64,000 bases of DNA from Chiloscyllium plagiosum (lineage: Eukaryota), in NCBI RefSeq assembly GCF_004010195.1, contig NC_057755.1, forward strand, positions 10,201,989-10,265,988, read 5' to 3'. Shown in pieces: positions 1-64,000 of the stretch. A model generated the notes under the pieces. The model made no database searches. It saw nothing but the letters and a program-made list of their open reading frames with translations, and was not told where the DNA came from. Every line of letters starts with the position of its first letter. Within the stretch, counting starts at the first letter, position 1. The position numbers and the translations under genes were made by a program.

Positions 1-1738
1 CACCAATCTAATCTTGACTCTTATCTCCAGCATCTGCAGTGCCTTCTTCTGCCTGGTTGGATTGAAAGGTCTGTTTCAATGCTATGTGACTCTATGACTT
101 AACTTTACCATGAGTTTGGAATTATGCGGGGAGACATAACACAAAGATTTGTCCACAATCTCAGATGTGTTATTGGGTTTTTTTTTTCAAATACAATTTA
201 TAAAATTAATTCATTCTCTGTTACCTTCAGTGTACTGAATATGTACGGAAATAGATGCTGAGACACACACAAGCTGAACAGCAACATATGGGAGTCAAAT
301 ATTCTACTTTTCCTGCAATATACTAGACATGTACAGTGAAGACAGCCAAAACAACTGACTGATGGTGGGATAAAATTGTTCTAAGAAACCGGAGGTTTGA
401 AGCTGGTGTGAGGACTGATAAAGACAGAAAATGTAGAGTGTGAATAAAGAGGCTATTTTCAGGGTGTTAGGCTGGTATTACTGGGTGCAACAAAGATCAT
501 CGCTGGAGAGATAACTCTTTTAAATCCTCACTGATGACTGACATGTTGGGATAATGTGTTATTTTGATGATTTCACAAAGTTAGGTGAGAGAGGAAAATG
601 CAAGAGAGATATAAAATGTCTGCAAAATGCATTGCATAGGTTCAATGAGTGAGTGATCGAGAGATAATATGTACAACATAATGTCAAAAAATGTAAGCGT
701 TTGATCCATAATTTTAGTCTTGTGAGTGTCTCAGACTGTTGTTCCTTTCTTAGACAAAGTTGGAAGTCACACGACACCAAGTTATATTCCAACAGGTTCA
801 TTTAAAATCACAAGCTTCTGGAGACTGCTCCTTCCTCCAGTAACATAGGGAGAGTGTACGGGCACAGAACATTTAGGCAGAGACACAATGGGAAGAATAT
901 TCAACGTAATTTAGCGTGTCAACGGTTAATTGCAAATAGTGTGAGTGGGATATCAGCAGGCTGAGTAGCCAGTGTTTACAGTTAATCAAAGTGTCAGACG
1001 GGGTAAGTAAAGTGTCAACAGCTGAATATCAAATGAATGGATGACTTCTGACTTTATCCACCATAGTCCAAAACCAGCACCTCTGTATTTTTAGACCATG
1101 ATCCTTTCCTAATTCAAGAAACATCAACATTGCTTTCCCTCTGTCTGAACAAACAGTTTTCATTATTATTTTGAACCTTTTCAATTCAAGAATACGATGA
1201 GCTTGTGCTAGTTCACCCCTCATCACTGAATCCCTGCTATGCAGATATCATTCTGATGAATCCATACAGTACTGAAATTATCATGGACTGCGTATTCATC
1301 GCTCTTTCTTGCTTTTCCCTATTTACAAAGTCAATGTCAGTAATGTGATAACATGAAATGGCCCGGTGAACAAAACTAAATTGGCTGACTGACTGGCACT
1401 TGAGAAATTATTATCAGTCTTGCACATTAAAACACATCTCATGCTTTGTGCACTCTCATCTCTCACCCTCTTGCATATGAAATACAGCGAAATGTGACGT
1501 GATACACTTTGGATGTTAGACTGAGGAGGGCCAATACAAACGAAATGTGCAATGTTAAACCAGGTGCAGGAACAAACAACCTTCAGTTTCCGCCTAACAT
1601 CCTCCCAGCACTGCAAAGATGCACATGCATAAAAAGTTTTTTTATTTCACGCATTTCTACATTATACAAATATTCATTTTATTTGTAGAAGGAGTGTATG
1701 GAGAGGGCTGACAGAAAGAATATGTAAGTTTCAATTGA

Positions 1739-2030
1739 TTAAGATGTGTCTTCCAGATTCTGTTGAAATCCAGGGGTAACTGTAGATGTGTTCTTCACAT
1801 TGACTAGTTCCTTCTGAGATGTTGTATTTGAGAGCAATGGCATTATAACTTTAACAAGTCCCTCTCTACGGTACTGAAAATCTTCATCTGATGGCATCTG
1901 ATGTGATTGGATGTTTACATCACCCTGCATCTCCCTCTAATAAAGTAAACTTGCTGAGACTTCTGGCATGTTTCTGAATTCCTCACCTCGGTTCTGATCT
2001 ATGTAATGTGCACACAGCTATAAGAAACTT
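1739..2030 (-). pseudogene. Diverged, truncated type E exon copy
   Basis: EEFRNMPEVSASLLY*REMQGD...NTTSQKEL homology; TAG at 1937-1939. Confidence 0.6.
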
Positions 2031-3226
2031 CTTCTGAAAGAATTCAAGCGTTAAACCAAACAGTTGCAGAGTACTTTTCCTGCTTTGGGTGGTATCTGGG
2101 TTGGACAGGGTGAAGTACATTTTTCAAACACTTGACACTTTCCGTGTTGTCCAAATTCAATTACCTTCAGGTCCTCACTATTTCTTAACATTATTATAAC
2201 AATGTTATTCACCGGCCTTTTTGTAAATAATTTAATATTACTCATGAAAATCGATTCCTGAGTTGTTGCCTTAAAAGCATTTTGCATTCGTTTCACAAAT
2301 GTGTTCTCCGAACAATAATGTCACTTAATATTTTATTCAGGAAAATACATTGAGTCTGATCCCTCAAGATTCCTGTTCTATTCTGTTACTGTGTATTGAC
2401 TCTCAGACATGCACAAGCGGTACAGCAGCAGATAGGAGTGGATCGTTAACAATTTCCTGCAGTGAACTGGGCATGTACAGTGACGAAACTTGTGATGGGT
2501 TGGAAGAATTTGAAGGAATTGGGGGGGTTAGATTAGAATGGTGCTGGAAAAGCACAGCAGGTCAGGCAGCATCCGAGGAGCAGGAAAATAATTGTTGAGG
2601 CGAGGGTGAGATTTGCAAACACAACAATGTTGAATGAACAAATCCAGGTATTGTTGAACAAGGAGCCAAAGGTTGTCAGTGAGTTCAGGTAGTGATGGGG
2701 AAAAACAGACTTGGTGTGAGAATTAATAAGGTCCAGAAAACCGACTGTAGGAAAAATAAAACAGGACATTTTCATGCTGATAGACTGGCATTAGTGGGTG
2801 CCTCAAGAGGGATGAGTATATACAAACGATGAATTGTGAGGTCAGTGACTGTATTATAGGAGTCACAAATTGTTTTGAATATTTTGGAGAGTTGTAAGTT
2901 GGTGACTGGTATGTTTTCTCCAATAAACAAATTAACATCTGTTACGGAACAAGTATTTTACAGGAGAAAACTGCTGTAGTATTTTAAAATCAGGATTAAG
3001 TATAGCCTCTTTCTTGATACAAATGAGTGAAGTATAAATTGTAAATGTCTGAGCATGTCTGGAATCCTGACGACAAAGCTAACAGTCTCACACAGGGAGG
3101 AAAAACAATTAAAGCAAAAAAGAATGAGCAATTTGATGGAGGTTCACTGGATGTAACTAAATCTTTCGCTTTGTACTAATTAAACACTAAGTACCACCTC
3201 ACCGAATATATGGTCACTGGTTTCAC

Positions 3227-4284
3227 CTGCTCCCCGTCCCGTTATTTCCCAATTCGTGTCGAAAAACATGTTCATTTCACCTGAGGGCATGTTGTCACTG
3301 GGAATGCTGATTGAAATGTTGTCCACTTGTTGAAGACAAGTTAGTCTGCGATTCCTCATTGGACTGGGACTTGCAGGTGTAATCTTCACATTGCCCAGTT
3401 CATTCAGAGGTGTTGCAGTTGAGAACAATGGGATAATAGGTTTAATATGCCCATCTCTACAATGCTGAAGTCCATCCTGCACTGGTTTCTGAGGTGATTG
3501 AATGCTTACACTATCCTGGATCTCTCTGTTATGAAGTAAACTTGCTGAGTCTGTTGTCATGTTAACGGTAGGGTTCTTAGTAAGGTGGAGGAGCAGAGGG
3601 ATCTTGGGGTCTATGTTCACAGCTCTTTGACAGTTGCCACTCAGGTGGATTGAGCTTGTAAGGAGGCCTATGGTGTATTAGCGTTCATTAGCAGAGGGAT
3701 TGATTTCAAGAGTCGTGAGGTGATGTTCTAGCTGTACAGGACCTTGGTAAGGCCACATTTGGAGTACTGTGTAGGAAAGATGTGGAAGCTTTGGAGAGGG
3801 TGCAGGATGTTGCCTGGAATGAAGAATAGGACGTACGATGATAGGTTGAGAGTGCTAGGCCTTTTCTCATTGGAACGGCGAAGGATGAGAGGTGATTTGA
3901 TAGAGGTTTATAAGATGATCAGGGGAGTAGATAGAGTATTCAGAGACTTTTTCCCCGGATACAACAAAGTGTTACAAGTGGACATACATTTAAGGTGAAG
4001 GGTGGAAGGTATGGGGGGATGTCAGGGGTAGGTTCTTTACCCAGAGACTGGTGGGGGCATGGAATGCGCTGCCTGTGGGAGTGGCAGAGTCAGATCATTG
4101 GTGACCTTTAAGCGGCAATTGTATAGGTACATGGATAGGTGCTTAAGCAAGAACAAATGTTCGGCACAACATCGTGGGCCAAAGGGCCTGTTCTGTGCTG
4201 TATTGTTCTATGTTCTATGTTCTATGTTTCTGAATTCCTCACCCATGTACGGCTCCATGAAATCTCCATGCAGAACAGGAATAT
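3227..4284 (-). pseudogene. Type E exon copy disrupted by a CR1 insertion
   Basis: DIPVLHGDFMEPYMGEEFRN / NMTTDSASLLHNRE split by the LINE at 3564-4223; acceptor mutated (ccaatg). Confidence 0.75.
3564..4223 (+). mobile_element. 5'-truncated CR1 LINE
   Basis: VRPHLEYC and RLRVLGLFSLERRRMRGDLIEVYKM RT C-terminus; (TTCTATG)n tail; atgtt repeated at both junctions. Confidence 0.9.
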
Positions 4285-5392
4285 CATTGGAAAGAAACAA
4301 ATGTTTAAAAAAAATGAAAACCACAAGTATTTCTCTTCCACTGGGTTTTAAGTGGAGTGGGCACTCTGTAATGTCTTGTTCAAAAACCTGATATTTTCCG
4401 TTTTGTCCACTTTCAAATACCTTCAGGTGTTCATTATTGCGAAACATTAGTTTTAACAGCATAATTAATTAAAAAATTTACCTACTTCAATATGAGAAAC
4501 GAAATCCCCAGTTGTTACCTGAAGAGCACTTTGCAAATATTTGAAGAATTTGATCTCCCAACATTAATGTCACTTCATTTTACACTGAACAGATGAAGAG
4601 TCAATCCCCACAAGATTCCTTTACACCTCTGTTACTGTATATTGACTCTGAGACGCAAATGATCTTTTACAGTAACAGATGGGAGTGAATCATTTTCTGC
4701 TCCCTAGCAGTATGCATATTTAATGAAGAAACATAAAGAAGCTGATTTATGATGGGATGAAACAGTTTGAAGGAAACGGACGGATTTTCAAACATTGCAA
4801 TTGAGAGTTATCAAATCCAGGTGTTGTTGAACTCAGGGCAAAATGGATCCCAGTGAGTCTAGCCAGTGATGGGGAAATGGGACTTGGTGAGAGGATTGAT
4901 AAAGGACAGGGAAATAGACCGTGGACAACCACGGTATTTTCATGCTGGACAGACAGGTATTAGTGCGTGCTCTAAGAGTGATAAGAATATCCAAACTGTG
5001 ACATGTCAGGCCAGCAACTCTATTGTAGGAGTGTCACGTTTTTTCTGAAAATCTCGGAGAGATTCAAAAAGACATCAGGATAGTTTTATCTAAAAAAAAG
5101 TCAACATCCAAAATGATTCAATTACTTTACAGAACAAACCAGCCACTTTAAACTTTGAAGCAGGATTCTACGTAACTTCTTTCTTGAGATAAGTTAATGA
5201 AGTATAAATTGTAAGTATCAGAGCATGTCTGCATTCCTGATAACAATGTTAACAGTCTCACACAGGAGAGAATAACAAATAAAGTAAAAGAGAATGAACA
5301 CTTTGCTAGTGGTTCCCTGGATGAAATTAAATCTTTCTCGGTATATTAATTAAACACAATGTGACCACCGAATGCATGGTCACTGTTCTCAC

Positions 5393-5785
5393 CTGTTCCA
5401 ATTCTCTTTGTTCTTCCAGGCGTGTCGAAAAAAGTGTTCATTCCATCTGGAGGCATGTTGTCACTGGGAACGATGATTGAAATGTTCTCCTTTTGCTGAA
5501 GACCAGTTGTTTTGGGATCTCTCTTTGGACTGGGACTTGCAGGGGTACTCTTCACTCTGTCCAGTTCATTCTGAGGTGTGGTATTTGAGAAAAATTGGAT
5601 CATATTTTCAACATGTCCGACTCTACAATACTGCAATTCATCCTGCAGTGGATTCTGAGGTAATTGAACGTTTCCACCATCCTGGGTCTCCCTGTTATGA
5701 CGGAAACATGCTGAGTCTGTTGTCATGTTGCTGAATTCCTCACGCTTGTGCGGGTCCATGTAATCTCCATGCAGAACAGGAATAT
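5393..5785 (-). CDS. Tail exon type E, 393 nt, phase 1-1 (DIPVLHGDYMDPHKREEFSNMTTDS...KRIGT)
   Basis: ttccttgaag| acceptor, CAG|gtgaga donor, fully open (ORF 5346..5759). Confidence 0.55.
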
Positions 5786-6583
5786 CTTCAAGGAAAAAAA
5801 AGCAAATGTATAAAAAGAATAAGAAAGCACAATTATTTCGATTTCTTTGATGTTAATGTTGGCTGGGCACAATGTAATACGCTTTTCAATAACTGGATAC
5901 TTTCTAAGTTGTCCACTTTCAAATACCTTCAGGTGTTCACTGTTCTGTAACATTATTATAACAACATAATTAATTAAACATTTTTTATACTTCAATATGT
6001 GAAATTAAAATCAATTCCACAGTTGTTACCTTAACACCATTTTGAATATATTTGAAAAAATTGTTCTCCCAACATAATGTCACTAAATTTTACACGGAAT
6101 ATGTGGAGAGTCAATCCCCCCAAAATTCTTTTATTCCTCTGTTACTGTATATTGACACTGAGACACAAATGATGTTTACAGTCGCAGATATGAGTGCATC
6201 ATTTTCTGTTCCCAAGCAGTGTACAGGACATGTGCAATGAAGAAACCGGAAGCAGCTGACTTATGATGGGATGAAACAGTTGGAAGGAAATCGAGAGATT
6301 TTCAAACATGGCAATTTAGAATGATAAAATCCAGGTGTTGTTGAACTCAGAAATTCTGAATCAAGATTTTATGTAACCTCTTTCTTGAGATAGATTAAAG
6401 AAGTATAAATTGTGAACATCAGAGCATGTCTGCATTCCTGATAACAATATTAACAGTCTCACATAGGGAGGAACAACAAATAAAGTAAAAGAGAATGAGC
6501 ACGTTGATAATGGTTTCCTGGATGAAATTAAATCTTTCTCGGTATATTAATTTAACTGAATGTGTCATGGTGACTGTTCTCAC

Positions 6584-6976
6584 ATGCACCGAGACCCTTT
6601 ATTTTCCCTGTCGTGTCAAAAAAAGTATTCATTCCATCTGGGCACATGTTACCACTGGGAACGCTGATTGTAATGTTCTCCTCTTGCTGAAGACCAGTTG
6701 GTTCTGGATTCCTCAGTCGACTGGAACTTGCATGGGTACTCTTCACATGGACAATTTCCTACTGAGGTGTTGTATTTGAGAACATTGGGATAATAGTTAT
6801 AACGTGTCCCTCTCTACATAACTGCATTTCATCTTCCAATTGTTTACGAGGTGATTCCATATTTACACAGTGTTGCTTCTCTCTATTGTGAGGTAAAATT
6901 GCTGAGACTGTTGTAGTACTTCTGAATTCCTCTCTCACTTTTGGATCCAAGGCATCTCCATGCAGACCAGCACTTT
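6584..6976 (-). pseudogene. 393-nt type E exon copy with nonsense codon
   Basis: Sister of 12103-12495; in-frame TAG at 6759-6761 where the sister has AAG. Confidence 0.65.
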
Positions 6977-7526
6977 CTTCAGAAAGAATTTAAAATGTTC
7001 TTAAACAAATGAAATAGCATCAGATGCTTCCCCTGTTTTGGTGTTTATGTCTGGGCATAACGGTTTACAGTTTTCAAAAACGTGACACTTTCCATGTTGT
7101 TCTTGTTCAAATTCCTTTAGATGTTTACTATTCTATAGCGTTAATATAACTAACTTAGCATTTTACATATTTCAATATCAGACATGAAATTCAATTCTCC
7201 AGTTCGTACCTAAAGTGCATTTTGAATATATTTGAAGAATATGCTTTCCCAACGTCGATGTCATTTAATTTAGACCGAACATTACTGGATTTTCTCCTGG
7301 TCTCTGGGCAATTAGACATCACCCTTAAGGACTGATACAGCCCACATTACTCGAATGAATAAAGAATACATATGTCCGTTCTATGAAACAAAAGAGATCT
7401 CACAGAATGCTTGTGCATGTATGCTGTTTTCATGGTCTCCATATGGATGAGGTTGTGGAGCTGAATCTCCACTCATGGCATTCCTAGGTTTAAGAGGTGA
7501 AAACAATGACTGCAGATGCTGGAAAC

Positions 7527-8026
7527 NNNNNNNNNNNNNNNNNNNNNNNNNNNNNNNNNNNNNNNNNNNNNNNNNNNNNNNNNNNNNNNNNNNNNNNNNN
7601 NNNNNNNNNNNNNNNNNNNNNNNNNNNNNNNNNNNNNNNNNNNNNNNNNNNNNNNNNNNNNNNNNNNNNNNNNNNNNNNNNNNNNNNNNNNNNNNNNNNN
7701 NNNNNNNNNNNNNNNNNNNNNNNNNNNNNNNNNNNNNNNNNNNNNNNNNNNNNNNNNNNNNNNNNNNNNNNNNNNNNNNNNNNNNNNNNNNNNNNNNNNN
7801 NNNNNNNNNNNNNNNNNNNNNNNNNNNNNNNNNNNNNNNNNNNNNNNNNNNNNNNNNNNNNNNNNNNNNNNNNNNNNNNNNNNNNNNNNNNNNNNNNNNN
7901 NNNNNNNNNNNNNNNNNNNNNNNNNNNNNNNNNNNNNNNNNNNNNNNNNNNNNNNNNNNNNNNNNNNNNNNNNNNNNNNNNNNNNNNNNNNNNNNNNNNN
8001 NNNNNNNNNNNNNNNNNNNNNNNNNN
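7527..8026. other. Assembly gap (500 N)
   Basis: Run of N. Confidence 1.
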
Positions 8027-8529
8027 CCTTGCCCTGCCTCCAGGAAGGCTGAAAGATTACGGTGAGTTTTCCCACAGTTCTGACTCTCACAACTGCCACA
8101 GTAAACTTTGAAACAGGTTTCTACGTAACTTCTTTCTTGAGATAGATCAATGAACTATAAATTGTAAGCATCAGAGAATGTCTGCATTCCTGATAACAAT
8201 GTTAATGTTAACGATCAACAGTCCATTCAACACTCCTTCCTCATCAATTTTAAATCCCTCCCATGACAAAGATACCTGCTCTGTCACAGCCTCCCTTGGA
8301 ATATTCTGCAGAAGTTGTGATTAGTCGAGTTTTCTATTGGATGCCCTTACCTCCCGTTTGCTAGTTCCGTTGTTTAATGACCTGGGCGATGTATTTATTC
8401 CCAAAGATTTAACACTGTGCAAAACCCCCCATCATATATTATCCACATTACGTTACCTAACATGAGTGGCTTTCTTTCGATAGAATTACCTGCCTCTCGA
8501 TACTAATTTAGTACAATACAAAGGCAGGC

Positions 8530-9350
8530 ATGAGGAAGTTCCACCAGTATCTTTATGGATGAGAATTTGTCATTGTATCGATCACAAATCTCAGCTCGGG
8601 CTACTGAAGGAAGACAAGGTGATGCAGCTTCCAGTCAAATTCAACGTTGGATCCTTATTCTCAGCACTTGCAAGGACAAGTTCGAACACCATCGTGGAAG
8701 CCAAGTGGCTAATGTAGATGCTTTGGGCCCCCTCCCAGTTGCAGATATTCACCCCGTTGGTGTCTTCCTTTGAAGAATCTGTTTTAGCTCAATCTTTCTG
8801 GATGCACATCCACCCACTGTGAACATTACCTGACTGTGGACACAAGAAGATCGTGTCCTGTGGACAGAAACAGCTGAGGGGCAAGTGTGATCGTCCCAAG
8901 TAATGATCACCCCCAGATCATAACCGACCTCTGCCAGGATCATCCAGGGAGTTCCAAGATGGAGATGCTGGTGAGGAGTTATGGTGACCAGGATTGAATG
9001 CCAACGTAGCTGCGTTGGTGGGATAGTGCCCCGAGTGCCAACAAGGACATGAATTGTCACCAACAGTACCCCTACATTCATGGGCACGCCCGGGAACACC
9101 CTGGATTCATTGGCTGTGCTGATCCTTTCATTGGCTGAATGTTCCGAGTCATTGCAGACGCGCATTGAAAAATGCTGGACGTACGTCAGATTTGTTCACC
9201 AAACTCAGGAGCAATGATTAACAAGGTGCAAGCATTGTTCGTGATACACGGATCCTCGGAAGTATAAGTCACTGACAATGGAATGTCATTTACCATCAGG
9301 AATTTTGAAAATTTCCTAAAGTCAAATGGCATTCAGCACATAAGGACAGT
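8530..9350 (+). mobile_element. Degenerate Gypsy LTR-retrotransposon pol fragment (RNase H end and integrase)
   Basis: IQRWILILS..FEHHRGSQVANVDAL; HPG..KM..VRSY..CPECQ zinc finger; VTDNG..F..FLKSNGIQHIRT. Confidence 0.8.
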
Positions 9351-9351
9351 A

Positions 9352-9798
9352 TTGAAAGTGTGTTGCTGGAAAAGCACAGCAGGTCAAGCAGCATCTGAGG
9401 GTGAGGAGAATTGATGTTTCGGGCATAAGCCCTTCATCAGGGATGGGTCTGATGGGCCAGGGGAGCTGAAAGATAAATGGGAGGAGGGTGGGGTGGGAGT
9501 GGGTGGGGGGGCAGGTACCAGAAAGTGGAATAGGTAGATGAAGGTGAGGGAGAAGGGGAGAGCTCGGACAGAGGGTAAAGTGAATAGATGGCAAAGGTGA
9601 TGGACAAGTCAGGAGGCAGGCTTGCAACTCGGAAAATGTGGGGGGAGGGGAAAGGAGGAAACTATTGATATCCACACTGACCCACGTGGTTTCAGGGTCT
9701 CGAGGCGGAATATGAGGTGTTCCTCCTCCAGGCATCGGGTGGTAATGGTTTGACGGTGAAGGAGGTCCAGGATCTGCATGTTCTTGATGGAGTGGGAG
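9352..9798 (-). mobile_element. Penelope-like element 3' fragment with degenerate hammerhead motif
   Basis: Same family as 19855-20780; minus strand reads CTGATGA-agggc-ttat-gccc-GAAACATC at about 9412-9440. Confidence 0.7.
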
Positions 9799-10577
9799 AT
9801 TGCTTTATTCCTCTGTTACTGTATATTGACACTGAGACACAAATGATCTTTTCAGTCGCAGATACGAGTGAATCATTTTCTATTCCCAAGCAGTGTACAG
9901 GACATGTGCAATGAAGAAACCCGAAGCAGCTGACTTATGATGGGTTGAAACAGTTTGAAGGAAATGGAGAGATTTGCAAACATGGCAATTTAGAATGATA
10001 AAATCCAGGTGTTGTTGAACTCAGAGCAATTTCGCTGTCAGTGAGTCTCGCTAGTGATTGGGAAATGGGACTTGGTGAGAGGATTGATAAAGGACAGGAA
10101 ACTGACCGTGGACAAACACGGCATTTTCATACTGATAGACCGGTATTAGTGTGTGCTATAAGAGTGATAAGAATACAGAAACGGTGACATGTCAGGACAA
10201 CAACTGTATTGTAGGAGTGTCATGTTGTTCTGAAAATGTCGGAGAGATTCAAAAATTCATGAGGCTCGTTTTATCCAAAAACAAGTCAACAGCCGAAACG
10301 ATTCACTTACTTTACAGAAGAAAACTGCCACAGTAAACTTTGAAACAGGTTTCTCCGTAACTTCTTTCTTGTGATAAATCAATGAACTATAAATTGTAAG
10401 TATCAGAGAATGTCTGCATTCCTGATAACAATGTTAACAGTCTCACGCAGGAGTGAATAACAAATAAAGTAAAAGAGAATGAGCACTTTGATAGTGGTCC
10501 CCTGGATGAAATTATTTTTTTCTCGGTATATTAATTAAACACAATGTGACCACTGAATGCATGGTCACTGTTCTCAC

Positions 10578-10970
10578 CTGTTACACTTCTCTTTGTTCTC
10601 CCAGCCGTGTTGAAAAGACTGCTCCTTGCAGCCGGAGGCATGTTGTCACTGGGAACGCTGATTGAAATGCTCTCCTTTTGCTGTCGATCAGTTGTTTTGG
10701 GATCAATCTTTGGATGGAGAATTGCAGGTGTACTCTTCAATTTGTCTAGTTCATTCTGAGGTGGTTGATGTGAGAAAAATTGGACCAAATTTTTAACACG
10801 TCCGATACTACAATGCTGCAGTTTATCCTGCTGTGTTTTCTGAGGTAATTGAACGTTTGCACCATCCTGGGTCTCCCTGTTATGAAGGAAACTTGCTGAG
10901 TCAGTTGTCATGTTTCTAAATTCCTCACGCTTGTAAGGCTCCATGTAATCTCTATGCTGAACAGAAATAT
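10578..10970 (-). CDS. Tail exon type E, 393 nt, phase 1-1 (DISVQHRDYMEPYKREEFRNMTTDS...KRSVT)
   Basis: Long polypyrimidine tract with ttccttgaag| acceptor, CAG|gtgaga donor, fully open; could alternatively read through to TAA at 10531. Confidence 0.55.
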
Positions 10971-12102
10971 CTTCAAGGAAAAAAAAACAACAAAAGCATG
11001 AAAAGCATGAGAAAGCAAAATTATTTCGATTTCTTTGATGTCAATGTTGGCTGGGCACAATGTAATACGCTTTTCAATAACTGGATACTTTCTGTGTTGT
11101 CCACTTTCAAATACCTTCAGGTGTTCACTGTTCTGTAACATTATTATAACAATATAATTAATTAAACAATTTTTCATATTTCAATGTGAGAAATGAAAAT
11201 CAATTCCACAGTTGTTACCTTAACAGCATTTTGTATATATTTGAAAAATTTGTTCTCCCAACAGTAATGTCACTAAAGTTTACACGGAATATGTGACGAG
11301 TCAATACCCCGAAGATTCCTTTATTCCTCTGTTACTGTATATTGACACTGAGACACAAATTATCTTTACAGTCGCAGATACGAGTAAATCATTTTCTGTT
11401 CCCAAGCAGTGTACAGGACATGTGCAATGAAGAAACCGGAAGCAGCTGACTTATGATGGGATGAAACAGTTTGAAGGAAATGGAGAGATTTGCAAACATG
11501 GCAATTTAGAATGATAAAATCCAGGTGTTGTTGAATTCAGAGCAAAATGGACGTCACTAATCCAAGCTAACGAAATGGAAATGGTGCCTGGTGTATGGAT
11601 CAACAAAGGAAAGGAAACTGTCCGTGGGACAAACAGATCAGTTTCAAGCTGACAGACTGGTATTAGTGGGTGCTACAAGGGTGATAAGAATATACAGACG
11701 GTCAGATGTCATGTCAGTGACTGTATTGTAGGAGTGGCACTTTGTTCTGAACATATCAGACAGTGGTAAACAGGCATGAGGCTTGTCTTATCCAAAAAAA
11801 TACATGTCAACAGCCAAAATGATTCAATTATTTTACAAAAGGAAACTGCAATAGTAATTTCTGAACCACGATTTTGTGTAACTTCTTTCTTGAGATAGAA
11901 TAATGAAGTATAAATTGTAAATATAAGAACATATCTGCATTCCTGATAACAATATTAACAGTCTCACACTGGGAGGAACAGCAAATAAAGTAAAAGAGAA
12001 TGAGCACTTTGATAGTGGTTCCCTGGATGTAATTAAGTCTTTCTCGGTATATTCATTATACAGAATGTGTCAGCGGACTTCATGCATGGTCACTTTTCTC
12101 AC

Positions 12103-12495
12103 TTGCTCCTGGACCCTCTATTTTCCCTGTCGCGTCCAAAAAAGTGTTAATTCCATTTGGGCGCATGTTACCACTGGGAATGCTGATTGTAATGTTCTCC
12201 TCTTGCTGAAGAACAGTTGGTACTGGATTCCTCAGTGGACTTGGACTTGCAGGGGTAATCTTCACATGGTCCATTTCCTTCTGAGGCGTTGTATTTGACG
12301 ACATTGGGATTATAGTTTTAACGTGTCACTCTCTACATAACAGGAGTTCATCTTCCAATTGTTTACGAAATGATTCCATATTTGCATGGTGTTGCTCCTC
12401 CCTATTATGAGGTAAAATTGCCGAGACTGTTGCAGTAGTTCTGAATTCCTCACTCGCTTTTGGATCCAAGGTATCTCCAGGCAGACTAGCACTTT
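12103..12495 (-). pseudogene. 393-nt type E exon copy with nonsense codon
   Basis: ttctgaag| ... |gtgaga retained; in-frame TGA at 12326-12328 where the 6.8-kb copy has GGA. Confidence 0.65.
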
Positions 12496-12922
12496 CTTCA
12501 GAAAGAATTTAAAATGTTCGTAAACAAATGAAATAGCATCACATGCTTCCCCTGTTTTGTTGTTTATGTCTGGACATAACGGCTTACAGTTTTCAAAAAC
12601 GTGATACTTTCCGTGTTGTTCTTGTTCAAATTCCTTTAGATGTTTACTATTCTATGGCATTAATATAACCAGCTTAGCATTTTACATATTTCAATACCAG
12701 GCATGAAATTCAATTCCCCAGTTCGTACCTTAAGTGCATTTTGCACATATTTGAAGAATATGCTTTCCCAACGTCGATGTCATTTAATTTAGACCGAATA
12801 TTACTGGATTTTCTCCTGGTCTCTGGGCAATTAGACATCACCCTTAAAGAGTGATACAGCCCACATTACACGAATGAATAAAGAATAAACATGTCCGTTC
12901 TATGAAACAAAAGAGATCTCAC

Positions 12923-13070
12923 AGAATGCTTGTGTATGTATGCTGTTTTCATGGTCTCCATTTGGATGAGGTTGTGGAGCTGAATATCCACTCATGGCAT
13001 TCCTGGGTTTAATGTCATTGCAAATGTCCATAAACAGCAGTGTTTCAGTCACAACATTTTTCTCTTTGTT
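12923..13070 (-). pseudogene. Pseudo-exon, type D3
   Basis: NKEKNVVTETLLFMDICNDIKP homology; acceptor mutated to taacAA; a further partial copy at about 7403-7493. Confidence 0.6.
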
Positions 13071-15907
13071 TTGTTAGAGCAAGATTATAATTCGTCGGTA
13101 AGGGGGTGATATTCTGTGTTGACAATGAACAGAGCAAGGGAACTGGGTTTGATGTCAACTCTCGGTTGCTGAAAATGTGTTGCTGGAAAAGCGCAGCAGG
13201 TCAGGCAGCATCCAGGGAACAGGAGAATCGACGTTTCGGGCATAAGCAAAGATTCCAACTTACTACGAATCCTCTTACAAGGATGCCTTCCTTGAAGAAG
13301 CTCTCTTCCTCCCTCTACAAAGCTTTCTCCCTATCAACTCTCGGTGAACGTCTGTGTGCAGTTTACGCTTTCTGTGGATGTAGAGGTTAGGCACATTAGG
13401 CAGGGGTAAATGTAGCATAATCGGGTAGGGGAATGGGTCTGGGTGGGGCACTGTTAGGAGAGTTGGTCTGCACTTTTTGGGTCAAAGGACCTGTTTCCAC
13501 TCTATAGAGAATCTATGAGAATATGATTCTCCTTGAGTCTGTGAGGGTTTCCTCACACAGTCCAAAGATTTGCAGGTTTGGTCGAATGGCCCCAGCAGGT
13601 TGTCCAAATAGTCAGGGATGTACAGGCTACGGAGATTACCCACAATACATGTAAGGGTAAAGTGATAATCCTGAGTGAAATATTCTTCAAATTGGGTGAC
13701 TGATGAAACTTACACGATGAGGTTCTATGGTTCTAACTTATTAATTTGACAAATGCCGAATGAGTTGCATTATGGTTACTTTCCTGTGACTGAAACTGCC
13801 TTTAAATGTCAAATTAAGGAGAACAATTCTCCCCAACTACTTCCTTTTACATTTTGCATGTTTGGAATGGCAGGCAGTAACAAGATCTCACCTGTGTGAT
13901 ATAGCTGTTAACTGTAGAAATCTTAAGGAATCCCTGCCTCACAGTATTAGGTGCTAGACATGGTACTGGCGTCTACAAATGCAGAAGTCACAGATATATT
14001 TCGAGTCAGATCAGTTTTACTCATCCTTTTTTTGAATACATGTGAGGAGCGATGTATCAGAATAAAGATGTGAAGAGCACAAATGAAAGGCGTAGAGCGG
14101 TTGACAACATTGAGCCAACTGGACGCTAACCAGGGAATATTATTTGTTCTCAGAGGCAAGGATGCCGATATGATATGCAATAGAGAGGGAAGGTTACAAA
14201 TCCAAAAGATGGGGTAATCAGGAGATGTCTGGGTTAGTCATGTTGAATGTAGGTAAAGCCCATCGTCAGGTCGACAGCTATTTCGACAACCAGAATGTAT
14301 CGCACAGAGGAGAACTGGAGATTGTAATGGTTATCGCAGATATGAAACTTTAAGGACTCAGGTGAGATCATTGTAAATAAGAACTACATTAATTATATTC
14401 AGCCACTCGCATGAAAGTGGAATTTGTGCATCCTGAAGTGAATTTTGTATTGTTCATAGATATGTAAGTGTATGCATTAACACTGTCTAAATGTACGAGA
14501 TGCAATATTTACTTCCTTTGGAAGCCACTGAAATCATTCTGATCTAAGAGTAATCCTCGGCTTTCGTGTGAAAAAGGATTGAAAAGTACGAATTGAACGA
14601 ATTAATCATTTCATAAACGCATATACTCTACAGTGAAAAAGCAGTAAAAGAAATCAAAAGCTCTCAACCTGTTGCCACGATCTAGCAACATTTTGAATAG
14701 TTATACGAATAAGGATAAAACAAAATAGTTATTGTCGAAAGTATGTCCATCAGTCCTGAGCCAGCTTATTATCACTGACTGCCGGACAACTGCCATTCCT
14801 CCAAAGGTTTGCCGCTATCGACTCCAGAATCAACCAATGTTGAAGGCACCAATCCTCAAGCAGCATCTTTTGCAACGCGGCTGATTCTCCTCACAACGCC
14901 TCGCTGTCAACTACGATATTCCCCCTAATACCAGCTTGTCATCTCCTGCTGCTGGACTAAGTTCACTGATGTGGACATAATGTTCTTCTGCTACTGCTTC
15001 GCCACCAGTGCAAGAACCAACTAGCGGCAAAGTCACCAACCCTGAGGCGCGCCTCTTTTCATTGTTGGACTTATTGTAGCCAATGTCACCTCTGCTAACA
15101 TAGCAGTCACCGATACCAATGGGAGATTTAATGCCCATCCCAAGAAAGGTAAAAAAAAGGCTCATTTGAGTTCACAGTGGGCCAACTCACTGTCTCACTC
15201 ACTTCTGCTGTTATCGCCCAAGCTCAGGAGAAGAGAGTGAGTAAAGGAAAGCAAAATGAAAAGGAATGAGGAAGCAAGAAAAAGAGGAAACACCAAAAAA
15301 AGGTCAGCCATAGCGGAAGAGTCCAGGCTAACGACCTTTACTCCACTGCAAATCTGATGAAAAAATTGCATGTGAAATGCAGTAGTTTGGTAACAATAAA
15401 CTGTTGTAAAATCATAGAGACCTCGAATCATAGAATCCCTGCAGTGAAGAAACAGGCCATTTGCCCCAAAGGGGCCGCATGAATCTCCAAATGACATCCC
15501 ACCCTTGTCCACTTTCTCCAAAACCACGAAAAACATTTCGATTTTACCATCGTTAACATCACATGACCACGTATTCCTGGATAGTCGGTGGCACTTTTAA
15601 TAAGCATGGCCAATCCACCTAACCTACACATCTTTGCAGCAGACAAGATCGGTCCTTTGGCACATCATGTCTTGCTGCCCATGAACAGTGATCTAACTAT
15701 TGTAAACCTATTTGCCAGCACTTGGCCCAGATCCTTGCATGTCTTGGCCCTTCTTCTCAAATAAGATTGTGCATTGGACAGCAATTATTTTACACAAATC
15801 ATAATGCAAATTCATGAAAATGGAATTACCAGAAAAATATAATTCCTGTTAATTTTAGCATAGAATAATATCTCTTTCTCACAAAGGAACGGCGAATTTA
15901 CATTGAC

Positions 15908-16026
15908 CTTGTCCACATCTTCTTTACTAATTTCCAATGGATTGTCCTACTGTAGCGCTGCATCTCTGGATTGTTGAATGTCAGCTTCTGTCGTGAAAGT
16001 TACACCTTCGAAACCAACATTGTTCG
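15908..16026 (-). pseudogene. Pseudo-exon, type C3
   Basis: Homologous to the 23095 and 18537 exons, but acceptor is ttttctGG instead of AG and there is an in-frame TAG at 15947-15949. Confidence 0.7.
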
Positions 16027-17297
16027 CCAGAAAATGCAAAATAGTGATGACTTCATTGAAAAATACAAAGGTAAAAAATAATAAACAAAAGCAGAGAAAA
16101 CATCTATTGTTTTGGGGCTTCATTGGGTAGGGTATAATGTAACACATTATTCACAAACTTGATATTTTTTCATGTTTTACCTTTCATATTAGTTTCAGTA
16201 CTTCATTATTCATTCCCATCATAACAAAATTATTAATCAGCCATTTTGCAGTTCTACACTCCATTTGCTAATTCGTTCATGAAGTAAATTTTGCATACAT
16301 TTGAGGAAGTTGTCCTACCGAACAGAAATTCTACTTAATTGTACCCAGAACTCGTGTACATTCAGATCCCCCAGCGTTCCTGTAATACTCTTCACATTGA
16401 TATATATTTCAAAATTTGTGCTTTGATTTGCATCACTGCTCTTGCTTAATAGCCCACAAATAATAAGATTAAATATGCATTTTGACTTCTTCGTTCCCCC
16501 AGAATAATTATACATAATAATATTGAGAAGTGAATTTCACTTTCTCTACTGGTCCCTGCGAACCTTTGAATTAAGAAAACTGTTACAGCACGCTTTCCCA
16601 GTTTCTTATCCTTGCTGTCATTCAGTCTTTCAGACCGATATAGATAGGTTCTTCAATAATGGAATCAAGGCTTACAGGGGAAATGTAGGAAAATAGGGTT
16701 GAGAAACATAGCAGACGTGAAGGAATAGTCGAACAGTCACAGTTTACAGAATGGTCTAATTCTGCTCTTATATGCTATTGTATTATGCTGGGAAGAGGAA
16801 CCTCTTTATCACCTTATCCTCATTTGTTATCTCCTAAGTTCAACACAACAAATAGAAACATTTGCTTCTACTAAACGTCCATTTTCAGTCTGAACAAATC
16901 ATTCCAATTCTGCAACTGAGCAGGTAGCACAAACTCTGAATTCTCACTGTCAGCTGCAACAAAATGTCTCTCTCCCCAACTCTACTCTCTCAACCCCCAC
17001 TATATTCTAATCCAATAAACAAAATCTGAAATTAACAACCTAAAGATAATCATGAAACTGTTGTCGAATATCAGGTAAATCCATTTGGTTCAGTAATGGC
17101 CTTTAGGGAAGCAAACGACCATCCTTACCTGGTCTGATCTGCCTGTGACTCCAGACCTACACCAAATTTACGGACTCTTGATTGCCCTCTGGGCAATTTT
17201 GCACAGACAATAAAGACTGATCCAGACTGGATTTTCCACGTCCCAAGAATGAATAAAGAAAAGTCGAGTCCATTGCAGGAAATTATAGTCAACTCAC

Positions 17298-17439
17298 CAG
17301 ATACATTTTGGCCATTTTTATGGGTTTCATTTGGATGGTGTTGTCGAACTGAATAAGCATTCTCTGCATCCGTGGGTTTAATGTCATTGCAAGTGTCATT
17401 ACCACATAGTTTTTCAGTCACAGAATTTTCCTCTTTGTT
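17298..17439 (-). CDS. Tail exon type D2, 142 nt (NKEENSVTEKLCGNDTCNDIK...KNGQNVS)
   Basis: ccaaacag| ... CTG|gtgagt; phase 0 to 1, open. Confidence 0.6.
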
Positions 17440-18536
17440 CTGTTTGGGCAAGATAACAATTTGTGAGCAAGGGAATGACAATTCCTTATCTATTCTGTAT
17501 TCACAACGACAATTTGTTAGCAAGGGAATGACAATTCCTTACCTATTCTGCATTCACAATGCACAGAGTCAGGGAGACGTATTGGATACAAGTTCTGTGG
17601 GACTGTCTGTGTCGAGTTTACACATTCTCCCCGTGTCTGCATGGGTTTCATCTGATTTCTTCCCTCAGTTCAAAGAGATGGATTTGCCATGCCAAATTAG
17701 CCAGGATGGCCAGAGATTTAGAAGCGAGCTGGATTACCACCGCACACATGAGGAGAGCATAGGGTTCTGCTCATGGGTTAAATATTCTTCAGATGGGGTG
17801 AATTGTCTCTATTTGCATTATCAGGATTCTTTGATTCTGAATTATTAATTTAACAAATGCCAAAAAATTGCTACACGCTTACTTCCCTATAACTAAAACA
17901 GCCTTTAAATGTCAACATAAAAACAAAACAAAATCATATAAAAGACTTACTTTTCCATCTTGATGCCACCTTGATGAGGAAATTGCGTGGGCAAAATGAT
18001 AGGTCAGTTGTAAAATAGTGTCATTCCACCATAGAAATTGGCAGTCATCGAAATCCCTGCAGTTCAGAAAGAAGGCATTCGCCCCATTTCGTCTGCACCA
18101 ACTCTCAGAATGGGATTTCACCCAGACCCAAATCACCACAACCCAAAACTGCATTGGGATTTTACCAGTCACACCACCTAACCAACGCATCCGGGGACTC
18201 TATGGAGCAGTTTTTAGCATGGCCAATCTACATGAACTGCACATCTTTTATGCAGATGGTAGGTCCGTGCTAATCAGAAACAACCAGCTAGCTATTTCAA
18301 TCCTATTTTCTCACACTTGGGCCCCAGCCTTGCCTGCTTGGCCTGTCTTCTCAAATAAAATTTTCCATTGGATGGGAATTATTTTTTCGACTCATTATAG
18401 AAATTGATGGCCCTCGAAATACAAGAAACAATATACTTTTGGTCAAATTCAAAAAGTAGTTAAGATCTATTTATGACAAATGAAGCACGATTTCTATCAA
18501 TGTGAGTGAATTTTGATGGAGTGGATTTTCACTGAC

Positions 18537-18652
18537 CTTATCCACATTTTCTTTACTAATTTCCGATGGATTGCTTTGCTGTAGCTTTGCATCTCCAGAT
18601 TGTGGAATGTCAGCTCCTGTGGACAAATTAGCATCTTCTTCATTATCGCTCT
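18537..18652 (-). CDS. Tail exon type C2, 116 nt (ESDNEEDANLSTGADIPQSGDAKLQQSNPSEISKENVDK)
   Basis: Open, phase 1 to 0, donor AAG|gtcagt; acceptor ttttcgag has an unfavourable G at -3. Confidence 0.5.
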
Positions 18653-19854
18653 CTCGAAAATGCAGAAGAAGTGATTAGGACATTGCAAACTCATTGCGTT
18701 GAAAAATCCAAATGTTAAAAAGGAATTAAACCACACGCAGAAATACATATTTTGCTTTGGGGCTTAATTGGGATAGATCTAATGGAGTATTTCTTTCACT
18801 ATCTTGATACATTTTGTGTTTTACTTTTGAAATTATTACCAACCCTTCACTGTTGACTCCCATCATAACAAAATGATAAGCTAGCCATTTTATAGTTCTA
18901 CACGAGATCTAAAACGGGCTTTCCCTGGTTCGTTCTTTAAACATACTTTGCATGCATTCGAGGAATTCACCCGACCTGACATCAATGTTGCTTAATTGTT
19001 TCTAGAACTAATGCACATTCAAATTTCCCTGTATTCCTGTGCTCCTCTGTCACTTTGATGAGTAATTCCAACAAATGTGCTTTGATTTGCATCACTATTC
19101 TTGCTCAATGATACACAAACAATAAGTTTTCATTTGGATTTTTACTTCTTAGTTCCACCCAGCCGAATACTACCTAATAACACGGAGAAGTGAGATTAAC
19201 TTTCAACACTGGTTCCCAGAAACCTCTGCATTAAGGGAGTTGTTACAAAACCTCCGAGTTTTCTGTCCTTGGTGTCATTGAGAGTCTTTTAGGCTGATAT
19301 TGACAAGTCTTTAAGGAAGTGAATCAAGGATTACAGGGAGAAGGCAGGAGAACAGGTTTGAGAAACGTATCAGCCATGAAGGAATAGTAGAGCAGACACA
19401 ATATACCGAATGATCTAATTCTGCTCCTATTTTCTAATTGTCATTATTATTGTAAGAATAACCTCTTTATCAGCTTCTCTTCTTTTGTTACAAACTGCAT
19501 TAACCACAAGGAGATCTCTATGCTCCTCTTCTCGTTCATTTCCAGTTTGAACTATTAGTTTCAATGCTGAAAATGAGCAGGCAGCGCAAAACTAAATTCT
19601 CATTCCCAGCTGCAACAGAATGTCTATTCCCCCAACTCTGCCGTCTCTTACACTCACTACATTCTATTTCAATAAACACAAATCTGGAATAAAGAGCATT
19701 ACGATGATCATGAATCATTTGTCGAATATCAGATATATCCGTTTGTTTCAGTAGCTTCTTTTAGAGAAGGAAACGGTCAATCTTACATGGTCTGATCTGT
19801 CTATGACGCCAGGCAACAGCAATGTGTTCGACTCTTGATTGCCCGCTCGGTAAT

Positions 19855-20780
19855 TGGGGTCGAGAATGTAGCATTGGAAAAGCACAGCAAGTCTGGCAGC
19901 ATCCGTGGAGCAGGAGAATCAAGTTTTCACTCATATGCCATTCATTTGGAATGGGACTTGTGGTACAGGGCTGAGAGATGAATGGGCGTGGGTGGGGCTT
20001 GGGGAAAGATAGCTGAAAAGGTGACAGTAATGAACAGCTCCAGAGGGTGCTGCCACCTTGGAGGCTTGGGACTGGGATAATGTGGGGGGAGAAGAAATGA
20101 GGAAGCTGTTTAAATCCACATTTATCCCGTGTGGTTGCAGTGCCCGAAGGCGGAATACGAGACATTCCTACTCCAGGCTTCAGTCGGTAACAGTTTGGCA
20201 CAGGACCTGCAGGACGCGTTCAGCCAAGGAAGGTGGGTTGGAGGTGGATATAGGTATCCCAAAGATGTTCACTGAAATAATCCACTAGAAGGCATCCTGT
20301 TCCCCCGATGTAGTGGATACGACACCAGATGAAACGAATGCAGTAGATGACGTTGGTAGAGGTGCAGGTACATTTGTGCGGGATGTGGAAGGATCTCTTG
20401 GGGTCTTGAATGGAGGTGAGTGGAGTGGTGTGGGCACAGGCTTTGCATATTTTGTGGGGCCAGGAGTGCAGTGTCAGATGCTCGGGTGTATGGACCTGGC
20501 GAGGGAGTTGCAGAGGGAATGGTCTTTTTTGAAATCTGACAGCAGTGGGGAGAGAAATATATTTCTCGTGGTGGGGTCCATTTGGAGGTGGCGAAAATGG
20601 CGGAGGATGATGCGTTGTATGCCGAATTTGTTGGATTGGAAGGTGAGAACAAGGTGTATTCTGTCCTTATGTGTTGTGAGGGGTGGGGTTCAAGCACGGT
20701 GGTGCGTGAAGGGGAGGAGATGCACTGGAGGGCGTTACCAGTTAAGTGGGAAGGGATGTTGTAGTCGTAAAGAATAGTTT
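19855..20780 (-). mobile_element. Penelope-like retroelement fragment (RT C-terminus and GIY-YIG)
   Basis: Frameshifted IQRIILRHFRHLQMDPTT ... CTSTNVIYCI..C.ILYIG.TG. Confidence 0.8.
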
Positions 20781-21142
20781 AGAGATGCGGGTGTTGGACT
20801 GGGATGTACAAAGTTATAAATCACACCACACCAATTTATAGTCCAACAGTTTTCATTGGAAGCACACGAGCTTTCGGAGCGCCGCTCCTTTATCACGTGG
20901 TTGTGAGTGTCTCTCCTAAAGCTAGTGTGCTTCCAATTAAACCAGTTGGACTATAACCTGGTGTTGTGTGATGTTTAACTTTGTGGAAGGATGCCATCTG
21001 GGACTTCCTGAGCTGGATTTGGTGATCGCAGGAACAAATCCAGTGGAGGCAGAGTAATTGACAATTAAACCTAACCCAGACTGGGGTGCCCACACCCAAT
21101 AAATGAGTAATGAAAAGTTGCTGGAAATAAAAGTAATCTCAC

Positions 21143-21284
21143 CAGAAACATTTTTGCTGTTTTCATGCTCTCCACTTGGATGAAGTTGTCGAGATGATTC
21201 TGCATTCGTTTCAGCCGTGAGTTTAATGTCATTGCAATTGTCCTTACAGCATAATGTAGCAGTCATAGCATTTCCCTCTTTGTT
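21143..21284 (-). CDS. Tail exon type D1, 142 nt (NKEGNAMTATLCCKDNCNDIK...ENSKNVS)
   Basis: tccaacag| ... CTG|gtgaga; phase 0 to 1, open; paralogues at 17298, 12923 and about 7403. Confidence 0.65.
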
Positions 21285-23094
21285 CTGTTGGAGCAAGAAT
21301 ACAATTTGTTAGCAAGGGAATGACAATTCCTTATCTATTCTGTATCCACAATGCTCCGAATGTGGGATCTGGATTTGGTATCAGCTCTGGGGGACTGTCT
21401 GTGACAATTTTGCCCATTCTCCCCGTGTCTGAGTTGGTTTTGATTGCTTTCTAGTGATGTAGATTGTCCATGTCAATTTGCCCCGAATGTCAAGGGATTT
21501 ATTGCCTCGGTAGATTAACCATCATTAAAATGAAGATAGCGTAGTGCTCAGCTCATTGGTGAAATGTTGTTCTGATGGGCTGAATTGCGTCTATTTGCAA
21601 TATGAGGATTCTCAGTTATAAATTATTAATTTGTCTAGCGCCACATGGTTTACACCACTGTTACTTCCCTTTGACTGAAACAGGTTTTGAATGCCAAATT
21701 AAAGAGAAAAAAAATATTCTAAAGCATTTGCTTTTACATCTCGTATCATTGGCATGAGAGTCAGCAAGAAGACCTCACCTGTCTAACATCGCAGTTGACT
21801 TTAGAAACCTGTAGGATTCCCTGATCTACAAAACAATGTGCTCGATATGCAACTGAACTGCAAACATTCTCGAGGAACAGGTGTATTTCGTCTCAGAAGT
21901 GTCTGAGTAATATTTCAGTTTAGTAAATATGGGGAGCATTACTCTGATGTAAAGCAGAGAAGAGCACAAATGGGAAGGCCAGAATGGTTGACCACATTGA
22001 CAGAATTGCAGATTGACCGGAAAATGGTATGCAATGCAACAATTCATCCTTCGAGCCAATGATGCTGACATGACTTGCAATAAAGAGGGCAAGTTGCAAA
22101 TACAAATGATGGGGTGCTGAGGACTGGACAGATCCATTTGTGTTGATTGTATTTAAGATCCACTTCCAACTGGACAGCTGGTTCGCTAGTATGCAACTTC
22201 ATATTTCTTATATCATACAGAGGACAACTGGAGCTATTATCAGTTATCTCAAAATTGAAACGTTGGGGATTTATGGGACATCATTGGAACTCAGATCTAC
22301 ATTAATTACATCCAGGCTCTGGTCTGAAAGAAGCATTTCTGAAACCTCGTTGGTATAGTGGTGTTGCTGAATATCTTAAAATATGCAATAACACCATCTG
22401 TCGGTATTAGATGCAATATGTACTTCCTTTTAGAGCCTGCTGCATTATTCTGGAGTGAAAAGTAAACCCTGGTTTTCAGGTGAGAGACACATGAACGTGG
22501 AAATTGCGTGGGTAATCCATTGATTCGTAAACAAAAATGGGTAGATATAGAGTCTCATAGACCTAGATTTGTACAATCCCACACTGCAGAAAGAGACTTT
22601 TCTGCCCATCGAGTCTGCCCTGACCCTTAGAAGGGATCCCACCCAGGCCCAAATCCACTGCCTCAAACTCTGCATTCCCAAAAATCTCCAGGGTTTTTAC
22701 GATGGTTAACCCACTAACTAAGGTATACCAGAGGCACTACAGGGTATTTGTTTAAAGCAGGCCAATCCATCTAACATGAACATATTTCCAAAACAAATAA
22801 AAGGTGCTTTAACCCATCAGGTCTGTGTCAGTCAGAAGCAACAAGCTAACAAATCTAATGTTATATCCTAGCTCTTGCTCGATTGTTTTTTATGACTTGA
22901 TCTTTCTTCTCATGTAAAATGCAACATTGTAAGGATTTATTTTCTAAGAATGGTGAGACTACTTGATGAGTCTGGAAATACAATAAATAATACACTTCTG
23001 GTAAGTTGCACGATTGGATAAGATCCGTTTATGACAAATGAAACTCAGCTTCGATCGAAGTGAATGAATTCTGATGGAATGTATTTGCACTGAC

Positions 23095-23210
23095 CTCGTC
23101 CATATTTTCTTTAATTTTAAATATACTGTCCTGCTGTAACGCTGAGTCTTTGGATTGCTGAATGTCAGCCGCAGTAGCCAAAGTTCCTATATTTCCTTTG
23201 TTATCCCCAT
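23095..23210 (-). CDS. Tail exon type C1, 116 nt (DGDNKGNIGTLATAADIQQSKDSALQQD...ENMDE)
   Basis: ttttctag| ... GAG|gtcagt; phase 1 to 0, open; paralogues at 18537 and 15908. Confidence 0.65.
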
Positions 23211-24929
23211 CTAGAAAATACAACAAACATCAGATCGTTGCAAGATATAATGCACTGGAAACTTTATGTGAACGACTACTAAATTCATCATTTATAACTG
23301 CGCGAACGAATGTCAAGTAAAGCTGTTCATTATATACATGTAGAATGATTTCTCTGTTTTGTTTTGTTATCCTCTTGCTATCCAAAACAAAGCTTTCTAA
23401 TTGATTATCTCGTTATTGGTTTCTTATTTGCAAAAAGTACAATTTGAGGTCACTGATTTCTCGTCAGGTTACTAAATGTAAATCGTTGAATTCTCACAAG
23501 TGTACAGATGGGTAAGTAATCATATCACAACCTGGAAACAGAAATCATCTATTAAAATAAAATCCGAAAGAAGTGCAGAAGCCATCAAAAAGAAATAAGT
23601 ACAGAAATTGCTGGAAACCTTCAGGGCATCTTGCAGCATCTGGGAAGAGAAATGAGTGGGAAAATTTCAGGAAAGTAGCCCTTGCTCAGCAAATTAACCC
23701 TGCAGCGTTCTGGACTCAATATTGGATTTGAGCTTTCCCATGACCTTACCCCAACCTCTATACACTAGGCCTTGTCTAACGCTGTCTATAAAAACGTGTC
23801 TGTGTAATATAGTAAGTAATAACATACTGTGTAATTGCATACAATCAATTGTTAGCATCTAACAGTCCCTATTAATAGCTATTCACGCTCCCAACTAGAT
23901 CATTATCGACCCCTTCATCTATCCAACTGGACTTCTCTCTCTTTAGGATCGATCTCCAAATATCTTTTACAACTTACAAGCTCCCACTACCCTATCGTCT
24001 GCTCAGAAAACGGCACTTTCCAAGCTACCATCATTTCTGTGGAAGAGTCAAACACCTAGAAGGTTACCTTAGATTTCTCTCCACAGCTATTGCCAGACTG
24101 ACTGAGGTTTTCCAGCAACTTCTGCTTTCATTTCTGATTTACAGCATCCACAGTTCCTTTGTTTTTTTTTATTTGTGTTGAACAGGATTTAAATGTATTA
24201 ACCAGTCCTCTTGAACCTACTGTCTCCTATTCTCGCATAATTCTTTGTAACTCTCTACCTTGAAAAGCTACTTCACCAATGGTGACACTCAACATGTCTA
24301 TATATTGTCCATTCTGTCTGCAATCTAACTGACACCCACCTACCACTCTAAACCCTGTACTTGCTAACTAAAATGCACAACACCCTCAACATCGGATTCC
24401 AATTCACATCTCCTGCACATCTTCTTTCTGTAATGCTCGACACCCACTCAGGCCAGTACCTGTTGCGTGAAACACGTATTCAATTGAGACAGTACCTCGT
24501 CAGTGACTTACATCAATAAGCTATCATTCTTTCGACAATTTTCAACAAACAGATGGTGTGAAAAGGTTCAGGCTGACCTCGTTGTAAATTCGCTCAGACA
24601 CTACTCGAGAGGAACTGAATGGATGGTTAGAGATGCAGAGTGACACCAGCGGTTTGAGTTAATTTCTTGCACTGACTTAGATTACCATAAAAATCTATCC
24701 TTCCCCACCTCAGGCGTGGGGACCTTCAGGATAAACCACCACTAGGCATCTGCCCTAGGTCAATTCATCTTCAATGAATCGTTCATCCCAAACAAGTTGG
24801 AGGAATATTACTGCATAATGTGTTGTCTGATTTGTATCTCAGATATTGTTTCTAATCTTGAGGGGAAGGTTCTTTACATAAAATTGCATATGGAACTGCA
24901 ATATGATTACCACTGGAAAAATATCTTAC

Positions 24930-25080
24930 CAAAACCATCTGTGTTTGTATCAGAATGATGTTCCTTTTTTTCTTCCAGTCCTGGATTCCACTTTTCGATC
25001 AAGTTATTTGTCGGGCTGACATCCTCATTAGAACTATCACCAATGACTATAGTTTCCATATGTGTATTTTCCTCTTGGTG
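24930..25080 (-). CDS. Tail exon, diverged type A, 151 nt (HQEENTHMETIVIGDSS...HHSDTNTDGF)
   Basis: tttacttag| ... TTG|gtaaga; phase 0 to 1, open; shares Q..N..ME, NPG and HH pattern with the 145-nt exons. Confidence 0.65.
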
Positions 25081-25464
25081 CTAAGTAAACAAAATTTGAA
25101 TATATGACCTAAGTCCAAATATTTGATTTCTGCACTTGTCACCTATAATCGAGTTCAGTCAAGCAATAAAGAAACGAACTGTACTGCGGATCGAAATTAC
25201 AAATTGTGTTTAAAACCTTCTTAATGCGTGTTGTCCAGAATTGTGCACAGTTCATCACATTACACCTTGTCTAACTTTTGAAGGGTTGCATATTATCAGC
25301 TTATTTTGCAACACAATGACATATGTTTGAGGAACAGTCCGCCAAAAAATAAAATGCCCAGCCAGATAGCAGTAAATTGCAGTTACAGGTTGCAATGATT
25401 AACAACGGAGATATCAGTCGGTATTATTTGAGAACAGGATAAGATACTTTTATGTCCAACATAC

Positions 25465-25634
25465 CTCTAATTCTCCCTGAATAAGTGCATTCTTTTGAAA
25501 CTGTTTTGGATGCATACTGTCCACAGATTCCTCATCATTTTCAGATGGACTGCCCTGATGTCTGACTGTGTCTTTAGACAGCTCAGAGCCAGCCATCGTT
25601 GACTCAATGGATGCAGCTGCAACATTACCGTCCA
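25465..25634 (-). CDS. Tail exon type B2, 170 nt (VDGNVAAASIESTMAGSELSK...LIQGELE)
   Basis: ttttacag| ... GAG|gtatgt; phase 1 to 0, open; within ORF 25450..25713. Confidence 0.7.
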
Positions 25635-26281
25635 CTGTAAAATAAACATGGAGAAAACTAAAGCTGGAGAGTTGCAAGTGAGGATGTGAAAATCTGGATG
25701 TTGTCAAGAACAACCATTTAATGCATGTTTTTACTAACTACAACTGGCTTCTTAAAACAAATAACATAAAACAATATAACAAAATGGTTTATCTGAAAAC
25801 TGCATTCCTGACCGAATTCATAAAGATAATTAAGCAATGCTCTGTTCATGTCCGTATTGTATTTCAGAAGCAGTAAGTTGAAAGAGGTTTATCTTGTTGT
25901 CTTGGAGCATGTAAGATGAATAAATCTCCATAAAAAAACTGAGGTTAAAGCTCATTGATGAATATTCGTACTCTAAAATGGTGGGCATGACACTGGAGAT
26001 TGATCGATTATCAAAAATACTCAATTGATTGGGAGGTATGGGCTGAGGGAAGCGTTTGCAGGGGGATAATGAGCGCTGCTCTCTGAGCAGGGTCGATCAG
26101 ACACTTAGTGGCCATTTTGTTCCATTGTGCCGGATCATCCATGAGAACGAAAGAGAGAGACAGAGAGAGACAGACAGACAGAGACAGACAGTCACTGGGG
26201 TTGATAGAAAACTGTTGGTGGTAAGAAGACTTGGTCAATAAATGACATGAGTGAATAAATTAAAACCAGGAATGAACTCAC

Positions 26282-26426
26282 CAGCTGTACAGTCGTTTCT
26301 ACCATTTCCATGGTGTTTATTTTCCTGCAGACCTGGATTTTCACCCTCAATGATCAGGTGCGTCGTGTCTATGCTGTCAGTATCATGGCTGTGCAGACTT
26401 TCCATGGTTGCATTTTGATTTTGGCC
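26282..26426 (-). CDS. Tail exon type A2, 145 nt (GQNQNATMESLHSHDTDSID...GNGRNDCTA)
   Basis: atatttag| ... CTG|gtgagt; phase 0 to 1, open. Confidence 0.7.
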
Positions 26427-26504
26427 CTAAATATGACAAAGTCATGCTGAGGTGTTTTATAGCTAACTTCTTCGGGTTTCTGAATTGATTTAGATTCACA
26501 TATC

Positions 26505-26815
26505 ACTCGCTAGACGCAAACCAGAGACCCAGGTCATGTTCTGGGAATGGAGTTTGAATCCCACCACAGCTAAAGGTGGAATTTGAATTCAACAAAAAAT
26601 ATCAGGAATCAAGAGGGTAACGACAGTGAATTCCTTATTGAATGTTGTTAAGAAAACATTCTGATACGCCAATGTCCCTTCATGGAAACAAACTGACATC
26701 CTTCCTTGGTCCGGCCTCCATGTGATTCCGGACTCAGAGCAATGTGCTTGACTCTTAACTTTAATGATGAATGGACGATAAATGCTGGTCAGCCAGCAAC
26801 GCTCTCATCCCATGT
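26505..26815 (+). mobile_element. DeuSINE/SacSINE-like element (duplicated at about 32950-33270; other copies about 17030-17260 and 41930-42240)
   Basis: gtttgaatcccaccacagc..ggtggaatttgaattc body with ataaatgctgg..cagc..catcccatg tail. Confidence 0.6.
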
Positions 26816-27148
26816 GTGTATGTGTATGTGAGTTCCTAAACTAAACCCACACAGACATGGGAAGAATTTAAAAGCTCCACACAGTCGTGCAAAGCTGTGA
26901 GGCAACGGTGCCAAACACTGTGCAACCGAACGGGTAGTTGAGGCAAGAAATGTCGCAATATTTAAAAGTACTTGGATGAGCGCATGAATTATGAGAATAG
27001 CCAAGGCTGCGAGCATAGTGTGGCAAAGTGGGCTGGATCAGATGGTAGCGTATATCATGCAGTACAGTCGTGATGAGCTGAAGGGCCTATTCTGTCCTGT
27101 CTGATTCTATGATACACCAATACGATTTATTATTTATCTCAGACTCAC

Positions 27149-27228
27149 AGATGGTGGTGTTGGGCAATATATTTGCTCACTCTTATGGATCTTGATGTCT
27201 GAAAGCCGGACTGTACGCCAGCGTGTCT
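27149..27228 (-). other. Duplicate of the 78-nt tail exon with 2 extra nt at the acceptor end (frameshifting, or uses a shifted GAG acceptor)
   Basis: cccag|AGACACGCTGG versus ccacag|AGACGCTGG at 39572; donor TCT|gtgagt retained. Confidence 0.5.
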
Positions 27229-27599
27229 CTGGGTATTCATCCATTCACACGACCATCACCATTTCCTCTCTTCCCCCAGCCCACAGTCTGCTACCACCAG
27301 ACATAAAACAACGTCCTGTCATGCTAATCTCCCCCATTTAGTAGAAATGGCCAGCATTCTCTACCATACAACATCCAACACGTACTTTAAGTATTGGCAT
27401 AAAAATGCTTCTCTTTCTCTCTTTTTCTCTCGATCTGCAATACGAACTGCACTGCAGATCGAAGTAACAGATTTTATTTTAAAGTCTTCTTAATACGTTG
27501 CGTCCAAAATTATGCACAGTTCATCACAATACACATTGTCTAACTTGTGAAAAGTTTCATATTACTCCCGTATTTTCCAACCCAATAACATAAATTAAG

Positions 27600-27842
27600 G
27601 GGGGGGGGGGTAGGAATAGGACAGATGTTAGGGGTAGGTTCTTTACTCAGCGAGTCGTGAGTTCATGGAATGCCCTGCCAGTAGCAGTGGTGGACTCTCC
27701 CTCATTATGGGCATTTAAGCGGGCATTGGATTGGCATATGGAGGATAGTGGGCTAGTGTAGGTTAGGTGGGCTTGGATCGGCGCAACATCGAGGGCCTAA
27801 GGGCCTGTACTGCACTGTATTGTTCTATGTTCTATGTTCTAT
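27600..27842 (+). mobile_element. Short CR1 3' end
   Basis: CR1 3' sequence with (TTCTATG)n tail; interrupts sequence that is contiguous in the paralogous intron at about 25170-25420. Confidence 0.85.
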
Positions 27843-27929
27843 ATATCTGCCAAAGGAATGACCAGCCAGATAGCAATAAATTGCAGGTATAAGTTGCAAG
27901 GAATAGCGACTGAAATGTTATCTGTTTCC

Positions 27930-29160
27930 CTGGATTCAGGCATCCAATTTGTAACTTTACATCAAAGTTTGCAGGTAGACTATCAAACTGAGATTTTGAA
28001 ATGTATTCAAATGCATTTGACAAGTTTCCCCCACGGGAACTCGTTGGCAAGTTTTGATCTCATGGAATACAGGGAGAACGAGCCATTTGGATACAGAACT
28101 GGCTCAAAAGTAGAAGACAGAGGTTGGTGGTGGAGTGTTGTTTTTCAGACTTGAAGGCCTGTGACCAGTGGAGTGCCACAAGGATCGGTGCTTTTCAGTA
28201 TTTATATAAATGATTTGGATGTGAGCATAAGAGGTGCAGTTAGTAAATTTGTAGATGTCACCACAATTGGATGAGTAGAGGAGAGTGAAACATTTACCTC
28301 AGATTACAATGCGATCATGATCGGATGAGTCAATGGACTGAGAAGTTGCAGATGGAGTTTAATTTAGGTAACTGTGAGGTCCTGCATTTTGGGAAAGCAA
28401 ATATTAGCAGTGCTTTTAGACTTGATGTTAAGGTCCTCGGGAGAGTTACTGAACAAAGAGATCTTGGAGTGAAGGTTGATAGCTCCTTGAAAATGGAGTT
28501 ACAGGTCAACAGGACGGTGAAGAAGGCATTTGGTACACTTTTCTTTATTGGTCAGTGTGTTCAGTACAGGAGCTGGGAGGTCATGTTTCGGCTGAACAGG
28601 ACATTGGTTAGGCAACTGTTGGAATATTGCAGTTCGGGTCTCTTTCCAATCGGAAACGTTGTGAAACTTGACAGGGTTTAGAAAAGATTTACAAAGATGT
28701 TTCCAGGGTTGGAGGATTTGTACTATCGGCAGAGGTTAATTCGGCAAGGCTTCTTTTTCCTGGAGGGTCGGAGGCCATGGGGTTACATTATAGAGGTTTC
28801 TAAAATCATGAGGGGCAAGGATAAGATAAATGGACAAATTCTTTTCCCTGGAGTGTGGGAGACCAGAAATTGACAGCACAGGTTTTGGGTGAGAGGGGAA
28901 AGATAAAAAGGGGGCCTAAGGGGCAACTTTTTCATGCAGAGGGTGGTACGTGAATGAAATGAGTTGCCAGAGGAAGTGGTGGAACTACGTACAATTTCAA
29001 CATTTAAAAGGCATCAGGATGAGTATATGAATAAGAAGAGTTTCGAGGGATATGGGCCAGGTGATGGCAGGTGGGACTAGATTGGGGTGGGATATCTCTT
29101 TGACATGGTCGAGTTGGACTGAAGGATCTGTTTCTATTCTGTACATTTTTAGGGCTCTAT
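27930..29160 (+). mobile_element. Degenerate CR1 LINE (RT region to 3' end)
   Basis: [32 protein letters not shown]. Confidence 0.85.
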
Positions 29161-29804
29161 GAATTCCAGATCATTTATTTGTTCCCATTACTAGTTTGAG
29201 GGATGACATCTCTGAAGGACACAAATATCTGCAACGTGTAACTGAAGAAGCCTCTTTTTGATCATAAAATATGACAACTGCATTATTGGAGCAGGATTAT
29301 CGGATGTAAGTCACTAATATTCTTCTCTGCCACATCACGGCCAAGCCATTTGACATATTTCAAAACATTATGAAGCGTCACAGAAATATTCTCATTAACA
29401 TGAAATCTCCTGTCACTCCTTGTGTCATAGCTATTGATCTCAAGTAGAGTTTCAGGGTGTTTTTTGTGGAAATTCCTTAATTCTACCTTGACTGTTGTCC
29501 TTTGATAATTGGGTGAGTAAGGCCAGGAAGAGAGACACTGAAGAGCCATATTGAAATAGCATTGGATACATTGTACTTGGTCATTTAAACGTTTCTTTTT
29601 CCTTCAGCTGGCTTCAAGAATGAGACACTTTTTTTATTTTTATGAGCTTAATAACCTCTTTCCACCGTATTGCGATTATACGATTCGAAACCAAATAGGA
29701 TTTAAACAATTCAGAACATAACTTCACAATTTAGACCCTGAATTTTTTCACCATCTGTGGAAACATCCATTCCATTTCTCAATGGTTTCAATACTAAATA
29801 CAAT

Positions 29805-30690
29805 GTTGTGGTTCTGTTCGCCGAGCTGGAAATGTTTGTGGCAAACGTTTCATCCCTTGTCTAGGTGACATTCTCAGTGCTTGGGAGCTTCCTGTGAAGC
29901 GCTTCAGTGGATTTTCCTCCGGCATTTGTAGTGGCCTGTCCCTGCCGCTTCCGGTTGTCAGTTTCAGCTGTCTGCTGTAGTGGCCAGTATATTGGGTCCA
30001 GGTAGATGTGTTTGTTGATGGAATTTGTAGATGAGTGCCATGCTTCCAGGAATTTCCTGGCTGTTCTTTGTTTGGCTTGCCCTATAATGGTAGTGTTGTC
30101 CCAGTCGAATTCATGTTGCTTGTCGTCTGCGTGCGTGGCTACTAAGGATAGCTGGTCGTGGCGTTTCGTGGTTAGTTGATGTTCATGGATGCGGATCGTT
30201 AGCTGTCTTCTTGTTTGTCCTATATAGTGTTTTATGCAGTACTTGCATGGGATTTTGTACACTGCATTAGTTTTGCTCATGCTGGGTATCGGGTCCTTCG
30301 TTCTGGTGAGTTGCTGTCTGAGGTTGGCTGTTGGTTTGTGTGCTGTTATAAGTCCTTGTGGTCGCAGTAGTCTGGCTGTCAGTTCTGAAATGCTCCTGAT
30401 GTATGGTAGTGTGGCTAGTCCTTTGGGTTGTGGCATGTCCTCGTTCCGTTGTCTTTCTCTTACATCGACCTGGACCCAATAAGGACAGCTGAAACTGACA
30501 ACCGGAAGCGGCAGGGACAGACCACTATAAATGCCGGAGGAAACACCACAGAAGCGCTTCACAGGAGGCTCCCAAGCACTGAGGATGTCACCGAGACAGG
30601 GGACGAAACGTTTGCAACAAAAATTTCCAGCTCGGCGAACAGAACCACAACAACGAGCACCCGAGCTACAAATCGTCACCCAAACTTTGA
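29805..30690 (-). mobile_element. Penelope-like element with inverted terminal copy and 12-bp target-site duplication
   Basis: TNAVYKIPCKYCIKHYIGQTRRQLTIRIHEH GIY-YIG; about 29805-30010 inverted at about 30462-30652; ACTAAATACAAT at 29793-29804 and 30691-30702. Confidence 0.92.
30576..30615 (+). ncRNA. Minimal type I hammerhead ribozyme motif in the Penelope terminal repeat
   Basis: gca-CTGAGGA-t-gtcacc-gagaca-ggggac-GAAA-CG-TT-tgc: conserved core, stem II, palindromic minimal stem III, gca/tgc stem I. Confidence 0.65.
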
Positions 30691-31067
30691 ACTAAATACA
30701 ATTCCTGGCAGTTGAGATGTTCAAGAATCAATGAACGACAAATACAAGTGGTTTGATTTCTAATCAATGCAGTAGGCTTACTATATGGTACTCCCATTAT
30801 ATCCGACTAAATTTCTTTCTTATTGGTCATAAGGGAGGACTGGCGTGTCAGGTTGAAGGATGAAAGAAGGTTGAAACACCGGAGTACATTTACGTGGACT
30901 CGAGGCTGAGTGGTTAATGGTTCGTATGCAAAATATAAAAGTGAATATTAGGACTTGGTGGTAATTCTATGCAGTGTGTTTACACTTGGAAGAGTATATT
31001 GAACATAACATTGTTAATACCTAGATGACATCAGGATCAAGATAATATACATTGATGTTAAACCTAC

Positions 31068-31237
31068 CTCCAATTCTCCCTGATTGAGTGTATCCTGTTG
31101 AAACTGTTTTGGCTGCATACTGCCCAAAGGTCTCTCATCATTTTCAGATGGACTGCCCTGTTGTCTTTCTCCATGTTTGGATAGCTCAGGGCCAGCTATC
31201 ATTGACTCATTGTGTGCAGCTGCAACATTATCGCCCT
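31068..31237 (-). CDS. Tail exon type B1, 170 nt (EGDNVAAAHNESMIAGPELSK...LNQGELE)
   Basis: ttaatag| ... GAG|gtaggt; phase 1 to 0, open; paralogue at 25465-25634. Confidence 0.7.
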
Positions 31238-32730
31238 CTATTAAATGAACATGGAGAAAACTAAAGCTGGAGAGTTACAAGTGAAGATGTAAAAATCTGG
31301 ATTGAGGCTGTTGTCAGGAGAAACGATTTAATGCGTGTTTTTACTCACTACAAAATGGCTTCTTAATGCAAATAACATAAAACAATATAACAAAATGACT
31401 TCTCTGAAAACTATATTCTTAAATGAATTGATAGAGATTAGTAAGCAATGCTGTGTTCATAGCCTAAGTTAACTAAGCGATACAGCACATTATTAAATTA
31501 TTCAAAATTGGCCTTGGAAACCAGATTAAGACGAGAAAACAAGTTAGTTCCCAGGAAACATCATTGGCTTAATATTATGTCTATTTGTCATATCATTTCA
31601 CTTTATTGGATTACTTTTGAAATGATGGTTCTTCTGTTTGTTTTTAAAAAAAAGCCTACAATAGTTGTTCGCATTTTAGGATAAGTGTACGGCTTTTCCA
31701 GAGTACACAGAAGTGTTTCAATTCTGTCTTGCTGGATAACCTCTGCACAGTGTCATAATAAATTGCTGAAGCTTGCTAAACGAGACCAAGCTGCTAGTAA
31801 TCATTTGACTAATTGCAGAACCGAGGGGCCCTTCCCGGAGTCAAGATCGTCACAGGATATGACAAACCATTCAAGAATCATCCATTTATCAACATCATGT
31901 GCTGCATTTAAATGTTCATGACTTCCACATTAAACACACAGTGAATGGAAGCCAAATTAGTTGTATTCACTGTATATATGTGTCATAACCTTTCTATATT
32001 CTCCAACTGGGCTTTCGCACACGTCCAATTCCATTGATAATATTATCACCTGCTTATCCAAAATGCAGACAACATGAAGTGCATGTTTGCATCTGTGATA
32101 ACTCCCCCGCCCCTTCTCTGATTGTAACCTTTGCATGGGCATAAAACAATGAATCGATAAGTGATTACACTGCATTGTTAAGATGGAATGCAATTGGCTG
32201 AATATTCACTCATCACCGCTACCTCAATCTAGACACCTGGAGAACAATATTCAACCCGACGCCTGTTCCACCAGAATCCGTCAGGAATCATGTCAGAGTT
32301 GTATTTTAGAAGCTGTAACTTGAAAAAGTTGGATCTTGTTGACTTGCATCATGTGAGCTGAAGACGTTTCCATTCATTACTAAGGCTAAAGCACATTGAT
32401 GAATATTCACACACTGAAATGGTGGGCATAAGAGTGAAGATTGATTGATTATCACAAATACTGAAGTGTTTGGGAGGTATGGGCTGAGGGGGATAGGAGG
32501 CGTTTGCCGAGGGATAGTGAGCACTGATCTCCGAGCAGGGTCTTTCAGAAACTTAGTGAACATTTTGTTGCATTGTGCCGGATCATCCCTGAGAAAGAGC
32601 GAGACAGACAGAGGGAGGAAGGAAGAGAGATAGTGAGAGAGACGGGGGGTAGATAGAGAACTACTGGTGGCAACAAGGGTTCGTCAATATAAACCATGAG
32701 TGAATAAATTAAAAACGCAAATTAACTCAC

Positions 32731-32875
32731 CAGCTGCACAGTCGTTTCTACCATTTCCGTGGTGTTTATTTTCCTGCGGACCTGGATTTTCTTCCTCACT
32801 GATCACGTGCGTCGTGTCTTTGCTGTCAGTATCATGACTGTGCAGAATTTCCATGCGTGCATTTTGATCTTGATC
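32731..32875 (-). CDS. Tail exon type A1, 145 nt (DQDQNARMEILHSHDTDSKD...GNGRNDCAA)
   Basis: atatttag| ... CTG|gtgagt; phase 0 to 1, open; close paralogue at 26282-26426 with the same splice sites. Confidence 0.7.
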
Positions 32876-34348
32876 CTAAATATGACAAAGATATGGTTAG
32901 GTGTTTTATAGCTGAGTTCTTAGGATTTCTGTTTGTGATTCACATATCACTCGCTAGACTCAATCCAGAGACCCTAGTCATATTCTGGGAATGGAGTTTG
33001 AATCCCGCCACAGCTAACGGTGGAATTTGAATTCAACAAAAATATCTGAAATCAAGTGTCTAACGACAGTGAATCCCTTGTTGAATGTTGTAAAAAAACG
33101 TCTGATTCATCAATGTCCTTTTACAGAAACAAGCGGACATCCTTCCCTGGTCCGGCCTCCATGTGACTCCAGACTCAGAGCAATGTGGTTGACACTTAAC
33201 TTTAATTATAGATGCGCAATAAATGCTGGCCAACCATCAATGTTCTCATCCCATGAATGTATTTAAAAACAAACCTAACACAGACTCAAGGAGAATGTGC
33301 AAACACCACACGGACAGTCTGCAGAGACTGGAAACAAATCCAAGTGCATGGAATTGTGAGGTACATGTGCTAACCAATGAGCCACCATTATATCCATAGT
33401 ACAGAAATCCTTAAAACAAATGCATATTTTTGAAGTGTTTGTTGTGCCAGAATTGAAACGACAATGTCATCAAATTATCTTGGGTGCATAATTTGTTAAA
33501 CAAAAATGCAGTAGTTTCTTCATTCTGCCTCCAATATCATTGGTAATACCTGGTAACTCAAACACGTTCACAATTCTCCATACCGAGCTCCACTTACAGC
33601 GTGAGGGCACATTAGTACAGAGACCTCCGATGTTTTTGGTACCTACAGCTCTTATTTCCCTTTTCAAATCCACAGTTCGATCTTCTTCGCGTCATGAAGG
33701 AAATATAGAAACTCTGTGTTTCTTCTATTCATTTACAGTAGAGAATTTCAGATGTTTATCTGTTCCTCACTTTATGCGCTATCCTTCTGTTTTATTGCCC
33801 CTCGCTGAGCCTAATGTGACTTTCTGAATTCCTTTCTGATGTCTTCTCACAAACTACATTCCTACCACATTGTTTCAACAGCATACTGAAGGGGAGATTA
33901 TGTCCTGTAGTTCTACTGCTGGATTGTTAATGCAGAAACCGAAGTAATGCCCTGTGTACCCAGCTTCAAGTCCTCCAATGGCAGATATTGTCATTTGCAT
34001 TCTAAATGTAATCTCACGCTGGTTATGAATTTACACAAATACTGAACTTCTAACTGCTATTAGAATCAATAAAACAACTGCTTCATTAAACTATTTTAAT
34101 TAGATAAATCATAATGTAATTTCATTAATATCAGTAATGATGGTCGGACATGCCATTGCAATATTCTCGCTGGTTCTGTCTATGCCATTTGCCGAGAAGT
34201 GCGAGGGAGAAGAAAAGTTCAGTCTTACCGTTTAAAAGACTTATTTCAGGTGTCAAGGTCTCCATTTGCCGAGAGTAGTGAAATAATTCTGGGAAGTTTT
34301 AAAGTGGCTGAGCTCTGAACTCGAGACCCTACACCTCCCACCCACATG

Positions 34349-34632
34349 GTTAGATTACATTACAGTGTGGAAACAGGCCCTTCGGCCCAACAAGTCCACA
34401 TCGACCCGCCGAAGCGCAACCCACCCATTTCCCTACATTTACTTCTTTACCTAACACTACGGACAATTTAGCAATTCACCTGACCTGCACATCTTTGGAC
34501 GGTGGGAGGAAACCGGAGCACCCGGAGGAAACCCACGCAGACACGGGGAGATTGTGCAAACTCCACACAGTCAGTCGCCTGAGTCGGGAATTGAACCCGG
34601 GTCTCTGGCGCTGTGAGGCAGCAGTACTAACC
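34349..34632 (-). mobile_element. HE1-type tRNA-derived shark SINE, well preserved
   Basis: GGGCGGCACGGTGGCACAGTGGTTAG (A box), GGGTTCAATTCCCG (B box), TGTGTGGAGTTTGCACA core, CR1-like tail. Confidence 0.85.
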
Positions 34633-37600
34633 ACTGTGCCACCGTGCCGCCCACGTCCTCCAGAAATCGTGGTACATATTGGCACCAGTGATATAGCCAG
34701 GAAAGGGACTGAGGATCTAAAAGGTGACTGCATAGAATTAGGTTGGAAGCTGAAGATCAGTACGAGTAGAGTAGTTATCTCAGGTTTGCTACAAGTGCCA
34801 CGAGATAGTTAGATGTGGAACAGTTAGCGAGTGCAGCTTAACACGTGGCTGCAAGGCTTGTGCAGGAGGGAGGGCTTCAGATACCGAGACCATTGGGATA
34901 TATTCTGGGGAAGGTGGGACCTGTACATGAAGGACGGGTTGGACCTGAACCGGAGGGGCACAAATGTCCTGGGTGGGAGATTTGCTGATATGATTTGGAA
35001 GGGTTTAAACTTGCTTGGTGGGGTGGTGGGGTGGGGTTGGGAATCAAAGCCACATGTCTGAGAGGGGGTCCGTTGCAGATGGGACAGTGACAGGATATAT
35101 TGAATCTATCAGGAAGGTTTCTCATGTGATGAAAGGAAGGGATCGGTTAAAGTGTGTGTGCTTTAATGCAAGGAGTGTCCGAAGTAAGAGTGACGAACTT
35201 AGAGCATGGATCAGTACTTGGAGATACGATGTGCCCATAAGGAGACGTGGGTTTCACAGGGGCAGGAATGGTTGCTTGATATTCCAGGGTTTAGAACGTT
35301 TAAAAAGAACAGGGAGTGTGGAAAAAGAGGAGGGGGTGTAGCATTGCTAATCAGAGAGTGCATCACAGCTACAGAAACGAAGGTTATTGTGGAAAGTTTG
35401 TCTACTGAGTCATTATGACTGGAAGTTAGGAACAGCAAAAGAACAGCCATAGTATTGGGAGTTTTCTACAGACCACCTAAGAGCAAGAGAGAAATTGAAG
35501 TTCTCAAAGGTGGGCAGATTCTGGTGAAATGCAAACGTAGCAGGGTTATTGTCATGGGTGATTTCAACTTTCCGAATATCGACTAGAAGCTCTTAAGTGC
35601 AAATGGTTTGCGTGGAGCCGTTTGAGTCAGGTGTGCTCAGGAGAGTTTCCTTAATCAGTATGTCCACAGACCGTCCAGGGGAGAGAGCATTTTTGATTTG
35701 GTGCTCGGCAAAGAGCCAGGACATGTGTCAGATCTCATGGTGGGTGAGCTCTATGGCAAAAGTGATCACAACTGCCTCACATTCCTGAAGAAGGGCTAAT
35801 GCCCGAAACGTCGATTCTCCTGTTCCCAAGATGCTGCCTGACCTGCTGCGCTTTTCCAGCAACACATTTCCATCTCTGATCTCCAGCATCTGCAGACCTC
35901 ACTTTCTCCTCACATTTAGCATAGCCTTGGAGAGTGAAAGGAGCAGTTACCAAGGGAAAATATTTAATTGGGGGAAAGGAAAATATGACGCTATCAGACA
36001 GGAGTAGGGAAGTACAGAATATGAGCAATTGTTCCACAGAAAGGGCACAGTAGACATATGGAGACAATTTAAGGAGCAGTTGTTGCGAGTGATGCACAAA
36101 TTTGTTCCTCTGAGACAGGCAAGAATGGGTAAGATTAAGGAACCTTGGATGACGTGTTTAAAAAAAAATCACACAACACCAGGTCAGAGTCCAGTATTTG
36201 TCCAGTTTTAATTCCATCTGCATTTCTCAGCCCAGCTCTGCATCCTGTCTCTGTCGCGCTGCAACCTGCAGTAGCCCTCTATACTATTGACGACACCTCC
36301 AACCTTTATGTCATCTGAAAATTTGCCAACTCACCCCTCAATCTACTCATCAAAGTCAACTGCAAACAGCAGACGCCTAAGAACAGAGCCCTGCGGGACA
36401 CATTCAACACTGACCTTCAGGCAGAATACTTTCCATCTACAACCACCCTCTGCCTTCTGTCAGCCAGCCAATTCTGAATCTAGTTAGCCAAAAGGTTTAA
36501 TTGGAAGCACATTAGCTTTCGGAGCGACGCTCCTTCGTCTGGTGATAGTCTTGGATGAAGAGAACAGAGGAACGTTTTGTCAAAAGAAAGAAGGTCACTT
36601 ACATAAGGTGGAGGAAGTAAGGATCTAGCACAACATTAGAAAATTACAGGCTTGCTAGAAAGGAGCTCAGAAGTGGACTGAGGAGAGCCAGGCGGGGGCA
36701 CGAAAAAGGCTTGGCAAGAAGAATTAGGGAGAACCCAAAGGCATTTACTCGTTCGTGAGGAATACGAGAATGACCAGGGAGAAGATAGGGCCGAGCAGGG
36801 ATAGCGTAGGGAACTTGTGCGTGGAGTCTGAGCAGATCGGGGAAGCTCTACATGATTTTTTGCTTCGGTTTTCACCAAGGAAAAGGAACTTGTTGTTAAT
36901 GAAAATTTTGAGGAGCTGGGATACAGTCTTGACCAGATCAAGATTGATGTAGCTGATCTGCTAGAACGTTTGGAAAACATTAAGATTTCTACATTCCAAG
37001 GGCCGGACCAAATTTATCCGAGGCTGCTCTGTGAAGCTGAAAAGGAGGTTGCTAATTGGAAGGAAGCGATGCTGTTCCTCTTTTCAAGAAGGGCAATAAG
37101 GAAATCCCTGGCAATTACAGACCAGTCAGTCCTACGTCTGTGGTCAACAAAGTTTTGGAAAGAATTATGAGGGATGGGATTCATGACTATTTGGCAACGG
37201 ATAGTCTGATTAAAGGCAGTCAGCATGGCTGTGTGAGGGGAAGGTTCTGCCTCACAAATCTTATTGAGTTCTTTGAGGAGTAGTTATGGTGTATATGGAC
37301 CTCAGCAAGGCATTTGATAGGCTTCCCCATGGTAAGCTCATTCATAAAGTTATGAAGTATGGGATACAGGGAGTTTTGGCTAACTAGATTCAAACTTGCC
37401 TGGCTGACAGATGGCAGAGAGTGTTTGTAGATGGAAAGTATTCTGACTGAAGGTCAGTGTTGAATGGTGTCCCGCAGGGCTCTGTTCTTAGGCCTCTGCT
37501 CTCTGCAGTTGACTTTGATGTGTAGATTGAGGGGTGAGTTAGCAAATTTGCAGATGACGCAAAGGTTGGAGGTGTCGTCAATAGTATAGAGGGCTACTGC

Positions 37601-38462
37601 AGGTTGCAGCGCGACAGAGACAGGATGCAGAGGTGGGCTGAGAAATGCAGATGGAATTCAAACTGGATAAATGTGAAGTTATGCATTTTGGAAGTTCGAA
37701 TTCGAATGCTGAATACAGGGTTAAAGACAGGATTCTTGGCGGTGTGGAGGAACAAAGGCATCTGGATGTGCAAGTACATAGATCCCTCAAAGTTGCCACC
37801 CAACTGGATAGGGTTGTTAAGAAAGCATATGGTGTTTTGGCTCTCATTAGCAGGGGGATCAAATTTAAGAGCTGCAAGGATTTGCTGCAGCTCTACATGT
37901 CCCTGTTGAGGCCACACTTGAAATATTGTGTACAGTTCTGGTTGCCGTTCTGTAGGAAAGATACAGAAGCTTTGGACAGGGTGCAAAGGAGATTTACCAC
38001 GATGCTGCCTGGACTGGAAGGCTTGCCTTATGAAGAGAGGTTGAAAAAGGTAGGACTTTTTCTCTCTGGAGAGAAGGAGGAAGAGAGGAGACCTGATCGA
38101 GGTTCACAAACTGATGAGAAGAATAGATAGAATCAATAGCCAGAGACGTTTCCCCAGAGCAGGGTGGAATGTTACGAGAAGTCATAGTTTGAAGATAGTA
38201 GGAGGAAGGTATAAAGGAGACGTCGGGTAGGTTCTTTACGCAGAGAGTTGTGAATTATTGGAATGCGTTGCCAGCTGTGGTGATGGAAGCAGAATCATTG
38301 GAGACAGTTAAGCGACTGAAGGGCATGCACCTGGAAAGCAGTGGGTTGAGGTCTGCGTCGGTTAAGTTACTATATTTTACATTAGGATTAAATCTCCGCA
38401 CAACATCGTGGTCCAAAGGGCCTATTCTGTGCTGTACTTTTCTACATTATTTTCTATGTTCT
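34633..38462 (+). mobile_element. Near full-length decayed CR1 LINE (ORF1 SGNH-esterase, APE endonuclease, RT) with nested insertions
   Basis: IVVHIGTSD, VVISGLL, DGLDLNRRG; CFNARSVRSK, MGDFNFP; PGNYRPVS, RPHLKYCVQFW; ttctatgttct tail. Confidence 0.92.
35781..35910 (+). mobile_element. ~130-bp Penelope-derived element carrying an intact minimal hammerhead core (35781-35816)
   Basis: attc-CTGAAGA-agggc-taat-gccc-GAAA-CG-TC-gatt; cctcacatt at 35775-35783 and 35908-35916. Confidence 0.8.
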
Positions 38463-38964
38463 CTGAAAGCATGACCACCGATTAGACTGAATTGTCAGAG
38501 TAACAGAGGAATCTTGGGATGCTTGTCCAATGATCCTTGAAGGTAACTGTGCAAGTTAACAGGGTGTTAAGAAGGCCGATGTGTCTTTCTCAGTCATTGT
38601 ATCAATAATAAGAGCAGAGAGGTTCAGGTGCAGCTGTACAGTAGTTTTGCCAGGCTATATCTGAATTACTGATGTCAGTTCTAGTCCCGACACTTTAGGA
38701 AGGATTGAATTGGATTGCCTAGGAGGAGCATATCATCGTGGAAGAGAGGTTGGAAAAGCTTGGAATAGAAAGGATCAGAGGCGACCTGATTGAGGTGCAT
38801 AGGATTATGAGGACGATAGACAGCGTGAATAAAGTGCAGTTGTTCCCCTTTCTCGAAGGGTCTACAACAAGGAAGCATATTTTTGAATTGAAAGACAAGA
38901 GGTTTAAGGGCATTTGAGGACAAATGATTTCACCCAGAGAATGGTGGATATCTATTATGCGTTT

Positions 38965-39278
38965 CCTTATTAGATAAGATTCCCTACAGTGTAAAAACAG
39001 GCCCTTCCACTCAACAAGTCCACACCAACCGACCGAAGAGTAACCCACTCAAAGCCATTTCCCTCTGGCTAATACAACTAACACTTTGGGCAATTTTGCA
39101 TGGCCAATTCACCTAACCTTTACATCCTTGGACTGTGGAAGGAAACAGAATCTCTCGGAGGTAACCCACACAGACACAGGGAGAATTATAAAACTCCACA
39201 CAGACAGTCGCCCGAAGCTGGAATTGAACCTGTGTTCCTGGTGATGTGAGGCAACAATGCTCACCACCGTACTGCCCC
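38965..39278 (-). mobile_element. HE1-type SINE, inserted in a CR1 3' fragment
   Basis: Homologous to 34349-34632. Confidence 0.8.
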
Positions 39279-39494
39279 ATAGGAATTTGAGGCAAGAAAT
39301 CTCACAAAAATTTAAAAAGCACTTGGATGAGCGCATGAATTAACAGAATATTGAAGGCTGCGGGCATAGTGTGACAAAGTGGGCTTGTGCAGATGGCAGC
39401 GTATTTTATGCCATACAGTCTCGATGTGCTGAAGGGTCTCTTTTTTACTGTATGATTCTGTGATACGCAATTTATTATTTTACTTCAGACTCAC

Positions 39495-39572
39495 AGATGC
39501 TGCAGTTAGGGAATATATTTGCTCACACTTGTCGATCTTGATGTCTGAAAGCCGGACTGTATGCCAGCGTCT
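39495..39572 (-). CDS. Tail exon, 78 nt (RRWHTVRLSDIKIDKCEQIYSLTAAS)
   Basis: tccacag| ... TCT|gtgagt; phase 0-0, open; paralogue at 27149-27228. Confidence 0.55.
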
Positions 39573-39816
39573 CTGTGGATATTAATCCATTTGCACGACC
39601 ATCACCATACCTTCCCTTCCACCAGCCCACAGTCTGCTTCACCAGACCTAAAACACCGCTCTGTCATGCTAATCTCCCCCGTTTAGTAGAAATGGCCAGT
39701 ATTCTCTAACATACAACATCCAACATGTTATTTAAGCATTGGCATAAAAATGTTTATTTCTCTCTCTTTCTTTCTAGCTCTCTCTCTCTTTACACACACA
39801 CAAAATGCATAATTAC

Positions 39817-39895
39817 CGTCACCGTCACCAGGTTAAACAGGTGGGTCGAATTCAAAATTTGATGTTCTTCTGTAATTCTGCGATTGTGGATTAAT
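39817..39895 (-). CDS. NLR exon ending the LRR region (LIHNRRITEEHQILNSTHLFNLVTVT)
   Basis: ctttcag| ... ACG|gtaatt; phase 2 to 0, open, continues IRLxxN. Confidence 0.7.
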
Positions 39896-40104
39896 CTGAA
39901 AGACATTGAAATCATGAAACTTTGCCATCTTTAATTTTAAACCAATATTTACTTGTAAACATTGCAATGTGTTTTCAAATTATTTCTTAACATTGAGACG
40001 AAAACAAACCATTTCTTTTTTCATTGCTCAAGGCAAAAACACGAAAGGACAATTTAATTTTAAAAGAATAGTTATTTAATAAAGATGATAATAATAAAAA
40101 ATAC

Positions 40105-40296
40105 CTGATTTCTTTGAGATTACTTTTGCATTTGATGAGACGGTACAAAGAGGAAATACATTTTTCAGTCAGTTTGTTTGTCAGTTCATCATCATGCTTA
40201 TCATTACTCAAGTCCAGCTCCAACAATGAACTATTTTCAACGAGTGCGGAGACGAGACCTTCCACAGAATCATCTGTGAGTCTGTTTGATTTTAAT
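40105..40296 (-). CDS. NLR LRR exon, 192 nt (LKSNRLTDDSVEGLVSALVENSSLLELDLSN...KEIR)
   Basis: tttacag| ... AG|gtat, phase 2-2; LxxNxLTD and LxxLDLSN patterns; overlaps ORF 39987..40265. Confidence 0.9.
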
Positions 40297-40736
40297 CTGT
40301 AAAGTAGAAATCACCGTTTAATAGCGGAAGCACACACTCAAACACAGACAAACCAAACAAACAGGTAAACACAAACAAAGGCAAACGAAGACAACCACAA
40401 AAAATCAGAAAAACATGCAAACTCAAATACAGAATTAAATGCACACAATTACACAAATATCCACACATGCACAAATACAAGCACTTAAACGTGAACAAAG
40501 CACATAAACACGAAGGCACATAAAATATTGGTCAACAAAATATTTTATGAAACGTTGAGTTTGGTTATTGAAGTAGAAGTGTATTCACAGTTTATAGGTG
40601 TCTATCACCTTTCTGATTTTTTATCCACACATATCTAGAAAACCAATGTTTTGTTGATCGCACGGAACACATTAATCTGAAGTATCAGGATGAATTAATA
40701 AATTTTCTGATCAATATTTTAACTACAAGTACTCAC

Positions 40737-40823
40737 TCCAGAGTCTGTATTTTACAGTCATGTTTCTTCAGAGCTGTAGCCAAGCAATTTATTCCAGAAT
40801 CTCCAAAGTCATTCCTGTTCAGT
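40737..40823 (-). CDS. NLR LRR exon, 87 nt (LNRNDFGDSGINCLATALKKHDCKIQTLE)
   Basis: tctttag| ... |gtgagt, phase 2-2; ribonuclease-inhibitor-type LRR unit. Confidence 0.9.
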
Positions 40824-43067
40824 CTAAAGACCAGTAACATATTAAAAAAAAAGGTGACAGACAGCAATGCAAAAAATGAAACATCGCCAATGATTCAATG
40901 TATTTAATCCAAGCTTGTTGGGAGCTCGAAGATTGAATGTAGAATCAATAAATCAACACAATTGAATCATTTGAGATAAAGCACAAAGATCAAATATGCA
41001 GCAAGCATTCTCATATGTATTTCCTTAAACGATATCTCCTTTAACAGAATTGAACAATGGACATATTTAATATTTACATGCACAGTAGGCAGAGAATCCT
41101 TTCTGATATTTTTCGGACATAGTCAGTTGCAAGTTGTAAATATTTTACACAGGGCAATTCTGTTTAAATCAGAATTGCAATCTCACTCTTCTCTTAAGTA
41201 TACACTTAATGCATGTGTAAAACGAATACTATTTTTGAAACCTTTATCTCTGAAGTTCAGCAGATTTAACAGAACAAGTCGAAATGAACTTTCACTTTTG
41301 TTCTTATTTTAGGTCTTCCAGCATTTTTTGCTCCTGAAATAAAGCTGGAAAGTGAACTTCCAATTTTCAGAATCTAATTCACAAAGCCTAAGGAAACTGA
41401 TCTGCTTGGCTGAATTGAGCTGAAAGTTCGTGCTTCCAAATAAACATGGTGGACTACAGTCTGGTGTTGGATGATTTTTAACTTTGCCTACCCCAGTCCA
41501 ACACTAGTGCCCACAAATCTTGATATATATTGTTATTCATTTTTTCAACCAGATCAAATCAATAAATAAGATACATTCTAACAGGCAATGTCAACAAATC
41601 TCAAAATGAAAATTCATCTAATGGTCTGCCTTCAACTCTGTGCTGGTTGTCGGAGTTTACAATAGACAATGCACCCTGATTTTATGGAAAAAGTACTGGT
41701 CAGAGAATCCCAAAAAGAACAAATTGAGTAATTTGGTGTCAGGAGATGCTCGAATGGTCAGGAAATGTGGAGTTGATTTCTGCTTTTGCAAGATTTGAGC
41801 TAACAGCAGTTCCTCTTTGGTAAGTTAAAGGAGACAGACAGAATATTGATTAAGTGATGAGCGGACAGTTGTGTATGTTGAACGAAGTTGGTAGTTGCGA
41901 ATTGCAGGACTGCAGTTAAGAAACAGGGAGGCAATAGCCTGGTGGTATCGTCACAAATCTATTAATCCATAGAACCAAGTAATGTTCGGAGAGCCCAGGT
42001 ATATTTTCCATTGCAGATGGTGGGCTTCAATTCCAAACTAATCTACACATAAGTGTTAAATTTGACCATGAAATAATTGCCAGAAGAAAGCATCATCTGG
42101 TTTTCTGATGTTCTTCAGGCAATCTTGCCATGCTCTAGACTACACGTGACTCCATGCCCACAACAATGTTGTTGACTCCTAATTAGGGATGGGCAATAAA
42201 TCCTCACCAAGTCGACAATGCATGAACCTGTGGATGAATCTTTTTTTAAGATCTTGGCAGACGAGTTGAAAGTGTGTGATTGATGCATCATTAGTCACGT
42301 ACCGGCTAAATGACTGCCATAGCAAGATAGAACGGCTAGTGTTTAGTGAGCTGGCTACATTGTTTGGTTCATTGGTGGGTACGAAGCCTAATTGGATAGT
42401 TAATTAAGTAATGGATGGCACAGAATGGATGCTGGATGAGATGTGTAAATAGGAAATTTGGCGATATGAGAGTAATTGGGTGACCAAGCTAGATAAGGCA
42501 GATATCTAGAAACTGTTTGAATAGGAAAGTGAGAGGTTTTAGTGGGTAGTTACAAAAGATCTGTAGATGAACATGTACTTGGGAAGGATAACTCAGCTCA
42601 GGGGCATTGTGTATCTCATTAAGACAAGACCCACATTCGAGTAGGACGTTCTGTTAAAGTTTCTAAAATGATGAATGGACAGGATGGAGTTGATACTGAT
42701 CCCAGTTGTAAGGGATTGAATGAAGAAGTTACTGAGTTTAAAAAAAATTCAGCAAGCTTATAATAATAATGGTATGGAAAGCAATGTCATAAAATGTAGC
42801 TTGTTTATAACATTTATAGCATATTGGATGTTTCTTTAAATGGAAAAAAATACAATTTTTGCGGGGATGAACGTAAGATATTGACACAAAGTTAAGATAC
42901 ACAGAGAGCCAATAAAGACACATTTGACCGAATGACTACTTTCAGCTGTGTAAAAATTCTGGGATTCTGTTCCCGAAGCTGGTCAGGAGCTGATGAACTC
43001 ATTACTTGATTCTGTGCTGTAAGGTTCACGTTAGGTATGAAAGATTTGTTTTCACTTCCGTGAAATG

Positions 43068-43646
43068 ATATCAGATTCTTATAAGAATGCATTATAATCC
43101 ATGACTTGTTTCGGAATCTATTTTCGTTCACATGCTGTGTGCATTGCCTGCTAGGTATCATTTATCACCCAGAAGACAGTTAACTGTGAAGCTGTGGGTC
43201 TGGAGTCTCATGTCAGCAAGACTGGGTAAGAATAGCAGTTACTTTGCCTAAACGTAATGAGTGAATCAGATGACATTTTCAGGCAATCAGCAATGTTTTT
43301 TTAATGGTCATCTTCAGACTCGTAATTCCATCTTTTTTACAATTGAACGCATATTTCTCTCTCTCTGTCCTGTACGTTTTGAACGCAGGTCCCCAGAACC
43401 TTACCTGCCTCTGGATTAACGGTCCAGCAATAATATCACTAGGCCATGGCCTACCCGGCTGCTGTCCTGTTCGCAGAATATATGAGACACTGGTTTGCTC
43501 AAACCAACTTTGATCCAGTCCATAAAAATTGGCACTGCGAGCAGTCCATTGAGCCCCTCGGGCCTGCTCTGCCATTCAAGATTTACATTCCTCGCATCCA
43601 CTTCCCACCCCTTTCCACATAATCCTTGATTCTCCGACTGATTAAG

Positions 43647-43681
<35 letters not shown>

Positions 43682-44080
43682 TTTTAGGCTCTCTCATGAC
43701 GGAAATATTTCCTCAGCATTTATCCTGTCAAGCCCCATCAGAATGTTATCAGATTCTTATAAGAATGCATTATAACTCATGACTTATTTTGGAATCTATT
43801 TTCCTTCATAGGATGCGTGCATTGCCTGCTCGGTATCATTTATCGCCCAGAGGACAGTTAAGAGTCAACTGTGAAGCTATGGGTCTGGAGTCCCATGTCA
43901 GCAAGACTGGGTAAGTATAGCAGTTTCTTTGACTAAAGGTCATGAGTGAAACAGATGACATTTTCAGGCAATCAGCAATGCTTTGATGGTCATCAGCAGA
44001 CTCGTAATTCTTTTTTTACAATTGAACTCATGTTTCTCTATCTGTCCTGTAGGTTTTGAACCCAGGTCCCCAGAACCTGA
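43068..44080. repeat. Local direct duplication of about 335 bp (43068-43403 and 43748-44079) flanking a (CT)n tract
   Basis: atcagattcttataagaatgcattata ... caggtccccagaacct present twice. Confidence 0.85.
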
Positions 44081-44240
44081 TTAGCTCATTGTTCAGCCAT
44101 CAGAGCATTCCCACTTGTTCTCGTTCCATTAACCACACCAATGAACTGAGATAATATTCCAACTAATTCACACCTTTCCATTTCACTTATAAAATTGAGT
44201 AAGTGCAAAGTTTTGATTTAACACTACCAGAGAGAATTAC

Positions 44241-45954
44241 CTGAGAATTTTACATTTAGGCAACGCAGGCTCGAGCTGACGAACACAGTCATCTTGTATT
44301 CCACAAGCATAGAGATTCAACTCTTCTACCTGTTCCATGTATAGAAATGAAAAGGCAAGTGCTGCACAGTCAGACGGTTTCAGCAGACACTGGGTCAAAG
44401 TTATTGACTGTAGCAGTAGGAAGGTGTCACTAATCAATGGTTTGTCTTGAAATTCAATAAAGCAATGCAAGAGCTGTAAGAAGACCCTCTGGCTTTGCAT
44501 ATCTCCCGCTTTCTGAATGTGCCTCCTAATATTGTCCTTGAGCCAAACAGACACTAGACGAGTTGCTTCAGAGGGGAAATCGCCCAACAGGTTCTCGAGC
44601 TGATTGTTCAAATTCTGTGAAAGCAGGCCAGTGAAGAAACGTGAAAATATCTCGAATCTGTTGTCACTGCATGTGAAGCCTTCATCAAGCTGTCGGACCA
44701 GACCTTTTGTGGATGTGGTCAGACATTTGGCGACTGCAGCAATGAAATCTTGCAGAACACAGTGACTGAATGAGTAAGCAACGTTGCTGGAATCTTCAAT
44801 CTCCATCATAAAGGAAGAGATGAAATTGGAATCCTCAAGCTCACGCTGATTGATTTGGTCAGAAACAAACACAACAATTTTGTTGCTTACTCCTTTCCAG
44901 GCCAACTCGCCAATTTTTTTCAGTTTATGCAAAGATTTTCTCACAACATAACCACATCTTGCTAAAAGTTCAGTGATGTAGGCGGAAAACATCTCTGTGC
45001 TAGTTGGGATCAACAGTGGCCCTTGTTTCTCTGGTTCTCTCAGGCGTGTCTCCAATAATGAAGAGAGAACAGAACAGTACAAGGGATTGTAGCACATCGT
45101 GTACAATGTCTCATTTTGCCGAATGGACTCCATTACACCTGTGGCTAACTGCTCATCTCCAAAGCACCGTCGAAAATATCGTTTTATATTCTCCGAGTTG
45201 AACCCTAAAATCTCGCCTCTTAGATTTATTTGTGTCTTTGTTAAATTCCCCATTTTCCAAGGCCGACTTGTAACCAAGACTGAACAACCATGTAGCAAGT
45301 TGCCCTGCATAAGGCTGCGGACAATGTCTGATACCCAATGTGGGGACTTAGTATCTAAACATTGATTCTGTGAGTGTTTGCAGCTCTGCAAATCAATATA
45401 ATCCACGCCACAGTCAAATTTGTCTAAGTCCTCAAATATGAACAGTATGCTACCAGGATCTTCCCATATATGTTTCAACATTTTTGCAAGGTAAGGGTAG
45501 GAATTCAGGATTAGGGTATTTAGATTTATTTTGACGTTTATTAAGTTTAATTGTGGAAAATGTAATTGAAATACAAATTTAAACTCTTGATATATTTTCC
45601 CAGTAGCCCAATCATGGATTATTTTCTGTACCAAAATGCTTTTTCCAATTCCTGCAGTCCCAAATACAATAGTTGTGCCAGATTTGTCTGTTTCAGAGCC
45701 ACTTCTCAGTAACTGATCGATCTGAACTTGATGCACATTCTTGACACTTTCTGTTTGCACCTTTTCCCGTTCTTCACCTCGAAACTTTAGTTCATTTTCT
45801 ACCAAGCCACGTTCACGTATCGGAGCTACAATCATCATGTCTGTGTATATCTCCTCAAGTGAAGATGCATTGCATTTGCCTCTTCCTGAAGTTATTGTGT
45901 AACTCACCATCATGTTCTGTTTTCGAAGGTTCTCCCTGTGTTGGCACTCTAACC
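44241..45954 (-). CDS. NLR (NLRP3/NLRC3-like) NACHT exon: pre-NACHT segment, NACHT, HD1/WHD/HD2 and first LRRs
   Basis: 558-aa ORF with Walker A GTAGIGKS, Walker B region ILFIFEDLDKF, sensor-1 VLVTSRP, CYNPLYC, winged-helix YSFSHCVLQDFIAA and LRR VEELNLYACGIQD. Acceptor ttaaag|GG at 45954, donor CAG|GTAATT at 44241. Confidence 0.95.
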
Positions 45955-46343
45955 CTTTAATTCAAAAGAACATATTTATTTCCACAGTTCATCAAGGTTA
46001 GGAGCAAAATATCTCATGAAACTTTGCACTGAAGAAGGTAATGTCTATCTGTTTCATTTTTTAAAAGAAAAGATAAATGTTGCTTTGCAATGAGGGGAAG
46101 GTCTTCAACTTTAAATATTTGACACTTTGTTATAGTATTATGAAGTCGAAGGCGTGTATTGGACCTTTAAGACAGATTGAATGCTGCTCTGAAATGAGTG
46201 ATTACACCACCTGTGCATTTGACTAGCTAGCAGTCTTAGAGTGCAGTCGGAAATTGAAAATATGCAACATTTGCCAGTGAAATCGATTTCAGAGTTGGTT
46301 GCTATATTTAACAACAATTCGAATTTAACCAATCACTTTGTGT

Positions 46344-48150
46344 TGTGATCCAGGATACTAAAACCTTACCGAGTTTCAATTTATTGTTTTAACAACATCG
46401 AACCAATGAGACAATCTGATGTTTGGATATAAAATTGTGGACATTTGGAAAATTGGAGAGAGTGCAACTGCCATCGAGAGAGACCTAAGAAATTGAGTAA
46501 CACTCTCTATCAAAAGTACTTTTTCACATGAAACATACTCGCAGTAAAAAGAAAGAAGACGACTAACAGAGATTTTCAACTTGAAGAAGAAAGAGAGCGA
46601 AGGCAATGGGGCTCTTTGGTTTTACAATTAAGTTAATGCAATTTAATTCGTGTCATATTGGAACAGTGCATTGTTGTAGTTGGAGGCACTTAAGAGCAAG
46701 GGGACCTTAGAAATGTGAATAGTCATTGGTTAATGTTCACTTTTATCGATTAAAAAATGATGTTTTTTTTCAATAGTGGAATTTGCGAGTTCGCTGTCAT
46801 TCAAATTTCAACACAGTCTGAGGCAATATGATCTCTTCTGGGTGCTTGGTTTGATTTACAAAGGAATTCATTGCAGTATGTAATAGTTTGGGGGCTCTGG
46901 TCCGAGATATCAATAGATTTGGACCCTTTTAGAAAGATCCCAGTCTGGCATTTGGACAGATTTGAAGAGATATGGGGTACTAAAGTTTTTTGGGATTAGA
47001 GAAAAAGAGAGAGAGAGGGAGAGGAAGATAAGGCTCATTAAAGAGAGAAAATTAGAGAAAAAAGAAAGCGAGAATAGGTTCTTTGCTGAGCGAGGAGAGA
47101 CAAAAGAAACAGACGGGGAAAGGGAGAGAGAATTTGAGCTTCACAAATTGCAAATTAAACAGAAAAGTCAAGTTAACACGATGGGGATGAAGATAAAGAG
47201 CAGTGATGTATACAAATATATTAAAACTTGAGATGAGAAAGATTTTGAAGCCTTTTTTTTGAAAAATTGGCTCGGCAAATAGAGTGGCCAGAGAACTTGT
47301 GAATGATGCTAGTTCAGAGCTGGTGAGGTATTTGCAGTGTTGTCAGATGAAGGGTCAAGAGATCATGCAGATATCAAACTGTCTATTTTTGGTGCCTATG
47401 AATTGGTACCAGAAGCATATAGACAGTGTTTCAGAAGCATAAAGAAGGAACCAAGTCAGAGTTATGAGGAGTTTCAAAAAATTAAACATTGCCACTTTCA
47501 TCTTTGGGTGCAGGCCCTAAAATATAGATAAGACCTATGAGGTTCTAAGAGACATTACTCTTCTGGAAGTGTTTAACATCTCACTTCCAGAGACGATGAG
47601 AAGTCATGTGAATGAACAGAAAGCTCACGAATATGCGTTGGTGCATCAGGCGGAAATTATTTTCCCACAAGAATTGCATCTTGTGGGAGATAGAAATTGG
47701 TAGAAGTAGAGATCCTACACTACAAAACAAAGATTAAGGCACACTAATCATTGTTTACCACAGATGAAGAAAGAAGCTCAAGAGGGTGAAAATGAATTTA
47801 AAGGCCTCAGGTGATTTCCACTATGGTGAGGTGGAGCGTGTAAAGTCACGATGATTGTTGTTGAACAAAGGCACTTTGGGAAAAGATATGGTAAAAGTAG
47901 TAAAGGAAATCCCAAGAAACGTTCAGGAGCCGCAGGAGAGCGCATAGCCTAGGCAGGGGCTGGATATTGAGTTAGTGTCCTATCTCTATGAAGACATCAT
48001 GCTTGTGGGTCACCTTTCCTCAGGAAGAACAAGGGGAGAAGTCAAATAAATTATAAGTTCGAGGATGCACGATCTAATCAGTCTCTAAAAGCAAGAGATT
48101 AACATATTTGAACTCTTTCTGACAAGTTTCACGAGAGAGTGGTAATTTGT
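46344..48150 (+). mobile_element. Degenerate Gypsy (Gmr1-like, SCAN-type gag) LTR element: LTR remnant, PBS, gag
   Basis: tRNA-Pro-like PBS tgggggctctggtccgagat at 46889-46908; EREFELHKLQ coiled coil; AYELVPEAYRQCFR gag motif. Left boundary approximate. Confidence 0.75.
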
Positions 48151-48154
48151 AATT

Positions 48155-49135
48155 ATCTAATAATTTTGTAGATCTTGATTACTTATCCTCCATACCCTCT
48201 GCCTTTCCAATAAGAACAATCCAAGTTTATCCAATCTCTTATCGTAACTGCAACCATCCAGACCAGGCCACGTCCTGGTAAACCTTCCATGGGCACTCTG
48301 CAAACCGTGTCCTTGTGATAGCATGGCCAACAGAGCTGAGCGCAATATTCCAAATGTGGGGTCACTGAAGTTTTGTGAACTGCAACATAACTTCCCAGAT
48401 TTTATATTCAATTTCCTGGCCGATGAAGACAAACATGAAGTATGTGTTCTTGACCACCTTATCCAACAGTGATGCGACTTTCAGTGATCTGTGGACTTTT
48501 ACACCCAGATTGCTCTGTATGTTAATGCATCTGAGGATTGACAATTCGCACCTTAATTAGATCTTCCAAAATACTTCACCTCAAATTTGCCCGAACTAAA
48601 CTCCATCTGCCATTTCATTCGCCAGAATTGCAACCTATCTATATCCCACTGAGTCCTTTAACAAGCCTGCTCATCGTTCCTCACTATCTGCATCTCCATC
48701 AATTTTGGTGTTGTCAGCAAACTTACTAATTAGACCACCGATGTTTTCCAGCAGATCATTTACACATATTATAAACAAAAAGGTCTAGCACTGATCCCTG
48801 CAGAATACCACTACTTACTGATCTCACTTCCACACTATTCTCTATCTTCTATGACCAAGCAAGTTTTATATACATCTCGCCAGCTCACCCTGGATGCCAT
48901 GAGACTCTACCTTCAGTACCATCTTGCCATGAAGCAACTTGTAAATGCCTTACGATAGTCCATGTAGACAACATCCACTGCCCTTCTTTCATAAATCATT
49001 CTTACCACTAACTCAACAAAAGCTCACGCAAGTTCGTGAGACACTATCTTCCCCTTACAAATCCATGCTGTCTAACACTAAACGATCTTGAAAATGCCAA
49101 TAAATTCTATCTCGCAGTATCTTCTCTAAGTGATC
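48155..49135 (-). mobile_element. Degenerate CR1 LINE RT fragment
   Basis: LGVKVHRSLKVASLLDKVVK, PHLEYCAQL, RLDKLGLFLLE. Confidence 0.85.
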
Positions 49136-49537
49136 CTGATCACTTCCTCTGTCTAATAGGCAAAAGATACGACATTCATTAAAAGTCTTTGCTCCACTTT
49201 GTTGTAAAAATTTTCATTAAAAGCGATCCTCTTTCATTAATGGGGAAGCTTGCTCCTTCAGAACAGTAAGATAGATAAGTTGTGTGCATTCCTAAATCAG
49301 ATCCCAGAAACAGCACACTGGCGGAATCAATGCCTGACCAGGTTTCAGTTAACCATTGGAGGAGGGACCCGCTATGAATGTTAAACATATATTTGTGTTT
49401 TAAGTGTCATTTAGCCCATTAAATTAACAATAGTTTACCCGCCTCAGGCAATTCATTATCTGAAACAGGGTAAGTGGAGATTAAAAAGAAAGTGCTGGTT
49501 GGAACATCAATTCAACACACACAAAAAAAGTACTTAC

Positions 49538-49676
49538 TACTTCTTATACTCTTGCTGGTTCCTTCATCTTCCAGATATGAGTGGTCATGTTTACTGACGA
49601 CTTCTGTGGAGTTTTTACCAGGCAAACGTGCGGTAGCAGCAATTCGTTTTTGGCTTATAATCGACATTTCATCCAT
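49538..49676 (-). CDS. Putative first coding exon of the NLR gene (MDEMSIISQKRIAATARLPGKNSTEVVSKHDHSYLEDEGTSKSIRS)
   Basis: ATG at 49676 directly preceded by in-frame TAA TGA. Open for 46 codons plus 1 nt, ending at donor A|GTAAGT in phase 1, which matches the phase-1 acceptor of the NACHT exon. Confidence 0.55.
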
Positions 49677-50549
49677 TCATTAGATGCTGATTGGCCAGCT
49701 ATTTGTAGATCTATCGATTTGAAAAGTGATTGAGTGCGATCCCTTTAAGCAGTTTCAATATTGAGCTTTTATTCTCCCCCAGTACTTGATCTGCCCTGAT
49801 CAGTTCCTACACATGAATGCACATGTTATCCATCTCACGAAAGGTATTTGCTGATTCAAAAATAAGTTGAGTCATATTTCCAACTTTTTCACTTAAAGAA
49901 AAATGCGTTCGTCATTGATATGGGCAGACACGATTTTCGGATCCTCCACCTAATCACACAGTTGACTATGCCTCTGACTCTATGACTCTAAGGGCTGAAG
50001 AGGGAGACGTTTCTTGTGAGCGTTACTTTCATTATTGCTTTCGATTCCTGAATCCGACGTTGGAAATTGTATTGTTCTGAAATATAGATCCCAGGAAGAA
50101 AATTCTGCAAAATGAATAAAGTTAGTCATGTGTGAAGTGTGAAAATCAGTGATCTCTTTTTGTTTTATTGGAAACTGGGCGTCCAAATCGCGTCAAGGTG
50201 GGAGTGGGAGCCGTGAATCAGATTTTAATCCTATTCATTCGGAGTAGATCCGAAGGGCAGAATGACCTTAGCTCTGCTATTAATTTCAGCATTCCTCCAG
50301 GAGGCTTTGAAAGGAGCTACTCCTCCATTCAGAAAGCCATTTCCCTTCCGGTTTTCCGCTGAGATCTCTTCAGGCCATTGGGAGTGATTCTCTGCCCACG
50401 GGGTGGTAAATAAGGCAATTCCACGGAGTTGAAGGATTGGACAAGGAGGGAAAAAAGAGATGAGAGTCTCTACATAGGGGAGAAATGAAATCGGAGTCAG
50501 GTGACAGAGGGAAACTACCAGCTGCGTGGTGGCAGAGGACATAGAGAAT

Positions 50550-50790
50550 GTTGGGTGCAGGGACTGTGTGGGGAGAGTGGTGTGTAGTGGGGATGTGGTG
50601 AGGAAGGAGTAGTATATGGTGGGGTGTTGTCAGAGTGGTATGGTATGTGGTGTGGGTGTGTTGAGAGGGGAGTGGCATGTGGTGGGAGGTGGGGGTGTGG
50701 TGAGGGGAGTGGTATGTACTGGGGGTTTAGTGAAGGCAAGTAGAAAGTGTGGTGGGTGAGGGGTTTGGGGAGTGATGTCTGGTGGGCATG
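50550..50790 (+). repeat. G/T-rich low-complexity tract
   Basis: Imperfect gtgg/ggtg/gggg repeats. Confidence 0.7.
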
Positions 50791-51224
50791 GAAATAGCTG
50801 CTGGTTCATTCCTGCTCATTTTTCTTTTATTATACGTTAAATAAGAAACTTATTGTTTTATTGACCCGCATTGCCTTTAGGGTCTACCTGAAAATTGAAA
50901 AGAAATATTCAGTCCATGTTGTAGAGTATTTCGAAAAGGCTGTATGAGAAATTACATGAAGGACATAGGCAGAAAGCCTGATAAAATGAAACAACAAACA
51001 CACATTGAGTAAATAACTGTTACTCGGGCATCTATTACTGAGAGCTTATTGTTGAGTTAGTGCAATGAGTGAAAAGGTTGATATGGAACTGTGGATGCTG
51101 TATTGGGTTAATCAGAAATGATTACATTGGTGTTTTACGCTTCTCAGGAATAATCTGGGAAGTGAATCGCTCAAATGTGAAATGGGTTTCGAGGGAACTT
51201 TCTTTGTGACTCAGCTTGGAACAG

Positions 51225-53385
51225 TCCTCACAATTACTATAACTTTGGAGAGGGAAAGGAGCACTTACCGAGGGAAGATATTTAATTGGGGGAAAGGAAA
51301 TTACGACGCTATCAGACAGGAGTTGGGAAGCACAGACTGGGAGAAATTGTTCCACAGAAAGGGCACAGCAGACACGTGGAGATTACTTAAGAAGCAGTTG
51401 TTGCGAGTGATGCACAAATTGGTTCCTCTAAGACAGGTAAGCAGGGGTAAGATTAAGGAACCTTTGATGACGAGAACAGAGGAACTTCACGTCAAAAAAA
51501 GAAGGCAGCTTACGCAAGATGGAGGAAGCAAGGATCTAGCACGGATTTCGAAGATTGCTGGCTTTCTAGAAAGGAGCTCAGAGATGGACTGAGGAGAGCC
51601 AGGGGGCACGAAAAAGGCCTGGCAAGAAGGAGTAGTGAGAACCCAAAGGCATTTTACTCATACGTGAGGAATAAGTGAATGATCAGTGAGAAGGTAGGGC
51701 CTATCAGGGGAGGAAACCTGTGCGTGGAGTCTGATCGGATTGGGGAAGCCTAAATGAGTTTTTTCCCTTCCGTTTTCACCAAGGAAACGGAATTTGTTGT
51801 AAATGAAACTTTGAGAAGCTGGAATACGGTCTTGACCAGATCAAAATTAATGAAGTTGGTGCGCTGGAAACTTTGGAAAATATTAGGATTGATAAGCCCC
51901 CATGGCCAGACCAGATTTATCCTAGGCTGCTCTGTGAAGTGAAAAGGAGATTTCTCAGCTGCTGGCGAGGATATTTCCCTCTTCATTCTCCATGGGAGTC
52001 GTACCAGAGATTTGGAAGGAAGAGAATGTTGTTCCTTATTTCAAGAAGGGTAATAAGGAAATTCCTGGCAATTACAGACCAGTCAGTCTTAGGTCTGGAG
52101 TTAGCAAAGTTTTGGAAATAATTCTGAGGGATAAGATTTATAACCATTAGGCAAAGCATAGTGTGATGAAAAGCAGTCAGCATGGCTTTGTGAGGGGAAG
52201 GTCATGCCTCACAAATCTTTGAGTTGGTGACAAGACAGGTCGACGAAGGTCGAGCCGCGGATGTGGCATATATGGACTTCAGCAAGGCATTTGATAAGGT
52301 TACCCATGGTAAGCTCATTAATAAAGTCAGGAAGTATGGGATACAGGGAGGTTTGGCTATCTAGATTCAGAATTGAATGGCTGACAGAAGGCAAAGTGTG
52401 TTTGTAGATGGAAAGTATTCTGCCTGGATGTCAGTGTTGAGTGGGGTCCCGCAGGGCTCTAATCTCGGGCCTCTGCTCTTTGTTCTTTTTAGAAATGACT
52501 TAGATGATGAGGTTGAGGGATGAGTTAGTAAATTTGCAAATGAACAAAGGTTGGGCATGTCATCGATTGTATTGAGGGCTACTGAAGGCTGCAGCGCAGC
52601 ATAGACAGAAATGAGAGCTTGGCTGAGAAATAGTAGATGGAGTTCAACCTGAATAATTGCGAACTCAAATGCTGCATATAGGATTAAAGACCGGATTCTT
52701 GGCAGGGTGGATGAACAGAGGGATCTGGGTGTACATAGTTCCCTCAAAGTTGGCAGACAAGTGGATAGGCTTGTTAAGAAAACAGATGGTGTTTTGGCTT
52801 TCATTAACAGGGGGATGGAGTTTTAAAGCCGCGAGGATTTGCTACAGCTCGGCAAATCCCTGGTGAGACCACACTTGCAATATTGTGCCCAGCTCTGGTC
52901 GCCTTACTATGGGAACGATACAGAGGCTTTGAAGAAGGTGTAAAGAAGATTTATCAGGATGCTGCATGGACTGAAGGGCTTTCCTGGGACTTGTTGAGCT
53001 GGAGAGAAAGAGGAAGAGAGGAGACCAGATCGAGGTATATCAGATAATGAGTGGAATCGATAGAGTCAATAGCCAGAGACTTTTCCCAGGCCAGGTTTGA
53101 CTGTTACGAGGAATCATAGTTTGAAAATATTCGGAGCAAGGTATACAGGAGACATCAGAAGTAGGTTCTTTACGCAGGGAGTTGTGAATGCATGGCATGC
53201 GGTGCCAGCTGTGGTGGTGGAAGCAGAGTCATTAGGGACACTTAAGCGACAGCTGGACATGCACATGTATAGCAGTGAGTTGAGGGGGGCGGAGGTTAAT
53301 TTGTTATATTTTGCATTTGGATTAAACCTCGGCACAACATCATGGGCCAAAGGGCCCGTTCTGTGCTGTATTTTCCTCTGTTCCA
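51225..53385 (+). mobile_element. 5'-truncated CR1 LINE, same subfamily as 34633-38462
   Basis: FNWGKGNYDAIRQELG, PDQIYPRLL, YMDFSKAFDKV, GVPQGS; shared 3' end. Confidence 0.9.
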
Positions 53386-54806
53386 TCTCTAAATACTTTT
53401 GCTTAAGCACAAACCTATCTATCTCAATTTTAAAATTAACCACTAATCCAGCATTCACTACCATATATGGAACACAATTGCAAATATATACCATTCTTTG
53501 TGTGTAGAAATGCTTCATAACATCTTACCTGAAGGGTCTTGCCCACATTGTGAGACGATGCCCCTAGTTCTGGAATCTCCAATCAGTGGAAATAGTTTAC
53601 TTTTATTTCTCCCACTATCTTGGGTGGATTATTGATTAGGTAATCCCTTTCACTTTTAAATTGCATAGAAAATGTTCGTACAAACTTTCCTCATAACTTA
53701 AACACTGAAGTAAAGATATAATTCTTGAAAACATTTATTATGCTCCCTCCATACCAATAATTCCTTACTAAGGTATCGTGCCCAGATCTGCTCACAGTCC
53801 TCCAAGTTGGGTCTTACCATGATTTTAGATATCTGTAACTTACAATTCTGCAAACCAGTATCTGGTCCATAATATATAAAACCTAGCACTCCATTAGCAG
53901 TTTTGATTGCTTTTCAACAGTCGTTTGTTATTTTCTTTAAAGATCTATGCACCTGAACGCCCAAGGCATTCGTTGTATTTAAATTCTTGCCGTCTCGGAA
54001 AAAAAGGAGAAAGTGAGGATTGCAGATAAAGTCATAGCGTCATAGAGATGCACAACACGGAAACAGACCATTCAGTCCAACCAGATATGCCGACCAGATA
54101 TCATAACCTAATCTGGACCCAACAGACAGCACTTGGCCGATATGCCTCAAAACCCTTCCTATATATATATAAAACTATCCAAATGCCTTTTATTAAATGT
54201 TATAATTGTGCCAGCCTCCACTACATGATCTGAAGATGATCACATTGGCGTTTGTGGACTTTGCTGGGTATAAATCAGCTGCCACTTTGCAAATAACGTA
54301 ACTCTGTAGAGATTTTTATATTAATGCCTGTCTTTGCTTTAATGTTTACAAATAAGGCGATCGATACACTTCAAATCCTGTCTTCTGTCTTTTTACAGTA
54401 CCCCATCATTCAATATTGCCGAAGTGGTATAGGATGTATTTTTTAGGCTGGCCTGCCTTTTGCTGATCCATTGTATAAAGGCAAATAATAACATTTGGGG
54501 CTGGGTTATTCTTAACCTTGAGCCTCAAAGTCCGATTTCAATCTGGAGTTGTGAGTCCTAACAGATTGATCAGGATAAAATTACACTATTGGCTGGTTTG
54601 GGTCGTGCAAACACAAGAGTCACAGAAGTGTTATCACATCGAGGGAGGCGATTCAGCCCCTTGAGGGAGCTGAGTGAAAGGCTTGGCATCAATCCTCCTG
54701 GGTGATGAGTGGCAACCTTTTCAAGGCCCCAGGTTGTGACGAGGTGCACCTTTCCTGTCGGTTCAACCATTTCTTCACTGGCCTTTAGGGACCTGCTGTC
54801 ACTCAC

Positions 54807-54914
54807 CTACTGCACCACCAAGTGCTGCCGCGCTCTCTGGAGCAGTCCATGAACCGAGTCCCCAAGCGCTTTCTTGCAGCTTCACTGGGGTTCATCCACT
54901 GCACAGAGTGGGAA
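54807..54914 (-). other. Candidate upstream (5'UTR/uORF) exon of the NLR gene, 108 nt
   Basis: cccttcctcgccag| acceptor, TAG|gtgagt donor, GC-richer unique sequence downstream of a long pyrimidine tract. Confidence 0.4.
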
Positions 54915-57274
54915 CTGGCGAGGAAGGGTGTTTTATTGTTTGTTGTTTTCCCCCCTCCGAGCACCAACAGAACCCTTTTCAGGGAACCCCTTTGGAGAGT
55001 CGAAAAATAAATAGTAGCAAAGAACACAGACAAAGTCAGAAAGAAGAGGCAAGAGTTATAAATAGAAATGAAATGAAGTGACTAAGTAAGAGAGAGAGAA
55101 TGAAAGAGAAAGAGAGACGCATGCAAAAACGAGGAAGGAAGAGAGTATGGAGAGAGAGAGAGTGAGACAGGTAGGGAGACAGAGTGTTACCGAGATTGAA
55201 ACACAGATAGGGAAATGCAGAAACAGTTAGCAAGGGAAAGTAAAAAAGGGGTCAGAGAGAAACAGACAGGAGATAAGGAAAGACATGGAGAAACTGAGGG
55301 GAGACTCATGATTTCAGTGGGTCCCAGCTCCCTCGCTGATTTCTCACACTTCCTGTCTCCCAGGGGGGACTGGCCCTGCTCGTGGGCTTTGCTCCTGCTG
55401 TGTCCACACGGCAAAAGTTGTCAGAATCTAAAAGGGTTGTGCTGGAAACGCACATTAGAGCAAGATGCATCCAAGAAGCAGATGAGTCGACGTTCCAAGC
55501 ATAAGCTCTTCATTGTGAATGGGCTTCATTCTTTATGAATAGCTGATACCTGAAACGTCGACTTTGCTGTTTCTTGGGTGCTGCCAGACCTGTTGCGCTT
55601 TTCCAAAACCACTTCCATCTGGAAAGTACCCTGATCCATCCTTTTCCAGTATAAAGTGGATAATCTCACACTTGCTATATTGAACTCATTCTGTCACAAG
55701 TTTTTTTTTTCTCTCATGCTCTTTCTCTATCAATATCGCTTTGTAACTTTATGCTATCATGTATACTGTCTGATAATGTTGCCTAATATTTTGTCATGTA
55801 CACAACTACATCTGACTATTTAAGCCATTACCCAAATTGGATAAATAAAATGGATAAATGAGGCCGTAATGCATATCAACTCCTGACAATGAGAAAAGCT
55901 AATCATTATCCCTAGCCTCTGCCTTCTACCATTTTCCCAATCATTCTGTGGGTTTCTATCTGCACAGTCTTTTATTTGGGGCATTATTAAATGCCTCTGG
56001 AAGTCCGCTACAAACAAAATCAATGTAGATTCCCAGTCCACTTATTCAGTCATCATTCTAAATCATTCAATAATCAGGCGTGATTACCTATCACAAGTAC
56101 ATGATGGCTCTCCCTGATTAACCGAGAATATTTAGGGTGCTCAGCGATCACATATTTGATTATAAACTTGGATAAAAGGCCCACCATAGATTTTAGGCTA
56201 ACTGACATTTAATTTCCTGCTTTTTCTCTTTCACCCTTCTTCAAAAATGCAAAGCAACGTGCAGTTTACAATGTAGAAGGATAACTCCTTTGTCCAGAGA
56301 CAGCTGAAAGGCTAAAGCAAGGGAGGTTACAATGTATTCACCACTCTCCCACTTAGTTTAACACCCTGAGATGAAAGTGGTATTGTCTAAATTCAAAAAC
56401 AAGGGTGGAATAAGGTTAGTGGACGTTGTGGACGATGTGAACAATATGACTGTCACGAACTTAGTCAGGCATTCAAGCCAAAATGTATTGGTACTATTGC
56501 TGGTTACTGCTATTTGAAATGATATCCTGAAATGTCTTGGGATAAGTCGGGTTTTGAAGATAAACTTGAACTTTATTTTAGAATTAGTCAAAACGTCAAT
56601 TTTCCACAACAATAGTCGAAATGACGTACAATTATAGCCACCCTTCATTATCCTCAAACAACTTTAATCTCTGCAAAGCTAAGTTTGAGGAGTCACACTC
56701 CTGTGTTAGAAGATGATGGCACAGCGATTGAACATTTAAAAAAAATAATTGCGCTCGATCGGTAAAAGTCCAACAAAAACAAAGAAGGAAATGAAAGAAC
56801 AGGATTTTGGAAGAAGCAAATACAAAGAATTAATGCAGGTTTGTGCTTACTTGAAAGGTAGATATTTTTCTTCACTGCAGGGTCCTTTTTGGTTCGCTCT
56901 TATGCCCACTTAGAAAGATAATGAAAGTAGTTGCAATGCAATAATCCCGACGTTATTATGTTGAATAAGTTCAAAGTTCTGTAACGCCTATCGATGGAAT
57001 GACAATCAGATGGAAGCTTTCACTGTGTTTGCAAAACATTAATGAGAGTTCAGGGCGATACTGATCTTCTAATCTTGGTTTCACTGAAATAAATAAATGA
57101 ACTTTGTGAACGGGCAGGTCCCATTATTACTTCATAAAAGCAATAAAAATCATGAATAAAGGTGAGAATTGATTTGTTTCTTGGGGACAAAGGCAAATTT
57201 GACAAAAATGAACCGTGATGATTACTGGAAAAAGACGTTTGTCGATTAAATTTCATCCATATCTCGTCCAGTCA

Positions 57275-58515
57275 GTGAAGGAACTGGGGAGGAAGTTTCA
57301 CTTCAATAAATCTGTTGGAAATCTTTGGGGAGCTAACACCCAGGTAAAACCAAGGAGAACCAATGAATGTTAATTCCTTGAACTTCCAGAAGGTCTTTGA
57401 TAAAGTTCCACACAGGTGGCTACTGAGTAAGATAAGCGCCCATGGTGTGAGAGGCAAGGCACTATCATGCATAAAAACTTGCCTGTCTGGCAGAAGGCAG
57501 TGCGTGGGGTTAAAAGTTCATTCTCAAACTGGAAGCCGTTGACTCGTGGTGTTCTGCAAGACTCAGTGTTGGGACCACAACTTTTCACTTCATAAATCAA
57601 TTATCTAAATGAAGGAACTGAGAGCATTCTGGTTAAGCTTGTAGATGATACAAGGAAAGGTATAGGGACAGGTAGCATTGAGGAGCGGGAAGGCTGCAGA
57701 AGGATTTTGACAGATTAGTAGAGTGTGCAAATAAGTAGCAGGTAGAATTCAACATTGAAAAATGTGAGGTCTTGCACTTCGGTAAGAAGAATAGAGACAT
57801 TGAGTATTTACGAAATAGGGAGAAGGTTCTGAAATCGGAAGTGCAAAGGGACTTGGGAGTCCGAATTCAGGATTCTCTTTAAGTAAACTTGCAGGTTGAA
57901 TCAGCAGGTAGGAAGGCATTTATTTAGAAAGGAGTGGTATATAAAAACAGGGATTAAGTCTGAAGAGTTATAAAGTACGAGTCAGATGACATTTAGAGTA
58001 TTGTGAACTGTTTTGAGCGCCATATCTAAGGAAGGGTGCAGTGATCCTGGAGCAGGTCCAGATGAGTTCATGAGAATGATCCCAGAAATGAAAGGTTTAA
58101 CATAGGGGGATTCTGGGTTCATACTCGATGGAGTCTGGAAGGATTTGGGGGAAGGAAGGAAATTTACGTGAAACATACTGAATGGCCTGGACAGTGCGAA
58201 ACCAGGAAGACGTTTCCATTGTCAGGAGAGGCGAGGAATTAAGGGCACAGATTTGTAATAAAGGCCAGACAGTTTAGATTGAGATTGGGAAAAACTTCTT
58301 TTACCAGAGAGTTCTGAACCTAGCGAATTCACAGTCACAGAAGGACGTGGAACCCGGGGTATTGAGTATATTTAAGATGGAGAGAGATAGGTTTTGATTG
58401 ACAAGAGGAGAAAGCAGGAGAATGAGTTTGAAAAACCTTATCAGCCATGATTGAATGGTTGAGTATACTCGATAAGCTTAATTTCTGCCGCAATGCCTTC
58501 TGGTCTTATGGTCTT
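57275..58515 (+). mobile_element. Degenerate CR1 LINE (older subfamily)
   Basis: NFQKVFDKVPH, VLQDSVLGP, KCEVLHFG; tcttatggtctt tail. Confidence 0.8.
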
Positions 58516-58759
58516 CTTCATGTGTCACTTGTCAAAGGAATGGCTAAGGAAGCTTATTCTTTTTGTTTCCTAGTTGTAAAGAACGGTGATGAGATCGTTC
58601 TGTGGCAGTATTGAGCTGGAAGATACATTGAACTGAATGCATTTTATGTGCTGTGCACAATTTCTGATTCCATCTAAGGGTTATTTGAGTAGTGACTTTG
58701 GAAAAAGTAAAATTACCGACTCCTTTGAACCAAGGTTTGCACTATGGCTTATTTATTCA

Positions 58760-59095
58760 CACTACTGCCTCACAGCGCCAGAGAACTGGGCTCAGTTCCA
58801 CCCTCAGCTGGCTGTCTGAGTGGAGTTTACACATTCTCCCCGTGTCTGGATTGGTTTCCTCCAGGCATTCCAATTTTCTCCCATAATTCAAAGGTGTGCA
58901 TGGTTTTTGGATTGGCTGTGCTAAATTACTCATAGCGCTCAGTGATGTGGAAATTAGGTGTGTCAGTCATGACGAAAAGCAGGGTTACAGGGATGAGGTA
59001 GGGAGATGGGTCTGGGCGGGGGGAGGGGTGATCTTTGTAACATTGGTTTCGACTCATTGGTCCAAATGGTCTGCTTCCACGCTGTAGGATTCTAA
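58760..59095 (+). mobile_element. HE1-type SINE
   Basis: actgcctcacagcgccagagaac ... tggagtttacacattctccccgtgtctg core. Confidence 0.75.
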
Positions 59096-59174
59096 GGATT
59101 ACGGAATTAATTCTGCCTGTTTTAATCATGCAACTATATAATTCTATCAAGTGAACATTGGATGATTTTTTTTC

Positions 59175-59915
59175 TCATGAGACATTGGACTGATTTAGGC
59201 TTTGAATATGGCACATGGAATGTTTCATAATACAGCACATATCTGACCCTCTCTGTCTCCCGCTGGCGATGCGGAGGTATGGAATAGTGACTGCACCTTC
59301 TTTACTGCTGAGTCCGCCAAGATGTCCTTTCTCATTGCAGCTATGGCCTTCTTCGCCACCACTTTTATACCCTTCTCCATCATGCCAGAAGCATCTAAAC
59401 CATGAGGCATTCTGCCGCCAGTCCTGCAGTTCCCGTAAAAGAGTTTCTGTAATGGCCACCACATTGTACTTCCATGTGCTAATCCAGGCTCTGAGCTCAT
59501 CTGTTTTTCCTGTTGCACTCTTGAATTAAAATAAATGTATATCGGATCGCCAGTCCCAGTCTGGTCTTCAATCTGGCCCTGCCCGTTCTTTCCTCTAGAC
59601 ATACTTGTTTAGCCTTCTCTTCTCTTCCATCCATCCATATACTGATACAATGGTCTGGTTCGCACCCAGAACACCAGTTTTAAACCTCATGTCTGTCATT
59701 AGCAGACCTCCATGTCTGTTACTGATGCCCGTCCAGGTTATCTGCAACACATCTTTCTTGTACAGGTCCCTCCATTCCTGGAATACACTCCAATGACTCA
59801 AAAATCTGAAGCTGTCCATCATACACCAGCAATCTAGCTACAAATTCCCCTCTATTATCTTCCTGTTTCTGGCATCACTAGCATCTGGCAGTGAGACTAA
59901 TCCCAAGATCGCTAT
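59175..59915 (-). mobile_element. CR1 fragment (ORF1 end and endonuclease start)
   Basis: FRFLSHW..DLYKKDVL; VAITETLL..QDW..FRCF. Confidence 0.7.
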
Positions 59916-62709
59916 CCTATGTCTGGACAGGCAGATGCAGCAATTTCATCTTATGAATTTATTGCACCCAATCAGTATAAAACAGGCATACTAATCAAAG
60001 TTTACATACTTTTCGAATATATGACCAAAGTGCAATTAACTATACAGTCCGATACTGTAAATGTCTGAGCTTTAATAACTGGTCAGGGATTGAAAGAATC
60101 AACAATAACTCTATTTGGAATTATGTTTCCTGGTTGAAAGAACAAGGAGAAACTGTTGCGAAAGAATTAAAAGCAAAACGCCAATTAACCATCCTCTGTA
60201 GAAGAAGGTGAAGCTTCTCAACCAGCCGTTTCCTGGGAGCAAGGCGGTAATAACTGACTGATAATCTGCTGCTCCTGACAAATGGAAAATTAAGATTATC
60301 TCCAGATCGAATGTGCTGAGGGAATGGGGTTAATGATAGTGCAGGCTGTGGTTTTAACATGCAGCTAACACTGAATGTAACAAATTATAGGGAAGCGACT
60401 CCTGGCAAGCTACAGACTTGATAACCCCTGAAGAGCAATCATTGTAATGAATGTAGACGTCTAAATGGCCATTAATAATGTCACACCTTTAATTACATAA
60501 TAGTGAATTTGAGTCTGAACTTTCATGATTGAGGATTGTTATTTTGTTTGCTAAATGAAATAAAGTTTAATTCATTGTTTCAGCACTTCGTTGTCTCTGA
60601 GAATTCTGATTAAGCAATAAAATTGAAGGTATATTATAACCATTTACACACAACAATAGTCAGCATACCTACTTACAATACCTTTATATAATAAATTATT
60701 GACATTGCAAGGCCAGACACCCTCATAATATTTTAAAAAGATAGCCTAATCCGAATGTTCTCTTAATTTAAAAGCAGATGTGCAGTGGATGTTCCAGGTG
60801 TGCATCTGGTCAAACCACTCAGCTTTAACAAAAGGTAAATTCAAACAGAGATACTTGCAGGCAGGATGGAAGAATATCCAGAGAGAGTTTACAGAGAAAT
60901 TAATAAGAGTCCTTTACTGAAGCTTCGAACTTTCTGAGAATCACACACCATATGATTGCGACAAATAAAACAAACTAGAGTAAAACCTGGACTGTTAGAA
61001 CTGGCCTCTCCTTGCCATTGGACATTATGGTAGCTCTGCCTTTGCAATCTCTATTAAAAAAAACAAGGACAAAGTAACCTGTTGAAAGTGACAGCATCGT
61101 CATACTATCCATAAATGGTGCATCAATTTGTATACCATTAGACCAACCGTAGTTGCCCAAACACTTTATAAATGTGAATAGACTGACAAATACCACAAAA
61201 CTGGAAAACTTAAGTAATTGAAGAAAAGATCAGCCAGTATATAAATGGTATGATGACACTTGTCAGACAGAAATAACTTTATTTTTGTGTCCTTTATGGG
61301 GTACAACACATTTGTACTAGTCTTTCAGAAAGGAGAATCTGGAAAGGCACAAATGTTTTGATCGCTGTATTAAAAGTGTCCTCACAGACATTTGTTTACA
61401 TTTTACACTGACTGCATGTCTCATATTGTATTGAGGTTAATATTCTCTCATTTCACAATTTCTACTTGTCATTATTCCCTGCGTTTCTCTACCACACAGA
61501 AATAAAAGAAATAGGAACAGGATTTGACCATTTGGCCTTTTGTACTTGCATTGCAATGGCTGATGCTTTGCTCTGCAATGATAATGGCTGATGATCCAAC
61601 TCTATACTGTTTCAGCTTTCTTCCCCCATAGGGGGTACCCAATTTATGATCATTACACTAAATAACGCTCGTGCATATGAACATGATCCCATTGCTTTGG
61701 AAACTAACGGAAGACTGAGAGGAGAAAGTTGTGAGTCTTTGCCAAAGAGATCTGTTGGGGCAGTGTCCTTGTATATATTGAAGGCTGGGATAGGTAGATG
61801 CTTGATCAGTCAGGAATCAAAGATTACGGGAAAAGAGCCGGAAAGTAGATATGATGAATGGCAGCTGATGTACAATTCTATTCTGAGGATGTTCGAAGGG
61901 TTAAAAGGGTTGAAAAGTGTATTGCTGGAAAAGCACAGCAGGCCAGGCAGCATCAGAGGAGCAGGAGAGTTGACATTTCAGGCACAAGCCCGTCATGAGG
62001 AAGGCGTAAATGGCTTACTTCCATTCCTATTTCTTCTGGTCTTGTGGTGTAAAGTCATTTTCCAGCACTTGGCCCATAGCCTTGTATGATTTGACATCAC
62101 AAGTGTGAATCTAACATCCTGACAAGCAGTGAGTTCCAGAGTCCCACCAGAGTCTAAGTGCAACGCTTTTACTAACTTCCCTTCTAAACGTCCTGCTCCT
62201 TACTTTAAATCTATTCCCTCTTGTCATTGGTCATTCCATCAAAAGGCGTTGTTTCTTCCAGTTCTTCTTGGGTCCTTTTTTAATTTATTCCTTACACAGT
62301 TCCTTCCAAACGCACAACCACTTCCATCTGAAAAACAGCAGAAGCATAGGAATGCCACCAGCTGCAACTTCCCTCCAAGCCATTCACAATCCTGAGTTCA
62401 AAATATATAAACTCTGTTCCTTTACTGTCACTTGGTCAAATTCTGGAATTCCTTCCCTAAAGTGCATTGTCGGATAAGTCACAGCAAAAGGTTTGCAGCA
62501 GAAGGAAGCTCGCCAACACATCAAATGGTGACGGCAACAAATACTGGCCGACGTCCTACAAGGGTATACATATCGCATGCCACTCACGCATATTCAAGTG
62601 CAAATCTGCATGTAGAGTGTAAATGTATGATCACTGGGACAATGTGCAGTTTCAAACATGAATCAAAGTCAAACATCTATTTTCCCAAGAAATCTTATTT
62701 CACTTTTAC

Positions 62710-63445
62710 TTAATGTTTAGACAATCTTAGGATTAATGTCGAAGGAGATGTCAGTATTTCCTTCAACTCGTACAGGAATTTACTCTGAGTAGCTGCATAG
62801 ATGCATGTATTTGGTGATGAACTCAAATGCTTCAGCATATCTTTAGTTTCGGTGGCGAGATATCTAGGAGCTACGTAATCATATCTCTAATTGTTGGTGT
62901 TGGTCATTCTGCTCATTAGGAAGTTTACAGCAGTTGTCATCCAGAGCAGTGTAAAGTTGCTCAATATAGTGAGGTGCAAAATGATGGTCTTCCTTCGGTT
63001 CTGAATCTCAAGGTCGCTTTGCGCTCTGCTGTCGTGACCTCTGAGATTCCTGCATACTCTGCTAGCTACGAAAATCCGAGTGGTTGTCAAAGAATTCAAC
63101 AACATGATTAAGGCAAACGGAGCATGATTCTGTGAAAGTAGGAGTAAGGTAAGGACACAGATAAAGAGCAGAAAGCTACCTTTGTCCGGCAGCCCCATTG
63201 CACATTATTAACTTTCATTCAGCTTCGGAAACAAATGCAATGGAGATATCCATTATCGTGATAAAAAAGGAGAACGCTATTACGACTATCATTACAGTTC
63301 TCACCATGGAATACTTTAATGTAACCTTTTGGTAGCATAAAGAGGCAAGTCTGTCAAATATGAAGTTGACTATGAAACAAACAGACAAATCAAGGGCAAC
63401 AACAGTTAGGTATGGAATAACCCTGAACACAACAGTGAGGTACCG
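62710..63445 (-). pseudogene. GPR139/GPR142-like class A GPCR pseudogene (TM3-TM7)
   Basis: SVCFIVNFIFDRLASLCYQK (DR motif), PFALIMLLNSLT..RIFVASRV..DLEIQNRRKTII, SSSPNTCIYAATQSKF; stops at 63215 and 62887, frameshifts, terminal TAA at 62710. Confidence 0.85.
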
Positions 63446-63454
63446 GAATGAAAA

Positions 63455-64000
63455 AAATGTGCAATTTCATCAACAGATGCCGAAGGGAAAGACAACGGAA
63501 TGGAGACATGCCACAGCCCAAAGGACTAGCCACGTTACCATACATCAAGAACATTTCTGAACTGACAGCCAGACTACTGCGAACCACTAGGACTCATAAC
63601 AGCACACAAACCAACAGCCACTCTCAGACAATAACTCACCAGGACAAAGGACCAGATACCCAGCATGCGCAAAACCAACGTAGTGTACATAATCCCATGA
63701 AAGGGCTGCACAAAACACTACATAGGACAAACAGGAAGACAGCTAACGATCCGTATCCATGAACACCTACTATCCACGAAACGACACGACCAGCTATCCT
63801 TCGTAGCCACACAGGCAGATGAAAAGCAACATGAGGTCGACTGGGACAGCACTACTATTATAGGACAAGCCAAACAGAGAACAGCCAGGAAATTACTAGA
63901 GGCATGGCACTCATCCACAGATTCTATCAACAAACACATCGACCTGGACCCAATATACCGGCCAATGCAGCGGACAGCTGGAATTGACAACCGGAAGTGG
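63455..64000 (+). mobile_element. Penelope-like element (GIY-YIG end), same family as 29805-30690, runs off the window
   Basis: DMPQPKGLATLPYIKNISELTARLLR; KTNVVY..HYIGQTGRQLTIRIHEH. Confidence 0.92.

Follow-up and report, generated by a model that had tools for sequence, protein, structure and literature searches.

Our analysis of a 64,000-nucleotide stretch of Chiloscyllium plagiosum DNA (the window) indicates that LOC122544084 likely encodes a carpet-shark NLR with reversed domain order, in which the CARD comes last and not first as in the usual shark NLRs. Judged from exon sequences and structure models, the order is likely NACHT, a short LRR, an acidic linker of 480 to 1,060 residues and one or two CARDs, with the FIIND absent. 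The order follows from two exons encoding a CARD fold and a last exon located 1–9 kb beyond the window edge (Table 1). Like parts were found in a paralog 140 kb away and in gene models from C. punctatum and Stegostoma. Spliced in silico, all intact exons of the window copy give a single 1,555-aa frame with GT-AG at every junction, and the paralog chain gives 23 exons, 1,916 aa and two CARDs. The paralog is the more intact form; the window copy is partly decayed, with seven broken modules and the second CARD lost. In RefSeq the gene is an automatic model without a name, its CARD is missed by Pfam and its architecture is unremarked in the record. We found no description of LOC122544084 or of such a domain order in the literature covered, which lay mostly outside subscription journals.

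Table 1. Features of the gene at the locus, in window coordinates unless marked otherwise
Feature	Position	Strand	Remarks
RefSeq gene LOC122544084 ('uncharacterized')		-	Chiloscyllium plagiosum; isoforms X1-X6 (XP_043539032-37)
First coding exon	49538..49676	-	begins with ATG; 46 low-complexity codons; donor in phase 1; no death fold
NACHT exon	44241..45954	-	weak FISNA match, NACHT, WH, HD2, first LRR (Pfam and motifs); phase 1-2
Walker A + B stretch, 522 nt	45386..45907	-	in frame, within NACHT exon
LRR exon, 87 nt	40737..40823	-	phase 2-2
LRR exon, 192 nt	40105..40296	-	phase 2-2
LRR cap exon, 79 nt	39817..39895	-	phase 2-0
Linker exon A1, 145 nt	32731..32875	-	phase 0-1
Linker exon B1, 170 nt	31068..31237	-	phase 1-0
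Linker exon A2, 145 nt	26282..26426	-	duplicate of A1, in window copy only
Linker exon B2, 170 nt	25465..25634	-	duplicate of B1
Linker exon A', 151 nt	24930..25080	-	phase 0-1; distantly related to A
Linker exon C1, 116 nt	23095..23210	-	phase 1-0
Linker exon D1, 142 nt	21143..21284	-	phase 0-1
Linker exon C2, 116 nt	18537..18652	-	phase 1-0; acceptor varies among RefSeq isoforms
Linker exon D2, 142 nt	17298..17439	-	phase 0-1
Broken module C3	15908..16023	-	acceptor gone, stop
Broken module D3	12923..13070	-	acceptor AG to AA
E-type copy with in-frame TGA	12103..12495	-	both splice sites kept
Intact E exon E1, 393 nt	10578..10970	-	phase 1-1; terminal exon in X2, X3 (read beyond donor)
Second D3/E0-type pair	6584..7526	-	adjoins 500-N gap 7527-8026; D part truncated, E copy has TAG
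Intact E exon E2, 393 nt	5393..5785	-	phase 1-1; cassette into CARD in X1, X4
E-type copy interrupted by inserted repeat	3234..4284	-	acceptor gone
Broken E-type copy	1743..2029	-	stops
Intron after E2	1..5392	-	leaves window toward three last exons
CARD exon a, 167 nt	contig 10200751-10200917; window -1237 to -1071	-	phase 1-0; outside window
CARD exon b, 172 nt	contig 10199187-10199358; window -2801 to -2630	-	phase 0-1; outside window
Last coding exon and stop	contig 10192746-10192780; window -9242 to -9208	-	AATAAA at -9489, -10407

A first-pass annotation of the window had proposed that the LRR exons are followed by a chain of GT-AG-bounded exons of alternating phase and by symmetric 393-nt exons, all in one frame. 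The ends, sizes and phases of this chain were confirmed, with the exons open and on the minus strand, and two symmetric 393-nt exons were found (E1 and E2). Translated, the proposed chain runs stop-free for 1,446 aa. In RefSeq models from three carpet sharks, the duplicated, phase-alternating modules are indeed joined to the LRR exons and have expanded independently. That annotation passed over the seven broken modules amid the intact ones and, outside the window, the CARD exons.

Pfam recognized NACHT (E 7.6e-29), HD2 (3.1e-13) and WH (7.9e-05) in the genomic NACHT exon, and FISNA weakly (E 0.034). The exon carries GxxGxGKS, TSR, FSH and, as Walker B, FIFEDLDK, which reads FIFDDLDK in the paralog and DGLDE in 104 of the 115 ordinary relatives scored; the paralog also has Gln for the winged-helix His. 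Given the atypical Walker B and this Gln, ATPase cycling is uncertain. FIFEDLDK resembles LFILEDLDN, the Walker B of NLRP11 (PMC2323615, Table 2). We rejected a catalytically dead NACHT, as DD/ED Walker B motifs are present in Apaf-1, NAIP and NLRP11. Between window copy and paralog, dN/dS was 0.35 (0.26–0.46) for the NACHT and 0.33 for the Walker stretch, which argues that this stretch was translated and selected through most of its history. The full-length structure model places LRR-type strands and helices after the NACHT (pLDDT 76–91), Pfam LRR_6 scoring only below cut-off, and the window gene has only about four LRRs left. The LRR cap exon matches the terminal exon of relatives in Heterodontus and Pristis; read through unspliced, it meets a stop 8 codons on, with AATAAA at 39758. 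N-terminal to the NACHT, no death-fold match, and hence no N-terminal effector domain, was found in P0124, P0001, P0141 and P0148.

The 11 linker exons, from 32875 to 5393, total 2,083 nt. Length is conserved in all eight exon pairs shared with the paralog, with no indels over 1,375 aligned nt, and about 34 frame-breaking gaps were expected from 14 of 16 flanks (two poorly aligned ones were dropped), a figure that noisy flanks inflate. A neutral simulation at divergence 0.22 was stop-free once in 3,000 runs, to be read with window exons chosen as open and paralog exons chosen by homology. Linker dN/dS was 0.74–0.86 with intervals that include 1, for which reason positive selection was rejected, and the frame was nonetheless kept. 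Between C. punctatum and Stegostoma, identity is 72% in the NACHT and 73% and 66% in the CARDs, but 39–47% in the linker. On these figures the linker holds its frame and its residues change at a nearly neutral rate, the pattern expected of a tether. It is predicted to be disordered, in agreement with the first-pass annotation (FoldIndex -0.21, coil in the full-length model, few hydrophobic residues); as that model was built on 14 rows, low pLDDT of the linker is by itself weak evidence. Protease-site enrichment was rejected, with one of 15 motif tests at p=0.008. The E module had no Pfam match and no ESM Atlas relative. Against 1.84 billion representatives it gave seven matches, four from these sharks and three from unrelated repeat proteins, although relatives may hide within the 50% clusters and the representatives do not fix a taxonomic range. 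Searches of the C. plagiosum genome with E and D exons matched only this gene, its paralog and a single 6.9-kb contig, which are lower bounds.

The protein had been thought to end in this disordered tail; the tail is instead a linker leading to a folded CARD. The C-terminal domain was modelled as all-helical (pLDDT 88.2) with one additional N-terminal helix. In a structural search (VIA), CARD stood in the title of eight of the ten best rows at Z 9.0–10.0, a range that the tool flags as uncertain for helical bundles, against 6.7 for death domains and 5.4 for pyrin, and the fits had rmsd 2.0–3.8 across 80–100 residues. The best Foldseek match was the CARD of the inhibitor ARC (prob 0.99, E 1.1), and ESM Atlas pointed to CARD clusters at 0.86, which is no more than a lead. 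A CARD-only sequence search of the PDB yielded nothing significant (caspase-1 CARD E 0.51, ICEBERG E 0.74), nor did Pfam, which detected a CARD in 3 of 22 family members. On the structure models, the domain is likely a CARD fold, i.e. a six-helix bundle nearest to CARDs. A profile built from seven C-terminal domains matched 113 of the 116 ordinary NLRs fetched, upstream of the first Walker A in 112 and C-terminal to the last Walker A in none. The two-exon 1-0-1 layout also occurs 5′ of five of eight other NACHT genes probed in the C. plagiosum genome. By profile match and identical intron phases, the C-terminal CARD is homologous to the N-terminal module of ordinary shark and ray NLRs. C-terminal CARDs are 21–29% identical to those of ordinary NLRs and form a separate clade; CARD dN/dS between the two paralogs was uninformative at 1.18 (0.44–5.8). 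A NACHT directly beyond the CARD exons was rejected, the nearest one downstream, at about -59.4 kb and past a receptor-like ORF, being broken and only distantly related, and in the paralog none was found beyond the CARDs to -210 kb.

Each of the six RefSeq isoforms was placed exon by exon onto the window. In X1 and X4 a single protein spans the LRR, the linker and the CARD, and their unusual joints (D1 to E2, internal NACHT splice) suggest read support. Walker A and B are missing from all six and four stop short of the CARD. The Walker stretch is spliced out in five isoforms, and the remaining one begins 3′ of it; the paralog has neither the donor nor the acceptor of this splice. A model of at least 1,450 aa, as first proposed, is feasible in that a full NACHT can be joined in frame with both 393-nt exons, but no RefSeq isoform matches it and none contains both of these exons. 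Among the annotated proteins examined, none combines a complete NACHT with a CARD. RefSeq separates the linker-CARD half of the paralog, where P0125 covers the 1,916-aa chain from residue 953 onward, and the Stegostoma half is likewise a separate model. C. punctatum P0001 and Stegostoma P0141 and P0148 are models with NACHT-LRR spliced to linker exons, and in P0125, P0126 and P0127 the linker is spliced to two CARDs; Stegostoma P0127 begins within a block almost identical to one in P0148, and the contigs of these two models are equal in length. C. punctatum P0126 joins exon 1 directly to exon B, with the NACHT absent, and this skip stays in frame in the window gene (816 aa). Over the CARD and last exons, three RNA runs gave reads on repeats only, which says nothing on expression: about 2% of the first run and 6% of the second were sampled, the second placed no reads, and the third resembles sparse DNA.

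Known vertebrate NLRs with a C-terminal CARD are NLRP1 and CARD8, which both depend on the FIIND. The shark gene shares with human NLRP1 and mouse NLRP1B a NACHT-LRR followed by a C-terminal signalling CARD (PMC8679799 and PMC13680356). It differs in having no FIIND (no Pfam match to ZU5-UPA in P0124, P0125, P0126 and P0127), in the length and acidity of its linker and in carrying up to two CARDs. Moreover, its CARD comes from the N-terminal module of shark NLRs and its disordered region lies after the NACHT, not before. The contrast with NLRP1 drawn in the first-pass annotation thus narrows to the missing FIIND, since a folded C-terminal domain is present in the form of the CARD. The outline of P0126, with a disordered region and then a CARD at the C-terminus, is that of CARD8; unlike CARD8, proteins of this type have no FIIND, and have tandem CARDs and a linker made of duplicated exons. 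Elasmobranch proteins named 'NACHT, LRR and PYD domains-containing protein 3-like' have the same two-exon CARD-like module and a NACHT-WH-HD2-LRR core of 35–39% identity, but in them the module precedes the NACHT. This expansion is probably the NLRP-related family of PMC8455134. The C-terminal B30.2/SPRY of teleost NLR-C is absent from the shark gene by Pfam, its end domain being all-helical.

We tentatively favour, at rather less than full confidence and somewhat short of an even chance, a carpet-shark NLR whose linker would serve as a flexible tether, letting NACHT oligomers cluster the CARDs at its end. A trigger would cause the NACHT to oligomerise, and the oligomer would bring the tethered CARDs to roughly 0.2–1 mM local concentration, as estimated from a scaling law. 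The clustered CARDs would then nucleate through CARD-CARD contacts and engage a CARD-bearing partner, for instance ASC or caspase-1. A preprint reports both ASC and NLRC4 from C. plagiosum (bioRxiv 10.64898/2026.07.03.736391). The gene may have arisen when the final exon of a CARD-less NACHT-LRR gene acquired a splice donor and the gene was then fused to the 5′ half, with its low-complexity exons and two-exon CARD modules, of a NACHT-less NLR-type gene; alternatively, a NACHT-LRR-A block (phase 1-1) may have been inserted into such a gene, with the same outcome.

Alternatively, the products could be regulators that bind the CARDs or adaptors of the large shark NLR family and lower its signalling, in which case the NACHT would not be needed. 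We consider this unlikely overall and most plausible for the window copy, which it fits best. It would account for the loss of the nucleotide-binding stretch from every RefSeq isoform through copy-specific splice sites, for the NACHT-less P0126 and for the in-frame skip from exon 1 to exon B, and the best Foldseek match is an inhibitor, although a shared fold is no proof of function. The low dN/dS of the Walker stretch argues against it, as do the low identity of the CARDs to those of ordinary NLRs and their own clade. We give little credence to two adjacent genes, a CARD-less NLR and a linker-CARD gene linked only by occasional read-through. In favour of this reading, RefSeq separates them in the paralog and Stegostoma. 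The stop and AATAAA just after the LRR cap exon of the window copy, and the Heterodontus and Pristis relatives that stop at this cap, are in line with such a split. However, models in all three species join the LRR cap exon to exon A, which lies internally, is in phase 0 and has no initiator ATG. In the paralog the 295 nt examined are free of AATAAA, and the exon 1 with which P0126 opens is of the type found in the NLR itself.

The linker could also be bait, so that a cut by a microbial or host protease would release the CARD or CARDs from the bulky N-terminal part; these would polymerise, working in the manner of NLRP1 and CARD8 but with no autoproteolysis. The end-to-end domain order matches that of NLRP1 (PMC8679799), the linker is long, exposed and fast-changing with modules turning over, and tandem CARDs could seed assembly. 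We nevertheless regard this as quite improbable: with FIIND/UPA absent the protein has no domain known to restrain or seed, dN/dS of the linker does not exceed 1, protease-type motifs are not enriched and the NACHT is under purifying selection beyond the need of a plain blocker. Equally doubtful, in our estimate, is the wider proposal that carpet sharks evolved, independently of NLRP1, a C-terminal-CARD NLR with an expandable exon-module linker of 500–1,000 residues as a FIIND-less protease tripwire, and that they tune it through splicing that omits the nucleotide-binding stretch, the entire NACHT-LRR block or the CARD.

If the favoured tether reading is true, a CARD module of the sharks' own at the C-terminus, behind a plain disordered linker, would be a natural test of whether the position of the CARD can be uncoupled from NACHT oligomerisation and from autoproteolysis, and these from each other. 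It would also test the proposal, made in the concluding section of PMC8679799, that NLRs gained their C-terminal death folds as booby traps. It would bear on caspase-1 activation in sharks, which have almost no true NLRP orthologs (PMC8455134). NLR domain order would have been permuted through phase-compatible exon shuffling, with relatives retaining the state before the change. The nearest NACHT relatives (41–48%, DD-type Walker B) are NLRs lacking a CARD from Heterodontus francisci and Pristis pectinata (P0142-P0146), which form one clade with the window NACHT at SH-aLRT 100 in a quick, midpoint-rooted tree of 28 chosen rows. They have the same LRR region where it is present, and stop after the LRR cap (P0142 earlier) with no linker or CARD. 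Several of them begin with hydrophobic segments.

The window spans G000:C46:10201989-10265988. Its minus strand holds a 574-codon open frame with matches to NACHT, winged-helix and HD2, and downstream of it lie three small LRR exons. The gene is modelled in RefSeq as LOC122544084 of Chiloscyllium plagiosum but is nameless, and our literature search found no description of it. The eleven exons proposed by the first-pass annotation have the lengths, phases and AG/GT ends it gave, and the whole chain it proposed is a single open frame of 1,446 codons with zero stops. We mapped all six RefSeq isoforms on the genome. Although the frame of the proposed model holds, none of the six contains both 393-nt exons (E1 and E2). 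Isoforms X2 and X3 terminate in E1, and X5 and X6 earlier. In X1 and X4, E2 is followed by two exons and then by the last exon, all outside the window, and the tail is thus not terminal as had been supposed. Walker A and B are missing from all six isoforms: the stretch is spliced out in five, and the start of X4 lies downstream of it. Both the donor and the acceptor of this splice differ from the paralog at a key base.

Positions of features, counted in the window; negative values continue past its left edge, and plus values in kb lie beyond the window
Feature	Position	Strand
NACHT open frame	45961-44240	minus
Stretch with Walker A and B	45907-45386	
LRR cap exon	39817..39895	
276-codon ORF	29864-30691	minus
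E copy that would truncate	12495-12103	
E1	10578..10970	
500-N assembly gap	7527-8026	
E2	5393..5785	
Exons after E2 (X1, X4)	-1071; -2630	
Last exon (X1, X4)	-9208	
First-CARD region, window gene	-1.7 to -3.4 kb	
First-CARD region, paralog	-134 to -137 kb	
~313-codon ORF, window gene	-23905 to -22967	minus
~313-codon ORF, paralog	-151975 to -151031	minus
Broken NACHT and LRR exons	-59.4 to -62.5 kb; +112.4 to +144.0 kb	
Lone C-type linker exon	-180720 to -180553	plus
Broken CARD pair (G000:C46:10365085-10369237)	+163.1 to +167.3 kb	plus

Among the linker modules, C-D recurs three to four times and E six times; A resembles A', and B resembles C weakly. Judged against the paralog, the A-B duplication is restricted to the window copy. 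The window also holds seven damaged modules, in which splice sites are lost, stops occur, or an insertion or the N gap interrupts the sequence. Two of the six E copies are intact, and inclusion of one copy would truncate the protein. The E array is interrupted by an assembly gap with duplicated flanks, which may hide extra modules or reflect a mis-join. The window also contains a 276-codon ORF with a GIY-YIG-like motif, presumably a retroelement fragment.

We identify the C-terminal domain of the gene as a CARD that derives from the N-terminal module of ordinary shark NLRs. Its fold was predicted with a pLDDT of 88 (22-row alignment), and the best structural matches of the model are CARDs with Z of 9.0-10.0, CARD being named in 8 of the top 10. 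Foldseek also returned CARD, with high probability but a weak E-value, and one family member passed the Pfam CARD cut-off. The Pfam search found neither FIIND nor B30.2. Of 116 ordinary NLRs from sharks and rays (the 120 best among 221 long matches, less the gene's own family), 113 were matched by a profile built from seven C-terminal domains alone, mostly with E of 1e-9 to 1e-15. In 112 the matched segment precedes the first Walker A, and in none does it follow the last. Five of eight other NACHT genes probed in the C. plagiosum genome have an upstream two-exon module with phases 1-0-1, whose exon boundary falls at the column where the CARD of the window gene is also divided; for the remaining three, no module was found within 10-20 kb.

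A paralog with 78% NACHT identity lies ~140 kb downstream. It forms an uninterrupted chain of 23 exons and 1,916 aa with two CARDs at its end, of which RefSeq LOC122544125 (P0125) covers just the final 964 residues. Eight linker exons recur in the paralog at identical length, with no indels in 1,375 aligned nt against ~34 frame-breaking gaps expected (rate from 14 of 16 flanks), and only 1 of 3,000 neutral simulations at 0.22 changes per site was stop-free. We therefore consider the linker frame to be under selection. When the two paralogs are compared, dN/dS comes to 0.33 in the Walker stretch and 0.35 in the NACHT exon; the LRR exons give 0.45, seven linker exons 0.74 (0.50-1.10) and the E exons ~1.2. 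With a net charge of -46 in 477 residues, the linker is acidic, and it has few large hydrophobics; it scores as unfolded and is coil in a structure model from a shallow alignment, in agreement with the disorder originally proposed. This combination of a kept frame, free residues and variable length would be expected of a sequence that tethers a domain lying downstream. DNA of the CARD region, introns included, is 90-95% identical between the paralogs, compared with ~75% elsewhere, including most introns, which suggests recent gene conversion. Around the first CARD the figure is 90-94%. The window copy lacks the second CARD, and its last exon is entered in a different frame.

Related models show parts of the same architecture. 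In C. punctatum, P0001 is NACHT-LRR-linker and ends within the third E repeat, and P0126 joins exon 1, the linker and two CARDs without NACHT. In Stegostoma, P0141 and P0148 consist of NACHT-LRR-A or NACHT-LRR with repeated A-B-A'-C blocks, and P0127 of linker and two CARDs. Identity between these species is 72% for NACHT, 73% and 66% for the CARDs and 39-47% for the linker; in a fast tree, CARD1/CARD2 divergence predates their split. The nearest outside relatives (Heterodontus, Pristis) are CARD-less and extend to the LRR cap at most. If the cap exon of the window gene is left unspliced, its frame meets a stop within eight codons. As its donor aligns with the last few residues of the Heterodontus protein, the joined form may plausibly have arisen, judged from protein, when an exon that used to be terminal gained a splice donor.

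The CARD-less NACHT relatives P0142, P0145, P0152 and P0157 (Heterodontus) and P0146 (Pristis) have hydrophobic N-terminal segments (19-residue mean 1.95-2.54), some behind a signal-peptide-like start, and are candidate membrane-anchored NLRs. Six models from rays and sharks (P0005-P0010), 1,600-2,250 aa long, may be fusions of neighbouring genes; in most of them the CARD module occurs at two places, as it would in doubled NLRs.

In its predicted working the window gene is like NLRs but has no N-terminal effector; it shares its outline with NLRP1 but lacks the FIIND. We regard the observation as real, and as a variant of the NLR in a gene already modelled. We lean, at a little under even chances, towards a NACHT oligomer that clusters tethered CARDs. 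The NACHT would form oligomers like that of other NLRs, with the tether holding 8-11 CARD-bearing ends within ~15-25 nm. A scaling law puts the tethered CARDs at roughly 0.2-1 mM, which would in principle be a high enough local concentration for nucleation of a CARD partner. PMC13680356 describes the seeding of CARDs by an oligomer formed upstream as the way in which inflammasomes generally work, and bioRxiv 10.64898/2026.07.03.736391 reports ASC in C. plagiosum.

The absent Walker stretch and the C. punctatum model without NACHT both count against such clustering and argue for a decoy role, a rather unlikely reading that would suit the window copy best. The altered Walker B, in view of PMC2323615, does not prove a dead enzyme. 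The split annotations likewise speak against CARD clustering and would fit two loosely joined genes, a still less probable reading. Just as improbable is a FIIND-less tripwire, which found no support in motif or selection tests.

An intronless ORF of ~313 codons, for a putative seven-helix receptor, follows each paralog and thus belongs to the duplicated unit. A third partial copy (L038; G000:C87536, 6,890 nt), ~89% identical to the window, passes from the exon-A region directly to D1. Related NLRs have left broken NACHT and LRR exons on either side of the two paralogs. The opposite strand carries a tandem pair, itself broken, of CARDs of this C-terminal type; an LRR exon from the same clade follows 19 kb beyond, and no NACHT was found in between. 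The pair is possibly a relic in ordinary domain order. A lone C-type linker exon lies in inverted orientation.
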